This document shows, one piece after another, positions 1 to 64,000 of a stretch of 64,000 nt of DNA (its first letter is position 1; every line of letters begins with the position of its first letter). The DNA comes from Proteromonas lacertae (lineage: Eukaryota). The translations under genes were made by a program, and so were the position numbers. The DNA lies in assembly GCA_002245135.1 (NCBI GenBank), contig NGBS01001180.1, positions 1 to 64,000 of the forward strand. The letters are read 5' to 3'. The notes beneath the pieces are model-generated. The model worked only from the letters and a program-made list of their open reading frames with translations. It searched no databases and was not told where the DNA came from.

Positions 1-58
1 AAACGACCTATATAAAACTTTTAACTTATCTTTCAGAGAATCACAAAAGCTAATTATA

Positions 59-877
59 TCATAATTTGCATTGTTTATTATTTACATTATTATCATTGCT
101 ATTATTTCCATTGTTGTTATTATTGTTATTATCATTACTTCCATTGTCTGCATTTACTAATACTCCTCTTACCATATTATCATGTCTATTTTGTATAACA
201 TTTTCCGCTCTTATTTCAGCTGCACTATTATAATGTTCATTATTCATTATGTTAAAATCATTTTCTGGTTCTGGATGTCTTTCATCAATTTCATAATGTG
301 TTTTTTTAATTCTTCTATTTTCTAGTTGTGTAACACCTATTCTCTCTTTTGGGTGTAAAACAACAAATGGATTTCTTTGTAATATAAAATCAGATGCCAT
401 ACACAATTTATCAATACCATCTGCTATACGAGTTTTAAATATGCCACATTCTCTTGCATTAGCAGAGTTTTCATTTCCTGTTAATTTTGGATTATAAGCT
501 TCTAATGGTTTACCATGCGCAAAAGGACCTGTTACAAATAAATTCTTACACCAATTAAACATTTTCATATGTTCATCATATAAATTATATATTCTATTAA
601 ACTCATGATTTGGCCAACCTATTGGAATAAGTCTATATTGAATAATTAATGCTTTGTTAAATCTTTTCACTTCTTGATCCACATAATTATTTAAATCATC
701 TTCACTTATATTTTGAAATGGTATGACTTGATTCCTTCTATGTCTTCTTCTATGTCTTATTCTGCTCATATCAATAGGTACATTGTCTTCATTTTCTTCA
801 TCTTCATATTCATCATCATCTGTGGGTCCATCTTCTTCATCATCATTTGAATTGTTAACTTGAGGTTGCGGTTGCAT
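59..877 (-). CDS. Hypothetical protein, probably viral (acidic N-terminus, Arg/His-rich patch, Asn-rich tail)
   Basis: Intronless 272-aa ORF transcribed divergently from the capsid genes, 79 bp away; no recognised domain. Confidence 0.6.
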   Translation of the reverse strand: MQPQPQVNNSNDDEEDGPTDDDEYEDEENEDNVPIDMSRIRHRRRHRRNQVIPFQNISEDDLNNYVDQEVKRFNKALIIQYRLIPIGWPNHEFNRIYNLYDEHMKMFNWCKNLFVTGPFAHGKPLEAYNPKLTGNENSANARECGIFKTRIADGIDKLCMASDFILQRNPFVVLHPKERIGVTQLENRRIKKTHYEIDERHPEPENDFNIMNNEHYNSAAEIRAENVIQNRHDNMVRGVLVNADNGSNDNNNNNNNGNNSNDNNVNNKQCKL

Positions 878-956
878 ATATATATAACAATATATAAATT
901 AAAGAATAATTCAAATAAAATTATATTTTAATATTTCTCAACAATTATAAAACATA

Positions 957-1928
957 ATGCAACCAAAAGATAGTAACAACATATTAGCTAATAGAAGAAC
1001 ATTGTTCTTAACAACATCAGACTATAATGAAAAATTATCTAATAAATGGGTTAGATGTATTAATACTCCAACTATTACTGAAAAATATCAATATATGAGT
1101 TTAATTACTGCAGTTATTCCAAATAACTTCTATACAGTACAAGATGAAGTAAATGATCATATTCTCTTTAATTTCACTTACTACGAATGCATAAATCCAG
1201 ATAAAACAAATCCAGCAGAATGGGAAAAACCTGAGAATCAGCTTGGACCTTATTATAAAACTATTGATGCTAAAATACCTCAAAGAAATTATACTGGTAA
1301 AGAATTATTAGAATTTTTTAGTAATAAGTTACTATCGTTAAGTTTTGCAGAAATAGCAGGTGCAGCAGGACCATTGCCAGATGAAGATCTTTCACAAAAC
1401 TATCCGTTTCGTAAAATAGATGATCAAACAGATATACTTCAATTTAGTGAAAGTTCAGAAAATAGATTACACTTAAAATTCAAATACTTAACTCATTTTG
1501 GTAGATTATATTTCACAGATTTTAGCATTGAATTCCCTAACTTAGTTTATAAGTTATATGGTGTAGATGAGATGAACAAAAAGTTAGATATTTATCATAC
1601 AGCAGCTCCAATTGAAGCATTTTTTAATAATATTGATATAGAATATGACAAAATATTGCCTAATCAACCGTCTTTAATTTGGGTGTCATTCATACAAATT
1701 AGATGTGATTGGGTTAATAGTGGTGAGAATTCAATGGTTTTAGCTAACATACCTGTGAAAGATCTTAATACTAACTACACCACATTCACTAATCCACAAA
1801 TTGAATGGACAGCTAAGAAGATGCAATATCACGAATATCAACGAATGACTATATCAGTCACACAACAAGATGGTTATGCAATTTATTTAAAAAACTTACC
1901 TATTTATTTTGAGATCATTTTGTATTAA
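957..1928 (+). CDS. PLV/virophage-type minor capsid (penton) protein
   Basis: Motifs SLITAVIPNNFYTV, IPQRNYTGKEL and C-terminal ISVTQQDGYAIYLKNLPIYFEI match the single-jelly-roll penton pattern (IPNSFYNI...IPxGNY...LTDxxGxxIDLxG). Lies directly upstream of the MCP and ATPase genes. Confidence 0.8.
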   Translation: MQPKDSNNILANRRTLFLTTSDYNEKLSNKWVRCINTPTITEKYQYMSLITAVIPNNFYTVQDEVNDHILFNFTYYECINPDKTNPAEWEKPENQLGPYYKTIDAKIPQRNYTGKELLEFFSNKLLSLSFAEIAGAAGPLPDEDLSQNYPFRKIDDQTDILQFSESSENRLHLKFKYLTHFGRLYFTDFSIEFPNLVYKLYGVDEMNKKLDIYHTAAPIEAFFNNIDIEYDKILPNQPSLIWVSFIQIRCDWVNSGENSMVLANIPVKDLNTNYTTFTNPQIEWTAKKMQYHEYQRMTISVTQQDGYAIYLKNLPIYFEIILY

Positions 1929-1981
1929 TAAATTTCTTGCTATTTTTAAGTATTTTTTAATCTTTTAAAATAACATAAATT

Positions 1982-3404
1982 ATGTCAATCACTGCTATAC
2001 CTAATTCACAAAAGCATGAAAGCATTGTGCCAGCTTACATACCAATTTACAACCATATTTTAGTTACTCCAAACCAAAGCAGGAATGAGACTGTTTTATC
2101 TTTAAATTCAAACAGTGATGCTATTACATTTGAAATATCTGGTGATAATTGTGTTAACTTATCAAAAAGCTATTTTGAATTCATATTAGATTATACTACA
2201 GGTCAAACTAGAGCTCATGCTGCTGCAGATTCAGGTAATTGGGATATGCCTTTTGTACCTAAAAGAGATACTAGTGCAAATAATTTAGATAAACTAACAT
2301 TGAAGAATACTATGAATTTTGGTACATTAAAAGTATACAACAAAACAGGAACTTTGCTATGTGATTTGGATACTAGTTATAATGAATATAGAGATTTAGC
2401 TCATGAAATTGCAAATCAATTTCCTTATGATTTAAAAGAACCAGATTATTACAAGAAAATATTTGATGGTTTAGGATTTAATACTGCAAATCAAAAAATA
2501 GGGTGAAAATTTATTATGTCATTCAGCTAATACATTAAATCCAAGTGGAGGTGTTCAAAATTATTATGTAATGCAAAATGGTATGACAGATACATTACAT
2601 GGTCAAATACTGTGTAGATTTCATTTTGCAGACATATACAATACTATTTTAGCTTTGAAGAATGATATTTATTTTGGTGAAGTAATATACATACAATTCA
2701 CATTTGCACCTATAATGAATTGGGTTCATCTAAATGATGGAGATAAATATATAAACCAATGGCAAGCATTTTTAGGAATGAAAATAGTTAATCCTCATCT
2801 TTATGTTTGTTATAACAAAGATCCAACTTGCAATGCCAATACCATCAATTATTCAACTCATCATCCTATTGACTTTACTGATTTTAACATAGTTCAAATA
2901 ACTAAAGATCCTATTCCAGGTAATAGTACTTTTAACTATAACTTCAGTATTAATAGCAGTATAGGAAGTTATGTTAAGTTTATATTATACAGAGCATACA
3001 TAAATGATGCTTATATAAGAACTATAGTTCCTTTTGATAAAGAAGAAGATAGAATTAGATGGCAAATTAATGATTTTGTCTATACTCCTGATTATTTATA
3101 TCCTGCAAAATATCAAACTTGGGAATATATGAGAAATATTATTCAAAATACATTATATGAAAAATGTTCAGCATATTCATTCCCTTATAGATTCTTTGAT
3201 GTATTAAATTTCAGTACTGATCGATTAACTGAATTAAAATTAAGAGCTGGTAAAGACTTAGCAAGTGATTTAAAAATTACATTAGATTGCTCAAATCATG
3301 ATTTTGATACTGCAAAAAATACTTATACAATTCATCATAAATTCTATATTATTACAGGTAAACAATTAGTTATTGGACCAAGAGGTGTTGAGAAAGTAGT
3401 ATAA
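1982..3404 (+). pseudogene. PLV-type double-jelly-roll major capsid protein, split by a +1 frameshift (~473 aa if repaired)
   Basis: N-terminal PNQ...ITFEISGDNCVNLSKSYFEF is typical of PLV MCP. The downstream frame is open from 2502 (GENLLCHS...), so removing one G of GGG at 2501-2503 joins ORFs 1982-2506 and 2571-3404. Confidence 0.78.
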
Positions 3405-3481
3405 ATAACACTTTATTATTGACTTCTATTTTTATTTTTTGATTTCTCACTACATAATATATATATATATATATATACACT

Positions 3482-4243
3482 ATGTTTAAATTTGAAAAAA
3501 TAAATAATATACAAATTGAACCTGTTGATGGTGGTGAGTCATTTGATCCTAAGAAAATTCTGGGATATGATTACTTTAATGAGCCTTTCTGCAATATATT
3601 TATTGTAGCTCGTAAGAACAGTGGGAAAACTACTTTGATATACAATATATTAAGACATATTATAGATCCAAAATATAAGAAAAAACAACATGTACATTTT
3701 TTCGTAGGTACAATTAAACAAGATAGGATATATGATTCAATTAAAGAGTTATTAGATTATAATGAAATTAGTTATGATGAAAACGATTCATTATTTGAAC
3801 CTTACTCAGGAGATAATTTAGTAGAGAAGTTAATGAAATCAATTGATGATACAAACAAAGATAATTTTGAGTATGCAGAACATATTATAATATTTGATGA
3901 TCTTAGTTTAGAGTTGAAAACAGCTAATATCATACCAGTATTAATGAAAGAAAATAGACATTTAAAATCAAAAATTATAATTAGTAGTCAATATATTACT
4001 GATATAGTACCTTCAGCAAGATCACAAGTAGATTATTGTTTAACATTTTATGGATTGAGTAATAGAAATTTGTTTGACTTATACAACTCATTGAATATAT
4101 GGATACCTGAATATGAAACATTTAAAGAGTTATATTTAGCTGTTACTAAGCCACAATATAACTTCTTATATATTGATAATGTTAAAAAAGTGTTTAGAGC
4201 TAACTTCAATATTTTGATTGAAGATCATTCTGAAGTTTCATGA
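3482..4243 (+). CDS. A32-like (FtsK/HerA superfamily) genome-packaging ATPase
   Basis: Walker A ARKNSGKT, Walker B IIIFDDL, and the A32 signature NRHLKSKIIISSQY followed by PSARSQVDY. Confidence 0.92.
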   Translation: MFKFEKINNIQIEPVDGGESFDPKKILGYDYFNEPFCNIFIVARKNSGKTTLIYNILRHIIDPKYKKKQHVHFFVGTIKQDRIYDSIKELLDYNEISYDENDSLFEPYSGDNLVEKLMKSIDDTNKDNFEYAEHIIIFDDLSLELKTANIIPVLMKENRHLKSKIIISSQYITDIVPSARSQVDYCLTFYGLSNRNLFDLYNSLNIWIPEYETFKELYLAVTKPQYNFLYIDNVKKVFRANFNILIEDHSEVS

Positions 4244-4287
4244 TGTTTTTATTGATTTTGTTATTTTATTGTTTATTAATACAAAAA

Positions 4288-5169
4288 ATGTTTATTGGGG
4301 AACGAAATACTTCAGATATAAATATTGATACAGATAAGCTTGCTAAAGATATAGCTGACAAAATAAATATACAACCTACTGATCCTGATACTATTGTTAA
4401 ACCCATCAATGATGAAATTGAAAAATGTAATATTAAAATAAGTGGATGTGATAATAAAATTACTAGTACATTAAGTGCAGTTACAACATTATCATATAAT
4501 AATGAAAATAATGAATATATTAGTAAAGAGACACTTGGAACATATTATTATCAAAATGATTATGAAGATTTTATGAAGAACAAAAGTGGTAAGTTTATGT
4601 ATTCTATCTATAAACATTGCAAAACTATGAATATAATATTTCCTACTATATTAGGTAAGTATTATACTACATGGACTGTATCGTTAAAAGAAGATTTAGG
4701 TAATAATAAGTATAATGAACAAATAATTGATCGTATACCTATTACAGTTACAATCTTCCCAAATTTTATGAGAATTAAAACATTAAAATTATGTCAAATA
4801 TTTAGTGGTAATAGACAACTTCGTAAAATTCGTTTACGTTTAGATAATGATTCTCTTTTATATCCTAAATATAGTTCAGATGATAAATTCTATTCATTTT
4901 TTGATCATTTATATAATCAATACCCTAATGATGGATCTAATGCAGTACCATTCCCTATAGAGATTCATAACAATAGTGTTACCCCACCTCAAAAATTATC
5001 TTGTAATTTTTATTTATATCATTTTAATGAAAATAAAGTTCTATTATGGTTAGAAAGTGATGGATGTGAAGGTGATCAGTATCAAGCAATATTACCTCAA
5101 ACAATTGATACAAAGATTATAGATTTTGGTTTAAGACATGTTTACCCTAATGATCAATCTTTATTATAG
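4288..5169 (+). CDS. Hypothetical viral protein, possibly fibre/spike-like
   Basis: Intronless ORF following the ATPase, with a short heptad-like N-terminal helix and a beta-rich C-terminus. Likely start is ATG 4288 (the track starts at 4240). Confidence 0.5.
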   Translation: MFIGERNTSDINIDTDKLAKDIADKINIQPTDPDTIVKPINDEIEKCNIKISGCDNKITSTLSAVTTLSYNNENNEYISKETLGTYYYQNDYEDFMKNKSGKFMYSIYKHCKTMNIIFPTILGKYYTTWTVSLKEDLGNNKYNEQIIDRIPITVTIFPNFMRIKTLKLCQIFSGNRQLRKIRLRLDNDSLLYPKYSSDDKFYSFFDHLYNQYPNDGSNAVPFPIEIHNNSVTPPQKLSCNFYLYHFNENKVLLWLESDGCEGDQYQAILPQTIDTKIIDFGLRHVYPNDQSLL

Positions 5170-5453
5170 TTTTAATATGAATTTATTATGTTTATTATTA
5201 TTTTTATTATTTTTTATTATATTATGTGATTTTTATTAAATTACGCATATTTTTAAACTCTGTTCCAAATCATTTTAAAATAAAGATTCGTTTTAAAATT
5301 TAGACTATGTTTATCGTAGTTTGATCATTATTTCCTTTAACTTCTTCTTGTACTTCTTCTTCTTCCTCATCATCACTATCATCAAATATATAATTCTTCT
5401 TTACATAATGTTTCAACATAGGATTCTTCTTCAAATGAACACTTCCCATTCCT

Positions 5454-5777
5454 TCAGGTAGTGTTAAACTCAATATACTTATCGAACACTGCAAAATAAT
5501 GTCTATTTAATCCTCTTGGTTTTACTGATGGTTTAATATCGAAAAGCATCATGTAATATCTCTTATCACTATACTTTGTCCACATCTTTTGATGGCAAAT
5601 AGCGCAGAATTCATTATAAGACTTTATCTCTTCCTTAGGTAATGGACTATCTAAAACTGCACTGATATTATGGTTAAAATATAAGTAAAACTTACATGTT
5701 CCACATATACACTTGTCCAAATAATCTTCATTATTTCTAAATGAACAAAAGAAAGCAAAGTTTACTGAAGCACACAT
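5454..5777 (-). CDS. Small Cys-rich (CxCxxC...CxxC) hypothetical protein
   Basis: 107-aa ORF containing CICGTC and CAICH. It overlaps an acidic 64-aa ORF (5300-5494) that may be its frameshifted continuation. Confidence 0.45.
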   Translation of the reverse strand: MCASVNFAFFCSFRNNEDYLDKCICGTCKFYLYFNHNISAVLDSPLPKEEIKSYNEFCAICHQKMWTKYSDKRYYMMLFDIKPSVKPRGLNRHYFAVFDKYIEFNTT

Positions 5778-6406
5778 ATTTTATATTTTTTGATAAAAAC
5801 GGTTTTTCTAAAATGCCAGGAAAATCAAAACTGTTTCTTTTTTCTGTTTATAACAACAGTTTCTCGTCAGAATTTCGATTTATTAAAAAATATAGAATAC
5901 TGTAGATAATTCTTTAAATATATATTTTTGACACTATTTAAATTCTTTTGAATGTTTTTAACTACACTATATAAATCCATAAATAATTTGATAAATGAAA
6001 AAAATAACTAAAAAAAGTAAGAACGCATTCTGTAGCTTGGCCACCACACTATTTAATCACTAAGTCCTAGCTAGGCTACACAGGACACGCTACTTACTTA
6101 CATAGAAATACATTTCTTATTATATAAAGTAGCTACCCTGCCGGGGTAGAACAGGTAGCTACCTATCTATTTATTACACTTTATTTCTACTATCCTACGC
6201 TAAAAACTATTGAAAACATAAAAATAAAATTTGATCCATAAATTTATTCACACACTAAAATATATACACAATTTTAAATTCATCACTTGCTCCAGTATAA
6301 CCCGTACCAAAAACTAATTCACACTCAAATCGCTTATTCTTATCTGTAGAAGGCACCTAAGAATAGTCTGGTACGGTTTACCCATATACAGTGATATTCT
6401 TACGGT

Positions 6407-7414
6407 TATACATATATCCAAAATTTGAAGTTTGCAGTTGAACATGGCTATAAAGTGGGTAAAGTGTACAGAATAATGAGATTTACTGAAGGTCTATATA
6501 TGGGTAAATATATTAATACTATGGTACAAAAAAGAGTCCAAGCTAAGGAAAACAATCAAAATACTACTGCAGACTATATAAAGAAATTAATGAATAGCTT
6601 ATACGGTAAATTTATGGAGCGTGTTGAAAAGAGAAGTAACATTTCTTTAATTACTAATGAAGACCAAATGATTAATGCTGCAAGTGATCCATGGTTTAAA
6701 GACTTTATCATTATTGAAGGTGATTTAAGAATTGCACATTTTCATAAGAAGCTATATGAAATTAATAAACCTATACAAATTGGAATGGTTATCTTAGCAC
6801 TGTCTAAACTCAAAATGCAAAAATATTGGTATGATGTATTAGATAAAAAATATGGTTCTGATAAGCTAACGCTATGTATGACTGATACTGATAGTATACT
6901 TTTCTCAGTTGAAACTAATGATATTTTTAAAGACTTAGAGGATCCTATCTTTAATAATTGGATTGATGGAAGTAATCTGAAAAATCCTTATTTAGAAAAT
7001 TATAAGTTAGATATACATAGAGCTGTTCATCCAGGTACACTAAATCGATTAAAATTTGAAGAGCAGGATAAGAATAATAAAAACCTATATGTTATAACAA
7101 AGTTTATAGGATTAAAATCAAAGTGTTATATATACGAAAAGGAGAAAGTGAATGATGATTCTGATAATAATACTAATACTGACAATCGTTGTAAAGGTAT
7201 TAATGTGAAAGTTTCTAGAAAAATAACTTATGATATATACAATGATTTTGTTGAAGGTGCTAGTAAAAGTCAAAAATATGAAGTATGTCAAATCAAATCA
7301 ATACATCATAATGTTTATACAACAGTACAAAACAAAACTGGCTTAACCTATTATGATGATAAAAGATATTTTTTTGATAAATACAATACATTGCCATATG
7401 GATATAAAAAATAA
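6407..7414 (+). pseudogene. Protein-primed family B DNA polymerase (Polinton-type), C-terminal fragment
   Basis: Motif B KKLMNSLYGKF, motif C MTDTDS, GLKSKCY, KGI and terminal DDKRY...TLPYGY. Exonuclease domain and motif A are absent; there is an in-frame stop at 6392. Confidence 0.93.
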
Positions 7415-7447
7415 TAATTAATTAATACTTATATATTTATTTTTCTT

Positions 7448-9375
7448 TTAAAATACTGACACCTCTTCATATTGAGGTACAAATTGAGGTACATTTGCAG
7501 TTACTATAAATTTTGAGCCATATTGTGGTGTTTGTTGACTATATTTTCTTGCTTTTTGTGGTATAACATGAAAAGTGTTATCGTATGGATTAATATATTC
7601 ATCACTAAACTTTTCAGTTTTTATAGAATCTGCCATTCTATTTAATCTTGTTTTCACTGAATTTATAATATTTTCTCTCACATTTTCTCTTCTTCTCATT
7701 CTATTAGTAGTTCTATTCATATCTAAATCTTTATTTACTGTACTACGTTCTATATTTTTTATTATTGCCTTACGTCTCTCTATAAACTTCCTCACTTGAT
7801 TGTAAGTTAAAGTATTTGGATCTAATTTTACAGGTTCTTCTGGTCTATTACTATATTTTTCATTATATTCTTTCAAATTATCAAAGTATTTGTTTATTCT
7901 TTTCAGTTTATCATCAATACTTTCTTTATTTGGCGGAAGGTTAATTTCATCTGATTCTTCATTAATAGTTGGAACAATATTATTAGGTCGCTGTAATAAG
8001 TCAGGATTGACTATATCTGTATTAACTGGATTTGGTATTGTTAAATCTAAAGTTGGTTCATTGTATATTAAATCATTCATCATGGGATATTGTACAAGTC
8101 CTAAATCATTATAAGAAGGTTTATTTGCATTATTCATTACACTTGCTAACTGAGTAGCATATACTGATTTTTCTTCTTCCATTCGTTTTAATATTTGTTG
8201 CATGTTATTTTGATATGTTAAATCATTTCCTTTAAGAGCTTTGATTGCTTCATTCTTTATGTATTCTATTTCATTTTGTTGATTATTTAATGACTATTCG
8301 CCTACTAATAAAGTTTCATTTAATTTCTTTTGTAATAATGCATTTTCTTCTACAGCTGAATTGTATAGTTGTTGTTGTTCTTGCAGTTTTTGTACATATT
8401 TATTTATTTCTACTTGAATCTTCATTTGCATATCCTCTAATTGTGTTTTATCTTTATCTCTAGTATTTTGCAATTCCTCAGATATAGCATTATAGCTTTC
8501 TTGAAGACTAGTTAAATCTTTTTCTGCTTGTTCATGATTCATTTTTAATGATAACATTTCATTTTCTCTTATTGACAATTTATCATTTATTGTATTATAT
8601 TGAATTAAATTTTGTTCTTTTTCTCTTTGTAATTCATTTATTCTGCTATTTAAATTTGTTACATTTTGTTGTACTTCTGCTTTACTGTATGGGTAATCCT
8701 CTTTATATGTATTATAATCACTTACAATTTTATTTTTGATTTCTTCTAAAGCTTTTAATTGTTCATCTTTTATATTTAAACTCTGTATATATTGTGTTTT
8801 GAGATTTTCTGCATTATTTAATGCTAAATTTAATTCTCTTTTATTTTGATTATTTGCATTTTTCAACTCCTCATTCTGTTGTTTTAATTCTTTAATTTGT
8901 TTTTCATATAAACTTTTTAATTCTTGATAACTTTCTTCATTATATTTCTGAGCATATAATTTATGCTTACTTTTAAATTCTTCAAGAATATTTTCTTTAT
9001 TGTTTAATTGAATCTTGTTACTTTCAAATAATTTATTAATTTCTTCTTTTTGTTGTTTTAAACGTTCTACCATATCCTTATAAGAAGTATTTTCAGTAAC
9101 TAAATCATCTCTTTTATTTCTTAGAGTTTTTAAATTATTCTCCAAAGCTATTTTTTATTCTTTCAGCTTCATCTGCTTTTAATTTAACCATATTATCATA
9201 ATTCTGTTGTTGTGCTGCTTTATCATCAGCATGTTCTTTATTAAACTTTTTTATCTCTGCTGCAGTATCTGCTTTAAATTTATTACAAGCAGCTAATGCT
9301 TCATCTTTTTCTTTTAATATATCAGTTATCATATTTCTATATTTATCAGCCTCCAGTTGGATTTCTAAACAATAA
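7448..9375 (-). pseudogene. Long coiled-coil protein gene, probably viral, disrupted by a frameshift (~9150) and an in-frame TAG (8294-8296)
   Basis: ORFs 8294-9145 and 7448-8203 share a frame with only one TAG between them. ORF 9135-9332 joins if one A is removed from the A6 run near 9151-9156. Confidence 0.7.
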
Positions 9376-12300
9376 ATCTATCATTTCATTACATTCTTTG
9401 CATGTATGAATTGTTAATACTTTATTACATACAATTTTTCTTACTGTATCAGAAATAAATCGAAGATTATTAGATTTAGTAATATCATTTTCATCTGTTT
9501 CATATATAAGTATATTCTGATATTTTTCCTTTGATATAGATGATATATTTATGCCTTTTATCATATTTTCAATCATTTCCTTGTTTACTTCATCTATTTG
9601 ACTTTCACACATTTTTAAATCATAGTAATATTTTCCAATTACACCTCCATAATATTCATAGTTGTCAAGATATTTATCTAAAATGTCTTTTAATTCTTTA
9701 TCATCATTTTCATTTCTATTCATAGGATTAGCTGGTATTCTTTGTATTTCACTATATTTAAAAAATGGCTTATCAGGTTTGATTAGAGTAGGATCATTCA
9801 ATTCTTTTACCTTTTCGATTTCTTCTTTGGTAAATGGAGGTATATACATCACCAGTGGGCATCTTTTACTTTGAAATGTTTTATACTTTTTTTCACATGG
9901 ATTAGCTAATAATATTATCATTTTTGCATCAGCAAAATCATCTTCTCCAATAATAACTCCATCAACAACAACAATGTATGGATAATTAAATCCATAATCA
10001 AAACAATCATGATTACTAATATCAGATTGTCCATCTATACTTCTAAAATCTATTCTAATATATTTATTATTTTCATGAATTTTGTTTATAATAATTTTAG
10101 CTAATTCTGATTTACCAATTTTTTCTTGACCAAATATCAAAAAGTTTCTTTGATTTTCATGATTCATATCTAAATCATCAGGATAAATAAATTTCAACAT
10201 ATCATTAAAGCACTTTCTCATCAATAATAATTCCTCACCATTATTATATACATCAAAATCTTGTTGTTGTTGTTGTTGCTGTTGTTGTTGTTGTTGCTGC
10301 TGCTGTTGATATTGTTGTTGTAATACTGGAAGCGGAATGTTAAATCTTTGATCATAATCATATACTCTCTCTTGTTTTATTAAACAATACTTAAAGTCAC
10401 CACTTTTAATCTCACTATATTCCTATTTTTATTATAAATATATTATATATTCATACTCTTATAGATTTTTCCATTCTTTCTCTATCTTCAGGAGTTATTC
10501 TATTTATATCAAAGTTTTCATCATCTAATAATACTTTTATAAATACTCCATTCATTATCAAATCAAAGAAATTATTTTCGTCCAATATATAATAAACAAA
10601 ATGTGATGCATTTGGAGGATAATGAACATACATCTGTTTTTCATAGTTTAATTTGAAATTTGGATCACTGTCAATTGGAGTTATCAACTCAATCATTTCA
10701 GTGCTTAATTCATATGCAATTATTTGTTTTAATGCCATTTTTCTAGTATATTTATCATCATCAATTGAATTATACTTATCTTTTACATTCTCATACTCTG
10801 TCTCATCTTTAGGTGGATAGAATTTAAAAACAATGTATTTTTCTACTTCTTCTGAAATGAATTTTAATTTTTCTTTTGGTTTTAAAAGAAAATGTTTTAA
10901 ACCATCATCCCATTCTGATTCTAAATCATATTTTAATATAATATTGGATAAATCATTATTTAACAAATTTTCCATCTTCATATACTTTTTTAAAAATTCA
11001 TTATAACCTGTTGTTCCTACTACACTGTCTATTAACTGTTGATAATACGTCCAATAATCTCTACCATAATTTTTATTATATAAATAATCGTAATAGATTT
11101 GTCTAGGTATATTACCATACTTTTTGCATATTCCTTTAAATTTGTTTAAATCACTAATGTTTATATTAATGCAATATGAAAACCAGTCTATTATTTCTCT
11201 ATCATTTAAAGAATCAAAATATAGTTGTTTACTAGTTTTTGGATTTGTATATTTATCGTTATTATTATGATCAGGTGAACTTATTGAAATTATTATGTTA
11301 TCATTGCCAAATTTACCATTGAAAGTGTCAACTATTACTATCGAATTATTAATATCACGTTCTTTTATATCACTTTTTCTCAGACTATTATTTTTAAATT
11401 CATATATTTTCCTATCACCAATATTTTCATATCTCTTTCCTTTAACTACATAAATATCTTTAATGGTATTATTATTTTTCCATATATCATCTAAAATATA
11501 ATAATTGAATCCCAATTTTACCATTTCATCATAATTTGGTGGTAATGAACCTTCAAAATCTTCTATTTTATCTAATGAACTTTCCATATTTCTCTTTAAT
11601 TCATTGTATTTATTTTTTATTGCTTCCTTTTCTTTTAAATACTTTTTAATTCTCTTTTCAATCATTTCTATTGAAATATTTCTTTTTTTAATCTCATTAA
11701 TTCTTTGCACTATAATTGATGATAGATAATATGCATTGACGAATCTTCCATATTGCTTAACTAGTTTATTATGAAGTATTCTCTTAAAATTAATTATCTC
11801 ACTTACTTCAATTACTTCATCTACATTCACAATATCATTCTTTGAACCTCTTATTTCTCTCTCTATCTTTTCAATATTTTCGTAGCATCTGTTTCTTACT
11901 TCTTTTTCATCATTTTCTTTTGAGAAATCATAATTTCTTCTTCTTTTAAATATTGTGAATGAATATATACTTCCAGTTTGTGTATAAAAATTCCTACTTA
12001 TATCATCATAGATAGTATCTTTTAGTTGTTTATAAAAGAATTTGTTTATTGTTTCTTTGTATACTTCAATCCTCTTTTTATTTCTTTTTATTTCTTTTTC
12101 AAGATTTTCTATTTCCTGATTAATAAAACATTTTCTTTGTTTCTCTTCTTGGTGTAATTCACTCAACCATTTTATATTATTTTCTCTTTCTACAATTAAC
12201 TCTTTTTTCCTCAGTAAATCTTTTTCATCTTTACCAAAATTGTGAGATAAATTATTCTTTAGAAAGAATAGTAAAACATAAATAAACGATGTTTTACCTA

Positions 12301-13066
12301 TACCTGGCTGACCTGTGATTATTATTCTAGATTTCTTTTTTAATAGCATGATTTTACATATATTTCGAAACATATCATAATAACAATCTCTAATGTAGAT
12401 TCTCTTCAATGGGAATTGAAACACATTGACATTTTGATCTGTATATTTTAGATATACCTTTTTTTCACCATCAATAGTAGTATAATCTACAGCTGTTAAA
12501 TTGTTAACAATTTTAACGAAATTATCTTCTTCATCTACTTTTCGTTTTTTTCTTTCACCACCAATATCATCTCCACGTCTTTTAATATTATCCTTTTCTA
12601 TAACTACTATTTCATCATTCTTCTCAAATAAAATGAATAAAGGATACATTGCATTTATGCACTGTAAATCTCTCAACATATATATAACCTTATCATGTCT
12701 GCTAATTGTCATTGTATTGCTATTTAGATCGTATTTTATATCATATATTGCACCTAATTGTAATTCTTTTACATGTACTTCAACTACATCATTACTATTT
12801 GCCTGTAGCGCTACTCCCCTGGTTAATATCACCATTTTATTACAGACTGCACCACTAATAACTTTTGAGTATCCTATACCAAGATTGTTAGCAACTTTCC
12901 GAATTTGGATTCTCATTGTATATACTTGATTTGCAGTTGAATATTTTTGGTATATACCTAATTTCAATGAATCATTTTCACTTCTAAATGAATCTTCATA
13001 TATCTTTTTTACTAAGAAACCATATCTGCAAAAATTATATGGCAAAATATTAATAACAGAGCTCAT
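9346..13066 (-). CDS. SPRY-like domain plus tandem Crinkler/RHS-like P-loop NTPase protein (~1228 aa; exons 13066-10457 and 10422-9346)
   Basis: A 34-nt phase-0 GT-AG intron at 10423-10456 joins the two ORFs. Module 1: IYIRDCY, IIITGQPGIGKTSF, IVIVD, ISSPD, YGNIPR, FISEEV. Module 2: FLIFGQEKIGKS, IVVVDG, MYIPPFTKEEI, YYGGVIG, FISDTV. A polyQ linker lies between them. Confidence 0.75.
10261..10320 (-). repeat. CAA/CAG trinucleotide tract encoding polyQ (19 Q in 20 codons)
   Basis: Directly visible; in frame within exon 2 of the tandem NTPase gene. Confidence 0.9.
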
Positions 13067-14003
13067 TTATCTAATTAATAAAAATTGTTAATAATAAATA
13101 CCGTACTTTTACTAATAACAGAGATATAGATAATTATAAATTTGAAAGAATAACCAATCAAATCAAGCCAACAAATAACCAATTAAAATTCGTAAATTCT
13201 ATATTTTGCATGTCATTTTTATAGTGATGTAGAAAGAAACATCATCTATCAACTTATAGAATTGATTTTGGTGATTATAAATTCTCGTTTCATATGATAT
13301 TTAAGTAAGTAATAGAATTGAGAGTGATTTAGATAATTACTCATTTTTGATAATAATTATATAAAATTTTAACGATATTTTGTTTTTTTCTACATATCTC
13401 AACAACATTTGTTTTTCATACTGACATAATGACTAAAATATTACTTCGAAATCTCTTGTTTACATTTCATTCAACTGTACGGATATTACATTATTTGGCA
13501 TTTTCTGAAGGTGAAGGGCAATTATATATTATTCCTTTCTTATTGAGTTGAATATTCGTTGAATTTACTCCATTCACTTCACCTATTATCAGTTTCTGAA
13601 GTAGATTTCACTTATTCTTAGAACATTATCGAAACTAAAATAATCATTTACTATATTCACTCCAATTACCATTTTCATTATTCTACCTACATATAGAAAT
13701 AAAATAAAAACTATATACTTCATAACATATTAAACATTTACTCATTTTTTAAATGAGCTATAAAATAGAAATACTTGTAGAGAATGTTATGTAACAAAGA
13801 AAAATGGTTGAAGTTAACATTATACTTGATTTTCAAATAATCAGTAACACTCTCATTTTTCAAATACATCTTTTTTAAAAATACAGGTGTATTAAATTGT
13901 ATTTTATTGTATTTAATATAAAAACATTATAACAATATGAAAACAACGAATTAAGAAATAATAAAAACTGTTAATAACAATACCACCAAAAACAATAAAA
14001 TTT

Positions 14004-17000
14004 TTACTTTTTACTTTTCTTTGATTGATATTTTGCATCTTTTCCTTTTCTCTTCATTGGTTTGTTATTATCAGGTGCTTGAACATGAACTTTAGGAGCA
14101 GCAGTCTTAATAGATACAACACCAGTTTCAAAACTACTTTTAATACCTTTTTCCCAGTCATTTTTACTACCTTTCAATTCATATTCACTCAAATTCATTT
14201 GTTGTAATATTTTATGATTCATTGTTGTTTCTTCTTTATCTAATTCATTATCAAGTGATTCAGATAATGGCTTCATATCTTTTGTCTTATTTTCACTATC
14301 AATTTGTGTTTTTTCTATCTCTTCAATATAATTCTTTCGACTTATTGCATAGAGAGCTGTTACAAATTTTCTGATACTTTTATTGAACATTGCTAATATT
14401 TGTGATACAGGTAAACCGTATTCTAATGATAAATCATCTACATTTTTATGCTGTAAACCTTGACCAACTAAAATAGATAATTGTAAGTAAGAAAAATGGC
14501 CAATTTCAGGAATCATTCCAAGAAAATATAATCTGGTCAAAGTTGGTAATAAATCAACAATCATATGATAATCAACAAGATTTTTACTATAAGATTCTAA
14601 TCTTTTGATATCATGTAAAGAAAAGAACAAATTCAAATTTTGATTATTCAATTGAATCAGATTCTTTTGTTTTTCAAATGTTTCTAAATCTGAAACATTC
14701 TTTCTCAAAGATTCATCTAATAAAAGTGTTGATAATTCAGTTGAAAATTCTTTACATTCATATGATAACAATGACAAAAATCTCTTCTGAAAATCAGCTA
14801 CAAATGGCATTAACCATCCTTTTTGAGGCATATTCGGTATAACGGTTGAAGGGTCATTCACATCTAACGGTTTAATCATAATACAAGAATGTTCACCAGT
14901 TAGTTCATTTGGAGTTAAACGAATATAAACTGGACTATATCCACCTTTCACTGCCCAAAATTTGAATAATTGTTGAGTTAAACCAAATGCAACTCCTAGC
15001 CAATGCAATTTCTCTGGAGGACGATCTTTTAATGCAATTAATAATGGTGGTAGCTTTGATCTTGGTTTTAATTCTTCAGTTGTTAATATTGAAGTTTCTG
15101 GAAGTGGTTCTGGTTTTATAGTTTCAATATATTCATCACCATCATTACCATCTAAAATATCAAATCCTCTTATTTCACCTTGATAGTATTTTTGTAATAG
15201 TTCTAATGCTCTAGCACCATATCCTTGATTAATAGCATCAGGATGAGTAGCTATTCTTACAATTCTTGCACCTGAAAGTGTTGGAAAATCATTATCTTGA
15301 AATTGTTGAGATACAGTCCATGGTATTAAATCACCAGCAGATTTCTCACCTTTTAATAATTGTGACCTTACTGTATCAGCATTTATTTCACCTTCTAAAC
15401 ATACTTGTATTACACATAATATATCTGGTAATAAATTATCACTATTTTTACTACTAGAATCATTATTTATATTTCCTAATAATGCAAATAATCTATGTGC
15501 TGGAGCATCACTCAATAATTGTAAATCATTAGGAGAATTCTTATAATGAGATGATACATATAGACTCATCATTTTATATAACAATTCTTCAGATAGTTTA
15601 TGATAAGAGAATAATGTATCACGATTGATATAATATAATTCACATTGTGATGGATGAGGTAAACCTCTAGTTAATCTATATGCTTTACTAGTTGCATCTA
15701 AACATAATAAATTATTCAGCCATTTTTCTATTGGATCATTTTGGTTGTATCTAATTGGTTCTTCTAATGTAATTTCTTTGAATATTCTAGAATCTGATCC
15801 TTGATTCATTCTTAATTGATTTATTAATTTCAATGATAATGCTCTTCCTGTTCCTTCATATCCAGTTACTGTACTACTTAAAAATACTAAGTATGGACCA
15901 ATTAATTTCTTTACCATTGGTAATGGAATTGCAGCTGCTTCATCTACAACAACAAGCTCGGCTTGAGATAATTTTTCATAATCAGATGGTATAATATATT
16001 GTATAGTTTGTCTATGTGAATGATAGATATTAATTCGAACTATTGCATTATGATAATCAGGATTAGTTGATTGAATTACTTCATAATCTGTATGCTCTTT
16101 ATAACATAATACATTAAACCCTTCCAATATAAATTGAAATACGGTGTTGAGGTTTTCGGGTGTAGGAGCTGTAACGAATATATTACTATAACCATGAGCA
16201 ACTGCTCCTGCAATTGATAAACCTAATGATGCTGATTTACCTCTACCTCTTGCTGCTGTTAATGCTACAGTCGATCTTAATGTCTTTTCAGCTATTGCTT
16301 CAATGAATAACAATAGGGCTTTTGCTTGATCTACTGTTTTGGTTAAATTTACTAATACTTCTAAATGGTCTGATCCTTTGAGTGATTGTTTGAGTTTCTC
16401 TAATTCCAGTTGTTGTGGTGTCTTAGTGGTTGGATCGATTTGTACTGGGATTATATGAGTTATTGATTTGGAGAGTGGCAAGATTGTTAATTCATCGTAA
16501 AATATTATAAATTAAAGAAATAAACTATAATAATATATATATATATATATATATATCAGATTGTGTTCGGTACTCTATTAAATTCATCATATTATTTATT
16601 ATATAAATAATAAAAACATCAAGAGCCGAGAGTAATAATCACTTATATATATATATAATAAAAATGTAAAATAAGTAAAAATTAAAAAAGATATATCTAA
16701 AATAACACATCCTTCACAGTTAGATAGTGATAATATAAATCTTTCGTTAAATCTTGCTACAACATCATTATGTGCTTCTGTTCTAAATCTAGAGTGAGTA
16801 TCCATTGTCATTGTGTATAACTGACGTAGTGACGTCATTGTACGCAATAATAACACAACCATTCCTCCTCCTTCTACAGTTTCTATTGTTCTACAGAGTA
16901 AATTTGGTGTTAATGCTTCGAAATCTTGTAAGATACACATACCGTATGTTTGACCTAATATTTTATGTGATTCTTTGTAATAGCACCAACGAATATCAGT

Positions 17001-17361
17001 GGAAGATATGAATAAATCAAATGGATTATCATTTTCTGGATCATACAAACCACGACTAATCATCTTTTTGATTTGCTTCATTCTCTTCTTTTTATGACTA
17101 TTCAATATATATAATAATTATAATAATTATAAATACGTAGAAAAACCTAATTCCTTCTTGTAACACCATAATACTGATGGTCTAGCTTTAACTTGTGACT
17201 TACTGAGAATGTAGTGAAGATTAACAATCTAAGAATGAAGAATTAAATGATACTTGATCTTTGCCTCTATCTCCAATGATTACAAACAAGCTACGAGTGT
17301 TTTGTTTAATTGAATTTTCAATCAAAGTACGAATTCGTTGATCAACTTTCTTTTGTGGCAT
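14004..17361 (-). CDS. NAT10: RNA cytidine acetyltransferase NAT10/Kre33 (4 exons; introns 17229-17253, 17098-17136, 16497-16694)
   Basis: MPQKKVDQRIRTLIEN...VIIGDRGKDQ, VLWCYKKELGFS, LQDFEALTPNLLCRTIETVEGGG, TAARGRGKSA, DEAAAIP, HYKNSPNDLQLLSDAPAH, RIVRIATHP. Confidence 0.98.
16497..16694 (-). other. Putative U12-type (minor spliceosome) AT-AC intron, 198 nt
   Basis: 5' end ATATCTTT and 3' end TTTTAC, with branch-like TTTCTTTAAT 14 nt upstream of the 3' end. Removal restores conserved ILD|DELTILP. Confidence 0.85.
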
Positions 17362-17441
17362 TTTTTGCAAAATGAAAATGAAAGAAAGCTTGAATGATAG
17401 TTTGAAATTTAATTTTGAAAACTGAAAAAAAAAACAAAAAA
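17362..17441. promoter_or_regulatory. 80-bp bidirectional promoter region
   Basis: Divergent ATGs at 17361 (-) and 17442 (+). Confidence 0.6.
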
Positions 17442-18874
17442 ATGCCTTTTGGTGATGGTTTAATAAAACGTGCTCCTAGTAGACCACAAGAGTCTAAAAA
17501 TGATGATTTCGAAGATGATGATTTTGATTCTCCTGGTAGAAAGTCATCTTCTTCATCTTCTGATATAAAGTATACAAATTTAAATTCTTATGTGATAGTG
17601 ATGATTTTGGAGATTCTAAAGTAGATGATGGTACTTCCAAACTAAAATCGTCAAAATCTTCTTCAAAAATAGATGATACATTCAATGAATCTCAACATAG
17701 TCACCATTCAACACATTCTTATCATAGTCATAGTAAAAGTCCAAATCCAGCTAGTCATTCTCGATCACAAAGTCGTAAATCACATATGAGTGAATCAAAA
17801 TTTGAAGAAAGTAAAGATGATGATGTTCCAAGTTATATGTCCAAACGTGCAAAACTAGTTAGTCGAATAACAGAATATAAAACCATCTTAACTGAAGAAC
17901 AAAAGAAAGACTTAGAAAATAACAATTTCTTGAATAAAAATGATAAATGGAAATATAATTTATTAACTAAAACAGCTGAAAAACAGAATGGTAGTGGTAG
18001 TTTAACAGCTAGATCCGTAAATAGAAGTCAATCAGCAAGACCATTATCAGCAAGATCATCTATAGCAGGAGGAGGATCAACAACAACTACTACTACAACT
18101 AAAAAACTATCAACTCAAGAATATGTTGAAAAACTAGCCGTTCCACACAAAATAGTGAATAATAAGAAAGATACATTGGATTTATATGAAAAAGTGAAAA
18201 AAGTGAAATGTACTTGTGCTAAAGGTCCTTGTAATCCATTAAAACCTGGTCCAGGATGTGCTCGAGCTAAGTTATTGTATGCTACTGAAAGTGAAATACG
18301 TGAATGTACATTTAAGCCAAAGATTACAAAATATAAGACTAATGAGGGTGAAAGTAAAACAGGTTTTGTAGAAAGAATGGATAATGACACACGAACAGCA
18401 AGAGCTGTATATATATTATATAAATTATATTGATATCTAATAATTTAGAAAAAATCAGATGCAATTGGTGAAAAAGAGTATAATATGAGATTAGATATAT
18501 TAACTTGTCCTGTATGTGGAGGTAAACAGAGTTATAAGAATTATATAGAAGGTAAAGACAAATGTCCAACTTGTATGAAGAAATACAAACCAAAGAAAGC
18601 ATGGGGATTTATAGCAACTTCATTTTTGAATAGAAATGTTGATTATTTAAAAAAAAAGAGAAATCCAGAGATGAAAAAGAAAGAAATTGACTGGGAAAGT
18701 AGAGTAGTGTATTATTGTAAAAAATGTAAGAATGTACAGACGAAAGATGAATATATGAATGATATTAAGATATGTCCAAGAGATGGATATGTGTATCGTC
18801 CAAAATATGCCACTGATTATGATCCTGAAAAGAAAGATAAAAATGCAGAAGAGACTAAAATGAATATTACATAA
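17442..18874 (+). CDS. Hypothetical protein with Ser/His-rich N-terminus, ECTFKPKI motif and two C-terminal CxxC zinc-ribbon-like units (introns 17570-17598, 18407-18448)
   Basis: Two short GT-AG introns join three ORFs in frame; CPVC/CPTC and CKKC/CPRD pairs. Confidence 0.75.
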
Positions 18875-19016
18875 AAATAGAATAAATTAGTTGTATTTAT
18901 ATATTTTGTAGTTTGCTTATAAGAATTTAAAAAATTGTTTAAAACTTTATACCAAAAATTCCCCATATTTTCGGCTGAAGGGTCAAGCCTTTTGCATTTC
19001 AATTTATTAACTGCCA

Positions 19017-22000
19017 ATGAATAAATTAAATATTAAGCGTCTCCTAATCAGTATGATTGTAAATTATAATATTTTATAGCATTTTTATTGCTTCTATTAT
19101 GCGTTGAAGGTAGTAGGAAGGAGATAGAAGCAATGAATGCCAAAATTTCGACTAAAAGTGGATTAAAGAGAAATCTTAAGACAACTGGTCAAGGTACTGA
19201 AACAGTTGAATTGTCAGATGGAAAAGCAGCTCATGGCAGTTGGAATGTGTTAGTTGATGGATTAAAATGTGACAATCTGGATGAACATACTACAGATGGT
19301 CATTGTAGAGTTACAGGTGATACTGAAGAAATATGGGTTACTAAGAACTCATTGAAGGTGAAATACATTCATAAAGGACAAACTATAGTAAATACACCAA
19401 GTCCTGCTAAAGGAATTGAAATGACAGTAGTTTATTGGGGAACTACAAAGAAATCTTTAGTAACTTCGAGTGGGACATTTTCTCAGTTTACACCTTCACC
19501 TGTAAATTCAAAGTATTGGAAAAGTAATAGTGTTAATGGCAAATATGATCCAGATTATACAGGATTAGAAGGAAATGATTTGAATAATAATTATATGAAG
19601 AATTATTACAATTGTTCTGATTTACCTGAATTTGCCTCATTAAATTGGATAAAAGAATATTGTCCAAATGGTTATGATGGTGTATTAATAGCTATTGATA
19701 AAATTACAACTGTGGAAAGTGTTTCTAGTAATTTCTATTACTTTACATTTGAAAATGATGAAAGTCTCGCTTATATTGCTGATGTTCAAGGAAATGAAAT
19801 TAAGAGTTTTTTCATTGAAAAGGTATTAAAAGTTGAAGATATATCTAATATTATTAATTCAATGGATATTAGAACACATCATATTAGCAATTATACATTA
19901 ATCACTAATAATTTGATATTATCAAACTGTTCAGCTGCTCATATATTCACTAATGACTCTATTAATTTTACATATAAATATGTCTATCAAGGAGGTATAA
20001 AGACAGATGATAATGGATTATATACCAATTATACAATTGATGTTAGTTGTGGTAATATTGAATCATTATCTGGTGTTTATATGGATAGTAATTTTACTGG
20101 AGCTTATGATGGTATTAAAGAAAAAGATCATTGTTTAGATTTACCACCATTATCAGCTGATGAAATACTCTCATTTACATGGTTAAAGATAAACTGTAAT
20201 AGTTTTTATAAGACTTTACTACTTGAAGATCCAATGAAAGATAGCTTAAATGGTGTAGGTAGTTTCTTGGAGAAAGATAATGATGATATATATACAGCAT
20301 CATTTGCATTACGAAGATATAATTCAGAAAGACCTCATGAATATGCAAATGAAAAGAATCCATTCACTAACGATGATGATTTTAAAGAGAGTGGTGAATA
20401 TGGTATTGGTTTAATAAACACTCAAACTAGTTACAAAATAGTATATGGATTTGACCAATTAGAATGTAGTGGAACTAGTAGAGAATTCGCTTCCTTAGGA
20501 TCAGCTGATGGTGTAATTGGAGTAGATAATACCAATAATAACATCATGTACTTAACAGATAAAGATAAAGTTATCTATGGCAATACAAACAATGGTGCAA
20601 ATTCAAATTATGTATATAAAGTATACCAAACTGTAGAATCAAGAGTAGATATTGACAACTTATATACATCTTACACTTTGAATGAAGTTAATGATGATTA
20701 TAGTGGATTTGACTGTAGTTATGATGTCAATGTAAACTTCTTTAAGAATGATCAAAATGACAGTTGTAGATGTGAATCTGAATTTATATCATTCAATTGG
20801 GTTAAAACTCATTGTTCAAATATTGATATAATTAATGATATTAAAAAACCTCTAGAATTATCTGCAAATTACACACGAGCTGTTAATAACAATCAAACTG
20901 TCTATATATATGATTATAATACTAATGAAGTTAGAAGAAACGAATATGCAATGAATTTAGAAGATCAAAATCATTTATCCCCTAAGATGATGATTGATAC
21001 ACATGAAATCAGTAAAGAGAAAGCATTGATGAAGAAAATAGATCAATTTACAACTTACTATGTAAATAGTGAATTAGGATTTTATGTATTAGATAATGTT
21101 GTTGATCATAACAATATAAAGAGAAGAATAAAGTATAATATGGTACATCACGATTATACAATCAATGATCCAGTTTTAAACAAACAATCAAACTATTCTG
21201 AATTTATTGTTAAAGATTTAAATAATGAAGAATCTGGAATATTCATTAATGATGAATTGAAGCAATTATTAGCTAATTGTACTGAAATACCTGCAGTTTA
21301 TATTGATGACGATGGAGTATTACCTTACAAATGGATTAAAGAGAATTGTAGAAGTAAACAAGATATATTAATCAGAGAATTGAATGAAAATGAAAAGAAA
21401 ATATTTGTTGATAAATTGGCAATTAGATCATATGATGCTACAGTTGCACATCAATATAACAATATATTAAACCAATTAGTTAATACACAAGATGATTATA
21501 TATTAGTTGATAAGATGATAATGAAACAAGCTTTGAATGTATTTGATAATGATGATAAAGTTCCAAGACCAATTAATACTGATGTAAATGGTGCAAGTAG
21601 TAGTTGGAATGATGAAAATGATTTAAAAGAAGGAAATATTATTACATTATATTATACTAATGATAATGTTACATTTACATACTTTAATAAGAAACAAACA
21701 ACAAAAGTTAAAGTATTTTTACCAGCAAATAAAATCAATAAAAATGTAGTATGTAGTAATGAATATGGAAATGGAAAATGTAATAAATTTACAACAGATG
21801 TAGCTTCAGATGAAAAATTAACATTTACTGATATGATTTATGATTATAGTGGATATGAAGGAGAAGCAAATCGAATTTACTTTAAAGAAAACTATAAGAA
21901 TTGTCCATCCTTACCCGAATTTGCTTCATTCCGATGGTTACAAGTTAACTGTAGAGAATCAATTGAAAAGATGGTAACTCCATTCTTAAATAGATTTGTA

Positions 22001-23803
22001 GGAGATAATACAAGTGCAATTTATCTATCTACATCTATTGCTAAACCACATAATGGAACTGTTTTTTTAAACTGTGGAAATAGTCCAGTAATAAACACTA
22101 CTACATGTGATTATCATCCTATTATCATACATAATAAAGTGAATATAACAAAATCAATGTTAATCGAATCAAGTGTAATACCTGAAGGAAATGGTTGTAA
22201 ATTAGAAGAGAAGAATTTGAAAGATAGAGAAACAGGTGAAAGATATGATTTAACAAGTTATTTAACTGACTATATGGTAGGAAAGAAGAGAGTAGTTTAT
22301 AATTTAGATGGAAGTGTGAAATTAGAATCAACATTATTCTGTACAACTTCAAAGAAAAGCTCAATAGATGGAAAATATTCAATCTATGAAAGTGGAACAG
22401 AGAATTATGTCGAAAGTAAAATTGTAGTAAATGATTATGTGAAATCATTATTCAATAAATATGGTTGTTCAACAGATCAAGAGGAAGTTAACTTTGAATG
22501 GATTTATTTACATTGTTTAACCGCTAAGAATGACTTATTTGATGATTGTGATGAGAATCCAATCTTGGTAGGTCAAAAGGGAAATGGATTTATTGCATTA
22601 CCTATTAAAGAAGTAAAAAGAACACTTGTAGATGAAACAAAAACAACACCAGAACCTACTGAAACAACAGCAGCAGATAAAAATAATAGAATAGTAGGTG
22701 ATGAAAACTTTGTAGAATATGAACAACATCCTATTTCAAGTTATATATTTGTAAATACTGATAAAGTATATACAATCAAGTCCAACAAAGCCATTGTAAA
22801 GGAATTATCCTTCTCTCAAGGTGATTATTTACCCATTCCAGATAGTCAAGGAGCAATAGGTAAATGGATGACTGAAGTAGATTTAGAATCGTTATCTGCA
22901 ACAAAAGAAGCATTAGTATATGAATATACTTTATTAAGAAAACCATTAACAGTGAAGATAGTAAAATTTGTTGAAAGTGTGAATAAAGAATCTCGATATA
23001 CAATCTACAATACATTTGGTGTAGATGAAGATTACAGTGGATATATGAATAATAATGCTAATCGAAATTATATAGAAAATATCTGTAAATTGAACAATTT
23101 ACCTGAATTTATGTCATTCAAATGGATAAGGATTTACTGTCAAGATAAAGTGACTGAATTAATAAATCAAATGTCAAGTCGATATGTTGGTAATAAAGTG
23201 GAAATTGGTCGATTAGTGAATAGTGCTGATGGTGCAAATATAATGATGAATGGAATAGCTGATGTAGATAAATTCTTACATGTAGAAGATATAGGAACAG
23301 TTCGAAGAAATCAAATGATAACTGTAGTAGGAATGAATGATAATGACAATATTATAGATAGATCAAAACCACTTATTACTATATTATATGGAACTGACCA
23401 TATAACCTATGTTGATCATAAACTAGGATGTTATAGACAAATCTCTGTAAAAAGAGTGAAAAATGGTAAAGTAACCACATTCCAAAAAGGATCACCACAG
23501 CAAGGAGGTAGTTGTAATGTTGAGAATGATGTTATACAGACAATTGATGTTGCTTTAAGATATGAAGGAGGAATTAACGCATATAAAGTGAAAGATGACA
23601 AGATTGTTGATTCTGAGTTTACATATGAAGTTAGATCATTTGCTGATGTTGATAATGAAGCTAAACGAATGATTGAAACAATACCTTCAAACACTCCTCA
23701 AGCTCATGAAAATTCTGAGAAGGATTACAAGGAAGATAAATCCAGTTCAATTGACCATATATTCATGATATTGACAGTTATAATTGTAATGGGTTTACTT
23801 TAA
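19017..23803 (+). CDS. Large secreted/surface protein, paralog 1 (~1585 aa; intron 19051-19079)
   Basis: Splicing gives the signal peptide MNKLNIKRLLITFLLLLLCVEG. Seven Cys/Trp repeats; hydrophobic C-terminal tail consistent with a GPI signal or membrane anchor. Confidence 0.85.
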
Positions 23804-23986
23804 ATAGAAGATATTATTATTTTAGACAGAATTCTCTCATATATATTTGTTTGTTTGGGAAATAGGATACTATATAGTTGCTTTAATAAATATCAAAATT
23901 CACAAAAATAGAGTAATAGTTGAAGATTAAGAAAAATAGAAAAAAACTACTCAAACCATATTCAAGCTGCATTAACAACAGTTAAG

Positions 23987-26900
23987 ATGTATTTCAAATA
24001 TTTTGGCTTAACCATTTGTATATTTACTTTAGTTTTTATTTCAATAGGTTTGCTTATATGCACTGTAGGTGTAGAAGCAACTATGACCAGAAAGGATGTT
24101 AAGCAGTTGATTAAATCTGCAAAAGCTACTTTTGGAAGGATTACTGCAGAAGTTGATTCATCTTCTATACATACTTTAGGTACAAATGAAGGTGTTCATG
24201 GTGTATGGAATGTTCTTGAAAATGGAGCTACTTGTGAACCAGTTAATATGAATGATAAAGATAGTAATTGTAAAGTCACAGGAGATACTGAAGAAATATG
24301 GATGAGTAAAAATGCTTTGAAGATAAATTACATTCATAAAGAACAAACTACAGTAAATACACCAAGTCCTGCTAAAGGAATTGATATTACAGTAGTATTT
24401 TGGGGAAATAGAAACGACGATGGACCTGAAAAATATTCGAAATTTGAACCAAGCAAAGTAGGTGAGGTACATTGGGTAAGTGAGTCTAAAGATAATAAAT
24501 ATTATGATCCAGATTATACAGGATTAGAAGGAAATGATTTGAATAATGATTACATGAAAACTACATACAATTGTTCTGATTTACCTGAATTTGCCTCATT
24601 AAATTGGATAAAAAAACATTGTCCAAATGGTTATGATGGTGTATTAAAAGCTATTGATAAAATACAAACTGTTAAAGATATTACAACAGAATCAACTGAT
24701 AATCCAAATGGTTTAAAAGTTGCAAGAAATGATACTTCAAATTATGCAGTAATATTAAAAGATGATAATCATTATTATACAGAGAAGATACTAGAGATAG
24801 GAAGTATTGAACATATAATTGATTTAATGAATATAAGAACTCACAATATTAATGATTATACATTACACGTTGATAATTTCGAATTTTCCAACTGTTCAGT
24901 TGCATATACAGTAAAGAATGATACTTATGGATCAAATTGCAGATATATATACAGAGGAGGAATAGAACAACCAACTGATGAATATGATGAACATGAGTAT
25001 TATATTAATGATTATACAATATATTCTGTTGATTTGAGTGATGTTAGTATGATATTATCAGGTGTTTTCCTTACACAAACATTTAGAGACTATTATGCCA
25101 ATACATTTAAAAGTTGTTTAGCTTTACCAAATAAAGAATTCATTGAGTTTTCATGGTTCAATCAGAATTGTTATGATTTGGAAATAGACAATATATGTCC
25201 AAAACATGAAGGAGTTATTAGTGGATTTGAAAAGAAAGGAGATTATAGATTTGTAGGAAGATTTGCATTGAGAAGATCAACATCATTAAAAGCATATGAA
25301 TATAAATATCAAAAATCTCCGATTAGTAATGATATTAGTGTTTCTGCTGATGGAAATCAAACATTATTATATTCAGTTGGTTTAGTAAATACACATTCAA
25401 CTTACACTATAACCAAAGGTTTCAATTATGAATGTTATGGTAATCAAGACTTCATCTCTATTCCACCTACCCATGGTGTTATTGGTGCATTACCTTATAA
25501 CGATAGTACAAGTAAAGATTTAGAGATAGTCTATTTAACTAAGGATGCTTCTGTATATTACAGATTTGATGAGACAAATCAAATAACTGTTAAACTATTC
25601 AAACAAGTCAATACATCAATATATGAATCAAGTATATATATATATATATATATTATTATTTTTTTTTTTAGCCTATACTCAATATATTTATTCCAATTCA
25701 GTAATGGATGATGATTACAGTGGATATGATTGTAGTAGTGATGCAAATGTGAATTACTTTAAGAAAGACTCAAAACCAGAATGTCGATGTGAAAGTGAAT
25801 TTATTTCATTCAATTGGATAAACACTCACTGTTCTGAAGATACCAAGAAACATGCTATAACCGACATGAAGGCAATACATAAAGAAAATTTCATTTACAT
25901 AACAAAGAACATGCTGAATGAGACTGTCTATTTTGCAGATAAGATTGAAAATAATTTACCAATCATCAGAAAGAACTATATAATGACAAGAACAACAAAA
26001 TTAGAAGCATCTCTCAAGATGATGGTAGATACACATCCAATTAATGATACAAAGGTAGTGAGTATTATGATAAATGATAAACAAGGTTATATTAGTGATT
26101 TAGGTTTTTTTGTAGTGGATATTACAAATGGTACAACCTCAAGAGTGAAATATGATGTAGAAACATATATACCAAAAGATAAATCATATTCTTATTATAC
26201 AATTGGTAAATTGAATGATGTAGATTCAGGAGTATTTATAACTAAAAATTTGAAGGAAATATTGAAAGAATGTGCTGAAATTCCTCCAATCTATGAAACT
26301 GTATTACCATATAAATGGATAAAAGAAAACTGTCAATCTCACTCTTCATTAATGATAAATATAGATGACAATATATTGAATAATATCCCAAAGAAATTAT
26401 CAATTCGATCATATGATGCAGTTGTAGCTCATAAATATGGTGAAAATGAATTAATTGAAACAGATATTGATTATAAATTGGTAGATAAAAGTAAAATGAA
26501 AGAAGATCTTCAATACTATGAAGAAAGTGATTATGCTCCAATTCCATTAGATGAAAATGAAGGAGGTAGTAGTAGTTGGAATGATAATCAGAATGTAGGA
26601 AGTATTATCACATTACATATAACAAAGGATTATACTCAATATATATACTTGAATAAAAGACAAGCAACAACAGTAAAGATCTTAATTCCATCTGAAAAGA
26701 CATATCTACCAGTTAGTTGTAGTAATGGAATAGCTGGAAGTTGTAGTAAATTTACATGGTATAAAACTGTTACAACTGCAGTACCTGGAGTTTATACTTC
26801 AAACCATTTAATTGATGTGATTTATGATTATAGTGGATATGAAGGAGAAGCAAATCGAATTTACTTTAAAGAAAACTATAAGAATTGTCCATTATTACCC

Positions 26901-28805
26901 GAATTTGCTTCATTCCGATGGTTACAAGTTAACTGTAGAGAATCAATTGAAAAGATGGTTGATCCATTTGTAGCAAGATTTGTAGGTGAAATGAATGGAA
27001 TCTATTATTCTAAATCCTTAGCTAAACCTCATAATGGAACTGTTTATATAAATTGTAAAGAAAATAATACTATTATTGAAGGTTGTGAAACTCATCCAAT
27101 GATAGTTGATAGTGTATTAAATGTGACAAAATCAATGTTAATCGAATCAAGTGTAATACCTGAAGGAAATGGTTGTAAATTAGAAGAGAAGAATTTGAAA
27201 GATAGAGAAACAGGTGAAAGATATGATTTAACAAGTTATTTAACTGACTATATGGTAGGAAAGAAGAGAGTAGTTTATAATTTAGATGGAAGTGTGAAAT
27301 TAGAATCAACATTATTCTGTATGACTGAAAAAGTAAATCAAAAAGATAGTAACAACAACCATTATACTGAATATTTAGGTGGAAGTACAAATTATGTAGA
27401 AAGTAAAATATTAGTAAATGATTATGTTAAAGAAGTATTATCAAGAGCAGGATGTGTAGCAACAACTGATTATATTCGATATGAATGGATTTATTTGAAT
27501 TGTACTAAAGTTATATCAACATTGGTGAAAGAATGCAGTAAAGAGAATTCGGTATTAGTTGGTCAAAAAGGGACTGGATTTATTGCATTACCAATTAATA
27601 AAGTAACAGTAAAAAAAGTAGATGAAACCACTACAAAAGCTGCAACAACAACTCAAGGTGATGGTTCTAAAGAAGGTGAAACTAAATATGAAGTTAATAC
27701 AATTTCAAATCACTTATTTGTTCAATCCAACAAAGTGTACACCATCATTTCCAACAATCAAATCTTCAAGGAATTAGGTTATACAGCTGGTAGATATATG
27801 CCAATCCAATTAGGTCAAGGAGCAATAGGTAAATGGATGACTGAAGTAGATTTAGAATCTTTATCAGTGACAGATGAAGCATTAGTATATGAATATTCAC
27901 TCTTAAGAAAACCATTAACAGTGAAGATAGTAAAATTTGTTGAAAGTGTGACAAGAGGTTATACAAATACAATTTATACTACAACATCAACTGGAGTAGA
28001 TTATGATTACAGTGGTTATGAGAATAACAATGCAAATGGAAATTACATTGAGAATAAATGTGAATTAACAACACTACCTGAATTTATATCATTCAATTGG
28101 TTGAAACAAAACTGTGTAAATGGTACAAAAGAATTAATAGACCAAATGTCTAGTAGATATGTCGAAAAGAATGAAGTTAAGATTGCAAGAATAGTTGATA
28201 GTATAGATAAAGCAAATATTATGGTTGAAGATAAACCAGATGTTGATAAATTATTACATATTCAATATGATGCTTTAGTAAAGAGAAATCAAATGATTAG
28301 CACTGTGGAATTACCTGAAGAAAGTAGTATAATTGTATTATCAACCACCACTCAAGATGATAATAAGAAGGTTTATTATGGTAAAAATAGAATAGTTTAT
28401 GTGAATGAAAATGAGAAATGTTATAAACAATATGGTTTAACAAGAAGTAAAAGTGGTAAAGCAACAAAATTAGTGAAAGGAGGATCACAATCAACTGGTA
28501 ATTGTGAAGGTGATAATATTATTGAATCTTCAATAGATGTTGCTTTAAGATATGAAGGAGGTATTAATGCTTATAAAGTGAATAATGACAAGATTGTAGA
28601 TACAAAGGATGTTTATATTGTTAAATCACTTGATGATGTAGATAATGAAGCTGAGAAATATATTGAACAGTTTAATGGTGAAGCAGTTAATCCATCTAAT
28701 GTTAATAATGATAAACAGAATAGTAAGAGCGATGATAGTGCTTATTCTCTAAGTAAGTTTGTTTTCATTTCATTATCAATAATGGTATTAGTTACATTGA
28801 TGTAA
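23987..28805 (+). CDS. Large secreted/surface protein, paralog 2 (~1592 aa; intron 25632-25671)
   Basis: A 40-nt GT-AG intron joins the two ORFs in frame. Colinear with paralog 1, with signal peptide and hydrophobic C-terminus. Confidence 0.87.
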
Positions 28806-28991
28806 TAGAATACAATAAATACTTAAATATTAATAAATCATACTATAAACAAAGTCAGTTTACTTCACTTATATTTTGTTTGTATTGATCTTTTCAAAGA
28901 AAATAGAAATTGGTGTAACCAAAATTTAATGAAAATTTTGAAAAACCATTTTGACAGTTTAAATTTGAATTTTCAAATTCAATATTCTCAA

Positions 28992-31900
28992 ATGAACAAC
29001 GAAAATATTATCAATAATTTGAATTCTCGAAATCCAAGTAATGGGAAACAAAATATAGGGAAATTAGATAGAAGAAGTTTAAATCAAAATATCAACTCAG
29101 TATAATCCTTAAATTAATATCTAGAACACATCAACACCATCAGCTAAACATGAAATACTACTAAGAAATATTTCAAACCGAGTATACTAACGTTTCCCCT
29201 AATTTGTAGATACACTCAAAAACTATCCCAAAGCCAAACCAATCATCACCATCTACATCGCCAAATCCAGCAGATGGCCATACAGAATCCTTTGAAACCA
29301 ACGAATACAGTGAAAATGATCAAAAATCAGTTTATTCTGATTCTGATTATTATGCATTACTCACTGACTTACAAACAGAAAGACAAAGAGTGAATACACT
29401 AGAAGAAGAGAACAGAGAACTGCGAGAAGTGTTAGATCGATTTTCAATTTACTCCAATGACAGTGATTCAGTCTCAATAGATTACTCAGATATGAAAACA
29501 ATTGGAGGACCATTAAAACATCAATTATTTGCAATGGAACAGAAAATACAGGAGAAAAATGTAAAAATACAAAACCAAGCAAATGATATGAGAAACTTGG
29601 AAAATGAAATAAAATATTTAAAGAAGCAGTTGGAATCACAAGACAAATATATTGAACAATTAAACTGTGATAGTTTATACAAGAAAATAGATGAATTAAA
29701 CAAAGAAATCGAAAATGAAAAAGAAAATATTACAGACTTGAATAATCAACTTTTCCAGCAGAGTAATGAAAAGAATGAATTAATAAACCAATTAGACAAT
29801 TTAAAAACAGAATTAGAAAAGAACAGTGAAGAAAAAGAATCTATTAAATCAATGTGTATTGAAAAACTTACCAAAATAAAAGCCAAACATCAAAACAGAG
29901 AAAGTGAAATAAAACAGTTGTATGAAGATAGAATCAATGATTTAGTTAAAGATAAGGAAAAACTCGATGAAACAATTAATAAATTAAACAAATCAAATAA
30001 ATCCATTTCTGATGATTTAATAAAGTATAAGAAAGAGATGAAAGAATATAAATTGAATTTGAAAAAGACTTATAAAATATTGGAACAAGAGAATGATAAC
30101 TTAAAGAAAGCAAGTATTGAAATGAGTGAAGAATTAGATAATATAAAGTATGAGAGAGATGAATACTACAATGCAATAAAAGAGAAAGAATTAACTAATT
30201 CTGAACTACAAATGAATAACCAGAAACTGATTTCAGAGAATCAGACAATAAATCAAGAGAATGAGAAAGAGAAGAATAAACTGATTAATAAAATTGAAAT
30301 GATAAAGAATGAGCAACAAGTTGTGGAAGAAAAATATAAGAATGAGTTAGTAGAGAAAGAGAAAGAGATTGAAAACCTTCAGAATGAGATTCTATCCTTA
30401 AAAAATGAGACAGAAGAGTTAAAGAATGAAATAGAACAGAAAGACTTGATTATATCTCAGAAAGAGGATGAATTAAAGGAAGAATGTAATGAAGTTGAAC
30501 AATTACAGTATAAATACAAGAATTTTGAAGAAATATTGAGTGGCAAAGATGAGAGAATAAAAGAGGAGGAAGATAAAAGCATGAAATTCGAAGAAAAAAT
30601 AAAAGAGTATCAAACTCAGCTTGAAGAATTGTCTCAAACCTACTCAAACTTACAAAACGAATTAAAAGAAAGTCAATCAAACTCTTTGTTGTTATCATCA
30701 CACAATGATGAACAAAACAATAACATTTTACTCTTAAAAGAAGAAATAAAGGAAAAGGAAGATGAAATATTGAGATTGAAGGAAGATATTGAATCATTCC
30801 CCAAGATAATGAGTCCTAGTGATTTTAAACTGATTTTGTACAAGTCAAGGCAATTTATCATACCAGAAACAAGGCTTAGTATGTCATATTCAATAGATTC
30901 TTTCAGAATGAGAGTTCCAGAAACATTCAAATACTATATACCTTCCATATCCAACAATATCAATATTATCAACGAAAATTACAACAATAATGAAGGAATG
31001 TTAGTAGATATTAGTAATATTGATATTATCAACAAACCAATCGATTTAAACATCTCACAAAACAATAATGATGATATAATAGACAATAATAATTACGAAA
31101 ACTTCACTTCCTATCCTACAACCACACTATTAACAAGAGATCGTCGAGATTATTGTGTAACCGAATCATTACCAGTTTTATCATCACCAGAGCGAAAGAA
31201 AAAGAGTTTAAATATGAAAGAATATCCTGTCATCTCATCACCTAATCATCATTCACTAAATAAAGAATATATTAATTATCCAACTACCACTTTACTCTCA
31301 CCAAGTAAGAGATTGAATGAGATGAAATATCCAGTGCTTATATCAAAGTCAAGTAATTTAACTAAAGAATTTGTAGATTATAACACTACAAATATTATTG
31401 TAGGAAATGATAGAATGAATCAAATCAACTATCCAGTAGTATCATCGCCAGTACATGAGCCAAAGAGGAATTATATCAATTATAATACTACCAATGTGAT
31501 AGAAAATGGGAAAATATTAAAATCTAAAGAATATCCTGTATTATCACCTGAAAAGCTAGAAAAGCATTTATTCACTACTGAATATCCAGTACTATCACCA
31601 CATAAAAATAAAAAGAATTTACAACCAACAGAATATCCAGTTTTATCATCTCCAACAAGGAAAAGACAAATATTGAAAGAATTACAATCAACAAATGTTG
31701 AACGTTCAATTCAAATAGAAAACGACTATATTTCTAATAATGATGGAAAACATAGAAGGAATTTGTTTTCTACACCAAATTCTTCACCAGAAAGACCGCA
31801 ACATAATAATAATCATATTTTACAACATCAACCATCTTCTTCACCATTCAATATGTCATTTAATTCTACAAATACAATACCAATGAATATGAATGAAATA

Positions 31901-33709
31901 ACTGAACTACATTCAATCATTGATGAATTAGAATTACAGATAACTGAACATAAAAACACTGTAGAATCAATAATGAATCATAATTACACATTAGCAGACT
32001 ATAATACAGCTCTAATCAATGAAGTGAATAAATATTATGACAAATATCAATCACTCAAAAAGAAATTAAAGAAAGTTCAAAAATCATTAGCAAGAAAAGA
32101 TGAAATTGAAAAAGAATTGAAAATGAAAACAAAAGAATTATCACAGCATTTGATAGAAACTGAAAATAACAAAATAGAAATCTCCTTAATAAAAGAAAAA
32201 GAAGAAGAAATAATAGAATTACAGCAGCAAATTAAGAAATTAACTTCTATCAAATTAGTAAAAGAAGAAGAAATACAAACTGATGAAAATGAAATAATTC
32301 ATGATGAAAATAATGAAGTTTTAGAAGAAGAAATAAGTCCAATAAAAAGATATGAAGATAATAATGAAAATATAAATTGTTCAATAATTCAATCTGAAAT
32401 AACAATTATACAATCAGAAGAAGAAGAAGATAAAGATAAAGATAAAGAGATAATTATTCCATTAAACCATGCTACAGTTGAATATCCATTAATAACAATA
32501 ATCAATTTAGATGATGAAGCTCAACACATATTCACACTTGCTAAAGACATGGAAAATCAATTACAAGGACATACTCAAAGAATAAAATCATTATTATTAA
32601 CAACTAATAATAAAAGCACAATAATTGAAGATAATAATAATACAATGGTAGAACAATCATCATTTAATGGATCATTTACACTTCAACAACATAATGAAGA
32701 AATAAAAAATGATTTGGAATTATTTGATGAGAAATATGAAAAGTATAAAATAATGTTGAACAAATATACTTATGGTTGTTATGATAAAAATAACAAATAT
32801 ATGGAAAGATGTTGTAGTACAGTTAAACCAACAATTAGTTTAACATTAGGAACCACTGATTATAATGAATTATTATATAATATTGATGATGAATTGGATG
32901 TAATACAATACAATGAAGAGTGTATTATTGAAGAACCAATCAAATTACAGTATGTAGAAAGTGAAAGAATGAAATCAATGAAAGTGGATGAAGTTTCTTT
33001 TATTCATAAGGAATTACAGTTGCAATTAAATAGAATAGAAGAATCTGTTGAATCATTAAACAACTCAATGAATGAAGAAAAGAAGAAAATGTCAAATGAA
33101 ATATTACTCCAACAAATACTACAGAAAATAGAAGAATTAAGATTAGAAAAGTCAAAATTAGAAATATTATTAAATGAATTAAATGATTTAAAACAAACAA
33201 ATAATGCATTGAAAGATGAAAAAGACTATTTAACAGAAGAATTAAATGAAACTCAACAAACTGAGCTTGATACAATTAATAAAGTATCTTCCATAACATC
33301 AGCAATAAAAGAATTGGATAATAAAATAAATACGTTGAGTAGAACAGCTACAGAAGTGAAACAAATGTCTTATCAAAAGGATATGAGTTTAAGTAGACAA
33401 ATGCTAAGTTCAGAACAAACATTGACCACACAAATGACATTGATGAAGTTGAGAGAAGAGAATCAAGATTATATACAACAATTATATGAAATAAAATCAA
33501 TGCTAATAACAATCAAAAGTAATTTAGATGAACATAAATTAAATAATGATGATATAAGTGAAATATCAAAACATTATGAGTTAATATGTGAAGATAAAGA
33601 TTCTAAAGAATTGACTGAAATTGATAAGATGTTGATTGAAATTAATGAAAGGATTATTAATATGAGTAGAGAATCATCATTGTCAGATAATAATAGTAGT
33701 AAATATTAA
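28992..33709 (+). CDS. Long coiled-coil protein with central (E)YP(V/T)(L/I)SSP repeats (introns 29100-29124, 29182-29209)
   Basis: Two short introns connect ATG 28992 in frame to the 1439-aa ORF; E/K/N-rich heptads flank a repeat block. Confidence 0.82.
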
Positions 33710-33779
33710 TAATAATAATAATATTGTATCATTTTAATAATTAATATATTTATATGATTAGTAATTGTTTTATTTTTTT

Positions 33780-33900
33780 CAGTGTTGTATTTTTCGGTCA
33801 AAAAATATAGGTTTACCTATAGGTCAAAACCTATATCTTTAGCTTGACCTTTACCTTCCTTATACTAACTATTAGTTGACCTCCTATTGAACATAAGTTA
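33780..33900 (+). mobile_element. Solo hAT-like transposon end
   Basis: CAGTGTTGTATTTTTCGGTC resembles the TIR at 40398 and shares the subterminal ATAGGTCAAAACCTATA. Confidence 0.6.
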
Positions 33901-33964
33901 AGAATCATATAATCTAACCATAAATACAAAATTAAAGCTTTATACAATATATGTATCACCGTAA

Positions 33965-34660
33965 GAATATCAACTCAAAGAAATATCCACAATAAATGAT
34001 GATCATTTGAAATTCTTAACATGTTGTGATTTGACTGAATCATTTATAAAATATGGAAATTTTGGTAATAAACTCAAGAATTCCGGATTAATAACTGAAA
34101 GATCAAAAAATATTATTGATAAACAAGCAACTGAAATAAGACATTTCTTATATAAATTCTTCTTCAAACCATCAAAATTTGTCGAAAATGAAATAATGAA
34201 AATAACAAATAAGTTTTCAAAGAATAAATTATTGATAGGATTTCATTTTAGAACAAATCACAAAGGATGGAATGATAGAGGAGTGGCATTTTTAAATAAT
34301 CAACAAATAGAAGAAGCAATTCAAAATGCCACAAAAATATCAAAGAAATTAAAAAATGTAGAATGGTATATTTCAAGTGATGATAATGAGATATTGATGA
34401 AATATAAATCAAAATATCCTGAATATGTTGTTAATGATATTCATGAGAAAGTTCATTCCAGAGGATCTGCTTCAAGAGTAACAGATGGATTTATATATTC
34501 TGTTGTTGAAGCTTATATATTATCAGAATGTAAAATATTGTTTTTAACATCATCTAGTTCATTTAGTGGAATTGCTTATTATAAATCTAAATTATCAATA
34601 TATGAATTTTTAGATAAGAAAGAAATTATTTGTAAAGAATGTAGAATTATATGGATGTGA
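33965..34660 (+). pseudogene. Fucosyltransferase-like (GT11/GT23/GT37 clan) C-terminal part, 5'-truncated
   Basis: IGFHFRT, WYISSDD and LTSSSSFS motifs of GT-B GDP-fucose-binding enzymes; no N-terminal GLGN motif or signal anchor. Confidence 0.7.
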
Positions 34661-35114
34661 TTAATGTTTATTATTTCATCATTCCAAAACAAATTTGTCC
34701 TTATAGAGTAGTGTGTGAAATATTTGAAAATAATAATAAAAATTCAATTAATTTGTTCAGTTACTACAAACAACATGAACATATCAACCTAAATATTGAT
34801 GTGAATCTAGAACCACAACAAATATAGCCTAGAAGCTATAGAATATCAGAAGGTCAAGATAGAGATTTTCAGTTTTGCTATGACATATTTCATAGGTCAT
34901 AATGCTAGTAGATAAAATTGATTTGCTTAAAAAATATAAATTTTGTATAGCAATAGAAAAATTATGATGAAGTATAAAGTTTCAATTAAAGATAATGGTA
35001 AAATATAAAGAGTGTGTATATTGGACAAAATCATATAGTAAAAAATAGTATAATTGATTAAAATTTGATAAAGATGATAATATAATTAAAATTAAAAATA
35101 AATTTGATTAAATC

Positions 35115-36150
35115 AATCTTCAGTCACATCAGAAGTTACTAATTATGAAGTTGTAGAATCATTACATCCACTTTATAGTGATTCTAATTATACAGGAAAA
35201 GTATATCTTCCAAATTGTAAATCAATGGTGATAATATTTGATGAAAAGAGTGATATTAGAAGTGGAAGTTTGAGTTTTTATTTAGATGAAAGATGTAACA
35301 ATACTTTTGAAAGATTTGATGAAAATAATAGTTTTAAATCTTTTGTAGTGGTAATAGTAGATGGGGTTATAGAATGTTTGTGATTGGATTGGGAGATTAT
35401 GAATTATTACCAGAAAAGAAAATAATATCAAATCCAAATCTGGAGTGGTCATTATGGTTATTGAATATTATATTACATCAATCAAATATAATAGATTCAT
35501 TAAACAAAGAAACAAAACAACAACTATTCAACACCTTAGTTAAACAATTTGTTAAGTCTATAAACAAAGAAAGAATAATAAATATATTAGTTTCATTATT
35601 CAGAGATGAAAGATTTAAAGATTTAGTAACACAATCAAAAGAAATAGATGATTTAGCATCACAATCAATTAATAACATTAACTATGGAAGAAAAAGAGAC
35701 AATATAGATTTATTCTTGATAGAATTGTATTGTGTGTCAAAATATCATTCAAATCCAATAAATATAGATGAATTAGAAAGTGATGAAATATCAATAGAGA
35801 AAATATCATCAGTCTATTCATTGTTATATGAAATGTCTATCAATCAATATATTCCTTTATTTAATCATTCAAATTAAATAAATGATTATACAAAAACATA
35901 TAAAGCATCTTCATATCCTCGTAATAACAAATATTTGAAATATGAATATGAATGTAATTGTTTTAATAACTTTAAAGTGATTATTCACAAAGATACAGAT
36001 GTTGGAAATGAAAAAATAAATATAATTTATAACAATGATACTAAGCAATTTTCAGGTAAATTTGATGATGATTTAGTTGTTGAGATTAATAATACAAACA
36101 GAATTAGTATTGAAACATGGTTGTTTAATAGAACTATCTTACCTTTATAA
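35115..36150 (+). pseudogene. Fragment of a large host gene with an ESxHP(Y)-type CUB-like module (as in some giant E3 ligases)
   Basis: VVESLHPLYSDSNYTGKVYLPNCKSMVIIFDEKSDI near 35150-35260, followed by broken ORFs 35374-35877 and 35935-36150. Confidence 0.4.
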
Positions 36151-36872
36151 GATATATTTTTTATAATTTCTTTTATTTTAGTAGAATTTGTAACAGAACT
36201 AACTACATTTATAACTTCTTATGACAATTTTAACATTTTAAATAGTCATTTTCAGTTGAAGGTAATATTAATGATATACAATCTTTTGTATTATAAGTAT
36301 TAGACTTTATATATATATGTATCATAATAATAAAAATAATTGAATGTAACATTAATTCATTAGTCATTTGAATTTTTAATATACTATTATTTTGTTTTTA
36401 TATAGCACTACATTATAGATATTATTTGACTATTCACGAAATAATTGATTAATGGTTGATATACTTTGTCTTTTATTCCTTATAAATTTATATTATTCTG
36501 TGTAACAAAAAGAAACAATTCAAAAGTTTTATTAAACAAAAATTAATTGCAAAGATTAAGATAATATTTCATTCCATACTCAGCAGACACACTTTTTCAA
36601 ATAAGATTATTAGTTACATCGCAATATGCGATAAGAATATTTTGGAAAGATTTTAAAAATTAATGATTGTATATACAGAAGTTATTACAATAGCAGACAC
36701 ATAATTAATAGTGATATTTACTTCCAATTGCAAAATTGATAAAAAGGATAGTTATGTTTGGTTTACAAGAGTTAAGCAACTTGATATTTCATCTTCTTGT
36801 AAATATTTAAAATATGAAAATAGTATATCAAAAGAATTATTACATGCACAATAATTATTTTATTATTGTTGA

Positions 36873-38708
36873 TTATACTTTCACATATGACAATTTTTCA
36901 TTTATGGAATGTGAAAACTTTTTATATAATGAATCATATTGTATGTAGCAATAAGAGATATTATCAATCTTAGTAATATAAATGTTTTTGTCTAAAAACA
37001 TTAGTTGTTTATATAGATTTTGTTTAAGTATATTTACAATACAATTAGTCAAATGATGAGAATCAGAATATATTCTATATCCATCTTTAAACATATAACA
37101 TTTATTGTTTGAACAATAATGAGATGTAAGATTTATATACGCTATATTATTTACATTAATAATTGGTTGTATATCTGTTGTGCAATTTATATTTATTATA
37201 CAAAATAAGTTTGCATTGTTTTCATTTGTTGTATAATATATGTGAGGATTATAATTTAATGAAGGATTATCAACTATTATAATCACTTTTATTGAGATAT
37301 TAGCTAGATAATAATTAAATAATATGTAATTCTTTAGAAAAACAATATTCCTATATTTGGGGTTTGAATAAAAAGATTCATAAGTATAATATGGATTTCC
37401 TAATATACTTACAACTCTTTTCATTATCAAATAGTTGTCATTTAAAAAATAATTAATCCAAAATATAATAAATACAACAAACAAACCTGTAGATTTATAT
37501 ATAGGTAACAATATTTCATTCCACTGTCTCAAATGTGAATCTCCTACCAAAAGAATATACGTTCTATCCATTCTTTGTATTTTATGTTTAGTATTAATAA
37601 ATATACATTCTGAAATGAATTTATCATCTGCTGGAAAAGCATTAGTACAGTTAACGGAATTATAATTTTTCTTTTGAAAATATTTAATAGATTTATATTG
37701 AAGAAATGTAATAAAAATAATACTCAATAAGCTAAAGGAAAATGTTTTATACAAAGATATCTTTAAATTCACAAAATTATCTTCAATTAAATAAAAGCAG
37801 GAAATACTCATTATTATTACAATGCATAGAGTAACTTGTGGGTATTTACTAATTATTGGATAATGTATTATATAAAATGAATAAGATATAGACCCTAGAT
37901 ATTGGAATAATCTTACTGAAAATAACGAATAACTCTTAGGATCTTGATATAACATTAAGAAAGAGGTTGCTAAAGGAAAAATCATTCTGTAGTTAGGATA
38001 ATTACCAAGTGAACATATATAACTACTTATAATCCACATCATGATTATAAAAAAATCATATAAAAAATGACGCTCTACTATATTTATTTTATGTGCTATA
38101 GTTAAATATGATCCAAATACTAATTCACAAAATCTAACTTCAAATGAATAATATGAATAACTTATTCTTTTATGGCTTATTAACAAAGAAAACATGAAAG
38201 CGATAATGAACAGCATAAGTAGAGAATAATTTAAATATTTATTAAATAATAATCTAATCACAATTGGCCATATTAAATAAAACTGATTCTCAATAGATAA
38301 GGACCAATAATGTAATAAAGGAGTAGAATTAAGCGAAATTGATTGTTCTAAATAATTAACTGATATGTAATAATAGTAATAATTAGCATATGAATACAAA
38401 CAAGATAATATTTCTTTTGCTCTTTTATAAGAAATATATGGATTTGATATAGATATAATATATATTAAAAACAACATTAAGTTTGACATAGGTTGTAAAC
38501 GAAGTATTCTGCCTCGATAGAATAGTGCATAATACTTTCTTTCTTTCATTTTTCTTATTAAACTTCCTGTTATAAAATATCCTGATAAAGTAAAGAATAT
38601 ATCAACACCTATAAATCCTCCTTTAAAATATTTATTCTTTTTATGAAAATAGAAAACAAAAAGCATAGCAAAAAATCTAACACACTGTAAATCATTTCTA
38701 AAATTCAT
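36873..38708 (-). CDS. OafA/OatA-type O-acyltransferase (acyltransferase-3 membrane domain plus SGNH domain)
   Basis: FRNDLQCVR...FH, GGFIGVDIFFTLSGY, PLLHYWSLSIENQFY, LGSISYSFYIIHYP, LVGDSH, YSDSHHLT. Confidence 0.92.
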   Translation of the reverse strand: MNFRNDLQCVRFFAMLFVFYFHKKNKYFKGGFIGVDIFFTLSGYFITGSLIRKMKERKYYALFYRGRILRLQPMSNLMLFLIYIISISNPYISYKRAKEILSCLYSYANYYYYYISVNYLEQSISLNSTPLLHYWSLSIENQFYLIWPIVIRLLFNKYLNYSLLMLFIIAFMFSLLISHKRISYSYYSFEVRFCELVFGSYLTIAHKINIVERHFLYDFFIIMMWIISSYICSLGNYPNYRMIFPLATSFLMLYQDPKSYSLFSVRLFQYLGSISYSFYIIHYPIISKYPQVTLCIVIIMSISCFYLIEDNFVNLKISLYKTFSFSLLSIIFITFLQYKSIKYFQKKNYNSVNCTNAFPADDKFISECIFINTKHKIQRMDRTYILLVGDSHLRQWNEILLPIYKSTGLFVVFIIFWINYFLNDNYLIMKRVVSILGNPYYTYESFYSNPKYRNIVFLKNYILFNYYLANISIKVIIIVDNPSLNYNPHIYYTTNENNANLFCIININCTTDIQPIINVNNIAYINLTSHYCSNNKCYMFKDGYRIYSDSHHLTNCIVNILKQNLYKQLMFLDKNIYITKIDNISYCYIQYDSLYKKFSHSINEKLSYVKV

Positions 38709-40397
38709 TATTTAAATTTTCAGTTGGTAAGTACCAAGTTAAGATGGTTAATCAATAACAGCATCTGTTGTGCTGAAAAAATGTAAATTGTTGATGAAAA
38801 GTCTTTGAAGATGAATGAAAAAATTCCTTTCCTTATATATCATTATAGAAAAAAATTCAGTCCATGTTATGAGTGATTATCAGTCTATGTGACCAGCCGC
38901 TACTGTGTGGGGACTAGACAAAATATAGAAGCAAAATAATGAATGAACTTAGAAGTATATTTGTTGATGGTGATGATAAATTTAAATGTCGTTAAAGTGC
39001 TCGTTTCTTTAAAAATAAGTATAGATCAAAAGAAATTACATTATGTAGAATGTGTTTTAAATTCTTATTAAAATTCTTTAATAATAGTCGTAAATATTTA
39101 GGTAAAGAAATATATAGTAAAGATAATAAAATAAGATGTTTTATATGCAGAAAAATGAAACCTGCTTTTAAAATACATAGCAATAATAGATGTAAGAAAT
39201 GCATGAGACATTATGAACATAAACTTGAAAAGAAACAAATAGAATAATCATAAAAAATTGATAAATATATTGAATCATTGTTTTATTCGGGTTTTTCTTA
39301 CTATATAATAGAGTTTTAAGTGTATTTATATATATATATATAATGAATAATTCATCAAATACATCAATAATGAATTCATTGAAAGATGTATCAAGTACTA
39401 TTGATTCACTTAAAAATGAGATGTATATAGTATTATTTTTGTTAGGTTTATGGTTATTAAATAAAATCAAACAAATAGGTGTTTATTTATATCGAAGACA
39501 TTGCCCAGAAGATATATAAAGAATATTAGATGAACATAAGTATCAAGAATTCATTCAAATAGATCACTAGATGATATAAGTTTAGATATGAATGAGAAGA
39601 AAAATAATTAATTAATATATATATTATATTTTATAATGTAATAGATGAATATGTATGTATATATCTTTCCCAAATAAAAAACAAAAATAATAATTCAATT
39701 CTGTAAAGAGTACCTTTTTAATATAAAGATAATGTATAACTTAGCAAAATAGAAGTAAGTATTTTAATTACTTTTTTTATTTAAGAAAGTCATCAAATAT
39801 ACTTTCATCTGGACTGAAATCAATATCATTATCAATATCAACATCAACAATATTACCATCACCATCAAAATTGAACTTGAAAATTGATTGATATTTATCT
39901 AGATGATAATCATTTATTAAAAAAGTTATATGATAATGAATCTATATTAAGCAATTGTATTATATTATAAACACCTTTTTATTAATTTGAGTGAAATCCT
40001 ACCATGTATTGTAAAAATAAAAAACTATATTCCAATATTCCAATATATTCTATCAGTAGAAAAGTAGATAAATATAGTGTGTTTATATCTATTCCTACCC
40101 CCAGGCTAAGCTATCTGTAGAGAAAAAACCTATAGAGAGAGTGATACATTCACTTAGCAAGTTAATATTTTAACTTTTTTTAAATATTAAATTGGAGAGT
40201 TTAATCGGTTAAAATTGTTTACAAATCAGTATAAATTGTTTATAAAATGTAAACAAAAACATTGATTTTAGTGTAAATTTTTTATTTTTCAAACTCTCCC
40301 TTGTTTTTCTTTTCCTCTATTATATATATTAACATATACAAAAAACATTAGAGAAATTCGTTCATATTTTTACAAACTGATAATGAATAGTTTTTTT

Positions 40398-41485
40398 CAG
40401 GGTTGTATTTATCGGTTACCGACGGAGATAGGTCAAAACCTATAGGTTTTGCCTTGACTGTCAGTCGGTCAAGCCTTACAAGCCGTATATTATAAAATCT
40501 ATTTTAATTCATTATATACTAATTTTCCCTTCATAAAAACTATCTTATAATATATTTTAATACTTGATTCATATATTTTCAATTCAATTAAATAATTTTT
40601 AACTTTTTATAAAGAATTACAATTTAATACTCAATAATAATTAGGTATTTTATATAAATATGTTCTTATTTATTTCTACTAATCATCAGTTTCATTTGTA
40701 ATCTATCACATGATAAATTTGATTTGGATAAGTTACTTATTGGTCCACCTTCTCGGAAAATATTCTTTCTATCTCTGAAGATGTTGCTAGACTGTTTAAA
40801 TTGTTCTTGGCAAGTATGTATACCCTAGGAAACTTGGACTTTAATGATAGCCAGATATTTCTAATGGTTTCAGAGGTGCTGTAATGAATATCATATTGCA
40901 AATATTCTTGTACTTCATTTGGCATAATTAATCTCTTTCTTTTTACTGCAAATGCATTTATCAAGGCTTTTTATCTTTAACATATTATACCATAAGGTTT
41001 TGTATAAGTTAAAATTAAGATGTTCAAGCATATTTGCCTCTTTTAAGGCAATAACTTCACGAGCCGCTCCAATTGGTAAAACTATACTCCTAGAATATAT
41101 AATGATAGATTATATTAGATACATTTATGATAATTTTAAGAAATGATTAATGTCAAGCTAAAAGTTTGCCATTTTTTCTTTCAAATTTTTATAATCATTC
41201 TATACTTTATATTACATATATAACACAATAGAATAACTCATTGGTAAGGTTAGATTCAATTATGAAGAAAGAAAAAAGCGCATCAACCGACGGTTAATTC
41301 GGTATTTTATAGAATGATATATAGAGCTTGAATTCAATATGCACAGTTAGATAATATTATTAATATCACATGTTTAGGAGGAGGTCAGCTAATAGTTACT
41401 ACAGCCTGGTGTCGGTCAACATTTATTTATTGACCTACGACCGATCGGTTTTCTCCGTCGGTCATGACCGATTTATACAACCCTG
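40398..41485 (-). mobile_element. Internally deleted hAT DNA transposon
   Basis: Inverted termini CAGGGTTGTAT..ATCGGT..ACCGACGGAGA at both ends; internal hAT dimerisation-domain remnant. No matching 8-bp TSD. Confidence 0.85.
40737..40964 (-). pseudogene. hAT transposase C-terminal dimerisation domain remnant
   Basis: EVQEYL...WLSLKSKFPRVYILAKNNLNSLATSSEIERIFS. Confidence 0.88.
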
Positions 41486-41849
41486 GTTGCCATGAATTAA
41501 TCCAAACAGAACCATTACTATGATGAAGCCAATTCATTATAGGAGCAAATGTGAATTGAATATAAATGACATCACCAAAATAAATATTGATTCTTCAAAG
41601 CTAATATGGTATTATAGAGTTAATATTTCTATTTTACCTCATTCAAGAAAGCATTAAAAATAGATTCTTTAGTTTTATAGTTAAAATTAAAAAATGATAG
41701 ACACGATCTGAGTCTAGTACACTTATTCCTATATTACACTCAAACCTACTCAATCAAACATTCTTATAGTGATATATAAGTAATTTTAATCATATAAACT
41801 AATTTTCATGTTGTAGCTGTTATTTCTATTTAAATATCTTGACAATATT

Positions 41850-43580
41850 TTAAAAATATAATTGTAAAATGCATCCTTTGTATGGATATTTCCAAGCTCT
41901 TAGTATCTTATTTTTATATAGTACATATTCACATTCTAATCTTGCAGACAAATTATTATTATTATTTATGATAAACGGCTTAATCATCTCAATTGTATAA
42001 TTAAATATACTCTTATAAAAGTTAAATGTGAAATGATGTTCATCAGCATATATGCAATATCCCTTATAGTTAAGATTACATGAATTATTAGTGCAAAATA
42101 GATGTGTAAGATCCACAGATATAATTCCATAAATATTATGATTATTATTATGTGAAAATATAGTAATATCAACTCCTTTTTTAGCTATATATCTCTTTTG
42201 CTTCTTGCATGATAATCTTTGTTTCAACACTGGAGTAGGTATGAAGTAAAATATATAATCTGCTTTTGATTTAAGGTATCTTAAATATGAATCTATTTTC
42301 AATGGATATTTTTTTATATATTCTTCATGTAAATTGTCATAAAACAAATTCATATTAATAATAAAATGAAATTTGTCTGAAATATCATATATATTAGAAT
42401 TGTTTCTTACTATGAACTCAGTATGAATATATTTATAATATATAGTGTAGTTATTATTATGTAGTATATTATAATAGTTACCTAGTAAATTAAAAGCATG
42501 CGAATCTCCTACAACTAATACTGACTTGTAAATGAAGTTTTTATTATTTATATAGCAACAATAACTATCTCTGATAATTTTTTCAATAACATTCAATTTA
42601 CCTGAAATATTACCATTATTATTATTATATCTCATTACAATTACGCAGAACAACACACTATATAGTTCAACTAATAGAAATGTTAAATGTATAATTTTAT
42701 GTTTCAATACACTTGTTATTGGATTTTTTCCATACATAAAATACAAAGCAATAGATATAACACCAACTCTAAAAGTTAATAATATATCAAATGATTCTAA
42801 TTTAATTATTGGATAATGTACCAGATATATATAAAAAGAAATCTGACCAATTATTTCAATCGGAGTAAATTTAATGTTTATTAAACATGATAAGTATATA
42901 AATGTTGAAATTGATATTACAATATGATATAATCTTTCATCAATATATTTTTTTGAATAAATAAAAATACTTGTTAAAAATAATGAGGATATAAATTTCA
43001 ACATAATATTATTATTCTTAATTGTTTTGATTCTTGGAATTAAATATTCCCAAATTCTTGTAACAAACGAAAAATAATTATAGGATGTATATATATTAAA
43101 TGTAATGATGTATATGAGTAAAGAAAATGATGATAAGACTAAATTCATTACTTTTGAATTCTTTACATTAAATGAATTGATAGAATGAAGCTGAAAATCA
43201 ACAGAAATATACCAGTGATGAAGAAAGAGTGAATGTTCAGGAGGATTAAAATAATCAGCAGCGTGATAAATAAAATGATAATTTGAATATAAGAAAGAAG
43301 TTGATAATATTTCGTTGTATAGTTGATCATATTGTTGTTCATATATATCTTTTCTATATAGCAGAATTACTACAAACATTTCTGTAAAACAAGGAAATAT
43401 TAATCTTACATATCTTTTTAATAAGTTAATCCATATTATGTTAGAATTAGATAAATATCCTGAAATTGTAAGAAATATTTTTACAGCTATATAGCCATAT
43501 TTTAAAATATTACAATGATATAAAACAATAATTATTATAGAATAACCTCGAAGTATTTGAATATCATTTCTATAATTCAT
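41850..43580 (-). CDS. OafA/OatA-type O-acyltransferase plus SGNH, paralog 2
   Basis: YRNDIQILRG...YH, FLTISGYL, FLHHWYISVDFQ, IGQISFYIYLVHYP, VVGDSHA, YADEHHFT; likely start ATG 43580. Confidence 0.88.
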   Translation of the reverse strand: MNYRNDIQILRGYSIIIIVLYHCNILKYGYIAVKIFLTISGYLSNSNIIWINLLKRYVRLIFPCFTEMFVVILLYRKDIYEQQYDQLYNEILSTSFLYSNYHFIYHAADYFNPPEHSLFLHHWYISVDFQLHSINSFNVKNSKVMNLVLSSFSLLIYIITFNIYTSYNYFSFVTRIWEYLIPRIKTIKNNNIMLKFISSLFLTSIFIYSKKYIDERLYHIVISISTFIYLSCLINIKFTPIEIIGQISFYIYLVHYPIIKLESFDILLTFRVGVISIALYFMYGKNPITSVLKHKIIHLTFLLVELYSVLFCVIVMRYNNNNGNISGKLNVIEKIIRDSYCCYINNKNFIYKSVLVVGDSHAFNLLGNYYNILHNNNYTIYYKYIHTEFIVRNNSNIYDISDKFHFIINMNLFYDNLHEEYIKKYPLKIDSYLRYLKSKADYIFYFIPTPVLKQRLSCKKQKRYIAKKGVDITIFSHNNNHNIYGIISVDLTHLFCTNNSCNLNYKGYCIYADEHHFTFNFYKSIFNYTIEMIKPFIINNNNNLSARLECEYVLYKNKILRAWKYPYKGCILQLYF

Positions 43581-44070
43581 ATTAACAAACTTAAATAACA
43601 CTATTACCACATGTTAAGTTATAATATCTTTACTTATTTAAATAAATATTACTAAATTATACTCAGGAGTTTTCTAAAAATTTCACTAAAACAATATATT
43701 TAAGGACGATAGGCGATTAACTTAACAAACTTAATATATAGTTTATAAATAGGACAATGGCTACATGTCACGCAGTTCTTACGAGTGTTCCTAGGTCTTT
43801 CCCCTTCTAGATCAAGAGTTGACTTCTACAGGAGCTTCATACATTGCATCGATAAGCTCAACTTCACTTGTGAAGACTTCGAAAGTTATAGGAAAGTAAT
43901 AACCTAAGCAAGGTGAACCACCTTCAGAACTACCCGATGATGACGCAAATGGTTCACTTTTCTTCATCACCCATAGGAATATTTTACTTATATTATAACT
44001 AAGTATATTAGTAATAATAAATTAATGAAAATTTATGTAATTATAATTAAAAATTAGGCAGTTTATACTA

Positions 44071-44178
44071 ATGAAGAAATATTACTTTATTATTTCTTTT
44101 ATCATATTATTTTTAATTCTATATATATCATTAAATATAAAAGTAAAGAATAAAACTATTATATTAAATGTAGTTTTT
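44071..44178 (+). pseudogene. Inverted, near-identical 5' fragment of the GT gene starting at 46701
   Basis: About 108 nt matching the reverse complement of ~46594-46701 with only a few substitutions. Confidence 0.88.
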
Positions 44179-44271
44179 AAGGGTCTTCTAATTGAAATCT
44201 AAATATTTTAATCATCTTAGCTAATGTATTTTAGTCTCTAGTAGTGAATGAAACTTATCAAAATAGTGTGT

Positions 44272-44397
44272 TGCAGATATAGGTTATATAACAAAGTAAG
44301 TATAAAAGTAACAATATTTCATCAAGACAAGTAAGAATATACATTTAGTTTGTTTTAAAAGTGTCTGGTAGACAAACGGCCAACTATGACAAACGGC
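44272..44397 (-). repeat. LTR-like dispersed repeat, partial copy
   Basis: Reverse complement of the GCCGTTTGTCATAGTTGGCCGTTTGTCTACCAGACACTTTT family at 53653 and 60952. Confidence 0.85.
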
Positions 44398-44690
44398 CAC
44401 TGAAAGTCATTATTAATGTAATTTTAATGGATATTTATATGGAGTAGTTGTACTTATAAACATATCTGGATACTTTACTAGGTTTAATGATAATAATGTT
44501 GTGATCAACATTATTATATTGGAATATAGAATTTGTTTATTTTATATTATCATTATAATCATTTTTATATGACTATTTAAATGAATGTATAAAACAAAAC
44601 ATTATCTATTATTACAATACTTTTATTAAATTATGGTATTATTTACTAGCAATTTGTATGAAATATTACTATGTTAAATAATTGAAGTAT

Positions 44691-45554
44691 ATGAAATCAA
44701 GTATTTTCTTTTTAGTATTATTTTTATTCTTTTCATTTTCGTTAATCAAAGTTATATCTAATAAAAAATCGTTAGCCATAATAGATAAAGTAAATTCCAT
44801 AATTCCTCCTTTTATAATAAATGATCAATATTTTTACTTTGTAAGAACAAAATACAGAAACATTTCATTCAATCAATATATTAGAAGCAATGATATAATA
44901 TCAAATTACATTAAAATAAATGGTAGATGGGATGAATGCCAAAAAATCTTTGATATATGGAATTCCAGCAAAGAAAAGGGTATTTTTCTTGATTTGGGTG
45001 CTAATATTGGTTCATGTTCTTTTCTTTTTGCAGAAATTGGAGTAAAGGTTATTGCTTTCGAGCCTTTATCTAACAATTTATTTCCTTTTAGTGTGACAAC
45101 TTTTTGTAATTCATATTATAAAAACTATATTACAATATATCCATATGCATTAGGAAAAGAAGAAAAAGAACAATTAATATATATATTAAAGAATAATTGG
45201 GGAGCTTCATCGATGTACTATAAATTTACTGATTATAATCAAACTATAACTGTAAAGACACTAGATAACTTTAAAGATATTATTCCAAATAATATTTCGA
45301 TGATAAAAATTGATGTTGAAGGTGGAGAATATGATCTTTTACTTGGAGGAACTAATTTCTTTAAATCTCATCATACAGAGTTTATGTATATAGAGGCTTC
45401 ATGCGGTATAGTGAATGAAAATGGTAAATATGAAATTGAAAAGCTATACAAACTTATATCAGATTTAGGTTATGATATAGATAAAAAAATTAATTGTAGT
45501 AAAAGAAAAGTAGGTAATATTGTTGTTAAGTCAAAGTTACTAAGAAATAAATAA
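44691..45554 (+). CDS. FkbM-family (Methyltransf_21) SAM-dependent methyltransferase with signal anchor
   Basis: FLDLGANIG, AFEPL, PYALG, IKIDVEGGE; hydrophobic N-terminus. Confidence 0.92.
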   Translation: MKSSIFFLVLFLFFSFSLIKVISNKKSLAIIDKVNSIIPPFIINDQYFYFVRTKYRNISFNQYIRSNDIISNYIKINGRWDECQKIFDIWNSSKEKGIFLDLGANIGSCSFLFAEIGVKVIAFEPLSNNLFPFSVTTFCNSYYKNYITIYPYALGKEEKEQLIYILKNNWGASSMYYKFTDYNQTITVKTLDNFKDIIPNNISMIKIDVEGGEYDLLLGGTNFFKSHHTEFMYIEASCGIVNENGKYEIEKLYKLISDLGYDIDKKINCSKRKVGNIVVKSKLLRNK

Positions 45555-45741
45555 AAATGAGAAATATATAAGTGATTATATAAAAATAGAAAAACTAAAA
45601 TATATTTTCATTTTAAAGAACATATCAATAAAAAACAACTAAGAATATTTATATAAAATCTCTTATCATATATGATTAATCATATTAAACAAATTAATTA
45701 TAATCTTTCTTGTTTATCTAAATCACATGAATATATTAAAT

Positions 45742-46701
45742 TTATAGATAATATAAACACTGTTCCATATAATCTCCTTTAACAATAAAAGTTGTATTAT
45801 ATGTATAAATACCTCTTATCTTTCTTATTATATTAGGATCAGATTCAATGAGTAAAGGAACATTATATGTTTTTCTTATCAAATTAATTGCATAGGATCT
45901 ATTTTCATAAATTATTACTCCTCCTAAATGAAGTGGCTCATGTTTTGTAGGTTTCTGTGTATTATCTGAACATGCACAATAATCAGGTTTTATTGGAGTT
46001 TTGCTAGAAGGACACATAGGTTTTTTAGTAGTAATATTGTAGTACACTTTCAATACTGCGCTTATCCAAAAATCTTCTGAGGTATGGATAGTAGGAGGAG
46101 GATATTTCCATAAGTCTCTTATCCATTTTGTTTTTCCAGCCCACATATGCCCACCAAAATCATATTCTATATCTTCATCATAAGTTACAGGAAGTAATTG
46201 TTTAATTCTTTTTTCAACAACTATCTCTTTTGAATGTACATCAACTAATCTTCCCATTCTTACTGCCAAAGATCCTGAATTAACTACTCTAATCATATTC
46301 TCAAAGTATTTACTTCCCCACATTACATCATCATCAATAATTATAAAATATGAATTAGTTGTTGTATATGAAACTAAAGGTCCTAAAAACCTGCCATAAA
46401 ACCCAGTCTCGATAGTAGAATGAATATAAACTGTATCAAATCTATTTAATTTTCTCCATCTATTAATTATACCTGATATGTTGTTATATGAACCACTTTG
46501 AAATACTATAACATTAACTTTTATAAATTTTATAAATGACTGTCTTGCAATTAGTTCTAATTGTTTTACTAAATTGTCTCTCATAAATACTGTTAAAACT
46601 ACATTTAATATAATAGTTTTATTCTTTACTTTTGTATTTAATGATATATATAGAATTAAAAATAATATGATAAAAGAAATAATAAAGAAATATTTCTTCA
46701 T
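45742..46701 (-). CDS. GT-A fold glycosyltransferase (GT2-like), type II membrane protein, paralog 1
   Basis: Signal anchor, GFYGRF, IIIDDD (DxD), DFGGHMW, SEDFWIS; start reassigned to ATG 46701. Confidence 0.78.
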   Translation of the reverse strand: MKKYFFIISFIILFLILYISLNTKVKNKTIILNVVLTVFMRDNLVKQLELIARQSFIKFIKVNVIVFQSGSYNNISGIINRWRKLNRFDTVYIHSTIETGFYGRFLGPLVSYTTTNSYFIIIDDDVMWGSKYFENMIRVVNSGSLAVRMGRLVDVHSKEIVVEKRIKQLLPVTYDEDIEYDFGGHMWAGKTKWIRDLWKYPPPTIHTSEDFWISAVLKVYYNITTKKPMCPSSKTPIKPDYCACSDNTQKPTKHEPLHLGGVIIYENRSYAINLIRKTYNVPLLIESDPNIIRKIRGIYTYNTTFIVKGDYMEQCLYYL

Positions 46702-46727
46702 TAATTTTAAAATAATTACGTTGGACG

Positions 46728-47060
46728 TGTTGTGCGCCATTGAGCCGATCTCATCATACAATTACTTTTAAAAACAAACTAATATCGTTTTTATCTTAGT
46801 TATATAGAGTTATTAACAAATATATAGTTAGTTTATCATATGACCTATATCTGTGATATACTTTTTTATGAACTTCATTATTCTCAATATCAAACTAATT
46901 TTTTTTATATTTTCTATTTTCATGTATCGGTGACTACTACAGTCTACAATACATTATCTGATATGAATAGATTTCACTAATTTTAATAACAACTTATTTA
47001 AAAAAGAGATTAAAAAGCTGGCTTGAGTGAGGCTTGAACTTATTTTTTCTTTTTTCTTTT
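46728..47060 (+). repeat. Diverged LTR-like repeat
   Basis: Starts TGTTGTGCGCC and contains GGCTTGAGTGAGGCTTGA (47020), also seen at 60906 and 61161. Confidence 0.55.
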
Positions 47061-48256
47061 TTCACTACCTTAACATTAAAAGAAAAAATTAATATAACAT
47101 CTTTATCAAATCCATATATTTCATATAAAAGAGCAAAAGAAACATTATCAATTTACTATGACCGATTATCAATACTGTCCATAGACAACTTAATGAGTAA
47201 ATAGAAGTTGGTAATTCTTTTAAGAACACTGTTTCATTTATATCTCCAAATTCAATTAACATTTCCCTCTTATCCATATCATAAATTATGTCATACATCT
47301 TATTTACTTTCATTTCCGTGTCCGCAACTTCAGTTACATTATTTCCTTTTAATAACAATGGTTTTTTGGTAATTATTACCGCTTTATCACAAGATACCAT
47401 ATTTTCACATTTGGAAAAGCCAATGATAAATTTATCAACTTCACAATTAATTCTAATTTTAATTAAATAATCTCCAACTTTAACTTGTTCATGGTATATA
47501 CAATAATTCTTCTTGTGTTGCTGTAATATGAGGTACTAATAAATTTACATCCTAGCAAATGAAATTTACATATAATTAGTAATGATTCTTATGCTCATAA
47601 TCACGTCCAACAAACCTATTCTAATTATTATTCATGCAATTATTATTTAACTACACTGCAAATAAAGAGAATGAACTACCGCTTGTCAAAATAAGTCTCA
47701 TTTATTGGATTTCTTTTTGTTATTTAGAATAACATCATGAACAACTACATGCAAAATTTATTCAGCTCTGTTAATAACAAATTTCCATAAGTCATTAGGG
47801 CATATTAAATAATTACCTTCGTTGAAAAATCCTAATCCATATGTAATTGTTAATTTAGGATAAAAATGGAAAGATGAAGATTTTTAATTAAAATATATCA
47901 GTGAATATTATTTCATCAAGATCAGTAAATATTATTTTATCAGCATTGTATTTGTTTCTAAAAAACAAACATTTTGTTTCCAAACATTTTGAAGATATTG
48001 CTGAGTTTCTTTATATTGATGATTAAATGAGTTTCATGATAATCTATCAAAGAGAATTTCATAATTTATAAAATAGCTATAACTATAATTATTAATTCTT
48101 TTAAAGGGATGAATCTTTATATGCATATTCTTTGAAAAGGTACTCTTTTAATATTCATAAATAAATATTCATAATTGTATATTACTTCAAATTGAAAAAT
48201 AGAAAAATTACAATTACATACATTAAAAATAGAAAAATTAAATAACAGTTAAATAC

Positions 48257-49271
48257 ATGTTAATTTTAATATACTTATTCTTTTCAATCATTCTATTTCT
48301 ATCTATTGATTTTGATATTTCACTTGAAAACTTAATGAATATTATTAGGATGTATAAATCATCAAAAAGTGCTGTATATGTAAATATAAGAGCAGGATTA
48401 GGAAACAGATTAATGTCTGTTGCCGGTATAATAATAATGTCGATATATTATCAATCAAAACCATTTTGTATATCAATTCATATAGTGAATAGTATTAAAT
48501 TGGAAAGAATTCGATATATTTTACTATATTCCTGAGTATAATATCACTCAAACTAACATAATAAGCGGAAAAGAATTTTACATTTGTCCTTTTAAAATAG
48601 AAAAAATAAAAACTATAAAAAAGAATTCAAATTTATATTTTAAATATATTTGGTGTGATACATTAGTGGAGTTATTAAATAATAGTATTTTCTACAAATC
48701 TATTAAATTCTATTTCAATATTCACAATTTAGAAGATGTTATGTTTAATGTTTTCTATGTATATTATAGAATATTTACAGAATTAATTATTCTGCATAAG
48801 TCTATAGAAGAAAAAGTAAACTACTATGTCTCGCATCTGTTATATAGTGCATATATTGGTATTCAAATTAGGGTTGGAAATGCTGATTTAAAAGAAAAGG
48901 CAAATATAAATGCTAGTGATATAAATGAGATGATTTGTATAGCTAATAAATATTATAATAAAAGTAAATGGTTTTTAACAGGAGATTCACAAAAACTAAA
49001 ATTAGAGCTTAGCAGAAAACATAACAATATTTATATTTATTCTAAAAATTTGAGTAAACACTATGCAAAATATAAGAATGATTCTACAATTGTAATAGAA
49101 CATAATATACTATGTAGATCGAATTTCTTATTAATTTCTAGAAGTACTTTTGGTTTAACAGCTTTGTTAAAATCTGGATTATTATTATATAAAAATATGA
49201 ACTTAAGTTATGTAATTAAAAAAGGCAATGCGATTAATATAAAAGAAAATTTTAATAGTTTTAGTAAATAA
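48257..49271 (+). CDS. Fucosyltransferase-like (GT11/GT23/GT37 clan), intron-containing, possibly disrupted
   Basis: Signal anchor, RAGLGNRLMS, YIGIQIRVG, FLTGDS, SRSTFG; short intron near 48468-48492. Confidence 0.75.
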
Positions 49272-49291
49272 TATTATATTTTAATATTTCA

Positions 49292-50173
49292 TTGTTTTAT
49301 TTAATATTTATATGTATAGTTGTTAAATTTAAAGTAATAAAATATAAGAATAAAGTTGGATGCAACAAATATTCTAAAAGGGATATATCTAGTTATATTA
49401 TACATAGTCCACTGTATTTTAAAAGGATAAAGAATATTAATCTAACATCATTTGTCAAATTCATGATCATAACACCTATATGCTCTTCAAATAGTATAAG
49501 AAGAAGAATAATTAGACAAACATGGGTTAAAAATATTTTAAGATTAAATTGTAGAATTATGTTTGTCATGGGATTAAGTGATATAAAAGGAGAGGATAAA
49601 AGTAAAGAAAATGATATACTTCAATTCTCATTTATAGATAACTATTTTAATTTGACATTATCAACTATATTAAGCTACTTATGGACAAAAGATGTATATA
49701 AATATTTTGATTATCTCTTAAGAGTAGATAGTGATGTTTTCCCAAATTTGCAATTAATAAATCTCTATATATGTTTAAATAAGAAAAGAACAAATATAAT
49801 ATATGGTTATTATTATCCACCAATGAAATGCAAAAGAAATATAAGTGATAGCAATTATATTCCTTATTCACTATATTCACATTACATACTTCCTGAATTT
49901 GTTGCTGGTAATTTCTATATTTTTCCTAAATTATTAGACTGGTTAAATTTCATAAATACAATAGATATACACAGTAAAAACTTAATATACAGAGAAGATA
50001 TACAAATGGGATTGTATTTTTATAAATATAACATATCAATTATTAAACTCAATAAATATTATAATAGAAAAGATATATTTATAACTTGTAAAGATTATCA
50101 ACTTCATTTAGCTGTTCATGGTGTAACTGAATATAATATGATATTCATTGACAAGATTTGTAATAAAATTTGA
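49292..50173 (+). CDS. GT31 beta-1,3-galactosyltransferase-like protein
   Basis: RRRIIRQTW, FVMG, DILQFSFIDNYFNLTL, LRVDSDVF, REDIQMG; the start codon is uncertain. Confidence 0.85.
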   Translation: MFYLIFICIVVKFKVIKYKNKVGCNKYSKRDISSYIIHSPLYFKRIKNINLTSFVKFMIITPICSSNSIRRRIIRQTWVKNILRLNCRIMFVMGLSDIKGEDKSKENDILQFSFIDNYFNLTLSTILSYLWTKDVYKYFDYLLRVDSDVFPNLQLINLYICLNKKRTNIIYGYYYPPMKCKRNISDSNYIPYSLYSHYILPEFVAGNFYIFPKLLDWLNFINTIDIHSKNLIYREDIQMGLYFYKYNISIIKLNKYYNRKDIFITCKDYQLHLAVHGVTEYNMIFIDKICNKI

Positions 50174-51166
50174 AAATGTAATTAATATTTTATACTGAAA
50201 ATACGACACATAATACAAACATGCTGTCATATGACTGTCATTAACAATAAAAGTTGTATTATATGAATGTAGTTTGTTTATAAATTTCTGTATATTAGGA
50301 AATTTATTGATTAATAAAGGTACATTGTAAGTTCTTCTTATTAAGTTTATAGCATATGACCTATTTTCGTGTATTATTTTTCCTCCTAAATGTAAAGGTT
50401 CATGTTTTGTTGGTTTTTCATTTCTATCTGAGCAAGCGCAATAATCTGGCTTAATTGGAGTTTTGCTTGATGGAAATTTCGGTTTTTTTGTGGATATATT
50501 ATAATATACTTTTAATACAACGCTTATCCAAAAATCTACTGAAGTTTGAATTGTTGGAGGAGGATATCTCCATAGATCTCTTATCCATTTCATTTTCCCT
50601 GCCCACATATGTCCTCCATAATCATATTCTATATCTTCTTCATATGTTACAGGTAAATTAATTTTCCATACACTTTCAGCAATTATTTCATGTGAATTAT
50701 GATCTATTAATCTTCCCATTCTAACTGCTAAAGATCCAGAATCAACTACTCTAAGCATATTTTCAAAATACTTATCTCCCCATAAAACATCATCATCACA
50801 TATTATAAAATATGAATTCTTAGTATTATAAGATATTATTGGTATAAGAAACCTTCCATAAAAACCTGTCGGAATAGAGGATTGAATATATGATACATCA
50901 AAATTGTGCATTTTTATCCATTTGTTTAGAATTAATGAAACGTTAATAAAAGAACCACTTTGAAATACTATAATATGAATAAAATACCAACTAAAAATTG
51001 ATTGTCTTACAATTAGGTTTAATTGTTTTATTATGCTATTTCTCTTAAACACTGATAAAATGATATATACATTTCTTTCAACTTGTAACTGTGATCTACT
51101 AAACAATGTATATAATAAATTTATAATCATAATAGAAAATAAAAGAAGAAATAATATTCTCATCAT
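50108..51166 (-). CDS. GT-A fold glycosyltransferase, paralog 2 of 45742-46701
   Basis: High similarity to paralog 1 (GSLAVRMGRL, GGHMWAG, PSSKTPIKPDYCACSD); SED is changed to SVD. Confidence 0.78.
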   Translation of the reverse strand: MMRILFLLLFSIMIINLLYTLFSRSQLQVERNVYIILSVFKRNSIIKQLNLIVRQSIFSWYFIHIIVFQSGSFINVSLILNKWIKMHNFDVSYIQSSIPTGFYGRFLIPIISYNTKNSYFIICDDDVLWGDKYFENMLRVVDSGSLAVRMGRLIDHNSHEIIAESVWKINLPVTYEEDIEYDYGGHMWAGKMKWIRDLWRYPPPTIQTSVDFWISVVLKVYYNISTKKPKFPSSKTPIKPDYCACSDRNEKPTKHEPLHLGGKIIHENRSYAINLIRRTYNVPLLINKFPNIQKFINKLHSYNTTFIVNDSHMTACLYYVSYFQYKILITFSNFITNLVNEYHIIFSYTMNS

Positions 51167-51770
51167 TACTAAGGTAAATGAACTGCTGCTTTACACCCTT
51201 TTTTCTGTTAGTCTATATAATATTTATTTTCACAAAATCTATTAGTATATACTTATTTAAGAAAAAATGTCATAATGAGAAGTGTCAGTTACACAAAAAT
51301 TAAGAATTATGCATCATATTTAATTATAAGTTTCATTTACTTCAATTATAAATTTCTATTATTTCTAAAATTTAGATAAATAAAAATAACAAAATGAAGT
51401 AAAATTCTAAAAGACTATAAAACAGAATGAGGAATGTGCTTAGCAAGATGTGATACTGAAAAAGAAAAAGGATTAGTGTTTTGAAAAATATTGGAAAGAA
51501 AGATTAAATTATGGTAATGCAGTGAATTCTAAAATAGTTAATGTTGAGATGATATCCTGGAATAGTTTGATAGTTATAGATCTGCCATTTAAAAGTATGA
51601 CATTTTGATGATGTCCACTTAAATACATGCGAGGTTACTAAATGATTGATTTTTATAAAACGAAAAATTGGAAATCATTTTTAGTGTGGAAATTATTTCC
51701 TTGGTATAGCAATAATAATTATAATTAAAATATATAGTGGAAATATTGTATGTCATGAAAGAATAAACTA

Positions 51771-53525
51771 TTATCCACAATTAACAGAATTATTAATGTA
51801 ATGAAGATGAAATAATCTGTTATGTCTCCATAATGTTATGTCTTTTATTTTAAATATATGTTTATATTTATTCAGCACTTTATCTTTCATTAAATTTGTA
51901 AATTCGAAAGATAAGTGATTATTATCTACATACATTAATATATTAAATTCTAATAAACTGCATATCTTATTTGGGCATAAAATATCTGTAAAGGATAAAT
52001 ACTGTTCTTTTAAATATTGTTTAATTATAAGCAATTCATGATATATGCAATCTTGTGAATATAATTTAAACTTGTTATTATTAATAGTCTGTTTAATGCA
52101 GTTATGTGGATCAAATTTTAAAAATGGAACATCTTCTATAAAATATATTTCATTTGATATATTCTTCAATACTTTTATTGCTTGGACATATTTTATTTGC
52201 ATAATATTATGCTTATTACTTGATATACTATTTAAAAAATTTGACAAAAAAATAGATATTATTCTATATTTCTTTATGACTTTTAATGAAAATACGATTC
52301 TCTCATAAGTTAATCTATTAATGTCTATTACTTTTACCCATATAAATAATAAAGATGTTTTCTTTAATATTGACAATTTATAGAGTATTGGAGACCATAC
52401 TAGCAAATGCAAATCACCTATTAATAAAAACCATTCTCTATTAATAATATATGAAGAATCTGATTTTCTAATAGCATAACTTTCACATTCTTTTCTTATT
52501 ATTCCATAATTCGATGTAAAAAGAGGAGGTTTTGTAATTATTTTGTAGTTATATTTTGTGTAGCTAATTTTTAACAAATATAAGCCGAATAAAACAGAAA
52601 ATAATACAATACTATATTTGCGCTTATTAAAATGTCTTAATGGATGTTCAATAAGATAGAATGATATAATTGAGTATATAAATATAATAATTATATAAAT
52701 ACGAATGCTGTTTATTCTGTATATTACTAATATTATGTAATGCCATAAATATAGAGAATATGAAATTTCACCTGTAAATGAGAAAGGAAAAGATGCAATT
52801 ATATAATTTGCAGATAGTTTGTGATAATTAATATTTTGAATAAGAGGAATTAAAGAAATAAAAGGAAATAAAGGATAATAACTAGGATATATGTTGTTAT
52901 TGTTGTGAAATAGAAAGGCAAAAAGAAATAATATAAGCATACCTCCTATTGATAACTCATTAATATTATTATTTATACTCATATTCATCTGAGCAATAAA
53001 AACGCTAATTCCAAACAAAAACTCCCATAACCTTGCTTTAAAAATAAAATATGCTAAATGAATATACTTATTAGAAATTACAATGGAATATATTAAACCA
53101 ATAACTAACAATAAATATATCAAAAAATCTTTACTAAACAATAGTATTGGAAATATTACATAAAATTGCTCTTCTATCGATAATGACCAAAAATGTAGTA
53201 TAACTGATTGAGGTTGTGATTCATACATATAATCTATGTTTTTATTATAAAAACGAATATTAGATATTCCAAATATAGCATATCTAATATCAGTCTGTAT
53301 ATCAATTGGATTATATTGTTTTAATTTCTTAATATTTATTATTACATAAAATAAAACTATATAACTAATAGGTATAATCCTCTTTATTCTATTTGAAAAG
53401 AAATCTACTATTAACATTGTTTTTGATGAATTTTTGTCATTATAAACCATTTTCATTATATACCCTGATACATAAAAGAAAATATCAACACCAATTAAAC
53501 CATCAATATCTCTTCTAAATTTCAT
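51771..53525 (-). CDS. OafA-type acyltransferase plus SGNH, paralog 3, probably inactive
   Basis: FRRDIDGL fused directly to IGVDIFF (first TM helix deleted); LHFWSLSIEEQFY; GDS changed to GDL; YVDNNHLS. Confidence 0.82.
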   Translation of the reverse strand: MKFRRDIDGLIGVDIFFYVSGYIMKMVYNDKNSSKTMLIVDFFSNRIKRIIPISYIVLFYVIINIKKLKQYNPIDIQTDIRYAIFGISNIRFYNKNIDYMYESQPQSVILHFWSLSIEEQFYVIFPILLFSKDFLIYLLLVIGLIYSIVISNKYIHLAYFIFKARLWEFLFGISVFIAQMNMSINNNINELSIGGMLILFLFAFLFHNNNNIYPSYYPLFPFISLIPLIQNINYHKLSANYIIASFPFSFTGEISYSLYLWHYIILVIYRINSIRIYIIIIFIYSIISFYLIEHPLRHFNKRKYSIVLFSVLFGLYLLKISYTKYNYKIITKPPLFTSNYGIIRKECESYAIRKSDSSYIINREWFLLIGDLHLLVWSPILYKLSILKKTSLLFIWVKVIDINRLTYERIVFSLKVIKKYRIISIFLSNFLNSISSNKHNIMQIKYVQAIKVLKNISNEIYFIEDVPFLKFDPHNCIKQTINNNKFKLYSQDCIYHELLIIKQYLKEQYLSFTDILCPNKICSLLEFNILMYVDNNHLSFEFTNLMKDKVLNKYKHIFKIKDITLWRHNRLFHLHYINNSVNCG

Positions 53526-53652
53526 TAATTAATTATCAATATAGTAGAATTTTTATTAACATTCTTTCTTTTTACTTTGTGCTTCTTGTTTTATTCAACA
53601 TTCTTTAATTTTATAATCATTATTCCTATATTTCTATAGACATATATACATG

Positions 53653-53823
53653 TGTTGTGCGCCGTTTGTCATAGTTGGCCGTTTGTCTACCAGACACTTT
53701 TAATACAAACTAAATGTATATTCTTGCTTGTCTTGATGAAAAATTGTTACTTTTATACTTACTTTGTTATATGACCTTACCTCTGCAGTATATTTTTTTG
53801 ATAATATAAATAGTTTGAATATT
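53653..53823 (+). repeat. LTR-like dispersed repeat
   Basis: About 170 nt nearly identical to 60952-61121; begins TGTTG and contains TATAAATAG. Confidence 0.88.
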
Positions 53824-54520
53824 TGCGCCTTTTGTTCCATACTTCTAGAGATTCCTTTGCTAGGTTAAAGTCAGGATCCAAATGAGGTTTACTTGGAAAG
53901 AAATGAGCTTACCAATGTTCATTGTTAATGTAATCTCGATCAATGATTGCTAATAAGTTTTAGTTTTCCACATTGGCTTTAATAAGTTATTCCCGGAGTG
54001 TTGCATTACCTTGCTTTGTAATCATCGGTGATGACTTCCTTATAGTTTTGCGTGATGATTTCCTGGGGCTTATAGACTATGTTGGATCGTTTGGAAAATT
54101 ACAGCTAGATGAACTCTCAGTCTTAAGCAATCGTGTATAATTGATTTTACTTATGTAAAATTGATCCCAATAAAATAGAATGTACCTTAGAGTCAACGTC
54201 TCTTACCGCCTTTGGACTTTGAAACAGCACGTTCTTCCAAGGTACATTCTGCATCCATCAGATAAGCTTTTAAATCTCTTGCTATCCACTTTGCTTTTGC
54301 GAAGCCTACAATCCGGATCCATTGAAGATTCAAACGAATTGCTTTCAAGAAATCATCGTCAGGTTTATTGTTAAAGGGATCATCGACCTCATAGATCTCT
54401 TCATCACTCTCCTCAATAAGTTTCTTAGGCATTGTAAGTACTTTGGGTTATTTCAAAAGACAAAGTTGATGTACACCCTTCATTGAACGAATTCCTCATA
54501 ATAGTCATTCCAATCAACAT
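53824..54520 (-). mobile_element. Decayed retroelement-like internal sequence
   Basis: GC-richer than its flanks, with broken ORFs (54193-54432), adjoining the LTR-like repeat; no diagnostic RT or integrase motif seen. Confidence 0.4.
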
Positions 54521-54574
54521 TTTTTATATTATATTTTTAATTTATGTTATAATTAATACTATATATTATACAAT

Positions 54575-56190
54575 TGTTTAAACTAAAAGAATGAAATTGT
54601 ACTTTTTATTCTTTTATAATAGTAAATTGCTCATCTTGATTTAACAAACTCAACTTTCTTTATATTATTTTATTTATACTTACACAACTAAACGAGATAC
54701 AGTAAATTACCTTTTAAACTTATAATTATTGTCTTTGTTTGCTCATAAGAATTACATACATTCGCACATAGCTGATTTTATTTTGTATTTATTACAATTA
54801 TTATTTATTGGAATTTCACTAAATAATGAATTATTTAATGATTTCTATATAATAAATTTATCAAATATACCATATTGCTTGAAATTGATTTGAGCGTATT
54901 ATAAACCTCATAATTTGTTACAAATCTATTTTGATTAGTATGTAATGATTCACATAATCTTTTATGATCTTTACACAATTTTTGGGGTACAATTACATTT
55001 AGAAAAGGAAGTGATCTGTCAATATATCCAAACTATAATATAATAAATAAAAAAGTACTTCTGTTCTAAAATATTTGCCATAATTTATTCCATGATCCCC
55101 TAACATTATTAATATTGTATTCTTTAAAATTCTTTTGTTGTTTAAATATTTCAAATGATCAGAAAAATCTTTATCTACTCTTAAGAGAGATATTTGTTTA
55201 TCTTCATGTGGCTCCATGAAAGATATGTAAGATATGTATGGATTTGATTTATTATTATAATATGTTACTGATTCTGTTAGATAATCTAGATACAATTGAT
55301 GGTATTGTTTATTACCTAAACATCTTGGTTTACTACCATATAAAAATTTCCATTCAAATTCGCAACCTAATATAATATTATGATTAGATCCATTATATGA
55401 TGTATTGCCATACATGTTTGTATGATTATGACAATCTTGAAGTAAAGCAATCGAAATATATCCTTTCTCCTCGAAATCTTTAAATATAATTTTGTGTTTA
55501 TCTTTAATATCATTAGTTCCGTAGAATAAAGGTAAATAATTGTGGTGTGATCTAGGTCCAACTGAATGATATCTAAGCATTTCATAAATATTATTTTCTT
55601 TTCTTACATTCTTTAAAGTATTTATTGTTTGAGCCATTTGTTTCCTAAATACATATCTAGATGCTGCATCAAATAAATATAGTATTACGGAATAACTTTC
55701 TTCTCTTTTTATATTATTAGCAATAGGAATAAAGTGTAGAAAATAGAAATTAATTCTATTTGACTTTATTCTCCTATATTCAATCACTTCTGTCTCAAGG
55801 AATATATCATGATTTTTCTGTTTAATTATTATTTTATAAATATACTTGTATTTTTATTATTTTATCAATAAAGCCTTTAGGTTTGTTATAATTAATAAAA
55901 AATAAATATCCATTATCAGAAAAGTTTATAAAATTACCTTTTATACTGTAATTAACATTTAATGAAGAGCAACATGTTCCATACGTTTTATTTGGTATTT
56001 CTATAAGTGACTTTTTGTAACAAGGTAATTCACATAAATTCTTTTCACTAATGTATTTAGTATATCCCAACATACTTGTACAGAAACTATTCTTTTTAAA
56101 GAATGAAATTCTTTTATTATAAAATTGAAAATTCTTATATAATATTATCATAAATAATACTAAAGAAGAGGAAATAAATATTAAATTCAT
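54575..56190 (-). CDS. DUF229-like (alkaline phosphatase/sulfatase superfamily) type II membrane protein, intron-containing
   Basis: Signal-anchor exon 55834-56190; VILYLFDAASRYVFRKQMAQT, MEPHE, LGDHG; the 3' end is approximate. Confidence 0.75.
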
Positions 56191-56505
56191 TTATTGAATA
56201 ATATTTATCAAAATCTAATCTTATATTCAAACTGTTGAATTTACTTGAAAGGATCTTTTCGCATAACTTATTCTTCTTTCTTCTATATGATAGAAGAAAG
56301 ATGTAGAAGCTATTAAAGTTATATCTTTTAGGGGGAAATTATTGGTAGAAATACGTAAATTGGTGGTAATAATATTAGTGAAAAAGACATTATCATAGTA
56401 TAGCTATATTACATATATTAATATAAACAACCAAAATTTTGCAATACACAACAAATAACACTACTGATTTGTGAAATAAGACAAAACTTTAATTAAAGTG
56501 ATAAT

Positions 56506-57252
56506 ATGAAGATAATAGTAATATATATGATTTTTGTTTCATTTACATTATTCTTTGATTTTATACATTTTAGTAATACTAATTTATATAAAAATTGCGG
56601 AAATATTGCTCATGGATGCGGATTAATTGAGTCACATAAATACACTAACTGTCTAGAAGCATTTAAAAATTCCTACCTTAGAGGATTTAGATTAATTGAA
56701 ATAGATATATTTGTTACAAATAACAAGCATATTGTTGGAGGCCATGATTTATGTATGTATAAGAATTATACAAATTATAATAACAGCAATGTTTTCAACT
56801 TTAATTATATAATACACTCTAAAATCCTAAATAAATATCATCCTATTTATGATTATATGATTTATAGTCTATTATCTGAATATAAAGACATTATTATTGT
56901 GACAGATAAAATTACAAACTATATATTACTAAAGAAATATAGTATATTAATTGATAGATTATATGTTGAAGTACCATCTTATTACTACTTCTTTTTGTCC
57001 AGAAATAAAGGATTTAAAAATACTTTGTTAAGCATAAAAACATTGCATGATTTGGATAATTTTATTTCTTTCATATTAAAAAATATGACTATCTTTGGAA
57101 TAGTAATTCCGTCAAATATATTCTATTCATATCGCAATAAGTTATATTTACTATTTAAACAAAATATACATATATATGTTACTGGTATAAAGAATAAATC
57201 TATAATTGAAAATGCTCTTTGTAAATATGTGTCAGGTTTCTATATTGACTAA
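56506..57252 (+). CDS. Glycerophosphodiester phosphodiesterase (GDPD)-like protein with signal peptide
   Basis: IAHGCG, YTNCLEAF, GFRLIEID, GGHD, IVTDK. Confidence 0.85.
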   Translation: MKIIVIYMIFVSFTLFFDFIHFSNTNLYKNCGNIAHGCGLIESHKYTNCLEAFKNSYLRGFRLIEIDIFVTNNKHIVGGHDLCMYKNYTNYNNSNVFNFNYIIHSKILNKYHPIYDYMIYSLLSEYKDIIIVTDKITNYILLKKYSILIDRLYVEVPSYYYFFLSRNKGFKNTLLSIKTLHDLDNFISFILKNMTIFGIVIPSNIFYSYRNKLYLLFKQNIHIYVTGIKNKSIIENALCKYVSGFYID

Positions 57253-57264
57253 CATTTCACTGTA

Positions 57265-58320
57265 TTAGTAATAATTTTTATGATTATAATTATATCCAAC
57301 AAAATTTATATTCTCATTTTTACACTTACAAAAATATGAACCAAATAATGAAAATGTACTACCTCTAGTCAATAAAAGTGAGTCAGCATTTTTCATCATC
57401 ATAATATCTTCTAAGGATTGATTTAAGCACTTAGAGTTTCTACTATGGCATGGTAATGAATAGTCCGTGTAAATGTTATTAATTATCTCTGTTTTTATTA
57501 GCTTTTTAATTGAGTTAGAATCTGAAAGAAGTATAATTTTGTATATACTTTTTGAGGCTAATAATTGCATAACTGATCTTATAATTGTTATATTAAGATA
57601 GTTTTTCAATGGGTTATTATCAGCATCACCAACTCTTAAATGTACTGCCATGTATTTTTCATCCACTAATATATTGAACCTATATTTAAACCTGTCACGT
57701 ATAATATGATTGTATGTTGACGATGGTTTAAAATATACATTACAAATCTTTCTATTGATTTCTCTTATATTAATTACTATATCAGAATAAATCGTATCTA
57801 AAAATCCTTTATCTATTATTAATTTATTGTACTTTTTATATAGTAGAATTTGTTCAGTAGAATACCAATGTTTATTTGCTCCAATGATTTTATATTTAGA
57901 CTTTAGTGCCATAACACCATGTGAAAAATAAGTTACATTGGTGAAGTTAACTGCAAAAAACCCTATAGGTATATCAAAATATCCCCATAATTTTTTATAA
58001 GTTACTAAAGATAATATATATAAAATATACTGAATAATGATCTTCCTGATAATAATGAAACAAATATAGAACTAATTATTTGAAGCATTGAATTACCTAA
58101 TCCCTATAAATATATTAGATTACTTTACTCCTAAATGAACTTTATCGTAAAATGCTAAGCCTTTTTTGGATTTATAGTAAACTTGTGTTAAGTATGATTG
58201 ATATTTAACATAATATTTAATTTTGGAATTAGAGTATTTTGTAGTGGGTATAAAACTATTTAAAGCATAGAGTAATATTAGTAATAAATATGTTAAACAA
58301 AAGAAAAACTTATATATGTG
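57265..58320 (-). CDS. Fucosyltransferase-like (GT11/GT23/GT37 clan), intron-containing
   Basis: Upstream mini-exon GLGNSMLQIISS (~58030-58105) between short GT-AG introns; MAVHLRVGD, LLSDS, TRGSTFS; the start is approximate. Confidence 0.75.
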
Positions 58321-58336
58321 TTATTAAGCAATTATA

Positions 58337-58870
58337 TATAAATAGGACTATGGTACATAGTCACAGAGTTCTAACAAGTATGTATCGTGATCCTAAAGAA
58401 GTCTTTACATAGTTATCCTAAAGAAATCTCTCTTACAATACCTACTAACTTGAAACTAACTTGAAAGTCATCCTTAAGCAGTACATGCACTCTATGATCT
58501 TTCCCAATGAATGTTACGATGCTCTTGTCAAGATGATAACAGAGGAGGAGGCTCCGAAGGAGTAGGAGTACTTAATTACCTGTCAATATCAACTCAAGAT
58601 TATCGCCGAGAGAATAGATCTCTTCATTAATAGCACCTGTAAGCTCCAAGGAAGTAATCTTTTAAGACCAGCCTTAAGAAACATCCAACAACGCCTTGAA
58701 GATATACAACACTTAGTATATCGATAAAGTCAGAACTTCCCTAAGACAACTTAGTAAAGCTGCTAATCACCTGGCAGCTAAATTAAAGGTTTATGAGAAG
58801 ATGCTGTTATACGTCGTTTGTCAGAGTTGACCGTTTGTATACCAGAAGCTTTTAAAACTAACTAAATACA
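58337..58870 (+). mobile_element. Decayed retroelement-like fragment ending in a diverged LTR-like copy
   Basis: 58337-58380 resembles 43744-43786; 58812-58868 is a diverged copy of the 53653 repeat. Confidence 0.5.
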
Positions 58871-58999
58871 CAATTACACTTCTTTTAAGAATTATACCCC
58901 TTCTGATGTCATTTTTAATTTAAGATTTCATTTTCTTCAACTTTTCAGTTAGTTTTTTTATGATTCTATCAAGATAAGAAGATTTTTCAAAAAAGAAAA

Positions 59000-59660
59000 A
59001 TATAAGTACTATATAAATGGAACAGCAATAAATGGTTCAAAAAGTGAAGGAGTAGCTGATAAAATCACAACAACACCTAAAACTGGTTTAACAAATGTAA
59101 GTAATAAAACAGGCAAAACAACGAAAATGGCGAATAAGAAAATATCTAATTTATATTTAGGTGAATTTCTATTAGCTGATTATGTAGTAGATTTTGGTAA
59201 TGTAATTCGAATTGATTGCAAGACGAAGACATTTACAATAACTAACATAGGTAATTTACCAGTGAATTTCGGAATAGAAAGAAGAACTTTAAAAGAGTGT
59301 GGATATAGATTAACTCCAGATGAAGTGAAAAGATTTACCTTATGGAAGATATGATTTGGCAATTCCAATCAAAGCACAAGGAGTACCAACTTATTGTATA
59401 ATATAAAGATTATAATGTAATTCAAACGGAAGTAAGAAATGTAGGTGATAAATTGGCAGTGGAATTACCACCACCTGAAGAACCAGAACCAGTAGTAGAA
59501 GAAAGATCAGCTTTACATGATCCAAAGAAAGGAGGAAAAAGAAGTAAATCAATTGATAAGAAAGGAGATAAAAACTCATAGAAAGGTAAAAAAGAAAAAC
59601 CGCCACCACCTCCTCATCCACCATTTGGAGTTGGTTTATTATGTGATATAATCAATAATA
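59000..59660 (+). pseudogene. HYDIN: HYDIN-like (axonemal central pair) gene fragment
   Basis: LADYVVDFGNVI...KTFTITNIGNLPVNFGIERRTLKECGY...VKR resembles a HYDIN ASH-domain segment; truncated and frameshifted. Confidence 0.6.
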
Positions 59661-59683
59661 ATGGTGAAAGTGATATTGATACA

Positions 59684-60043
59684 ATGATTCAAGAAATCAA
59701 AGAAACAGTTCCATTGTTTAATACGTATGGAGATTGGAATTGTATAAAGGTTAAACAAGGAAGAAGAAAAGCTAGAAAAACAAGAAGAACTAGAAGACAT
59801 AGATTTACTAGTGATGGTAGATTAATTAGATCAGCAGGTTTATGTAGCTGGTTAAAAAAAGGAATAACAAAAGTTAAAGATTTTGTGACTTCTGACAAAT
59901 TTAAAAATGGTATTGAAAAAACAAAAGAGATTAATAGCACATTGAGAGAGAAGAAGTGTATAAGCAATATAGCAAGAAAAGCTCGTAATGTTGCTAATAC
60001 ATTAGGTTTTGATAAAGTTGCTGAGTTATTATTATTAATTTAA
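59684..60043 (+). pseudogene. Basic, amphipathic virus-like (core or membrane-active) protein fragment
   Basis: RRKARKTRRTRRHR followed by AGLCSWLKKGITKVKDFV amphipathic helix. Confidence 0.4.
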
Positions 60044-60268
60044 GTAAGAAAGTAAAATGGCTATCTGAGTTAAAATTTTGTCTTTATTCCATTTATATAT
60101 TGCATATTTTATATATCTTGATAGAGATGAAGGACCTCCTCTTCCTTTACTTGGAAATACGACATATAAATATATTTTATTTCTCTTTCTTTTATATAAA
60201 ATATATAGCATGAGAGATATAAACAGAAATTTAATTAAATTCCAACTTCTATTATAAATATCTTTCAT
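60035..60268 (-). pseudogene. 5' fragment of a type II membrane glycosyltransferase-like gene
   Basis: Signal anchor followed by GRGGP motif, then truncation. Confidence 0.4.
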
Positions 60269-60331
60269 TTATTAATACTAAAATGATTTAATGTTTTAAT
60301 TAGAAAATGGAAATCATGTAAATTATTCATA

Positions 60332-60796
60332 ATGGTAAATCCATTGTCGAAACAGAATTTCTATGATGATGAAGCAAATGTTGATGATTCTCAACAAAAT
60401 CATTCTTTTCAAAATGCAATAGAGGTAGTTAAAAAATATTCAAAGAATGTAAAATTTGTAATTCTCAAAACTACTAGTGAAAAAGCAGTAATTTACTTAA
60501 ACAATCAGCAATGCGATTTCATTTATTTAGATGGAAGACATGATTATAATAGTGTAAAGAATGATATAAAATATTACTATCCTTTAGTTAGACCATGTGG
60601 AGTATTAGCAGGACATGATTATCAAGATGAAAATGGAAATGAGTGGAAAATGGATAAATATGGCAATGTTAATAATAATAATAAAACAGTAAAAGCAGCA
60701 GTTGATGATTTTGCATCTGATAATAAATTAAATATAATTACAACAAATGAAAGGAATTACAAAATGTGGATGATTAGAAAACCTATATATATTTAA
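60332..60796 (+). pseudogene. Methyltransf_24-type SAM methyltransferase, C-terminal part
   Basis: DFIYLDGRHDYNSVKNDI...LVRPCGVLAGHDY; the N-terminal SAM-binding motif I is missing. Confidence 0.8.
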
Positions 60797-60951
60797 AATA
60801 AATTACATAATCAGATATCTTATTATTGGGTGATTTATATAATATGATGTGAATAAATTACAATAAATTTAATAACAGCTTATTTAAAAAGGAAATAAAA
60901 AAGTAGGCTTGAGTGAGGTTTGAATTCATTTTTTCATATATTCATATCAAA

Positions 60952-61221
60952 TATTGTGCGCCGTTTGTCATAGTAGGCCGTTTGTCTACCAGACACTTTT
61001 AATACAAACTAATTGCATATTCTTACTTGTCTTGATGAAAAATTGTTACTTTTATACTTACTTTGTTATATGACCTACCTCTGCAGTATACTTTTTTGAT
61101 AATATAAATAGTTTGAATATTATTAAATCTTTCTACATAAAAATAGAAATGTAAAAATTAGGCTTGAGTGAGGCTTGATTCTATATTTTCTTTTATTATT
61201 TTAAATGTCTTATGATCAACA
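60952..61221 (+). repeat. Candidate solo LTR (flanked by related partial copies at ~60890-60950 and from 61246)
   Basis: Near-identical to 53653-53823, continues through GGCTTGAGTGAGGCTTGA and ends ...TCAACA. Confidence 0.7.
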
Positions 61222-61789
61222 TTAAGTAGTTCTAATCATTTCAACTGTTGTGCTCCGTTGAGCTAAATGCGCCGTTGGGCGTTAAGAAGACTTTTTTCAA
61301 AACTAATATCATATTTATGATGTTGACGATGAGTTATGTTCAAATATATGTTTAGTTTTATAATGTGTGCTAGACATGTTGATATCAACACTTAGACTAT
61401 CATATTAAATTTTACTATATAAAATGTATGTATGAATTATACTCATTTCATATATAAAATATTTTATACCAATTCTATTATATTATGAAGATATTAACAA
61501 AAATAAAATTCTGTTCCTGAATTTTTTTACCCCCTTACGAGCTTGTTATTCAAACATTTAGTTGTTTTTTCTTTTTTGTATTTTTATTTAAATTTCTTGC
61601 TATTTATTAACTAAATTTAGTTTAATTCATATATACATATTTTTATCTGAGCATATAGTTCATTTAAATGAATATTGGATAAATAAATATTAATCTAAGT
61701 AATACAGAGTAGAATGTACGTTGGAAATGTATAGTAATGGTTTATGTAACAAATTATAATACTGTTAAAAACGAATTATTGTTTATAGT

Positions 61790-62030
61790 TGTTATTTTTG
61801 TACAATTATCTCTATTAATGATTTTTATGGTCAAATGTTACAAGGTAGATTCTAAGATTAATATTTCAGTGAATCATGCTTTGAAGTAGTCTATATATTA
61901 CCAACATCAACAATTATATTATGGAATGCAGAAAAGAAGAAGTTATTAGCAATACTAGCAATGTTTCATTATTACTTTGATATGAGAGAATTTTCTCGCA
62001 TTTTACAAGGTATATTACCTAAATCAGTCA
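61790..62030 (+). pseudogene. Dynein heavy chain (AAA3-lid region) fragment
   Basis: Manual translation WNAEKKKLLAILAMFHYYFDMREFSRILQGIL resembles the LPTPxKFHYxFNLRDLSRIxQG motif. Confidence 0.65.
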
Positions 62031-62228
62031 TTCAAACTGGTATATTTGATTTAGATTATTTGATATTAGTATGCAGTTAGGTTACAGAAAATACGCAATA
62101 CTAAATAGATGCTCAAGTTTTAAATCTTTAAAAGTGAGTTATTTAAGTATATTCTGCATTTCTTTTCATCCGACAAACTATACAGAAGTTTCTTCAAATT
62201 ATCTATAAAATCAACAACATTGAAATAA

Positions 62229-62519
62229 TTAATAAATGGTAATATCTTCTATTTTTTTATTCTTTATCCTAGATAATAGATAGAACAACACAAAATATCC
62301 ACAGCTGTTATCTTTTCCTTGTTTTAGTATATTAAACTTGTTATTTATATTTTCATACATTATATTGTTCATATCAAATATTTCACTTATTTTATTTTTT
62401 ATAATTTTAATAGAATTATCTGACAATGATGATAATGAATCATAAATTGTATAATTTATGGAATAAAGATGAATATAATCAATTTCCCACAACGTCCAAT
62501 GAAAATATAGACATATCAT
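62229..62519 (-). pseudogene. Clan CE cysteine protease fragment (Ulp1/adenain-like)
   Basis: HWTL...YDSL...QGKDNSCGYFVL gives the His-Asp-Gln-Cys order. Confidence 0.7.
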
Positions 62520-64000
62520 TATCTTTAATAGATAATCCAGATAATCTAGACAGTTTTAAAAGAATGTGTGAAATACCTTCAACATCATCTTCAACATTAT
62601 AATGCTAGATAACATTCTGTTTAGAATGATTTATTGAAAGGGTAATAAAAGATTTTCCATTTTTGATAATGAAGTTAGTGTAATTTGCATTTGATAAAAT
62701 ATAATCAAAAACAAATACAGTATACCACATTTTTTAAACAGACATTATTTACAAGAATATTGATACAACCATAATTATATCTAATATTTCAACATATTAA
62801 CATTTTCAATTAAATCTTCATTTATTTCACTATTATTAGCTTATTATCCTAACTGTTCATCAGCATTGCCATAATTTCCTGTCTTTGCATAAATAAGTCC
62901 TTCTTTTATAGAATAATTCAAAAAATAAATTCAAAGAATCAAGCTTTTCTCAAGTTACAAATAGAAAAAAACGTGAAAATCTATTGAAGCTGTATGTATA
63001 TTTTATAAATAATATAGAGTTATGATTATCCTACATGATATACTTGTAAACTGGTTAATAATGTGATGTTTTTGTTTGCATGAAGGTTTATAGACAAAGC
63101 TGTTAATGAAATAATTTATTTTTCTGCAGACAAGTAAATATTGAGTTCGAAATTGGTAATTACATATGAAAAATTATCATAATTCTATTATGTTAGTAGA
63201 AAGGGGTTATATTACCCCACAAAAATATAATTTTTCAGAAACAATTATTTATTTAGATAATAATATTCATCAAATTATTAATCAAAATTTAAGTAAGAAC
63301 ATTTATGTAATAACAAACAAATCATCAATTATAATAAGTATATTAAGATATAAAGTGTTAATTATATTTAATAATAGAATAATTTCATTATAAAAAGTTG
63401 TGAAAAAGAGAAAAATAATTTCTAATAATATAGGAAATTCATAGAAAATAATTATCAGATAAATCCATTAATATGCAGCTAAGCTACGATGGGGTTTAAG
63501 TAACTCCTTTAAGTTTTAGTAATAAATCCTTTTATATTTTATCTTGTAAATTACTAAATATTATTAATAGCAAAATACTTATTCAATTTATTACCGTAGT
63601 ATTAAATAAAAGAGATACAAACAGAGTAGCGAAAAAAATATGCAATGAGTTAAATGATTTATTTTTTAACGGTATTAGTTATGGTGAGTATTTGTACAGA
63701 CATGGTTGGTTCAATTGATCTTTGCAGAACATGCAATTATAAAACTGGAAAAAAGAATTGAATTCAAACGAATTGAGTAAAATACATCATTTTCATCACA
63801 ATTAAACTATTATACTATAAATATATTATCCTTTAATTCGTTATATACAATTAACAATTTTTTGGGTTAGGGTCAATCAGAAATATTTCTATACAAAAAA
63901 GAAACAATTACCTAAAATCAGGTAATTTTGAAACTAATTATGCCTTTATGAAGTAGAACATATGATACACACACTGACAAATTTTAATTTTCTAATTCTC

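Follow-up and report, generated by a model that had tools for sequence, protein, structure and literature searches.

Near its left edge, the 64,000-nt stretch of DNA that we analysed (the window) carries a run of genes in which a penton-like ORF, a major capsid protein (MCP) gene lying in two frames and an ATPase ORF are consecutive on the forward strand between positions 957 and 4243, with the remnant of a family B DNA polymerase of the protein-primed type (pPolB) further downstream (Table 1). The initial annotation had proposed just such a series of penton, MCP and A32 ATPase genes, and it is found at 957-1928, 1982-2506 / 2571-3404 and 3482-4243, all on the forward strand. For each of these three genes, relatives or family matches are highly significant and far above chance. 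For 957-7414, this supports the earlier claim of an endogenous element whose morphogenesis module is that of Polintons, Polinton-like viruses (PLVs) and virophages: the MCP has a double jelly-roll fold by way of a relative, the ATPase is A32-like, and for the penton several weak lines of support agree.

Table 1. Features of the element and of a second capsid relic in the window
Feature	Position	Strand	Basis and remarks
272-aa ORF	59..877	-	ORF list; divergent from penton-like gene, 80 nt from its start
Candidate for a penton-like minor capsid protein; 323-aa ORF without interruption	957..1928	+	Homologs, fold search, weak profile matches
MCP gene, N-terminal part, 174 aa	1982..2506	+	51% identity to residues 3-168 of P0001; HMM of A4, E 5.5e-48
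Single reading-frame change in MCP gene	2499..2506	+	Three-frame translation
MCP gene, C-terminal part	2502..3404	+	58-59% identity to P0001 residues 200-495; HMM of A4, E 1.4e-103
A32/FtsK-type genome-packaging ATPase, 253 aa	3482..4243	+	Pfam, PHROG and PDB matches
309-aa ORF	4240..5169	+	ORF list; start overlaps ATPase stop by 4 nt; hydrophobic N-terminus
Small Cys-rich ORF (108 aa), then acidic 68-aa ORF in another frame	5303..5780	-	Stop-to-stop ORFs
Non-coding spacer with G+C-richer palindromic patches	5781..6394	.	Sequence reading; hairpin at 6133-6149
C-terminal part of pPolB, last third of gene	6395..7414	+	Pfam and PHROG matches
Second relic of related capsid gene, about 50 aa	41478..41619	-	Inverted repeat, tblastn, HMM

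The genes of the element are packed compactly, as in small viruses. As to the remaining ORFs, the 272-aa ORF, which may or may not belong to the element, has no match in Pfam, PHROG or PDB, the 309-aa ORF has no usable match in Pfam, PHROG, Atlas or PDB, and the sole match of the Cys-rich/acidic pair is a weak one in Pfam (zf-RRPl_C4, E 0.031). Downstream of the polymerase, the minus-strand ORFs at 7448-9350 bear no viral signature, which departs from the initial annotation with its limits of 957..9350. In the element, ORFs have a G+C content of 24-29% and a GC3 of 12-19%, and in the flanks of 21-31% and 13-21%, respectively; these values are alike and composition is therefore no sign of foreign origin. 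The chromosome around the element is AT-rich.

Capsid proteins and packaging ATPase

Both pieces of the MCP gene are collinear with one intact relative of 495 aa, P0001, and the C-terminal piece (300 aa from stop to stop, 277 aa counted from the ATG at 2571) is 79% identical to P0005. As translation in three frames shows, the upstream frame runs into its stop at 2504-2506, and the downstream frame is free of stops after the one that ends at 2501. The repaired 473-aa ORF of the initial annotation corresponds to this gene of about 473 aa with its single change of frame.

The fold was modelled not on the window's own broken gene but on intact P0001, to which it is 51-59% identical. The resulting AF2 model (pLDDT 81, pTM 0.83, input alignment of 46 rows) shows the MCP family to have a double jelly-roll fold, just as had been predicted for the 473-aa ORF. 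When the model was compared with the PDB by Foldseek, there were 155 matches at E<=0.001, the top one being the MCP of SGIV (1.6e-12), and those listed are all double jelly-roll capsid or scaffold proteins. The VIA comparison gave the highest Z-score for PBCV-1 (23.8, 379 aligned, 6.6 A), followed by SGIV and Faustovirus (22.8 each), Sputnik (18.9), mavirus (18.0), PRD1 P3 (15.8) and the adenovirus hexon (14.9). Another 104 matches at E<=0.001 were obtained in BFVD, including NCLDV MCPs, the MCP of Qinghai Lake virophage and a TvV-S1 protein. The capsid sequences had been described as very divergent, and they are: identity to the structural matches listed is at most 12%, and the family has no sequence match in Pfam or PDB. 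All of its 243 relatives are unnamed, and the capsid gene family itself is without a name in the libraries searched. In the capsid tree, the window's clade comprises 14 rows, likewise all unnamed, and 36 more distant relatives lie across a branch of 1.64 changes per site. Neither IMG/VR (pattern scan) nor the JGI metagenome contigs yielded a relative; therefore, it is only through fold and gene set that the element is linked to free viruses.

Directly upstream of the MCP gene, the 323-aa ORF has five homologs of 315-322 aa that align with it end to end (E 1e-54 to 1e-119). The model of this protein is poor overall (pLDDT 56), with residues 1-64 and 237-323 below 50, and the stretches expected to form a single jelly roll are modelled at pLDDT <50. 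A fold search with the confident middle domain ranked viral capsid or penton proteins in the first six places among 48,161 chains, with Z-scores of 3.9-5.9, all below 6 and thus at a level that is commonplace according to the tool's own warning. These chains are the capsid proteins of EhV-201 (5.9) and PBCV-1 (5.8), the mavirus penton (5.1), the adenovirus-derived ADDobody (5.0), the FAdV-C4 penton (4.6) and the Sputnik capsid (3.9). One of the six family members, homolog P0010, matches Adeno_Penton_B (E 0.0024), and over the same stretch the family profile weakly matches the PDB 'Penton protein' 8roq_M (E 0.47). An Atlas feature search pointed to the Sputnik V18/19 cluster at 0.97, with a recognition value of 2047 where known families usually have at least 2300. 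Foldseek of the model against BFVD returned 0 matches at E<=0.001. The 323-aa protein is thus a moderately supported candidate for the penton.

The ATPase matches Pfam Pox_A32 (E 6.4e-5) with 23.0 bits, only 0.2 bits above the cut-off of 22.8. It also matches the terminase large subunit in PHROG (E 1.6e-4) and, over residues 39-245, the packaging NTPase B204 of STIV in the PDB (E 0.0024).

Polymerase remnant, missing parts and host setting

The polymerase ORF is recognized by Pfam DNA_pol_B_2 (E 1.2e-11) and by a PHROG DNA polymerase profile (E 7e-6). Since the Pfam match covers only profile positions 318-463 of 468, the gene is 5'-truncated. Its frame opens only at 6395, and stop-to-stop ORFs upstream of this position include no polymerase-coding sequence. 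The translation contains KLMNSLYG, TDTDS and KSKCY, which we take to be polymerase motifs B, C and KxY. The remnant lies 1.2 kb from the capsid module on the same strand, separated from the ATPase by the 309-aa ORF, the Cys-rich ORF on the minus strand and a non-coding spacer of about 600 nt. This spacer, in which no ORF exceeds 59 aa and Pfam gives no match, occupies the place expected for the 5' two-thirds of the pPolB gene, a part that would take up some 600 codons or more. Consequently, the pPolB that the initial annotation counted in the gene series is present by its protein-primed signature, but only as a C-terminal part and not adjacent to the ATPase. With the MCP gene frame-broken as well, the element cannot be called intact.

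In 1-14000, the 12 large ORFs and another 51 that measure 45 aa or more from stop to stop include neither an RVE integrase, which might lie in the unseen DNA left of position 1, nor a Ulp1-family cysteine protease. The only Ulp1 (Peptidase_C48) fragment of the window is at 62229-62555, 55 kb away and outside the element. No convincing TIRs were detected in 1-14000, and the left end of the element may fall outside the window; inverted repeats in this range are at most 47 nt long, 70-90% matched and of low complexity. A tyrosine recombinase and a methyltransferase were not seen inside the element either. The second capsid relic forms a 104-nt inverted repeat (77%) with 2665-2768 and is further identified by tblastn (68% identity over 37 aa, E 3e-12) and by the HMM of A3 (E 4.6e-4). 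All in all, the element is likely a dead relic, which is a common sort of find. Other mobile debris in the window consists of a hAT fragment, the Ulp1 fragment and repeats of 117-143 nt.

At 14004-17475, 6.6 kb from the element, NAT10 domains are split by short introns, and since this intron-bearing gene is on the same DNA, the setting is eukaryotic. The host had also been called intron-rich; the basis for this is a single gene, NAT10, and many flanking ORFs are long and uninterrupted.

Origin of the element

We consider it likely that the element is an integrated copy of a small Polinton-like DNA virus whose capsid is of the double jelly-roll type, probably no longer able to replicate or form particles alone. 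The ancestral virus would have had an icosahedral shell of MCP trimers and, for the vertices, of pentamers that the 323-aa protein formed; the ATPase would have packed linear DNA into this shell. Its genome would have been copied by pPolB through protein priming, and it may have entered the chromosome by means of an integrase that is now not visible or lies left of the window. The present copy would then be a relic, and the region would hold at least two insertions from this virus family.

Alternatively, the element might be intact and potentially active, now or recently, with both the frame change and the polymerase truncation being assembly artefacts due to collapsed near-identical copies or homopolymer error. 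The penton-like and ATPase ORFs are uninterrupted, and the otherwise open and well-conserved capsid gene has just a single frame change, which could be an assembly error. The window has two more genes that are divided between frames, a coiled-coil gene (at an A-run near 9150) and a large paralog (25623-25711), and Bellas et al. 2023 (PMC10120064) report that, in endogenous PLVs, many of the frameshifts and stops that had been apparent vanish after read correction. However, the polymerase loss is no point error, as about 600 nt of non-coding DNA of different make-up stand where at least ~600 codons are needed, and integrase and TIR are not visible in 1-14000. An intact element is therefore unlikely. 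In structure, the capsid model is nearer to NCLDV capsids (Z 20-24) than to those of Sputnik and mavirus (Z 18-19), which raises the question of whether the module could instead derive from an endogenous giant virus (Nucleocytoviricota) or from a 'dwarf' relative of the Mriyavirus-like sort. Among the named rows in BFVD, NCLDV MCPs rank first, the Pfam match of the ATPase is to the A32 family of poxviruses, and Bellas and Sommaruga 2026 (preprint 10.64898/2026.06.19.733378) describe PLV groups grading into Nucleocytoviricota. Nonetheless, we regard such an origin as very unlikely, because DNA_pol_B_2, the family of the polymerase fragment, is protein-primed and not of the NCLDV type, no other NCLDV hallmark domain appears in Pfam scans of 111 ORFs across the window, and the gene arrangement is compact as in small viruses. 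Moreover, Z gaps of 4-5 among very distant folds do not amount to a phylogeny.

It is also conceivable, albeit highly improbable, that two unrelated elements lie side by side, namely a capsid module (59/957-5780) left by one virus and a polymerase stump (6395-7414) left by another element, either a Polinton or one resembling a linear plasmid. Between the two parts lie about 600 nt of non-coding DNA in which G+C-richer palindromes occur, DNA_pol_B_2 also includes organellar and plasmid polymerases by its family description, and the hAT and Ulp1 fragments and the 117-143-nt repeats occur elsewhere in the window. On the other hand, both parts are on the same strand within 1.2 kb, and pPolB together with such a morphogenesis module is the standard gene set of Polintons and pPolB-bearing PLVs, as stated in PMC11161782 and preprint 10.64898/2026.06.19.733378. 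Returning to a single integrated virus of the Polinton-like kind, one may ask whether its capsid clade represents an undescribed pPolB-bearing PLV lineage, with a capsid structurally nearer to the giant-virus than to the virophage type, in an AT-rich eukaryote group, perhaps not one of protists, without reported viruses of this sort. This possibility is a tentative and rather doubtful one. If true, the lineage would supply one more link of the continuum that has been proposed to run from PLVs to Nucleocytoviricota.

Relation to known systems

With PLVs such as TvV-S1/TSV and PgVV/Gezel (class Aquintoviricetes as named in preprint 10.64898/2026.06.19.733378), the element shares the common core of double jelly-roll MCP and A32-like ATPase, along with a candidate for the minor capsid (penton) protein, in PLVs a single jelly-roll protein whose gene usually neighbours that of the MCP. 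Both are integrated in eukaryotic genomes, PLVs often several per genome, and a capsid maturation protease or RVE integrase is seen in neither. However, most PLVs are without pPolB (PMC11161782), whereas the element has a pPolB remnant. Its capsid also differs in that, within the libraries searched, its sequence could be linked to no PLV protein with a name, and the TvV-S1 protein matches the capsid family by fold only, at 12% identity. Polintons / Mavericks (Polintoviricetes) are, like the element, endogenous in eukaryotes and carry genes for MCP, mCP and packaging ATPase alongside one for a protein-primed PolB. Unlike them, the element is without RVE integrase, Ulp1-type protease and TIRs in 1-14000, although it may extend past the left edge of the window.

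The rumen virophage-Polinton hybrids (RVPs) resemble the element in being small and capsid-encoding, with a Polinton-type pPolB, MCP and ATPase (Yutin et al. 2015, PMC4409740). In that paper, RVPs are described as having a protease and an MCP of the derived virophage type, next to which there is no penton gene. In contrast, the penton-like gene of the element is directly upstream of the MCP gene, and with its MCP model Sputnik and mavirus give lower scores than NCLDV-type capsids do. Virophages proper, which have such a derived MCP together with a cysteine protease, were compared by fold: Sputnik and mavirus MCPs (Z 18.9 and 18.0) stay below the NCLDV-type range of 20-24, and no protease was found in 1-14000. 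By description only, the element can be likened to the ungrouped elements of the Metamonada group and some Evosea, which are also endogenous and have very divergent MCPs recognizable only by structure modelling, according to PMC10120064 and the Bellas and Sommaruga 2026 preprint. By fold, the capsid model is matched best by the NCLDV MCPs (PBCV-1 Vp54 family, SGIV, Faustovirus), with Z-scores of 22-24 over 350-385 aligned residues, yet sequence identity to them is 6-12%. Further NCLDV hallmark genes (NCLDV-type PolB, D5 primase-helicase, VLTF3, etc.) were absent from the Pfam scans of the 111 ORFs across the window. In contrast to NCLDV, the MCP of the element is part of a compact module of a few kilobases, beside the remnant of a protein-primed polymerase.

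Gene order and the major capsid protein

The run of consecutive morphogenesis genes described in the initial annotation was recovered: between 957 and 4243 four forward-strand ORFs follow one another at spacings of 53-77 nt. They comprise a penton-like gene, a major capsid protein (MCP) of the double jelly-roll type, and an A32-type ATPase, with the remnant of a DNA polymerase B (pPolB) of the protein-primed type nearby. This gene set and order is the morphogenesis module common to Polintons, Polinton-like viruses (PLVs) and virophages, as these are defined in the accessible portions of PMC11161782 and the preprint 10.64898/2026.06.19.733378. The last part of the span first proposed for the element, 7448-9350, holds only minus-strand ORFs without viral signature. 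Within positions 1-14000, none of 12 large and 51 further stop-to-stop ORFs (>=45 aa) could be assigned to a family of integrases, proteases, primase-helicases or methyltransferases, and no convincing terminal inverted repeat was detected; the element may extend beyond position 1. PDB sequence searches gave nothing usable for ORFs 59-877 and 4240-5169, nor did an Atlas search for the latter. The word ATTTCTCA, present upstream of both the penton-like and ATPase genes, was rejected as a promoter motif (9 occurrences in the window vs 9.0 expected); a sigma-70 style promoter scan, which uses a model irrelevant to a eukaryote, gave fewer matches than shuffled sequences.

Features of the element and of its surroundings
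Feature	Position	Strand	Remarks
Penton candidate	957-1928	+	323 aa
MCP gene, upstream piece	1982-2506	+	
MCP gene, downstream piece	2571-3404	+	
Packaging ATPase	3482-4243	+	253 aa
ORF, no assigned function	4240-5169	+	309 aa; start overlaps ATPase stop
Cys-rich ORF	5303-5780	-	between ATPase and polymerase stump
Spacer without coding potential	directly before 6395		~600 nt; AT-rich, replaces polymerase 5' part; holds G+C-richer palindromes
G+C-richer patches in spacer	5990-6190	+	short perfect palindromes, e.g. hairpin with 6-bp stem at 6133-6149
pPolB remnant	6395-7414	+	
Three abutting, slightly overlapping ORFs	8297-10422	-	P-loop domain, then long coiled coil; look like one frame-split gene
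P-loop protein, family unassigned	10451-13066	-	871 aa
Paralogous piece of 871-aa protein	47242-47469	-	covers its residues 49-125; 34% identity, E 1e-5; 35 kb apart
NAT10 / RNA cytidine acetyltransferase	14004-17475	-	Pfam TmcA_N, helicase, GNAT, tRNA-binding; E down to 3e-94
Three tandem paralogous giant ORFs	19088-33709	+	1571 aa; 574+1060 aa (frame split at 25623-25711); 1439 aa; none with Pfam match; first two units repeat at ~4.97 kb, DNA identity 72-92%
Glycan-modification gene cluster	34007-57912		several genes of bacterial flavour; also FkbM/RfbT-like methyltransferase, GT2, GT31 galactosyltransferase, FUT8-like gene, DUF229
AT3 acyltransferases fused to SGNH (three, in cluster)	36873-38708, 41850-43610, 51771-53525		
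Duplicated blocks in cluster	45748-46511, 50210-50973		several genes; ~4.46 kb apart
hAT transposase fragment	40740-40970	-	dimerisation domain, E 1.6e-4; 500 nt from capsid relic
Second capsid relic	41478-41619	-	~50 aa; between acyltransferase gene and hAT fragment
MITE-like dispersed repeat	44255-44397, 53655-53823, 60954-61121	direct and inverted	117-170 nt, 92-98% identical
Isolated Ulp1-type protease fragment	62229-62555	-	Peptidase_C48, E 6.4e-5, profile positions 84-183 of 217; among decayed frames

A single capsid gene is spread over two reading frames, the upstream one ending in a stop at 2504-2506 and the downstream one lying open from 2502. Both pieces are collinear with P0001, an intact 495-aa relative (residues 3-168 at 51% and 200-495 at 58-59% identity), and since neither piece has any other interruption, a single frame change is placed within 2499-2506. 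The gene has no match in Pfam or PHROGs. A word-indexed search found eight relatives of P0001, and a profile search with the capsid alignment A1 against 1.84 billion representative proteins returned 243 at E<=0.001 (38 at E<=1e-10, 12 at E<=1e-30), mostly 400-520 aa long. None of the 46 capsid-family proteins picked for near-full-length matches (alignment A3) matched a capsid family of Pfam, their sole Pfam match being a stray one, and the A3 profile found no sequence match in the PDB.

The predicted fold of this family is that of a double jelly-roll capsid protein. With an AlphaFold2 model of P0001 computed with A3 (pLDDT 81, pTM 0.83), Foldseek found 155 PDB matches at E<=0.001, and the matches listed are all double jelly-roll capsid or scaffold proteins: SGIV (1.6e-12), mavirus (5e-10), Sputnik (8e-9), PBCV-1, EhV-201, Faustovirus, vaccinia D13, PRD1 P3 and ASFV p72. 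VIA-align, a second fold comparison tool, gave Z 23.8 for a PBCV-1 paralog (379 aligned, 6.6 A), 22.8 for both SGIV (385, 5.2 A) and Faustovirus (350, 3.5 A), 18.9 for Sputnik, 18.0 for mavirus, 15.8 for PRD1 P3 and 14.9 for adenovirus hexon. Foldseek matches in the viral structure library BFVD numbered 104 at E<=0.001, with identities of at most 12%. The double jelly roll anticipated for the MCP is thereby confirmed on the model of an intact relative 51-59% identical to the window's broken gene.

The gene was placed in a maximum likelihood tree of 50 rows (the 46 of A3, the unnamed homologs P0005, P0006 and P0008, and the window's C-terminal piece), which leaves out about 110 other listed matches and whose bootstrap is not fully settled. 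The window's gene adjoins P0005 (79% identity, 268 columns), and both fall inside a 14-row clade (support 100/100) that is set off from the other 36 rows by a branch length of 1.64 changes per site. All capsid relatives are unnamed; a cluster look-up returned "hypothetical protein" for one of ten and no name for the other nine.

Penton candidate, packaging ATPase and polymerase remnant

The 323-aa protein aligns over its whole length with five homologs of 315-322 aa (E 1e-54 to 1e-119, 70 invariant columns), and its ORF is therefore intact. An AlphaFold2 model from six sequences only reached pLDDT 56 and is confident only at about residues 65-236; because the N- and C-terminal thirds, which are strongly conserved and in which the jelly roll is expected, are modelled below pLDDT 50, a single jelly roll is not demonstrated. 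A fold search independent of Foldseek, covering 48,161 representative PDB chains, ranked on top the capsid chains of EhV-201 (Z 5.9) and PBCV-1 (5.8), the mavirus penton protein (5.1), the adenovirus-derived ADDobody (5.0), FAdV-C4 8roq_M ("Penton protein", 4.6) and a Sputnik capsid chain (3.9), all at Z values (3.9-5.9) in a range that the tool itself warns is commonly met. The ADDobody derives from the adenovirus penton-base crown. Flagellar and ribosomal proteins follow below rank 6, and it is unlikely that six viral capsid or penton chains would occupy ranks 1-6 by chance. One of the six family members (P0010) matches Adeno_Penton_B (E 0.0024, 16.9 bits), below the cut-off of 25, and the penton-family profile meets 8roq_M over the same stretch at E 0.47. 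An ESM Atlas feature search with the protein returned viral clusters at 0.97-0.98 (recognition only 2047), one of which has the Sputnik V18/19 domain in 26% of its 61 members; Foldseek found no match to the model in BFVD at E<=0.001. On this evidence the protein is probably a penton.

The translated ATPase shows both a P-loop (GKT) and a hydrophobic-DD motif. Its matches are Pox_A32 (23.0 bits, cut-off 22.8), a PHROG for the terminase large subunit (E 1.6e-4) and the genome-packaging NTPase B204 of STIV (E 0.0024, residues 39-245); tblastn against phages gave no match. The proposed pPolB stands as a family assignment (DNA_pol_B_2, E 1.2e-11) but not as a complete gene, since the match covers only profile positions 318-463 of 468, in a frame open from 6395. 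Its translation contains KLMNSLYG, TDTDS and KSKCY, which we take to be polymerase motifs B, C and KxY, and the parts before the motif B region, including the exonuclease and motif A, are missing. The fragment had no tblastn match in phages and plasmids, and a PDB sequence search gave nothing usable. Scans of IMG/VR (with the penton alignment, the MCP alignment A4, the ATPase, P0027, the pPolB fragment and the outgroup alignment A5) and of JGI metagenomes (with the penton-like alignment A2 and A4) revealed no relative, which, given short degenerate patterns, is weak evidence of absence.

State of the copy and its genomic setting

The morphogenesis module had been described as intact in gene order. 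With two-thirds of the polymerase gone and the capsid gene frame-broken, the present copy is most likely a relic. Taken by itself, the break in the capsid frame may be an artefact of assembly: Bellas et al. 2023 (PMC10120064) report such artefacts in many endogenous PLVs, and two further genes in the window are likewise split between frames. The apparent splits at 8297-10422, one of them at an A-run near 9150, reflect either gene decay or small assembly indel errors, which bears on how the capsid frame break is read. Truncation of the polymerase, however, does not belong among such artefacts. The second relic of the same capsid family resembles 2665-2768 (68% identity in protein, 77% in DNA over 104 nt), which suggests that members of this virus family inserted here at least twice.

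G+C content is 20-30% per kb throughout the AT-rich window, and composition was rejected as an indicator of foreign DNA, since G+C and GC3 of the element ORFs equal those of flanking ORFs. The NAT10 coding sequence is split by at least three short AT-rich introns (two of ~40-50 nt and one of ~200 nt), and the DNA is therefore eukaryotic. The host had been called intron-rich, which applies to this one gene, but many neighbouring ORFs are long and uninterrupted. NAT10 match scores (795 bits for human chain 7mq8, 778 for yeast and 753 for Chaetomium chains) favour no lineage, and the genes around the element as recognised by Pfam (three AT3+SGNH acyltransferases, DUF229, GT31, FUT8-like, FkbM) are compatible with several and do not separate the protist proposed as host from an animal or a fungus. 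Neither tRNA nor Rfam scans of the whole window gave a match.

Affiliation and comparison with known elements

Endogenous PLV and Polinton relics have been reported in very large numbers, according to the accessible text of PMC10120064, and the abstract of a 2025 preprint puts the viral regions of 7,103 eukaryotic assemblies at 781,111. Elements of this type are therefore already known, and with PLVs found so widely across eukaryotes one more decayed copy is unsurprising in itself. Its value lies in marking an AT-rich host lineage into which a capsid-forming DNA virus appears to have entered two or more times; the capsid family of this virus has no sequence-level match in Pfam or PDB. This family could, as had been suggested, represent an undescribed lineage. 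Alignments A2-A4 and the confident fold model provide a seed for locating intact relatives. The ancestral virus would have built an icosahedral shell from MCP trimers plus vertex pentamers, packaged linear DNA by means of its ATPase and replicated by protein priming. If the clade is distinct from described PLV groups, the combination of an NCLDV-like capsid and a protein-primed polymerase would bear on the relationships between PLVs, Polintons and giant viruses.

Polintons have an RVE integrase, an Ulp1 protease and terminal inverted repeats, whereas the visible DNA of the element holds none of the three; it is therefore filed as a PLV in the broad sense, of the pPolB-carrying minority, and not as a Polinton proper. 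The isolated Ulp1-type fragment near the end of the window may have been left by a Polinton-type element or by another transposon, or may stem from a host SENP pseudogene. The element is also unlike the rumen virophage-Polinton hybrids: according to PMC4409740, their MCP is of virophage type, a protease is present and no penton lies next to the MCP. The MCPs of the ungrouped "Metamonada/Evosea" elements, as PMC10120064 describes them, were likewise recognised only by structure.

Follow-up and report, generated by a model that had tools for sequence, protein, structure and literature searches.

U12-type introns begin at the exon junction with the 5' splice-site consensus [A/G]TATCCTT; their branch site, TTCCTTRAY, sits some 10-20 nt ahead of the 3' splice site, and they do not need a polypyrimidine tract. 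Introns of this class are on record in Blastocystis. For subtype ST1, 346 U12 introns were reported together with four minor snRNAs and seven minor-specific proteins, and minor snRNAs and minor-specific proteins were likewise reported for ST7 (PMC5608401). Another pipeline counted 253 Blastocystis minor introns, 77% of them AT-AC and 49% in phase 0, and the relevant part of that source lists no U2-type AT-AC class (PMC10639083). The published median length of Blastocystis minor introns is 39 bp. Outside this lineage, human and mouse NAT10 each carry a U12-type intron according to the supplementary lists (PMC6717393, supplementary files 1 and 8).

Here we describe an interruption of a NAT10 (RNA cytidine acetyltransferase) gene in a window of 64 kb, by which we mean the whole stretch of DNA analysed. 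We interpret this 198-nt AT-AC segment as a spliceosomal intron and consider it probable, judging from the sequence, that it is removed by the minor (U12-dependent) spliceosome. The identity of the host gene is clear: protein searches matched NAT10 proteins at E = 0, and Pfam returned TmcA_N, NAT10_TcmA_helicase, GNAT_acetyltr_2 and tRNA_bind_2 in that order, all far over their cut-offs. The spliced model (Table 1) has no internal stops and, across 1006 columns, shares 58.8% identity with Blastocystis sp. P0018. A quick tree of NAT10 places the window and its relatives as the sister group of Blastocystis sp. (SH-aLRT 97), with 80% identity between the window and Blastocystis sp. in exon 3. Base composition and the spacing of genes in the window are compatible with the AT-rich Blastocystis of reptile guts or with Proteromonas. 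A ciliate-type genetic code or an IES, suggested by the tiny introns, was rejected, as the standard code leaves the long ORFs open and the gene falls among stramenopiles. The AT-AC intron is placed after residue 201 of 1031, the TmcA_N match stopping at the last residue 5' of it, and residues 202-1031 are intron-free.

Table 1. Features of the NAT10 locus and of its AT-AC intron (window coordinates).
Feature	Position	Strand	Evidence or remark
NAT10 (RNA cytidine acetyltransferase) gene	14004..17361	minus	1031 aa; homology and Pfam
NAT10 exons	17361-17254, 17228-17137, 17097-16695, 16496-14004	minus	stop codon included
NAT10 intron 1	17229..17253	minus	25 nt, GT-AG; position set by homology
NAT10 intron 2	17098..17136	minus	39 nt, GT-AG; position set by homology
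U12-type AT-AC intron, predicted	16497..16694	minus	unique protein-restoring join; 7 in-frame stops; 1/127,560 placements with all three signals
5' splice site ATATCTTT	16687..16694	minus	one C-to-T change (C6 to T) from the consensus ATATCCTT
5' (TA)n arm	16643..16657	minus	pairs with the 3' (AT)12 arm in the MFE fold; variable-length I-Y-I runs in relatives
Box C-like GTGATTA	16636..16642	minus	1 mismatch to RUGAUGA; directly 3' of the (TA)n arm
Conserved GC-rich segment 1 TCTCGGCTCT	16619..16631	minus	translated ORF fragments of relatives
D'-like box TTGA	16619-16622	minus	
Box C' ATGATGA, canonical	16584..16590	minus	P0123 and P0372 read N-M-M-K, implying ATGATGA
Conserved GC-rich segment 2 AGAGTACCGAACACAA, then T and box D CTGA	16556..16576	minus	directly 5' of the (AT)12 arm
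Box D CTGA	16556-16559	minus	
3' (AT)12 arm	16533..16556	minus	TRF: period 2, 12 copies; MFE pairing
Branch-site-like TTTCTTTAAT	16511..16520	minus	2 mismatches to TCCTTAAC, both C-to-T
3' terminal AC	16497..16498	minus	acceptor of all 11 DELTILP-keeping pairs

The AT-AC intron is in phase 0, has a G+C content of 14% and holds seven stop codons in frame. On the minus strand, the letters around it, from 16694 down to 16497, read ...TTA GAT / ATATCTTTTTTAATT ... TTTCTTTAAT TTATAATATTTT AC / GAT GAA TTA..., where slashes mark the junctions. We enumerated GT-AG, GC-AG, AT-AC, AT-AG and GT-AC donor/acceptor pairs at the interruption, requiring that the frame be kept and the product be free of stops, and obtained 121 pairs. 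Eight of them were GT-AG or GC-AG, each losing the conserved DELTILPLS block, and no GT-AG or GC-AG pair among the 121 restored CVILD/DELTILP. DELTILP was retained by 11 pairs, all 11 of which use the AC of 16497 as acceptor, and only 16694/16497 yields a gap-free CVILD/DELTILP, which is present in 8/8 full-length homologs. The AT...AC ends are thus forced by the sole join that gives back the conserved protein. As a control on the protein junction, a scan of metagenomes with exon 3 gave 80 NAT10 loci (the best 75% identical, none of the window's lineage, and the sample skewed to intron-poor, fungus-like genes), and D/DE[LM]N.LP was continuous at the junction in 80/80. From this colinearity of the protein we infer that 16497-16694 is excised exactly from the NAT10 mRNA. 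An AT-AC join at this place restoring ILD-DELxxLP had been proposed in a preliminary description of the locus and is upheld, as is the contrast in size that it drew: the intron is 198 nt long, against 25 and 39 nt for the other NAT10 introns and 29 and 42 nt for those of the neighbouring gene. Nearby introns overall measure 25-74 nt.

Signals resembling those of the minor class are found at both ends of the intron. The branch-site-like TTTCTTTAAT ends 12 nt upstream of the terminal AC, and its second A lies 15 nt before the last intron base. To gauge chance occurrence, a 198-nt span was placed 127,560 times over the two strands of the window, and each placement was scored for three signals: ATATC in a site differing from ATATCCTT at no more than one letter, AC as the last two letters, and, 8-21 nt from the end, a branch motif like that of U12 introns. 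All three were present in a single placement of the 127,560, the AT-AC intron itself; taken separately, the 5' site was passed by 0.07% of random placements, the terminal AC by 4.2% and the branch motif by 4.2%. Because as many as 4.2% of placements pass it, the branch motif alone, here TTCTTTAAT with its two C-to-T mismatches and a branch A 15 nt from the end, is weak evidence, and TCTTTAA occurs 55 times in the 64-kb window. Among the 15 introns compared, the AT-AC intron has the best branch-site match (two mismatches, versus at least three in the 14 putative GT-AG introns) and shares the best 5' match with NAT10 intron 1, at one mismatch each. Motif scanning and ORF joining turned up numerous pairs of motifs attributable to chance, and the AT-AC intron stayed the only credible U12-like case in the window. 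The preliminary description had spoken of U12-like, AT-shifted signals; its 5' site and AT-AC ends are borne out, while the branch site is weaker than it implied, and the AT shift is that of three C-to-T departures in this one intron. No U11, U12, U4atac or U6atac gene was found in the 64-kb window (Rfam at the gathering threshold and at E up to 5), and none is expected in 64 kb.

If the minor spliceosome does act here, the 5' site ATATCTTT would base-pair first with U11 and then with U6atac, and U12 would pair with TTCTTTAAT and leave an A bulged as the branch point, 15 nt short of the 3' end. The three C-to-T departures would keep their pairing to snRNA G through G-U wobble, and such wobble-preserving changes fit a genome of about 25% G+C, a value set against 39-55% in human Blastocystis isolates.

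Relatives of the window bear on the age of the intron. In three related lineages, which are 79-89% identical in exon 3, 17 ORF fragments that were left unspliced read through the site as D/I-S-F (16/17) or D/I-S-Y (1/17). D/I-S-F fits ATATCNTT, and I-S-F fits ATH TCN TTY, as if the first 9 nt of the intron were kept in the relatives; I-S, most simply ATH TCN, occurs in 17/17 fragments and TT at +7/+8 in 16/17, these 5' sites being deduced from translations in which the serine might be AGY. Over the following 11 codons, no residue (0/11) is common to the window and P0121. A protein search found no relative whose ORF extends upstream into the intron's 3' end, the only candidate, P0036, starting about 30 residues downstream. 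Given that the same first codons and an internal core recur in 17 fragments of three lineages, the interruption is old and kept. A fourth, Blastocystis-like lineage (76% identical to Blastocystis sp. P0018) reads D/V-C, D/V-R or D/V-G in 5/5 members, that is, GTN NGN with G at +5, a U2-type signature at the exact NAT10 intron site.

The position itself is not widely shared. The preliminary description had suggested checking conservation of intron position in NAT10 orthologs, and such conservation was not found: none of the 80 metagenome loci, skewed as they are to intron-poor, fungus-like genes, has an intron at the site, the intron of the fourth lineage there starts with GT and carries G at +5, and the vertebrate U12-type intron seems to lie elsewhere. 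A shared position with orthologous U12 introns would support membership of the class and is not required for it. The vertebrate intron is located by coordinates about 60% along the gene, from which we take the positions to differ, and is unlike the window's also in being of the GT-AG subtype, with the 5' site GTATCCTCC and lengths of 593 and 534 nt in the supplementary lists. Parallels are offered by the U12 AT-AC introns of Blastocystis, which resemble the window's intron in their AT-AC ends, phase 0, ATATC-type 5' site and branch motif near the 3' end, and which belong to the same clade in the NAT10 tree and to a genome of very short GT-AG introns. In contrast to these, the window's intron is 198 nt long (against the published median of 39 bp), has C-to-T signals in ATATCTTT and TTCTTTAAT, and contains a conserved box C/D-like core.

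This core is new here and had gone unnoticed in the preliminary description: between (TA)n arms lies a conserved GC-rich core with features of a box C/D snoRNA. In box C/D snoRNAs a terminal stem brings together a box C (RUGAUGA), close to the 5' end, and a box D (CUGA), close to the 3' end; C' and D' boxes lie inside, and a guide of at least 10 nt that stops beside D or D' is complementary to rRNA or snRNA. In the intron the order from 5' to 3' is (TA)n, C-like box, segment 1, D'-like TTGA, AT-rich spacer, C', segment 2, D and (AT)12, so placed that the two conserved segments, which are the sole GC-rich stretches of the intron, occupy the guide positions of the candidate snoRNA. Segment 1 is read as D-Y-Y-S-R-L-L in the window and seven members of the closest cluster, and as D-D-C-S-R-L-L in two members of the cluster at 79% identity, within an otherwise diverged intron. 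In one of these lineages, two frames (P0123, Y-D-D-C-S-R-L-L, and P0370, Y-M-M-I-A-L-G-S) imply a canonical ATGATGA at the C position, and in our reading Q-E-L-E-H-K of P0123 is compatible with much of segment 2 if one base is missing. We thus regard a hosted box C/D snoRNA as the likely explanation of the length of the intron, about five times that of its neighbours; the candidate RNA would be trimmed from the excised intron after splicing.

Several properties of the core recall the box C/D snoRNAs that introns host in animals, plants and fungi: it lies on the host-gene strand, has C-like and D boxes beside a predicted terminal stem and candidate internal C' and D' boxes, and sits as a candidate RNA in a gene of the ribosome-biogenesis sphere. 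Unlike those RNAs, it has no Rfam match, a C box with one mismatch and a host intron predicted to be U12-type; a U12-type intron is not the usual host of a box C/D snoRNA. Its guide-like segments are, moreover, complementary to each other, which is unusual for guides, and pair over 8 bp with a 2-nt bulge in both MFE and centroid folds. Rfam returned no family for the core at E up to 10 (16450-16750) and none there at E up to 5 in a search of the whole window, which gave two weak C/D-like matches elsewhere. NAT10 uses guide snoRNAs for rRNA acetylation in yeast and human. That the core is NAT10's own rRNA-acetylation guide is unlikely, as no convincing complementarity to the universal 18S motifs was seen by eye. 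By eye, the two conserved segments resemble what we take to be a stretch of large-subunit rRNA in sense orientation.

How the intron is removed, if at all, can be read in other ways. The ends might be those of a U2-type AT-AC intron, G1 having changed to A at the 5' end together with G to C at the 3' end, so that the likeness to U12 signals is a by-product of local GTAT starts, TTAAT-like branch sites and AT-rich composition. The local introns lend this some weight. Twelve of the 14 putative GT-AG introns start with GTAT, so that an ATAT start, as in U2-type AT-AC introns, is the expected G1-to-A variant of the local form and the discriminating letters are those of +5 to +8 alone; NAT10 intron 1, a GT-AG intron of 25 nt, starts with GTATCATT and is an instance of C at +5 in an intron that is presumably major; and several of the putative major introns have a TTTAAT-type branch core at 7-15 nt from their 3' ends, in keeping with the permissive branch test. 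The GT-type intron with G at +5 in the fourth lineage further indicates that a major intron did or does occupy this position in the clade. Against this, C at +5 is found in 1/14 local GT-AG introns (A in 9/14), yet I-S recurs in all 17 fragments; none of the 14 comes within two mismatches of the U12 branch motif; and the +5 to +8 letters (CTTT) and branch motif fit U12 better than the local GT-AG set. In other organisms, AT-AC introns of the U2 type are exceedingly uncommon. Every AT-AC intron of Blastocystis ST1 was assigned to the U12 type, with no U2-type AT-AC class in the relevant part of the report (PMC5608401). We therefore hold a U2-type origin of these ends to be unlikely. Far less probable still, to the point of being very remote, is a segment that is not spliced at all, whether because a recent insertion has turned the gene into a pseudogene, because the assembly is faulty here, because the insert is translated or because the DNA is removed before transcription. 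It is a low-complexity segment with (TA)n runs, and the GAT at both flanks could be read as a 3-bp target duplication; but both GAT codons encode the conserved D-D, and no terminal inverted repeat is evident by eye. Since the long ORFs of the window follow the standard code, the seven in-frame stops make the segment untranslatable, the remainder of the gene is intact across 1031 codons, and the 17 fragments of three lineages carry this interruption too, opening with the same codons and containing the same core.

A further alternative concerns the core alone and would fit either spliceosome: rather than a snoRNA, it may be a structural clamp that loops out about 110 nt and draws the 5' site and the branch site together, to the short spacing to which the spliceosomes of this organism are accustomed. 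The (TA)n arms pair over 14 bp in the MFE fold, TCGGCTCT pairs with AGAG-TA-CCGA in the MFE and centroid folds, the only GC-rich stretches of the intron are these paired segments, both apparently conserved, and neighbouring introns are short (25-74 nt). This explanation strikes us as possible but doubtful: the C-like box, CTGA and ATGATGA are placed as a C/D RNA needs, and the lineage at 79% identity apparently has two canonical TGATGA boxes. The whole-intron fold, moreover, is not better than that of shuffled sequences (z = -1.26), and the paired segments, being conserved and not altered, show no covariation. For the intron as a whole, a U12-type intron remains the best reading, on account of the unique join, the signals, the 5' site kept in relatives, and the grouping with Blastocystis and its published minor introns.

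Combining these observations, we put forward tentatively, and with somewhat less than even confidence, that this NAT10 position changed spliceosome class within the Blastocystis clade and that the U12-type intron was kept and enlarged as a lineage-specific host of a box C/D snoRNA. On that account, a U12-type AT-AC intron with relaxed, C-to-T signals would persist in an AT-rich lineage, and a U2-type GT intron would occupy the site in another.

No current view is overturned by the intron, a minor spliceosome being already known in the Blastocystis lineage, and the U12 AT-AC class having been on record there lowers the surprise. The main text of the genome paper (PMC12129017), at least in its body, makes no mention of U12, minor splicing or AT-AC introns. 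With the intron, the set of minor introns published for Blastocystis would gain an example from a very AT-rich lineage, either within the genus or sister to it. In practice, gene callers limited to GT-AG and GC-AG introns would split or truncate the essential NAT10, as the exon-sized ORF fragments of the relatives illustrate. The locus is a place to study the drift of U12 signals toward A+T, a change of spliceosome class between sister lineages, and minor introns as hosts of snoRNAs. If the proposed change of class and the snoRNA are both true, they would tie small-RNA production to the minor splicing of an essential rRNA-modifying enzyme.

The spliced model of NAT10 comprises 1031 codons with no internal stops, has a complete domain order (TmcA_N, helicase, GNAT, tRNA-binding) and is 58.8% identical over 1006 aligned columns to a named Blastocystis sp. 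protein (P0018). Its third interruption, after residue 201 of 1031, holds seven in-frame stop codons and reads ATATCTTTTT...TTTCTTTAAT-TTATAATATTTT-AC. When all GT-AG, GC-AG, AT-AC, AT-AG and GT-AC pairs around the gap were tried, 121 kept the frame and removed all stops. Every GT-AG or GC-AG pair among them (8/8) loses the conserved DELTILPLS block, while all 11 pairs that retain it terminate at the AC of 16497, and 16694/16497 alone gives the gap-free ...CVILD/DELTILP... that matches all eight full-length homologues, drawn from stramenopiles, animals, plants, fungi and amoebozoans. The same site is uninterrupted (...D/DE[LM]N.LP) in 80 of 80 metagenome NAT10 loci. As the flanking bases differ, the join cannot be slid even by one base; the AT and AC ends proposed in the preliminary description are therefore imposed by the gene and not chosen by its reader, and the interruption is almost certainly a real, conserved AT-AC intron.

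Coordinates of the NAT10 exons and introns and of the elements inside the AT-AC intron
Feature	Position	Strand	Remarks
NAT10 exons	17361-17254, 17228-17137, 17097-16695, 16496-14004	minus	spliced gene model
NAT10 intron 1	17253-17229	minus	25 nt, GTATCATT...TTAG, ordinary
NAT10 intron 2	17136-17098	minus	39 nt, GTATTTAT...ATAG, ordinary
NAT10 intron 3 (AT-AC)	16694-16497	minus	198 nt, 14% G+C, phase 0
(TA)n run	16643-16657	minus	
GTGATTA	16636-16642	minus	C-box position
Conserved TCTCGGCTCT + TTGA	16619-16631	minus	
AT-rich spacer	between 16619-16631 and 16584-16590	minus	
ATGATGA	16584-16590	minus	canonical
Conserved AGAGTACCGAACACAA	16561-16576	minus	
CTGA	16556-16559	minus	
(AT)12	16533-16556	minus	

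A 198-nt span can be placed in the window in 127,560 ways, counting both strands, and each placement was scored for the splice signals. ATATC with at most one mismatch to the 5' consensus ATATCCTT occurs in 0.07% of placements, a terminal AC in 4.2%, and a U12-like branch motif 8–21 nt before the end in 4.2%; all three coincide in a single placement, the NAT10 intron itself. Protein homology had fixed this placement independently, so such a coincidence has odds of roughly one in a million. Of the U12-like signals described earlier, the 5' site thus holds up and carries the evidential weight, rather than the branch motif, which is weak. Such motifs are common in the window, which holds 22 copies of ATATCTTT and 55 of TCTTTAA over its two strands.

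The main rival to U12-dependence is an AT-AC intron of U2 type, removed by the major spliceosome. Among 14 putative GT-AG introns of the window, assembled by ORF joining (two fixed by homology, several unverified), 12 begin with GTAT, so that ATAT is also expected from a major intron whose first G has become A, and the discriminating stretch is CTTT at +5 to +8. Position +5 in this set is A in nine introns, G in two, T in two and C in one. NAT10 intron 1 opens with GTATCATT, which departs at one base from the 5' consensus of GT-subtype U12 introns, and C at +5 is therefore not exclusive to the AT-AC intron; at 25 nt, with no U12-like branch motif found in it, intron 1 is presumably a major intron. 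Against the U2 reading, the AT-AC intron has a branch motif with two mismatches to the U12 consensus, both C-to-T, whereas none of the 14 putative GT-AG introns matches with two mismatches or fewer in its last 6–21 nt. We consider the intron most likely U12-dependent, with good though not full confidence, and the U2-type alternative unlikely. All three departures of its signals from the U12 consensus are C-to-T, changes that would leave G-U pairing with the snRNAs. The earlier suggestion of AT-shifted signals is a reasonable one, drawn from a single intron. Elsewhere, a perfect ATATCCTTT at 55458-55524 (+), followed by a branch-like ATCTTTAAT and AG 59–67 nt downstream, is taken as chance because it lies antisense to an ORF at 54999-55853.

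The phase-0 position lets exon-sized ORFs predicted from unspliced contigs continue from exon 3 into the intron, and the evidence from relatives consists of such protein translations. Seventeen fragments came from three lineages whose exon 3 is 89%, 87% and 79% identical to that of the window. After the conserved D, 16 of the 17 read I-S-F and one I-S-Y; the I-S-F translations fit ATH TCN TTY and would be compatible with ATATC[CT]TT, though the serine could be AGY. Against the protein of one relative (P0121), the first three intron codons are identical and the next 11 share no residue; further in, I-Y-I (the TA run) is common, one codon differs and D-Y-Y-S-R-L-L is identical, while none of the last six codons is shared. 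A constraint on 9 nt at the 5' end fits the extended 5' site of U12 introns. In a fourth lineage, with identities of 67% to the window and 76% to the named Blastocystis protein, an intron interrupts the gene at this codon boundary too. The five fragments of this lineage read V-C-F (three), V-R-stop (one) and V-G-Y (one), implying a 5' site of the form GTN NGN; all five thus have G at +5, the U2-type signature. The intron site therefore appears common to the clade and the intron class different. Separately, in a relative 84–87% identical (P0036) the ORF departs from NAT10 at its C-terminal end, after ...PPERLH, into AT-rich nonsense, where the window continues uninterrupted (...PPEKLHWLGV...), which suggests a further NAT10 intron in that relative, absent from the window.

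The interior of the AT-AC intron consists of ordered elements rather than random AT filler, and their order is that of a box C/D snoRNA (terminal stem, C, guide, D', C', guide, D, terminal stem). The two TA arms are paired in the minimum-energy fold. Two members of the 79%-identity lineage cover one and the same stretch in different reading frames, as Y-D-D-C-S-R-L-L and as Y-M-M-I-A-L-G-S; combined, these translations would imply a canonical ATGATGA followed by the same TCTCGGCTC as in the window, and N-M-M-K further along would imply a second ATGATGA. Several observations weigh against a plain snoRNA: the window C box carries one mismatch, D' is degenerate, the two segments in guide positions pair with each other over 8 bp, an Rfam search gave no match at the intron, and the fold of the whole intron does not outperform shuffled sequences (z = -1.26). 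Alternatively, the arms, together with the predicted 8-bp helix between the two conserved GC-rich segments, might clamp the intron and so reduce its effective length; the pairing of arms and segments agrees with this, and the snoRNA order of the elements speaks against it. We slightly favour a putative box C/D snoRNA, a probable cargo that the preliminary description had not proposed. Weak Rfam matches elsewhere in the window, to SNOR75 at 60358-60436 (+; E 0.79, scoring 26 bits where the cut-off is 50 bits) and snR67 at 23588-23720 (+; E 4.3), are sub-threshold box C/D matches and probably due to chance.

In a quick maximum-likelihood analysis of 28 NAT10 proteins, which gave long branches, Blastocystis sp. 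is the sister of a group formed by the window and two Logan relatives (SH-aLRT 97), all within a larger group that includes oomycetes. Exon 3 is 80% identical to the Blastocystis protein, compared with a maximum of 75% among the 80 metagenome loci. The character of the window (21–30% G+C, standard code with canonical stops, short introns of variable length, intergenic spaces of several hundred bases) fits the AT-rich group of tortoise Blastocystis and Proteromonas lacertae, for which 21.5–23.1% G+C, introns of greater and more variable length, intergenic distances with medians of 645–719 bp and retained stop codons are given for the former and 27.0% G+C for the latter (PMC12129017, including its Table 1). 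Positions 1-8300 form a dense block of closely spaced genes on both strands, with spacing unlike the rest and an ORF with a DNA_pol_B_2 domain (organellar/viral type B polymerase) at 6395-7414; the block may be a Maverick/Polinton-like or virus-derived insert. Three minus-strand paralogues (36873-38711, 41850-43613, 51771-53528) combine Acyl_transf_3 and SGNH domains, a bacterial-type O-acyltransferase architecture; the gene seems to have multiplied locally and may have a bacterial origin. Very long ORFs at 10451-13066 and 19070-33709 (871, 1577, 595, 1072 and 1499 aa) contained no Pfam domain at E up to 1e-5 and encode lineage-specific, low-complexity proteins.

Blastocystis ST1 is reported to have 346 U12-type introns, typically AT-AC, along with the complete set of four minor snRNAs and seven proteins specific to the minor spliceosome; ST7 has them as well (PMC5608401). 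A later survey of Blastocystis counted 253 minor introns (77% AT-AC, 49% phase 0; median length 39 bp) with rapid turnover between subtypes (PMC10639083). An intron like this one, minor, AT-AC and in phase 0, is thus typical for the clade, and changes of type or presence between lineages are expected. In the main text of the tortoise-genome paper the strings 'U12', 'minor splic' and 'AT-AC' do not appear (PMC12129017). Human and mouse NAT10 are both listed as having a minor intron, a U12 intron of GT-AG type that measures 593 and 534 nt, respectively, and has the 5' site GTATCCTCC; the supplement gives the branch sequences (PMC6717393). By gene coordinates the vertebrate intron lies about 60% along the gene, in contrast to residue 201 of 1031 here, and we infer that the positions differ. 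As the clade was known to have such introns, the AT-AC intron of NAT10 is of modest interest; beside the probable snoRNA cargo, the lead that goes beyond the preliminary description is the apparent difference of class at one intron site between sister lineages.

Follow-up and report, generated by a model that had tools for sequence, protein, structure and literature searches.

A cluster of glycan-enzyme genes of eukaryotic character occupies positions 33,965–60,796 (∼27 kb) of the window, the whole stretch of 64,000 nucleotides that was analysed. It comprises 14 glycan-enzyme genes or gene remnants belonging to eight unrelated families: three FUT8/NodZ-like genes, one GT31 and two GT64-like GT-A glycosyltransferase genes, three OafA-type AT3-SGNH genes, an FkbM methyltransferase, a CmcI-like methyltransferase, a DUF229 protein and a GDPD (Table 1). 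These account for 14 of the ∼19 units of the island; about ten members look intact, whereas three of the 14 are degenerate (FUT_A and the CmcI-like gene are truncated at the N-terminus and AT3_C is catalytically degenerate). Among 21 ORF translations from the island, eight exceeded the curated Pfam cut-off for a glycan-related family, as opposed to none of the 19 ORFs scanned upstream. A post hoc unit count, confined to the window, gave 0/15 upstream versus 14/19 in the island (Fisher p = 1e-5). Therefore, the claim of the first-pass annotation that glycan genes dominate this region is confirmed by Pfam, profile and structural evidence, and its family assignments were upheld. Since eight unrelated families are involved, simple tandem duplication is ruled out, and the alternating gene strands show that there is no operon. 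The low GC content noted previously was also recovered, with 21–26% in 2-kb bins at 34–58 kb compared to 27–29% at 14–32 kb. We conclude that the cluster is real and functionally coherent.

Table 1. Features of the island and its surroundings (positions in the window).
Feature	Position	Strand	Basis
Two paralogous giant predicted surface proteins	19070-23803; 23924-28805	+	N-/C-termini, modules
FUT_A, FUT8/NodZ-like (GT23-like) remnant, C-terminal half only	33965..34660	+	Pfam FUT8_N_cat
AT3_A, OafA-type AT3-SGNH O-acyltransferase, 611 aa, apparently intact	36873..38708	-	Pfam
hAT transposase dimerisation-domain remnant	40740..40970	-	Dimer_Tnp_hAT E 1.6e-4, 21.8 bits vs 21.4
AT3_B, AT3-SGNH O-acyltransferase, 576 aa, catalytic residues kept	41850..43580	-	Pfam
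GTA_A 5' end, inverted 116-nt copy	44062..44177	+	96% identity with 46595-46710
FkbM-family (RfbT-like) methyltransferase, N-terminal hydrophobic anchor	44691..45554	+	Pfam
GTA_A, GT64-like GT-A, type II anchor	45742..46740	-	AF2 model + Foldseek
AT3_A-derived fragment	47087..47159	+	inverted 63 nt, 89% with 38404-38466
FUT_B, FUT8/NodZ-like, anchor and GLGN motif	48257..49271	+	blastp, family profile
GT31 (Galactosyl_T) glycosyltransferase, start provisional	49268..50173	+	Pfam Galactosyl_T 3.9e-19
GTA_B, GTA_A paralogue	50108..51166	-	62-69% aa identity to GTA_A
AT3_C, AT3-SGNH paralogue, open frame, catalytically degenerate	51771..53525	-	Pfam
Interspersed ∼170-nt repeat	53655..53823; 60954-61121; 44255-44397 (inverted)	.	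92-97% identity
DUF229 (alkaline-phosphatase superfamily), anchor, C-terminal end provisional	54755..56190	-	Pfam DUF229
GDPD-family phosphodiesterase, N-terminal anchor	56506..57252	+	homologue profile
FUT_C, FUT8/NodZ-like, GLGN motif, start provisional	57265..58320	-	blastp, Atlas clusters
Methyltransf_24/CmcI-like methyltransferase, C-terminal part only	60332..60796	+	Pfam

The match of FUT_A to FUT8_N_cat (E = 2.6e-7; 30.3 bits against a cut-off of 27.6) is confined to profile positions 333–477 of 499, and neither an ORF nor a GLGN motif for the N-terminal part was found in the 256 bp back to the stop codon of the preceding gene. FUT_B and FUT_C have no Pfam match of their own; blastp relates the paralogues, which are mutually 21–27% identical, with three pairwise values of 1e-4 (FUT_B–FUT_A), 1e-5 and 2e-9 (FUT_B–FUT_C). 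When a profile of the three genes was used, FUT8 chains were the only significant matches (eight chains, E = 1.6e-5 to 0.0086), the sole other match being to an RNA methyltransferase (E = 0.25), and the nearest Atlas clusters of FUT_C carry FUT8_N_cat or NodZ. The aligned genes share GLGN, R-x-G-[DN] and STFS, which we take to be fucosyltransferase motifs (HxRxxD-type, S-x-FS), and the catalytic-region sequence of FUT8/NodZ, diagnostic of a GT23-like fucosyltransferase, is present. An AlphaFold (AF2) model of FUT_B exon 2 reached a pLDDT of only 44.7.

In the GT31 gene the Galactosyl_T domain is accompanied by a DxD motif (DSD in the translation); its first ATG lies at 49463, downstream of a hydrophobic segment, and its 3' end overlaps that of GTA_B. 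The AlphaFold model of GTA_A (45745–46740; pLDDT 91.4) matched GT-A enzymes, with EXTL2/GT64 first in the Foldseek search and KfiA, heparosan synthase and ppGalNAc-T also retrieved; the DDD motif (D136–D138) is invariant. In the Pfam scan of the island ORFs both GT-A genes matched GT2 below threshold (19.5 and 21.9 bits; cut-off 23.3), and neither matched Glyco_transf_64. Judging by the modelled fold, the pair is predicted to represent GT-A HexNAc-type transferases that are GT64-like and at most candidate members of GT64. Comparison of GTA_A and GTA_B over 320 codons (dN/dS 0.29, dS ∼0.95) indicates that the pair is under purifying selection.

All three AT3 genes encode a fusion of the AT3 and SGNH domains above both Pfam cut-offs (AT3_A: Acyl_transf_3 9.4e-19, SGNH 3e-7; AT3_B: 2.9e-8 and 3.1e-7; AT3_C: 2.1e-16 and 1.4e-7) and are mutually 24–29% identical. 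The full set of TM1 Arg/His, RxxR and the SGNH triad is found in AT3_A and AT3_B and not in AT3_C. AT3_A possesses every motif (TM1 Arg/His, GG-F-x-GVD, RxxR, GDSH, DSHH). AT3_B keeps the TM1 His, GDSH and DEHH, with GVD replaced by AVK; AT3_C is missing 22 aligned residues, including the TM1 His, and has lost the SGNH Ser (GDS to GDL). Equivalents of R14, H25, S412 and H590, residues essential in OafA (PMC7448272), are kept in AT3_A and AT3_B. In the AT3 tree the three island genes and eight AT-rich proteins form one clade (SH-aLRT 100) apart from the other 62 sequences; the named homologues of AT3_A outside this clade are bacterial OafA/YrhL proteins (roughly 22–30% identity).

The FkbM gene matches Methyltransf_21 over its full length (7.5e-16, positions 1–172 of 173) as well as V_cholerae_RfbT (2.4e-7), and its anchor has a Kyte-Doolittle value of 2.51. 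The CmcI-like gene aligns to positions 41–105 of 105 of the Methyltransf_24 profile (1.7e-10), and no exon with the SAM motif was found in roughly 0.4 kb upstream. The DUF229 gene, whose ORF at 55002–55853 exceeds the Pfam cut-off, contains three introns (55818–55845, 28 nt; 55033–55058, 26 nt; 54845–54870, 26 nt) separating exons that are collinear on the Pfam profile (103–351, 354–402 and 425–451). The GDPD-like protein alone gave a Pfam E value of 0.049 and no hit at E≤0.001. Its homologues number 1181; when 40 chosen ones were aligned with it, PF03009 was present in 39 of these 41 sequences. The resulting profile matched solved GDPDs (1.2e-11) and the catalytic H36, E65, D67 and H80, hallmarks of GDPDs, are invariant in the alignment.

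The island genes bear the signs of host nuclear genes. Six GT-AG introns of 25–28 nt are spread over DUF229, FUT_B (48468–48492, 25 nt; splicing joins two frames, ...QSKPF to LLNWKEF...) and FUT_C (58104–58128, 25 nt; 58005–58030, 26 nt), and they resemble in kind those of NAT10 nearby, which measure 25 and 39 nt. Values of GC3 are 0.14–0.20 in the island genes versus 0.13–0.21 in NAT10, surface, coiled-coil and other genes. Thus, introns and GC3 show that these are host genes and not recent imports; together with the N-terminal anchors they substantiate the eukaryotic nature assigned to the region beforehand. GC1 and GC2 fall below the values of core genes, which suggests weaker constraint. 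A tree of NAT10 tentatively places the organism among the stramenopiles near Blastocystis. Type II-like anchors, likewise reported earlier for most of the genes, were recovered as a hydrophobic 19-mer (Kyte-Doolittle mean of at least 1.9) at eight of the ten N-termini examined, the exceptions being the truncated FUT_A and the CmcI-like gene. In a genome of 25% GC, composition alone can also yield hydrophobic N-termini.

Traces of turnover are scattered over the island. In addition to the truncated genes and the dead AT3 paralogue, they include the GTA_A fragment (tblastn, 94% over 36 aa), the AT3_A-derived fragment (75% over 24 aa), the hAT remnant and the ∼170-nt repeat, all three copies of which lie in the second half of the window; a remnant of a C48 (Ulp1) protease gene was detected in the window by Pfam. 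The first-pass annotation had described the region as rapidly turning over: turnover is evident, whereas 'rapidly' holds only in a relative sense, because the paralogues are old, as judged from the identities within the AT3 and FUT groups and from the dS of the GT-A pair.

It had also been proposed that the island is located near genes for large surface proteins. Two giant predicted surface proteins are indeed encoded at 19–29 kb, near the island and outside the island proper, whereas the gene directly adjoining it (29210–33709) codes for a coiled-coil protein and not for a surface protein. Each giant protein starts with a signal-peptide-like segment, contains seven W-x4-C modules and ends in a hydrophobic tail; no Pfam family was found in either, and the second gene is predicted to contain a 70-nt intron (25632–25701). 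These proteins may be substrates of the island enzymes, and the cluster may constitute the 'surface-glycan diversification system' suggested for it.

We consider it reasonably probable that the island enzymes act together in the ER/Golgi lumen on one or a few surface glycoconjugates. Sugars would be added by the type II-anchored GT-A pair, GT31 and the FUT8/NodZ-like enzymes, and O-methylation would fall to the FkbM/RfbT-like enzyme. Acetyl groups from cytosolic acetyl-CoA would be carried across the membrane by the OafA-type AT3-SGNH proteins for lumenal O-acetylation of the glycan; substituents linked through phosphodiesters would be attached, trimmed or remodelled by GDPD and DUF229. The surface epitope would then vary as genes in the island are duplicated, lost or fragmented, in parallel to bacterial serotype-converting genes and the glycan-rich outlier chromosome of Mamiellales. 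Because the island lacks genes for a transporter and for the synthesis of sugar nucleotides, it is not a self-contained pathway. Another explanation, which seems possible though doubtful, is that the island is a by-product of a repeat-rich region prone to duplication and decay (subtelomere-like or accessory), which has gathered dispensable secretory genes with unrelated substrates and no common pathway or co-regulation. The three degenerate members and the transposable-element remnants fit such a region as well as they fit a diversifying system, and the gene fragments, the repeat, the C48 remnant, the mixed orientation and the reduced GC1 and GC2 point the same way. GT31, FUT8-like and AT3 families are each used on many different substrates, which also agrees with it. 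Against mere decay speak the concentration of eight unrelated families of glycan and phosphodiester chemistry in 14 units as opposed to none in the 19 ORFs scanned upstream, the purifying selection on the GT-A pair, the catalytic residues kept in most members and the presence of relatives of one of the families in glycan clusters elsewhere (PMC5082852).

It appears improbable that the block began as a large DNA virus or Polinton-like element which integrated together with glycosylation genes of its own and then became domesticated. Giant viruses commonly carry FkbM, GT-A and AT3 genes, and the window does contain a fragment of a protein-primed PolB (1.2e-11), the Ulp1/C48 fragment and a Pox_A32-like ATPase just below the cut-off (22.0 versus 22.8 bits); moreover, two of the Atlas clusters nearest to FUT_C are 83% and 50% viral, the third being 75% eukaryotic. 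However, these viral-type genes lie more than 26 kb away or outside the island, ORF scans revealed no viral hallmark gene within 34–61 kb, and the six introns are of host type, with GC3 identical to that of host genes. Scans of viral contigs for GT-A, FkbM and AT3_A, made with single proteins and reaching close relatives only, gave no relative. Still less credible is the view that a bacterial polysaccharide locus reached this place by recent transfer or through chimeric assembly. Besides the bacterial affinity of the AT3_A homologues, this view can draw on the typically bacterial distribution of the FkbM/RfbT, CmcI-like and GDPD families, but it is largely refuted by the spliceosomal introns and is further opposed by the eukaryote-style anchors, the host GC3, the eukaryote-type families GT31 and DUF229, the fully supported AT-rich clade of the AT3 genes and the missing export and precursor genes described below. 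Returning to joint action of the enzymes in the secretory pathway, a bolder version, speculative and in our view rather unlikely, would cast the island as the locus at which a protist related to Blastocystis varies its surface epitopes, the eukaryotic counterpart of bacterial serotype conversion: OafA and RfbT-like enzymes, anciently of bacterial type and now intron-bearing and Golgi-anchored, would redecorate the glycans of the giant proteins, and gain, loss or inactivation of island genes would alter the antigenic or receptor surface presented to host immunity, viruses or predators.

The resemblance that had been claimed between the island and a bacterial surface-polysaccharide locus is partial. 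As in bacterial O-antigen and capsule loci, glycosyltransferases are grouped with O-acetyl and O-methyl modifiers, including FkbM/RfbT and AT3-SGNH enzymes with the same essential residues (PMC7448272). The likeness does not extend further, for genes for NDP-sugar synthesis, an initiating transferase, Wzx/Wzy or an ABC exporter were absent from the 64 ORF translations scanned, and the island differs from bacterial loci in its introns, N-terminal anchors, eukaryote-type GT31 and DUF229 and lack of an operon. Serotype-converting examples are the OafA/OafB and Oac acetyltransferases (PMC7448272) and, going by the Pfam name, Vibrio cholerae RfbT.

Among known systems, the nearest parallel is the small outlier chromosome (SOC) of Mamiellales, e.g. 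chromosome 19 of Ostreococcus tauri. It is the best-studied glycan cluster of eukaryotes and is tied to virus resistance; the likeness of the island to it lies in gene content and composition. SOC are of lowered GC content, and the island shows the same combination of local glycosyltransferase and methyltransferase enrichment, GC below that of the flanks and repeats or transposon remnants. Glycosyltransferases, an FkbM methyltransferase, surface proteins and transposons are combined on the SOC (PMC5082852). The island has in common with it the enrichment of a eukaryotic region in glycosyltransferases and methyltransferases, the vicinity of surface-protein genes, and both transposon remnants and duplicated sequences. 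The GT-A family of the island also occurs there as an epimerase fusion. On the other hand, Mamiellales are green algae, whereas the NAT10 tree points to a stramenopile; SOC are whole chromosomes of 102–290 kb compared to 27 kb; and the island has three OafA-type O-acetyltransferases, GDPD and DUF229 while lacking an epimerase/dehydratase, a sugar transporter and other sugar-nucleotide genes. An independent island of this kind in a distant AT-rich protist lineage, the second after the SOC, would suggest that gathering the modifiers of surface glycans into a single plastic region is a recurrent strategy of eukaryotes.

In eukaryotes, it is uncommon for functionally related genes that are not homologous to be clustered. 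Outside bacteria, such grouping of glycan genes is seen in the glycosylation clusters of giant viruses, from which the island differs by its host introns and lack of viral hallmark genes, and in the fungal galactosaminogalactan cluster, with which we know of no enzyme family in common. Distinctive here is the mix of three OafA-type O-acetyltransferases, FkbM methyltransferase, GDPD and DUF229, so the island supplies, among its anchored products, candidates for the O-acetyl- and O-methyltransferases of eukaryotic glycans, enzymes that, to our knowledge, are poorly identified beyond plants and mammals. It also provides an uncharacterised GT-A domain in standalone form; in many protists this domain is fused to UDP-GlcNAc 2-epimerase, as are the GTA_A homologues found elsewhere. 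The same GT64-like domain (36–50% identity) occurs in epimerase–GT-A fusions on AT-rich gene-sized metagenome contigs and marine algal contigs, whereas in the island it stands behind a membrane anchor and is duplicated. Among the 59 AT-rich contigs, 41 consist of one gene only and bear CCCCAAT-type repeats at one end or both, so they show no clustering. For a 20-kb metagenome contig (L058, 47% GC) carrying a GT-A relative, 11 ORFs of at least 150 aa were listed; seven of these were scanned, and all seven were glycan-related.

Genes for glycan-active enzymes form a cluster in this part of the Proteromonas lacertae contig, as the first-pass annotation had proposed. Between positions 33,965 and 60,796, 14 of 19 units are glycan-enzyme genes or their remnants, versus 0 of 15 units in the comparison set (Fisher p = 1e-5, with a post hoc unit count and within the window), and no glycan-related ORF turned up among the 19 scanned upstream. 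Since eight unrelated families are represented, tandem duplication does not explain the cluster.

All of the families originally named were recovered by Pfam, profile and fold searches or alignments. Pfam was run on 21 ORF translations from the island, eight of which gave a match above the cut-off (see table). The paralogous GT64-like genes GTA_A and GTA_B, 62–69% identical, yielded a GT2 score below the cut-off. A homologue search retrieved 35 matches, many with UDP-GlcNAc 2-epimerase (PF02350) as a fusion partner. An AlphaFold model (pLDDT 91.4), for which the two window proteins were aligned with 28 of the 35 matches, retrieved EXTL2 (GT64) as the best Foldseek hit in the PDB, followed by KfiA, heparosan synthase and ppGalNAc-transferases. 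The predicted fold places the pair among GT-A enzymes, and D136–D138 are invariant in the alignment. In a tree of all 35 matches, the pair and three close relatives formed their own clade (SH-aLRT 99), sister to an AT-rich group of epimerase fusions. Two of the three FUT8/NodZ-like genes, FUT_B and FUT_C, lacked a Pfam match; once spliced, both contain the GLGN motif and can be aligned with FUT_A (blastp, 1e-4 for FUT_A/FUT_B, 1e-5 for FUT_A/FUT_C and 2e-9 for FUT_B/FUT_C). A profile of the three was significant only to FUT8 structures (eight chains, E 1.6e-5 to 0.0086; sole other row 0.25), and the Atlas neighbours of FUT_C bear FUT8_N_cat or NodZ. A model of FUT_B exon 2 from the three-sequence alignment was unusable (pLDDT 44.7). 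The GDPD-like gene has a weak Pfam match of its own (E 0.049) and 1181 homologues; when it was aligned with 40 of these, picked from 150 listed, PF03009 was present in 39 of the 41 members, H36, E65, D67 and H80 were invariant, and the profile matched solved GDPDs at 1.2e-11.

Features of the island and its surroundings (strand in brackets where assigned)
Feature	Position	Details
Polinton/Maverick-type remnants	3458-4243 (+); 6395-7414 (+); 62229-62555 (-)	
NAT10	~14.0-17.4 kb (-)	RNA cytidine acetyltransferase
NAT10 introns, GT-AG	17229-17253; 17098-17136	25 nt; 39 nt
NAT10 third intron	16497-16694 (-)	198 nt; starts ATATCTTTT, ends AC; TTCTTTAAT branch-like box
Giant-protein genes	19070-23803 (+); 23924-28805 (+)	~1,600 aa each
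Inferred intron, second giant-protein gene	25632-25701	70 nt
Coiled-coil protein gene	29210-33709	abuts island
FUT8_N_cat (FUT_A)	33965-34657	Pfam above cut-off
Three successive ORFs	35108-36150 (+)	different frames
Acyl_transf_3 + SGNH (three AT3 genes)	36876-38708; 41853-43580; 51774-53525	Pfam above cut-off
hAT dimerisation-domain remnant	40740-40970	
GTA_A 5'-end inverted copy	44062-44177	116 nt, 96% identical
FkbM	44691-45551	Pfam above cut-off; V. cholerae RfbT match
GT-A pair	45745-46740; 50111-51166	
AT3_A fragment	~47.1 kb	63 nt
FUT_B	48257-49271	
FUT_B intron	48468-48492	25 nt, GT..AG
GT..AG stretch	~49264-49319	56 nt
Galactosyl_T/GT31	49268-50170	Pfam above cut-off
GT31/GTA_B 3' overlap	50108-50173	~65 nt, opposite strands
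DUF229	55002-55853	Pfam above cut-off
DUF229 introns	55818-55845; 55033-55058; 54845-54870	28 nt; 26 nt; 26 nt
FUT_C	57265-58320	
FUT_C introns	58104-58128; 58005-58030	25 nt; 26 nt
Non-glycan ORFs	58953-60043 (+)	30% GC
Methyltransf_24 (CmcI-like)	60332-60793	Pfam above cut-off; weak CmcI match
~170-nt repeat	second half of window	three copies, 92-97%

Judged from sequence, the island genes belong to the host. Short introns interrupt FUT_B, FUT_C and the DUF229 gene; the joins in the two FUT genes bring back the conserved motif order, and those in DUF229 are validated by the collinearity of its exons along the Pfam profile (103–351, 354–402 and 425–451). GC3 is 0.14–0.20 in the island genes and equals that of NAT10, of the large genes nearby and of one further upstream ORF (0.13–0.21); the island genes fall below these at the first two codon positions alone (GC1 and GC2). 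A hydrophobic N-terminal stretch is present in eight of the ten proteins examined (FkbM, both GT-A, FUT_B, FUT_C, DUF229, GDPD and the GT31 ORF). ATG-bearing first exons were sought for FUT_C and GT31 and not found. Splicing of a 56-nt stretch would join FUT_B in frame to GT31, possibly giving a bifunctional protein, and would delete the hydrophobic segment of GT31, ahead of which there is otherwise no ATG. GT31 and GTA_B run into each other at their 3' ends.

The state of the genes varies within the island. AT3_A and AT3_B, two of the three OafA-type acyltransferase genes, retain the Arg and His of TM1 together with the GDS and DxxH motifs of the SGNH domain. The corresponding OafA residues, R14, H25, S412 and H590, have been shown to be essential (PMC7448272). 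The third, AT3_C, has an open frame of 584 codons and is probably inactive, given that 22 aligned residues including the His are missing and GDL replaces GDS. FUT_A is devoid of its N-terminal half and the CmcI-like gene of its SAM-binding N-terminal part, an exon for which was sought within ~0.4 kb upstream and not found. For the GT-A pair, a dN/dS of 0.29 (dS 0.95, 320 codons) indicates that selection has retained both copies. The AT3 paralogues are old, being mutually 24–29% identical. In a tree of these three genes and the best 70 of 120 listed matches (583 matches at E≤0.001), they grouped with eight AT-rich proteins in one clade (SH-aLRT 100), separate from 62 mostly bacterial-type sequences; compositional attraction may have produced this clade. 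The gene copies and fragments, the hAT remnant and the repeat are read as signs of turnover.

We lean, with modest confidence, towards an island of secretory-pathway genes in which the encoded enzymes would work together to make and decorate surface glycoconjugates, some members being in decay. The main rival, a decay-prone accessory region whose genes share no common pathway, is a possible but rather unlikely reading. Introns and codon composition argue against foreign sources: a viral origin is improbable, no relatives having been found in three scans of viral_contigs with the GT-A alignment, FkbM and AT3_A, and a recent bacterial origin is scarcely credible.

The first-pass annotation had further compared the region to a bacterial surface-polysaccharide locus and taken it to be turning over rapidly. 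The host-gene cluster and the signs of turnover stand, whereas the bacterial likeness is partial: AT3-SGNH, FkbM/RfbT, CmcI-like and GDPD modifying families are common to both, but strands alternate in the island, unlike in bacterial loci, and no sugar-nucleotide, initiating, flippase/polymerase or exporter families were found in the 64 ORF translations scanned. Eukaryotic glycan-gene islands are already known, and the present island is a variant of that kind. We take its nearest analogue to be the small outlier chromosome of Mamiellales, which carries genes for glycosyltransferases, for methyltransferases (FkbM among them) and for surface proteins along with transposons and foreign-looking genes, and is tied to virus resistance (PMC5082852). 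An epimerase–GT64-like fusion is present in Ostreococcus, and the GT-A pair of the window is of the same family. Among the papers listed in literature searches, none gives an account of such an island outside Mamiellales, which is not proof of absence; glycosyltransferase clusters are unmentioned in the portion of PMC10690189 available.

Relatives of the GT-A genes are encoded at 78 metagenome loci, 59 AT-rich and 19 at 44–50% GC. The AT-rich loci have a median length of 2786 bp and bear CCCCAAT/GGGGATT repeats at at least one end in 41 of 59 cases, at both ends in 12; epimerase–GT-A fusions lie on AT-rich contigs of ~2.3–2.9 kb (L001–L053 and others). The repeat-ended contigs look like single-gene telomere-capped chromosomes, which we take to be the ciliate kind of single-gene linear molecule. 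A ciliate source for the window, raised by these relatives, is not supported, since the long ORFs of the window are open in the standard code, a search of the window for CCCCAAT repeats found none, and the GT-A clade of the window is distinct from the group on these contigs. Among the 19 other loci, L058:1-20263 (47% GC) is a polysaccharide-locus-like cluster, probably from a marine alga: 11 ORFs of 150 aa or more are listed, and the seven that were scanned all proved glycan-related (DegT+GNAT, GT61, a TPT-like transporter, an epimerase–GT-A fusion, a eukaryote-type nucleotide-sugar transporter, a dehydratase/epimerase and a UDP-sugar dehydrogenase).

Placement of the organism relied on NAT10, the exon borders of which were set by eye against the conserved protein. 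Its product is ~50% identical to homologues across all eukaryote groups and 84–91% identical solely to fragments; an Atlas search gave no taxonomic resolution. Close relatives are represented by short contigs, on which identity reaches 69–74% for GT-A and 48–55% for AT3_A. A tree of the window protein and 40 hand-chosen sequences of 120 listed matches (31 named and 9 unnamed; 80 left out) united it with Blastocystis within a stramenopile clade (SH-aLRT 98). Kinship to Blastocystis is tentative, as it derives from one gene and alveolates and cnidarians are absent from the listed matches, and it agrees with the tiny introns: in human-associated Blastocystis every intron measures exactly 30 bp, and the GC content of tortoise isolates is 21–23% (PMC10690189). 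The window has 25% GC throughout. Comparable intron sizes are known in myxobolids and Dicyema (PMC13644364, in part), so intron size by itself is not decisive; a myxobolid or dicyemid source, raised by the ~25-nt introns, is less likely given the NAT10 tree. The third NAT10 intron is of the U12-like AT-AC type and lies beside the 25- and 39-nt GT-AG introns, so that minor-spliceosome introns appear to have been kept despite ultra-short ones.

A tRNA scan and an Rfam search of the window detected neither a tRNA nor an Rfam family. Upstream of the coiled-coil gene lie two paralogous genes for giant proteins, each with a signal-peptide-like N-terminus, seven modules ending in W-x4-C ~180–200 aa apart (counted as 7 in one gene and as 2+5 in its paralogue) and a hydrophobic, GPI-like tail at the C-terminus; Pfam assigned them no family, and they are plausibly surface proteins. 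The Polinton/Maverick-type remnants comprise a packaging ATPase resembling Pox_A32 (22.0 bits, marginally short of the cut-off), a protein-primed family-B DNA polymerase of which the C-terminal third is left (E 1.2e-11), and a fragment of a Ulp1/C48 protease (E 6.4e-5). Pfam assigned no family to the intervening ORFs. Within the island, the three successive ORFs that follow FUT_A have just sub-threshold matches to Rif1_N and PSD13_N and may represent a non-glycan multi-exon gene or pseudogene. The slightly GC-richer segment between FUT_C and the CmcI-like remnant contains non-glycan ORFs, one of which weakly matches a HYDIN/VesB-like Ig domain (E 8.7e-4, below the cut-off).
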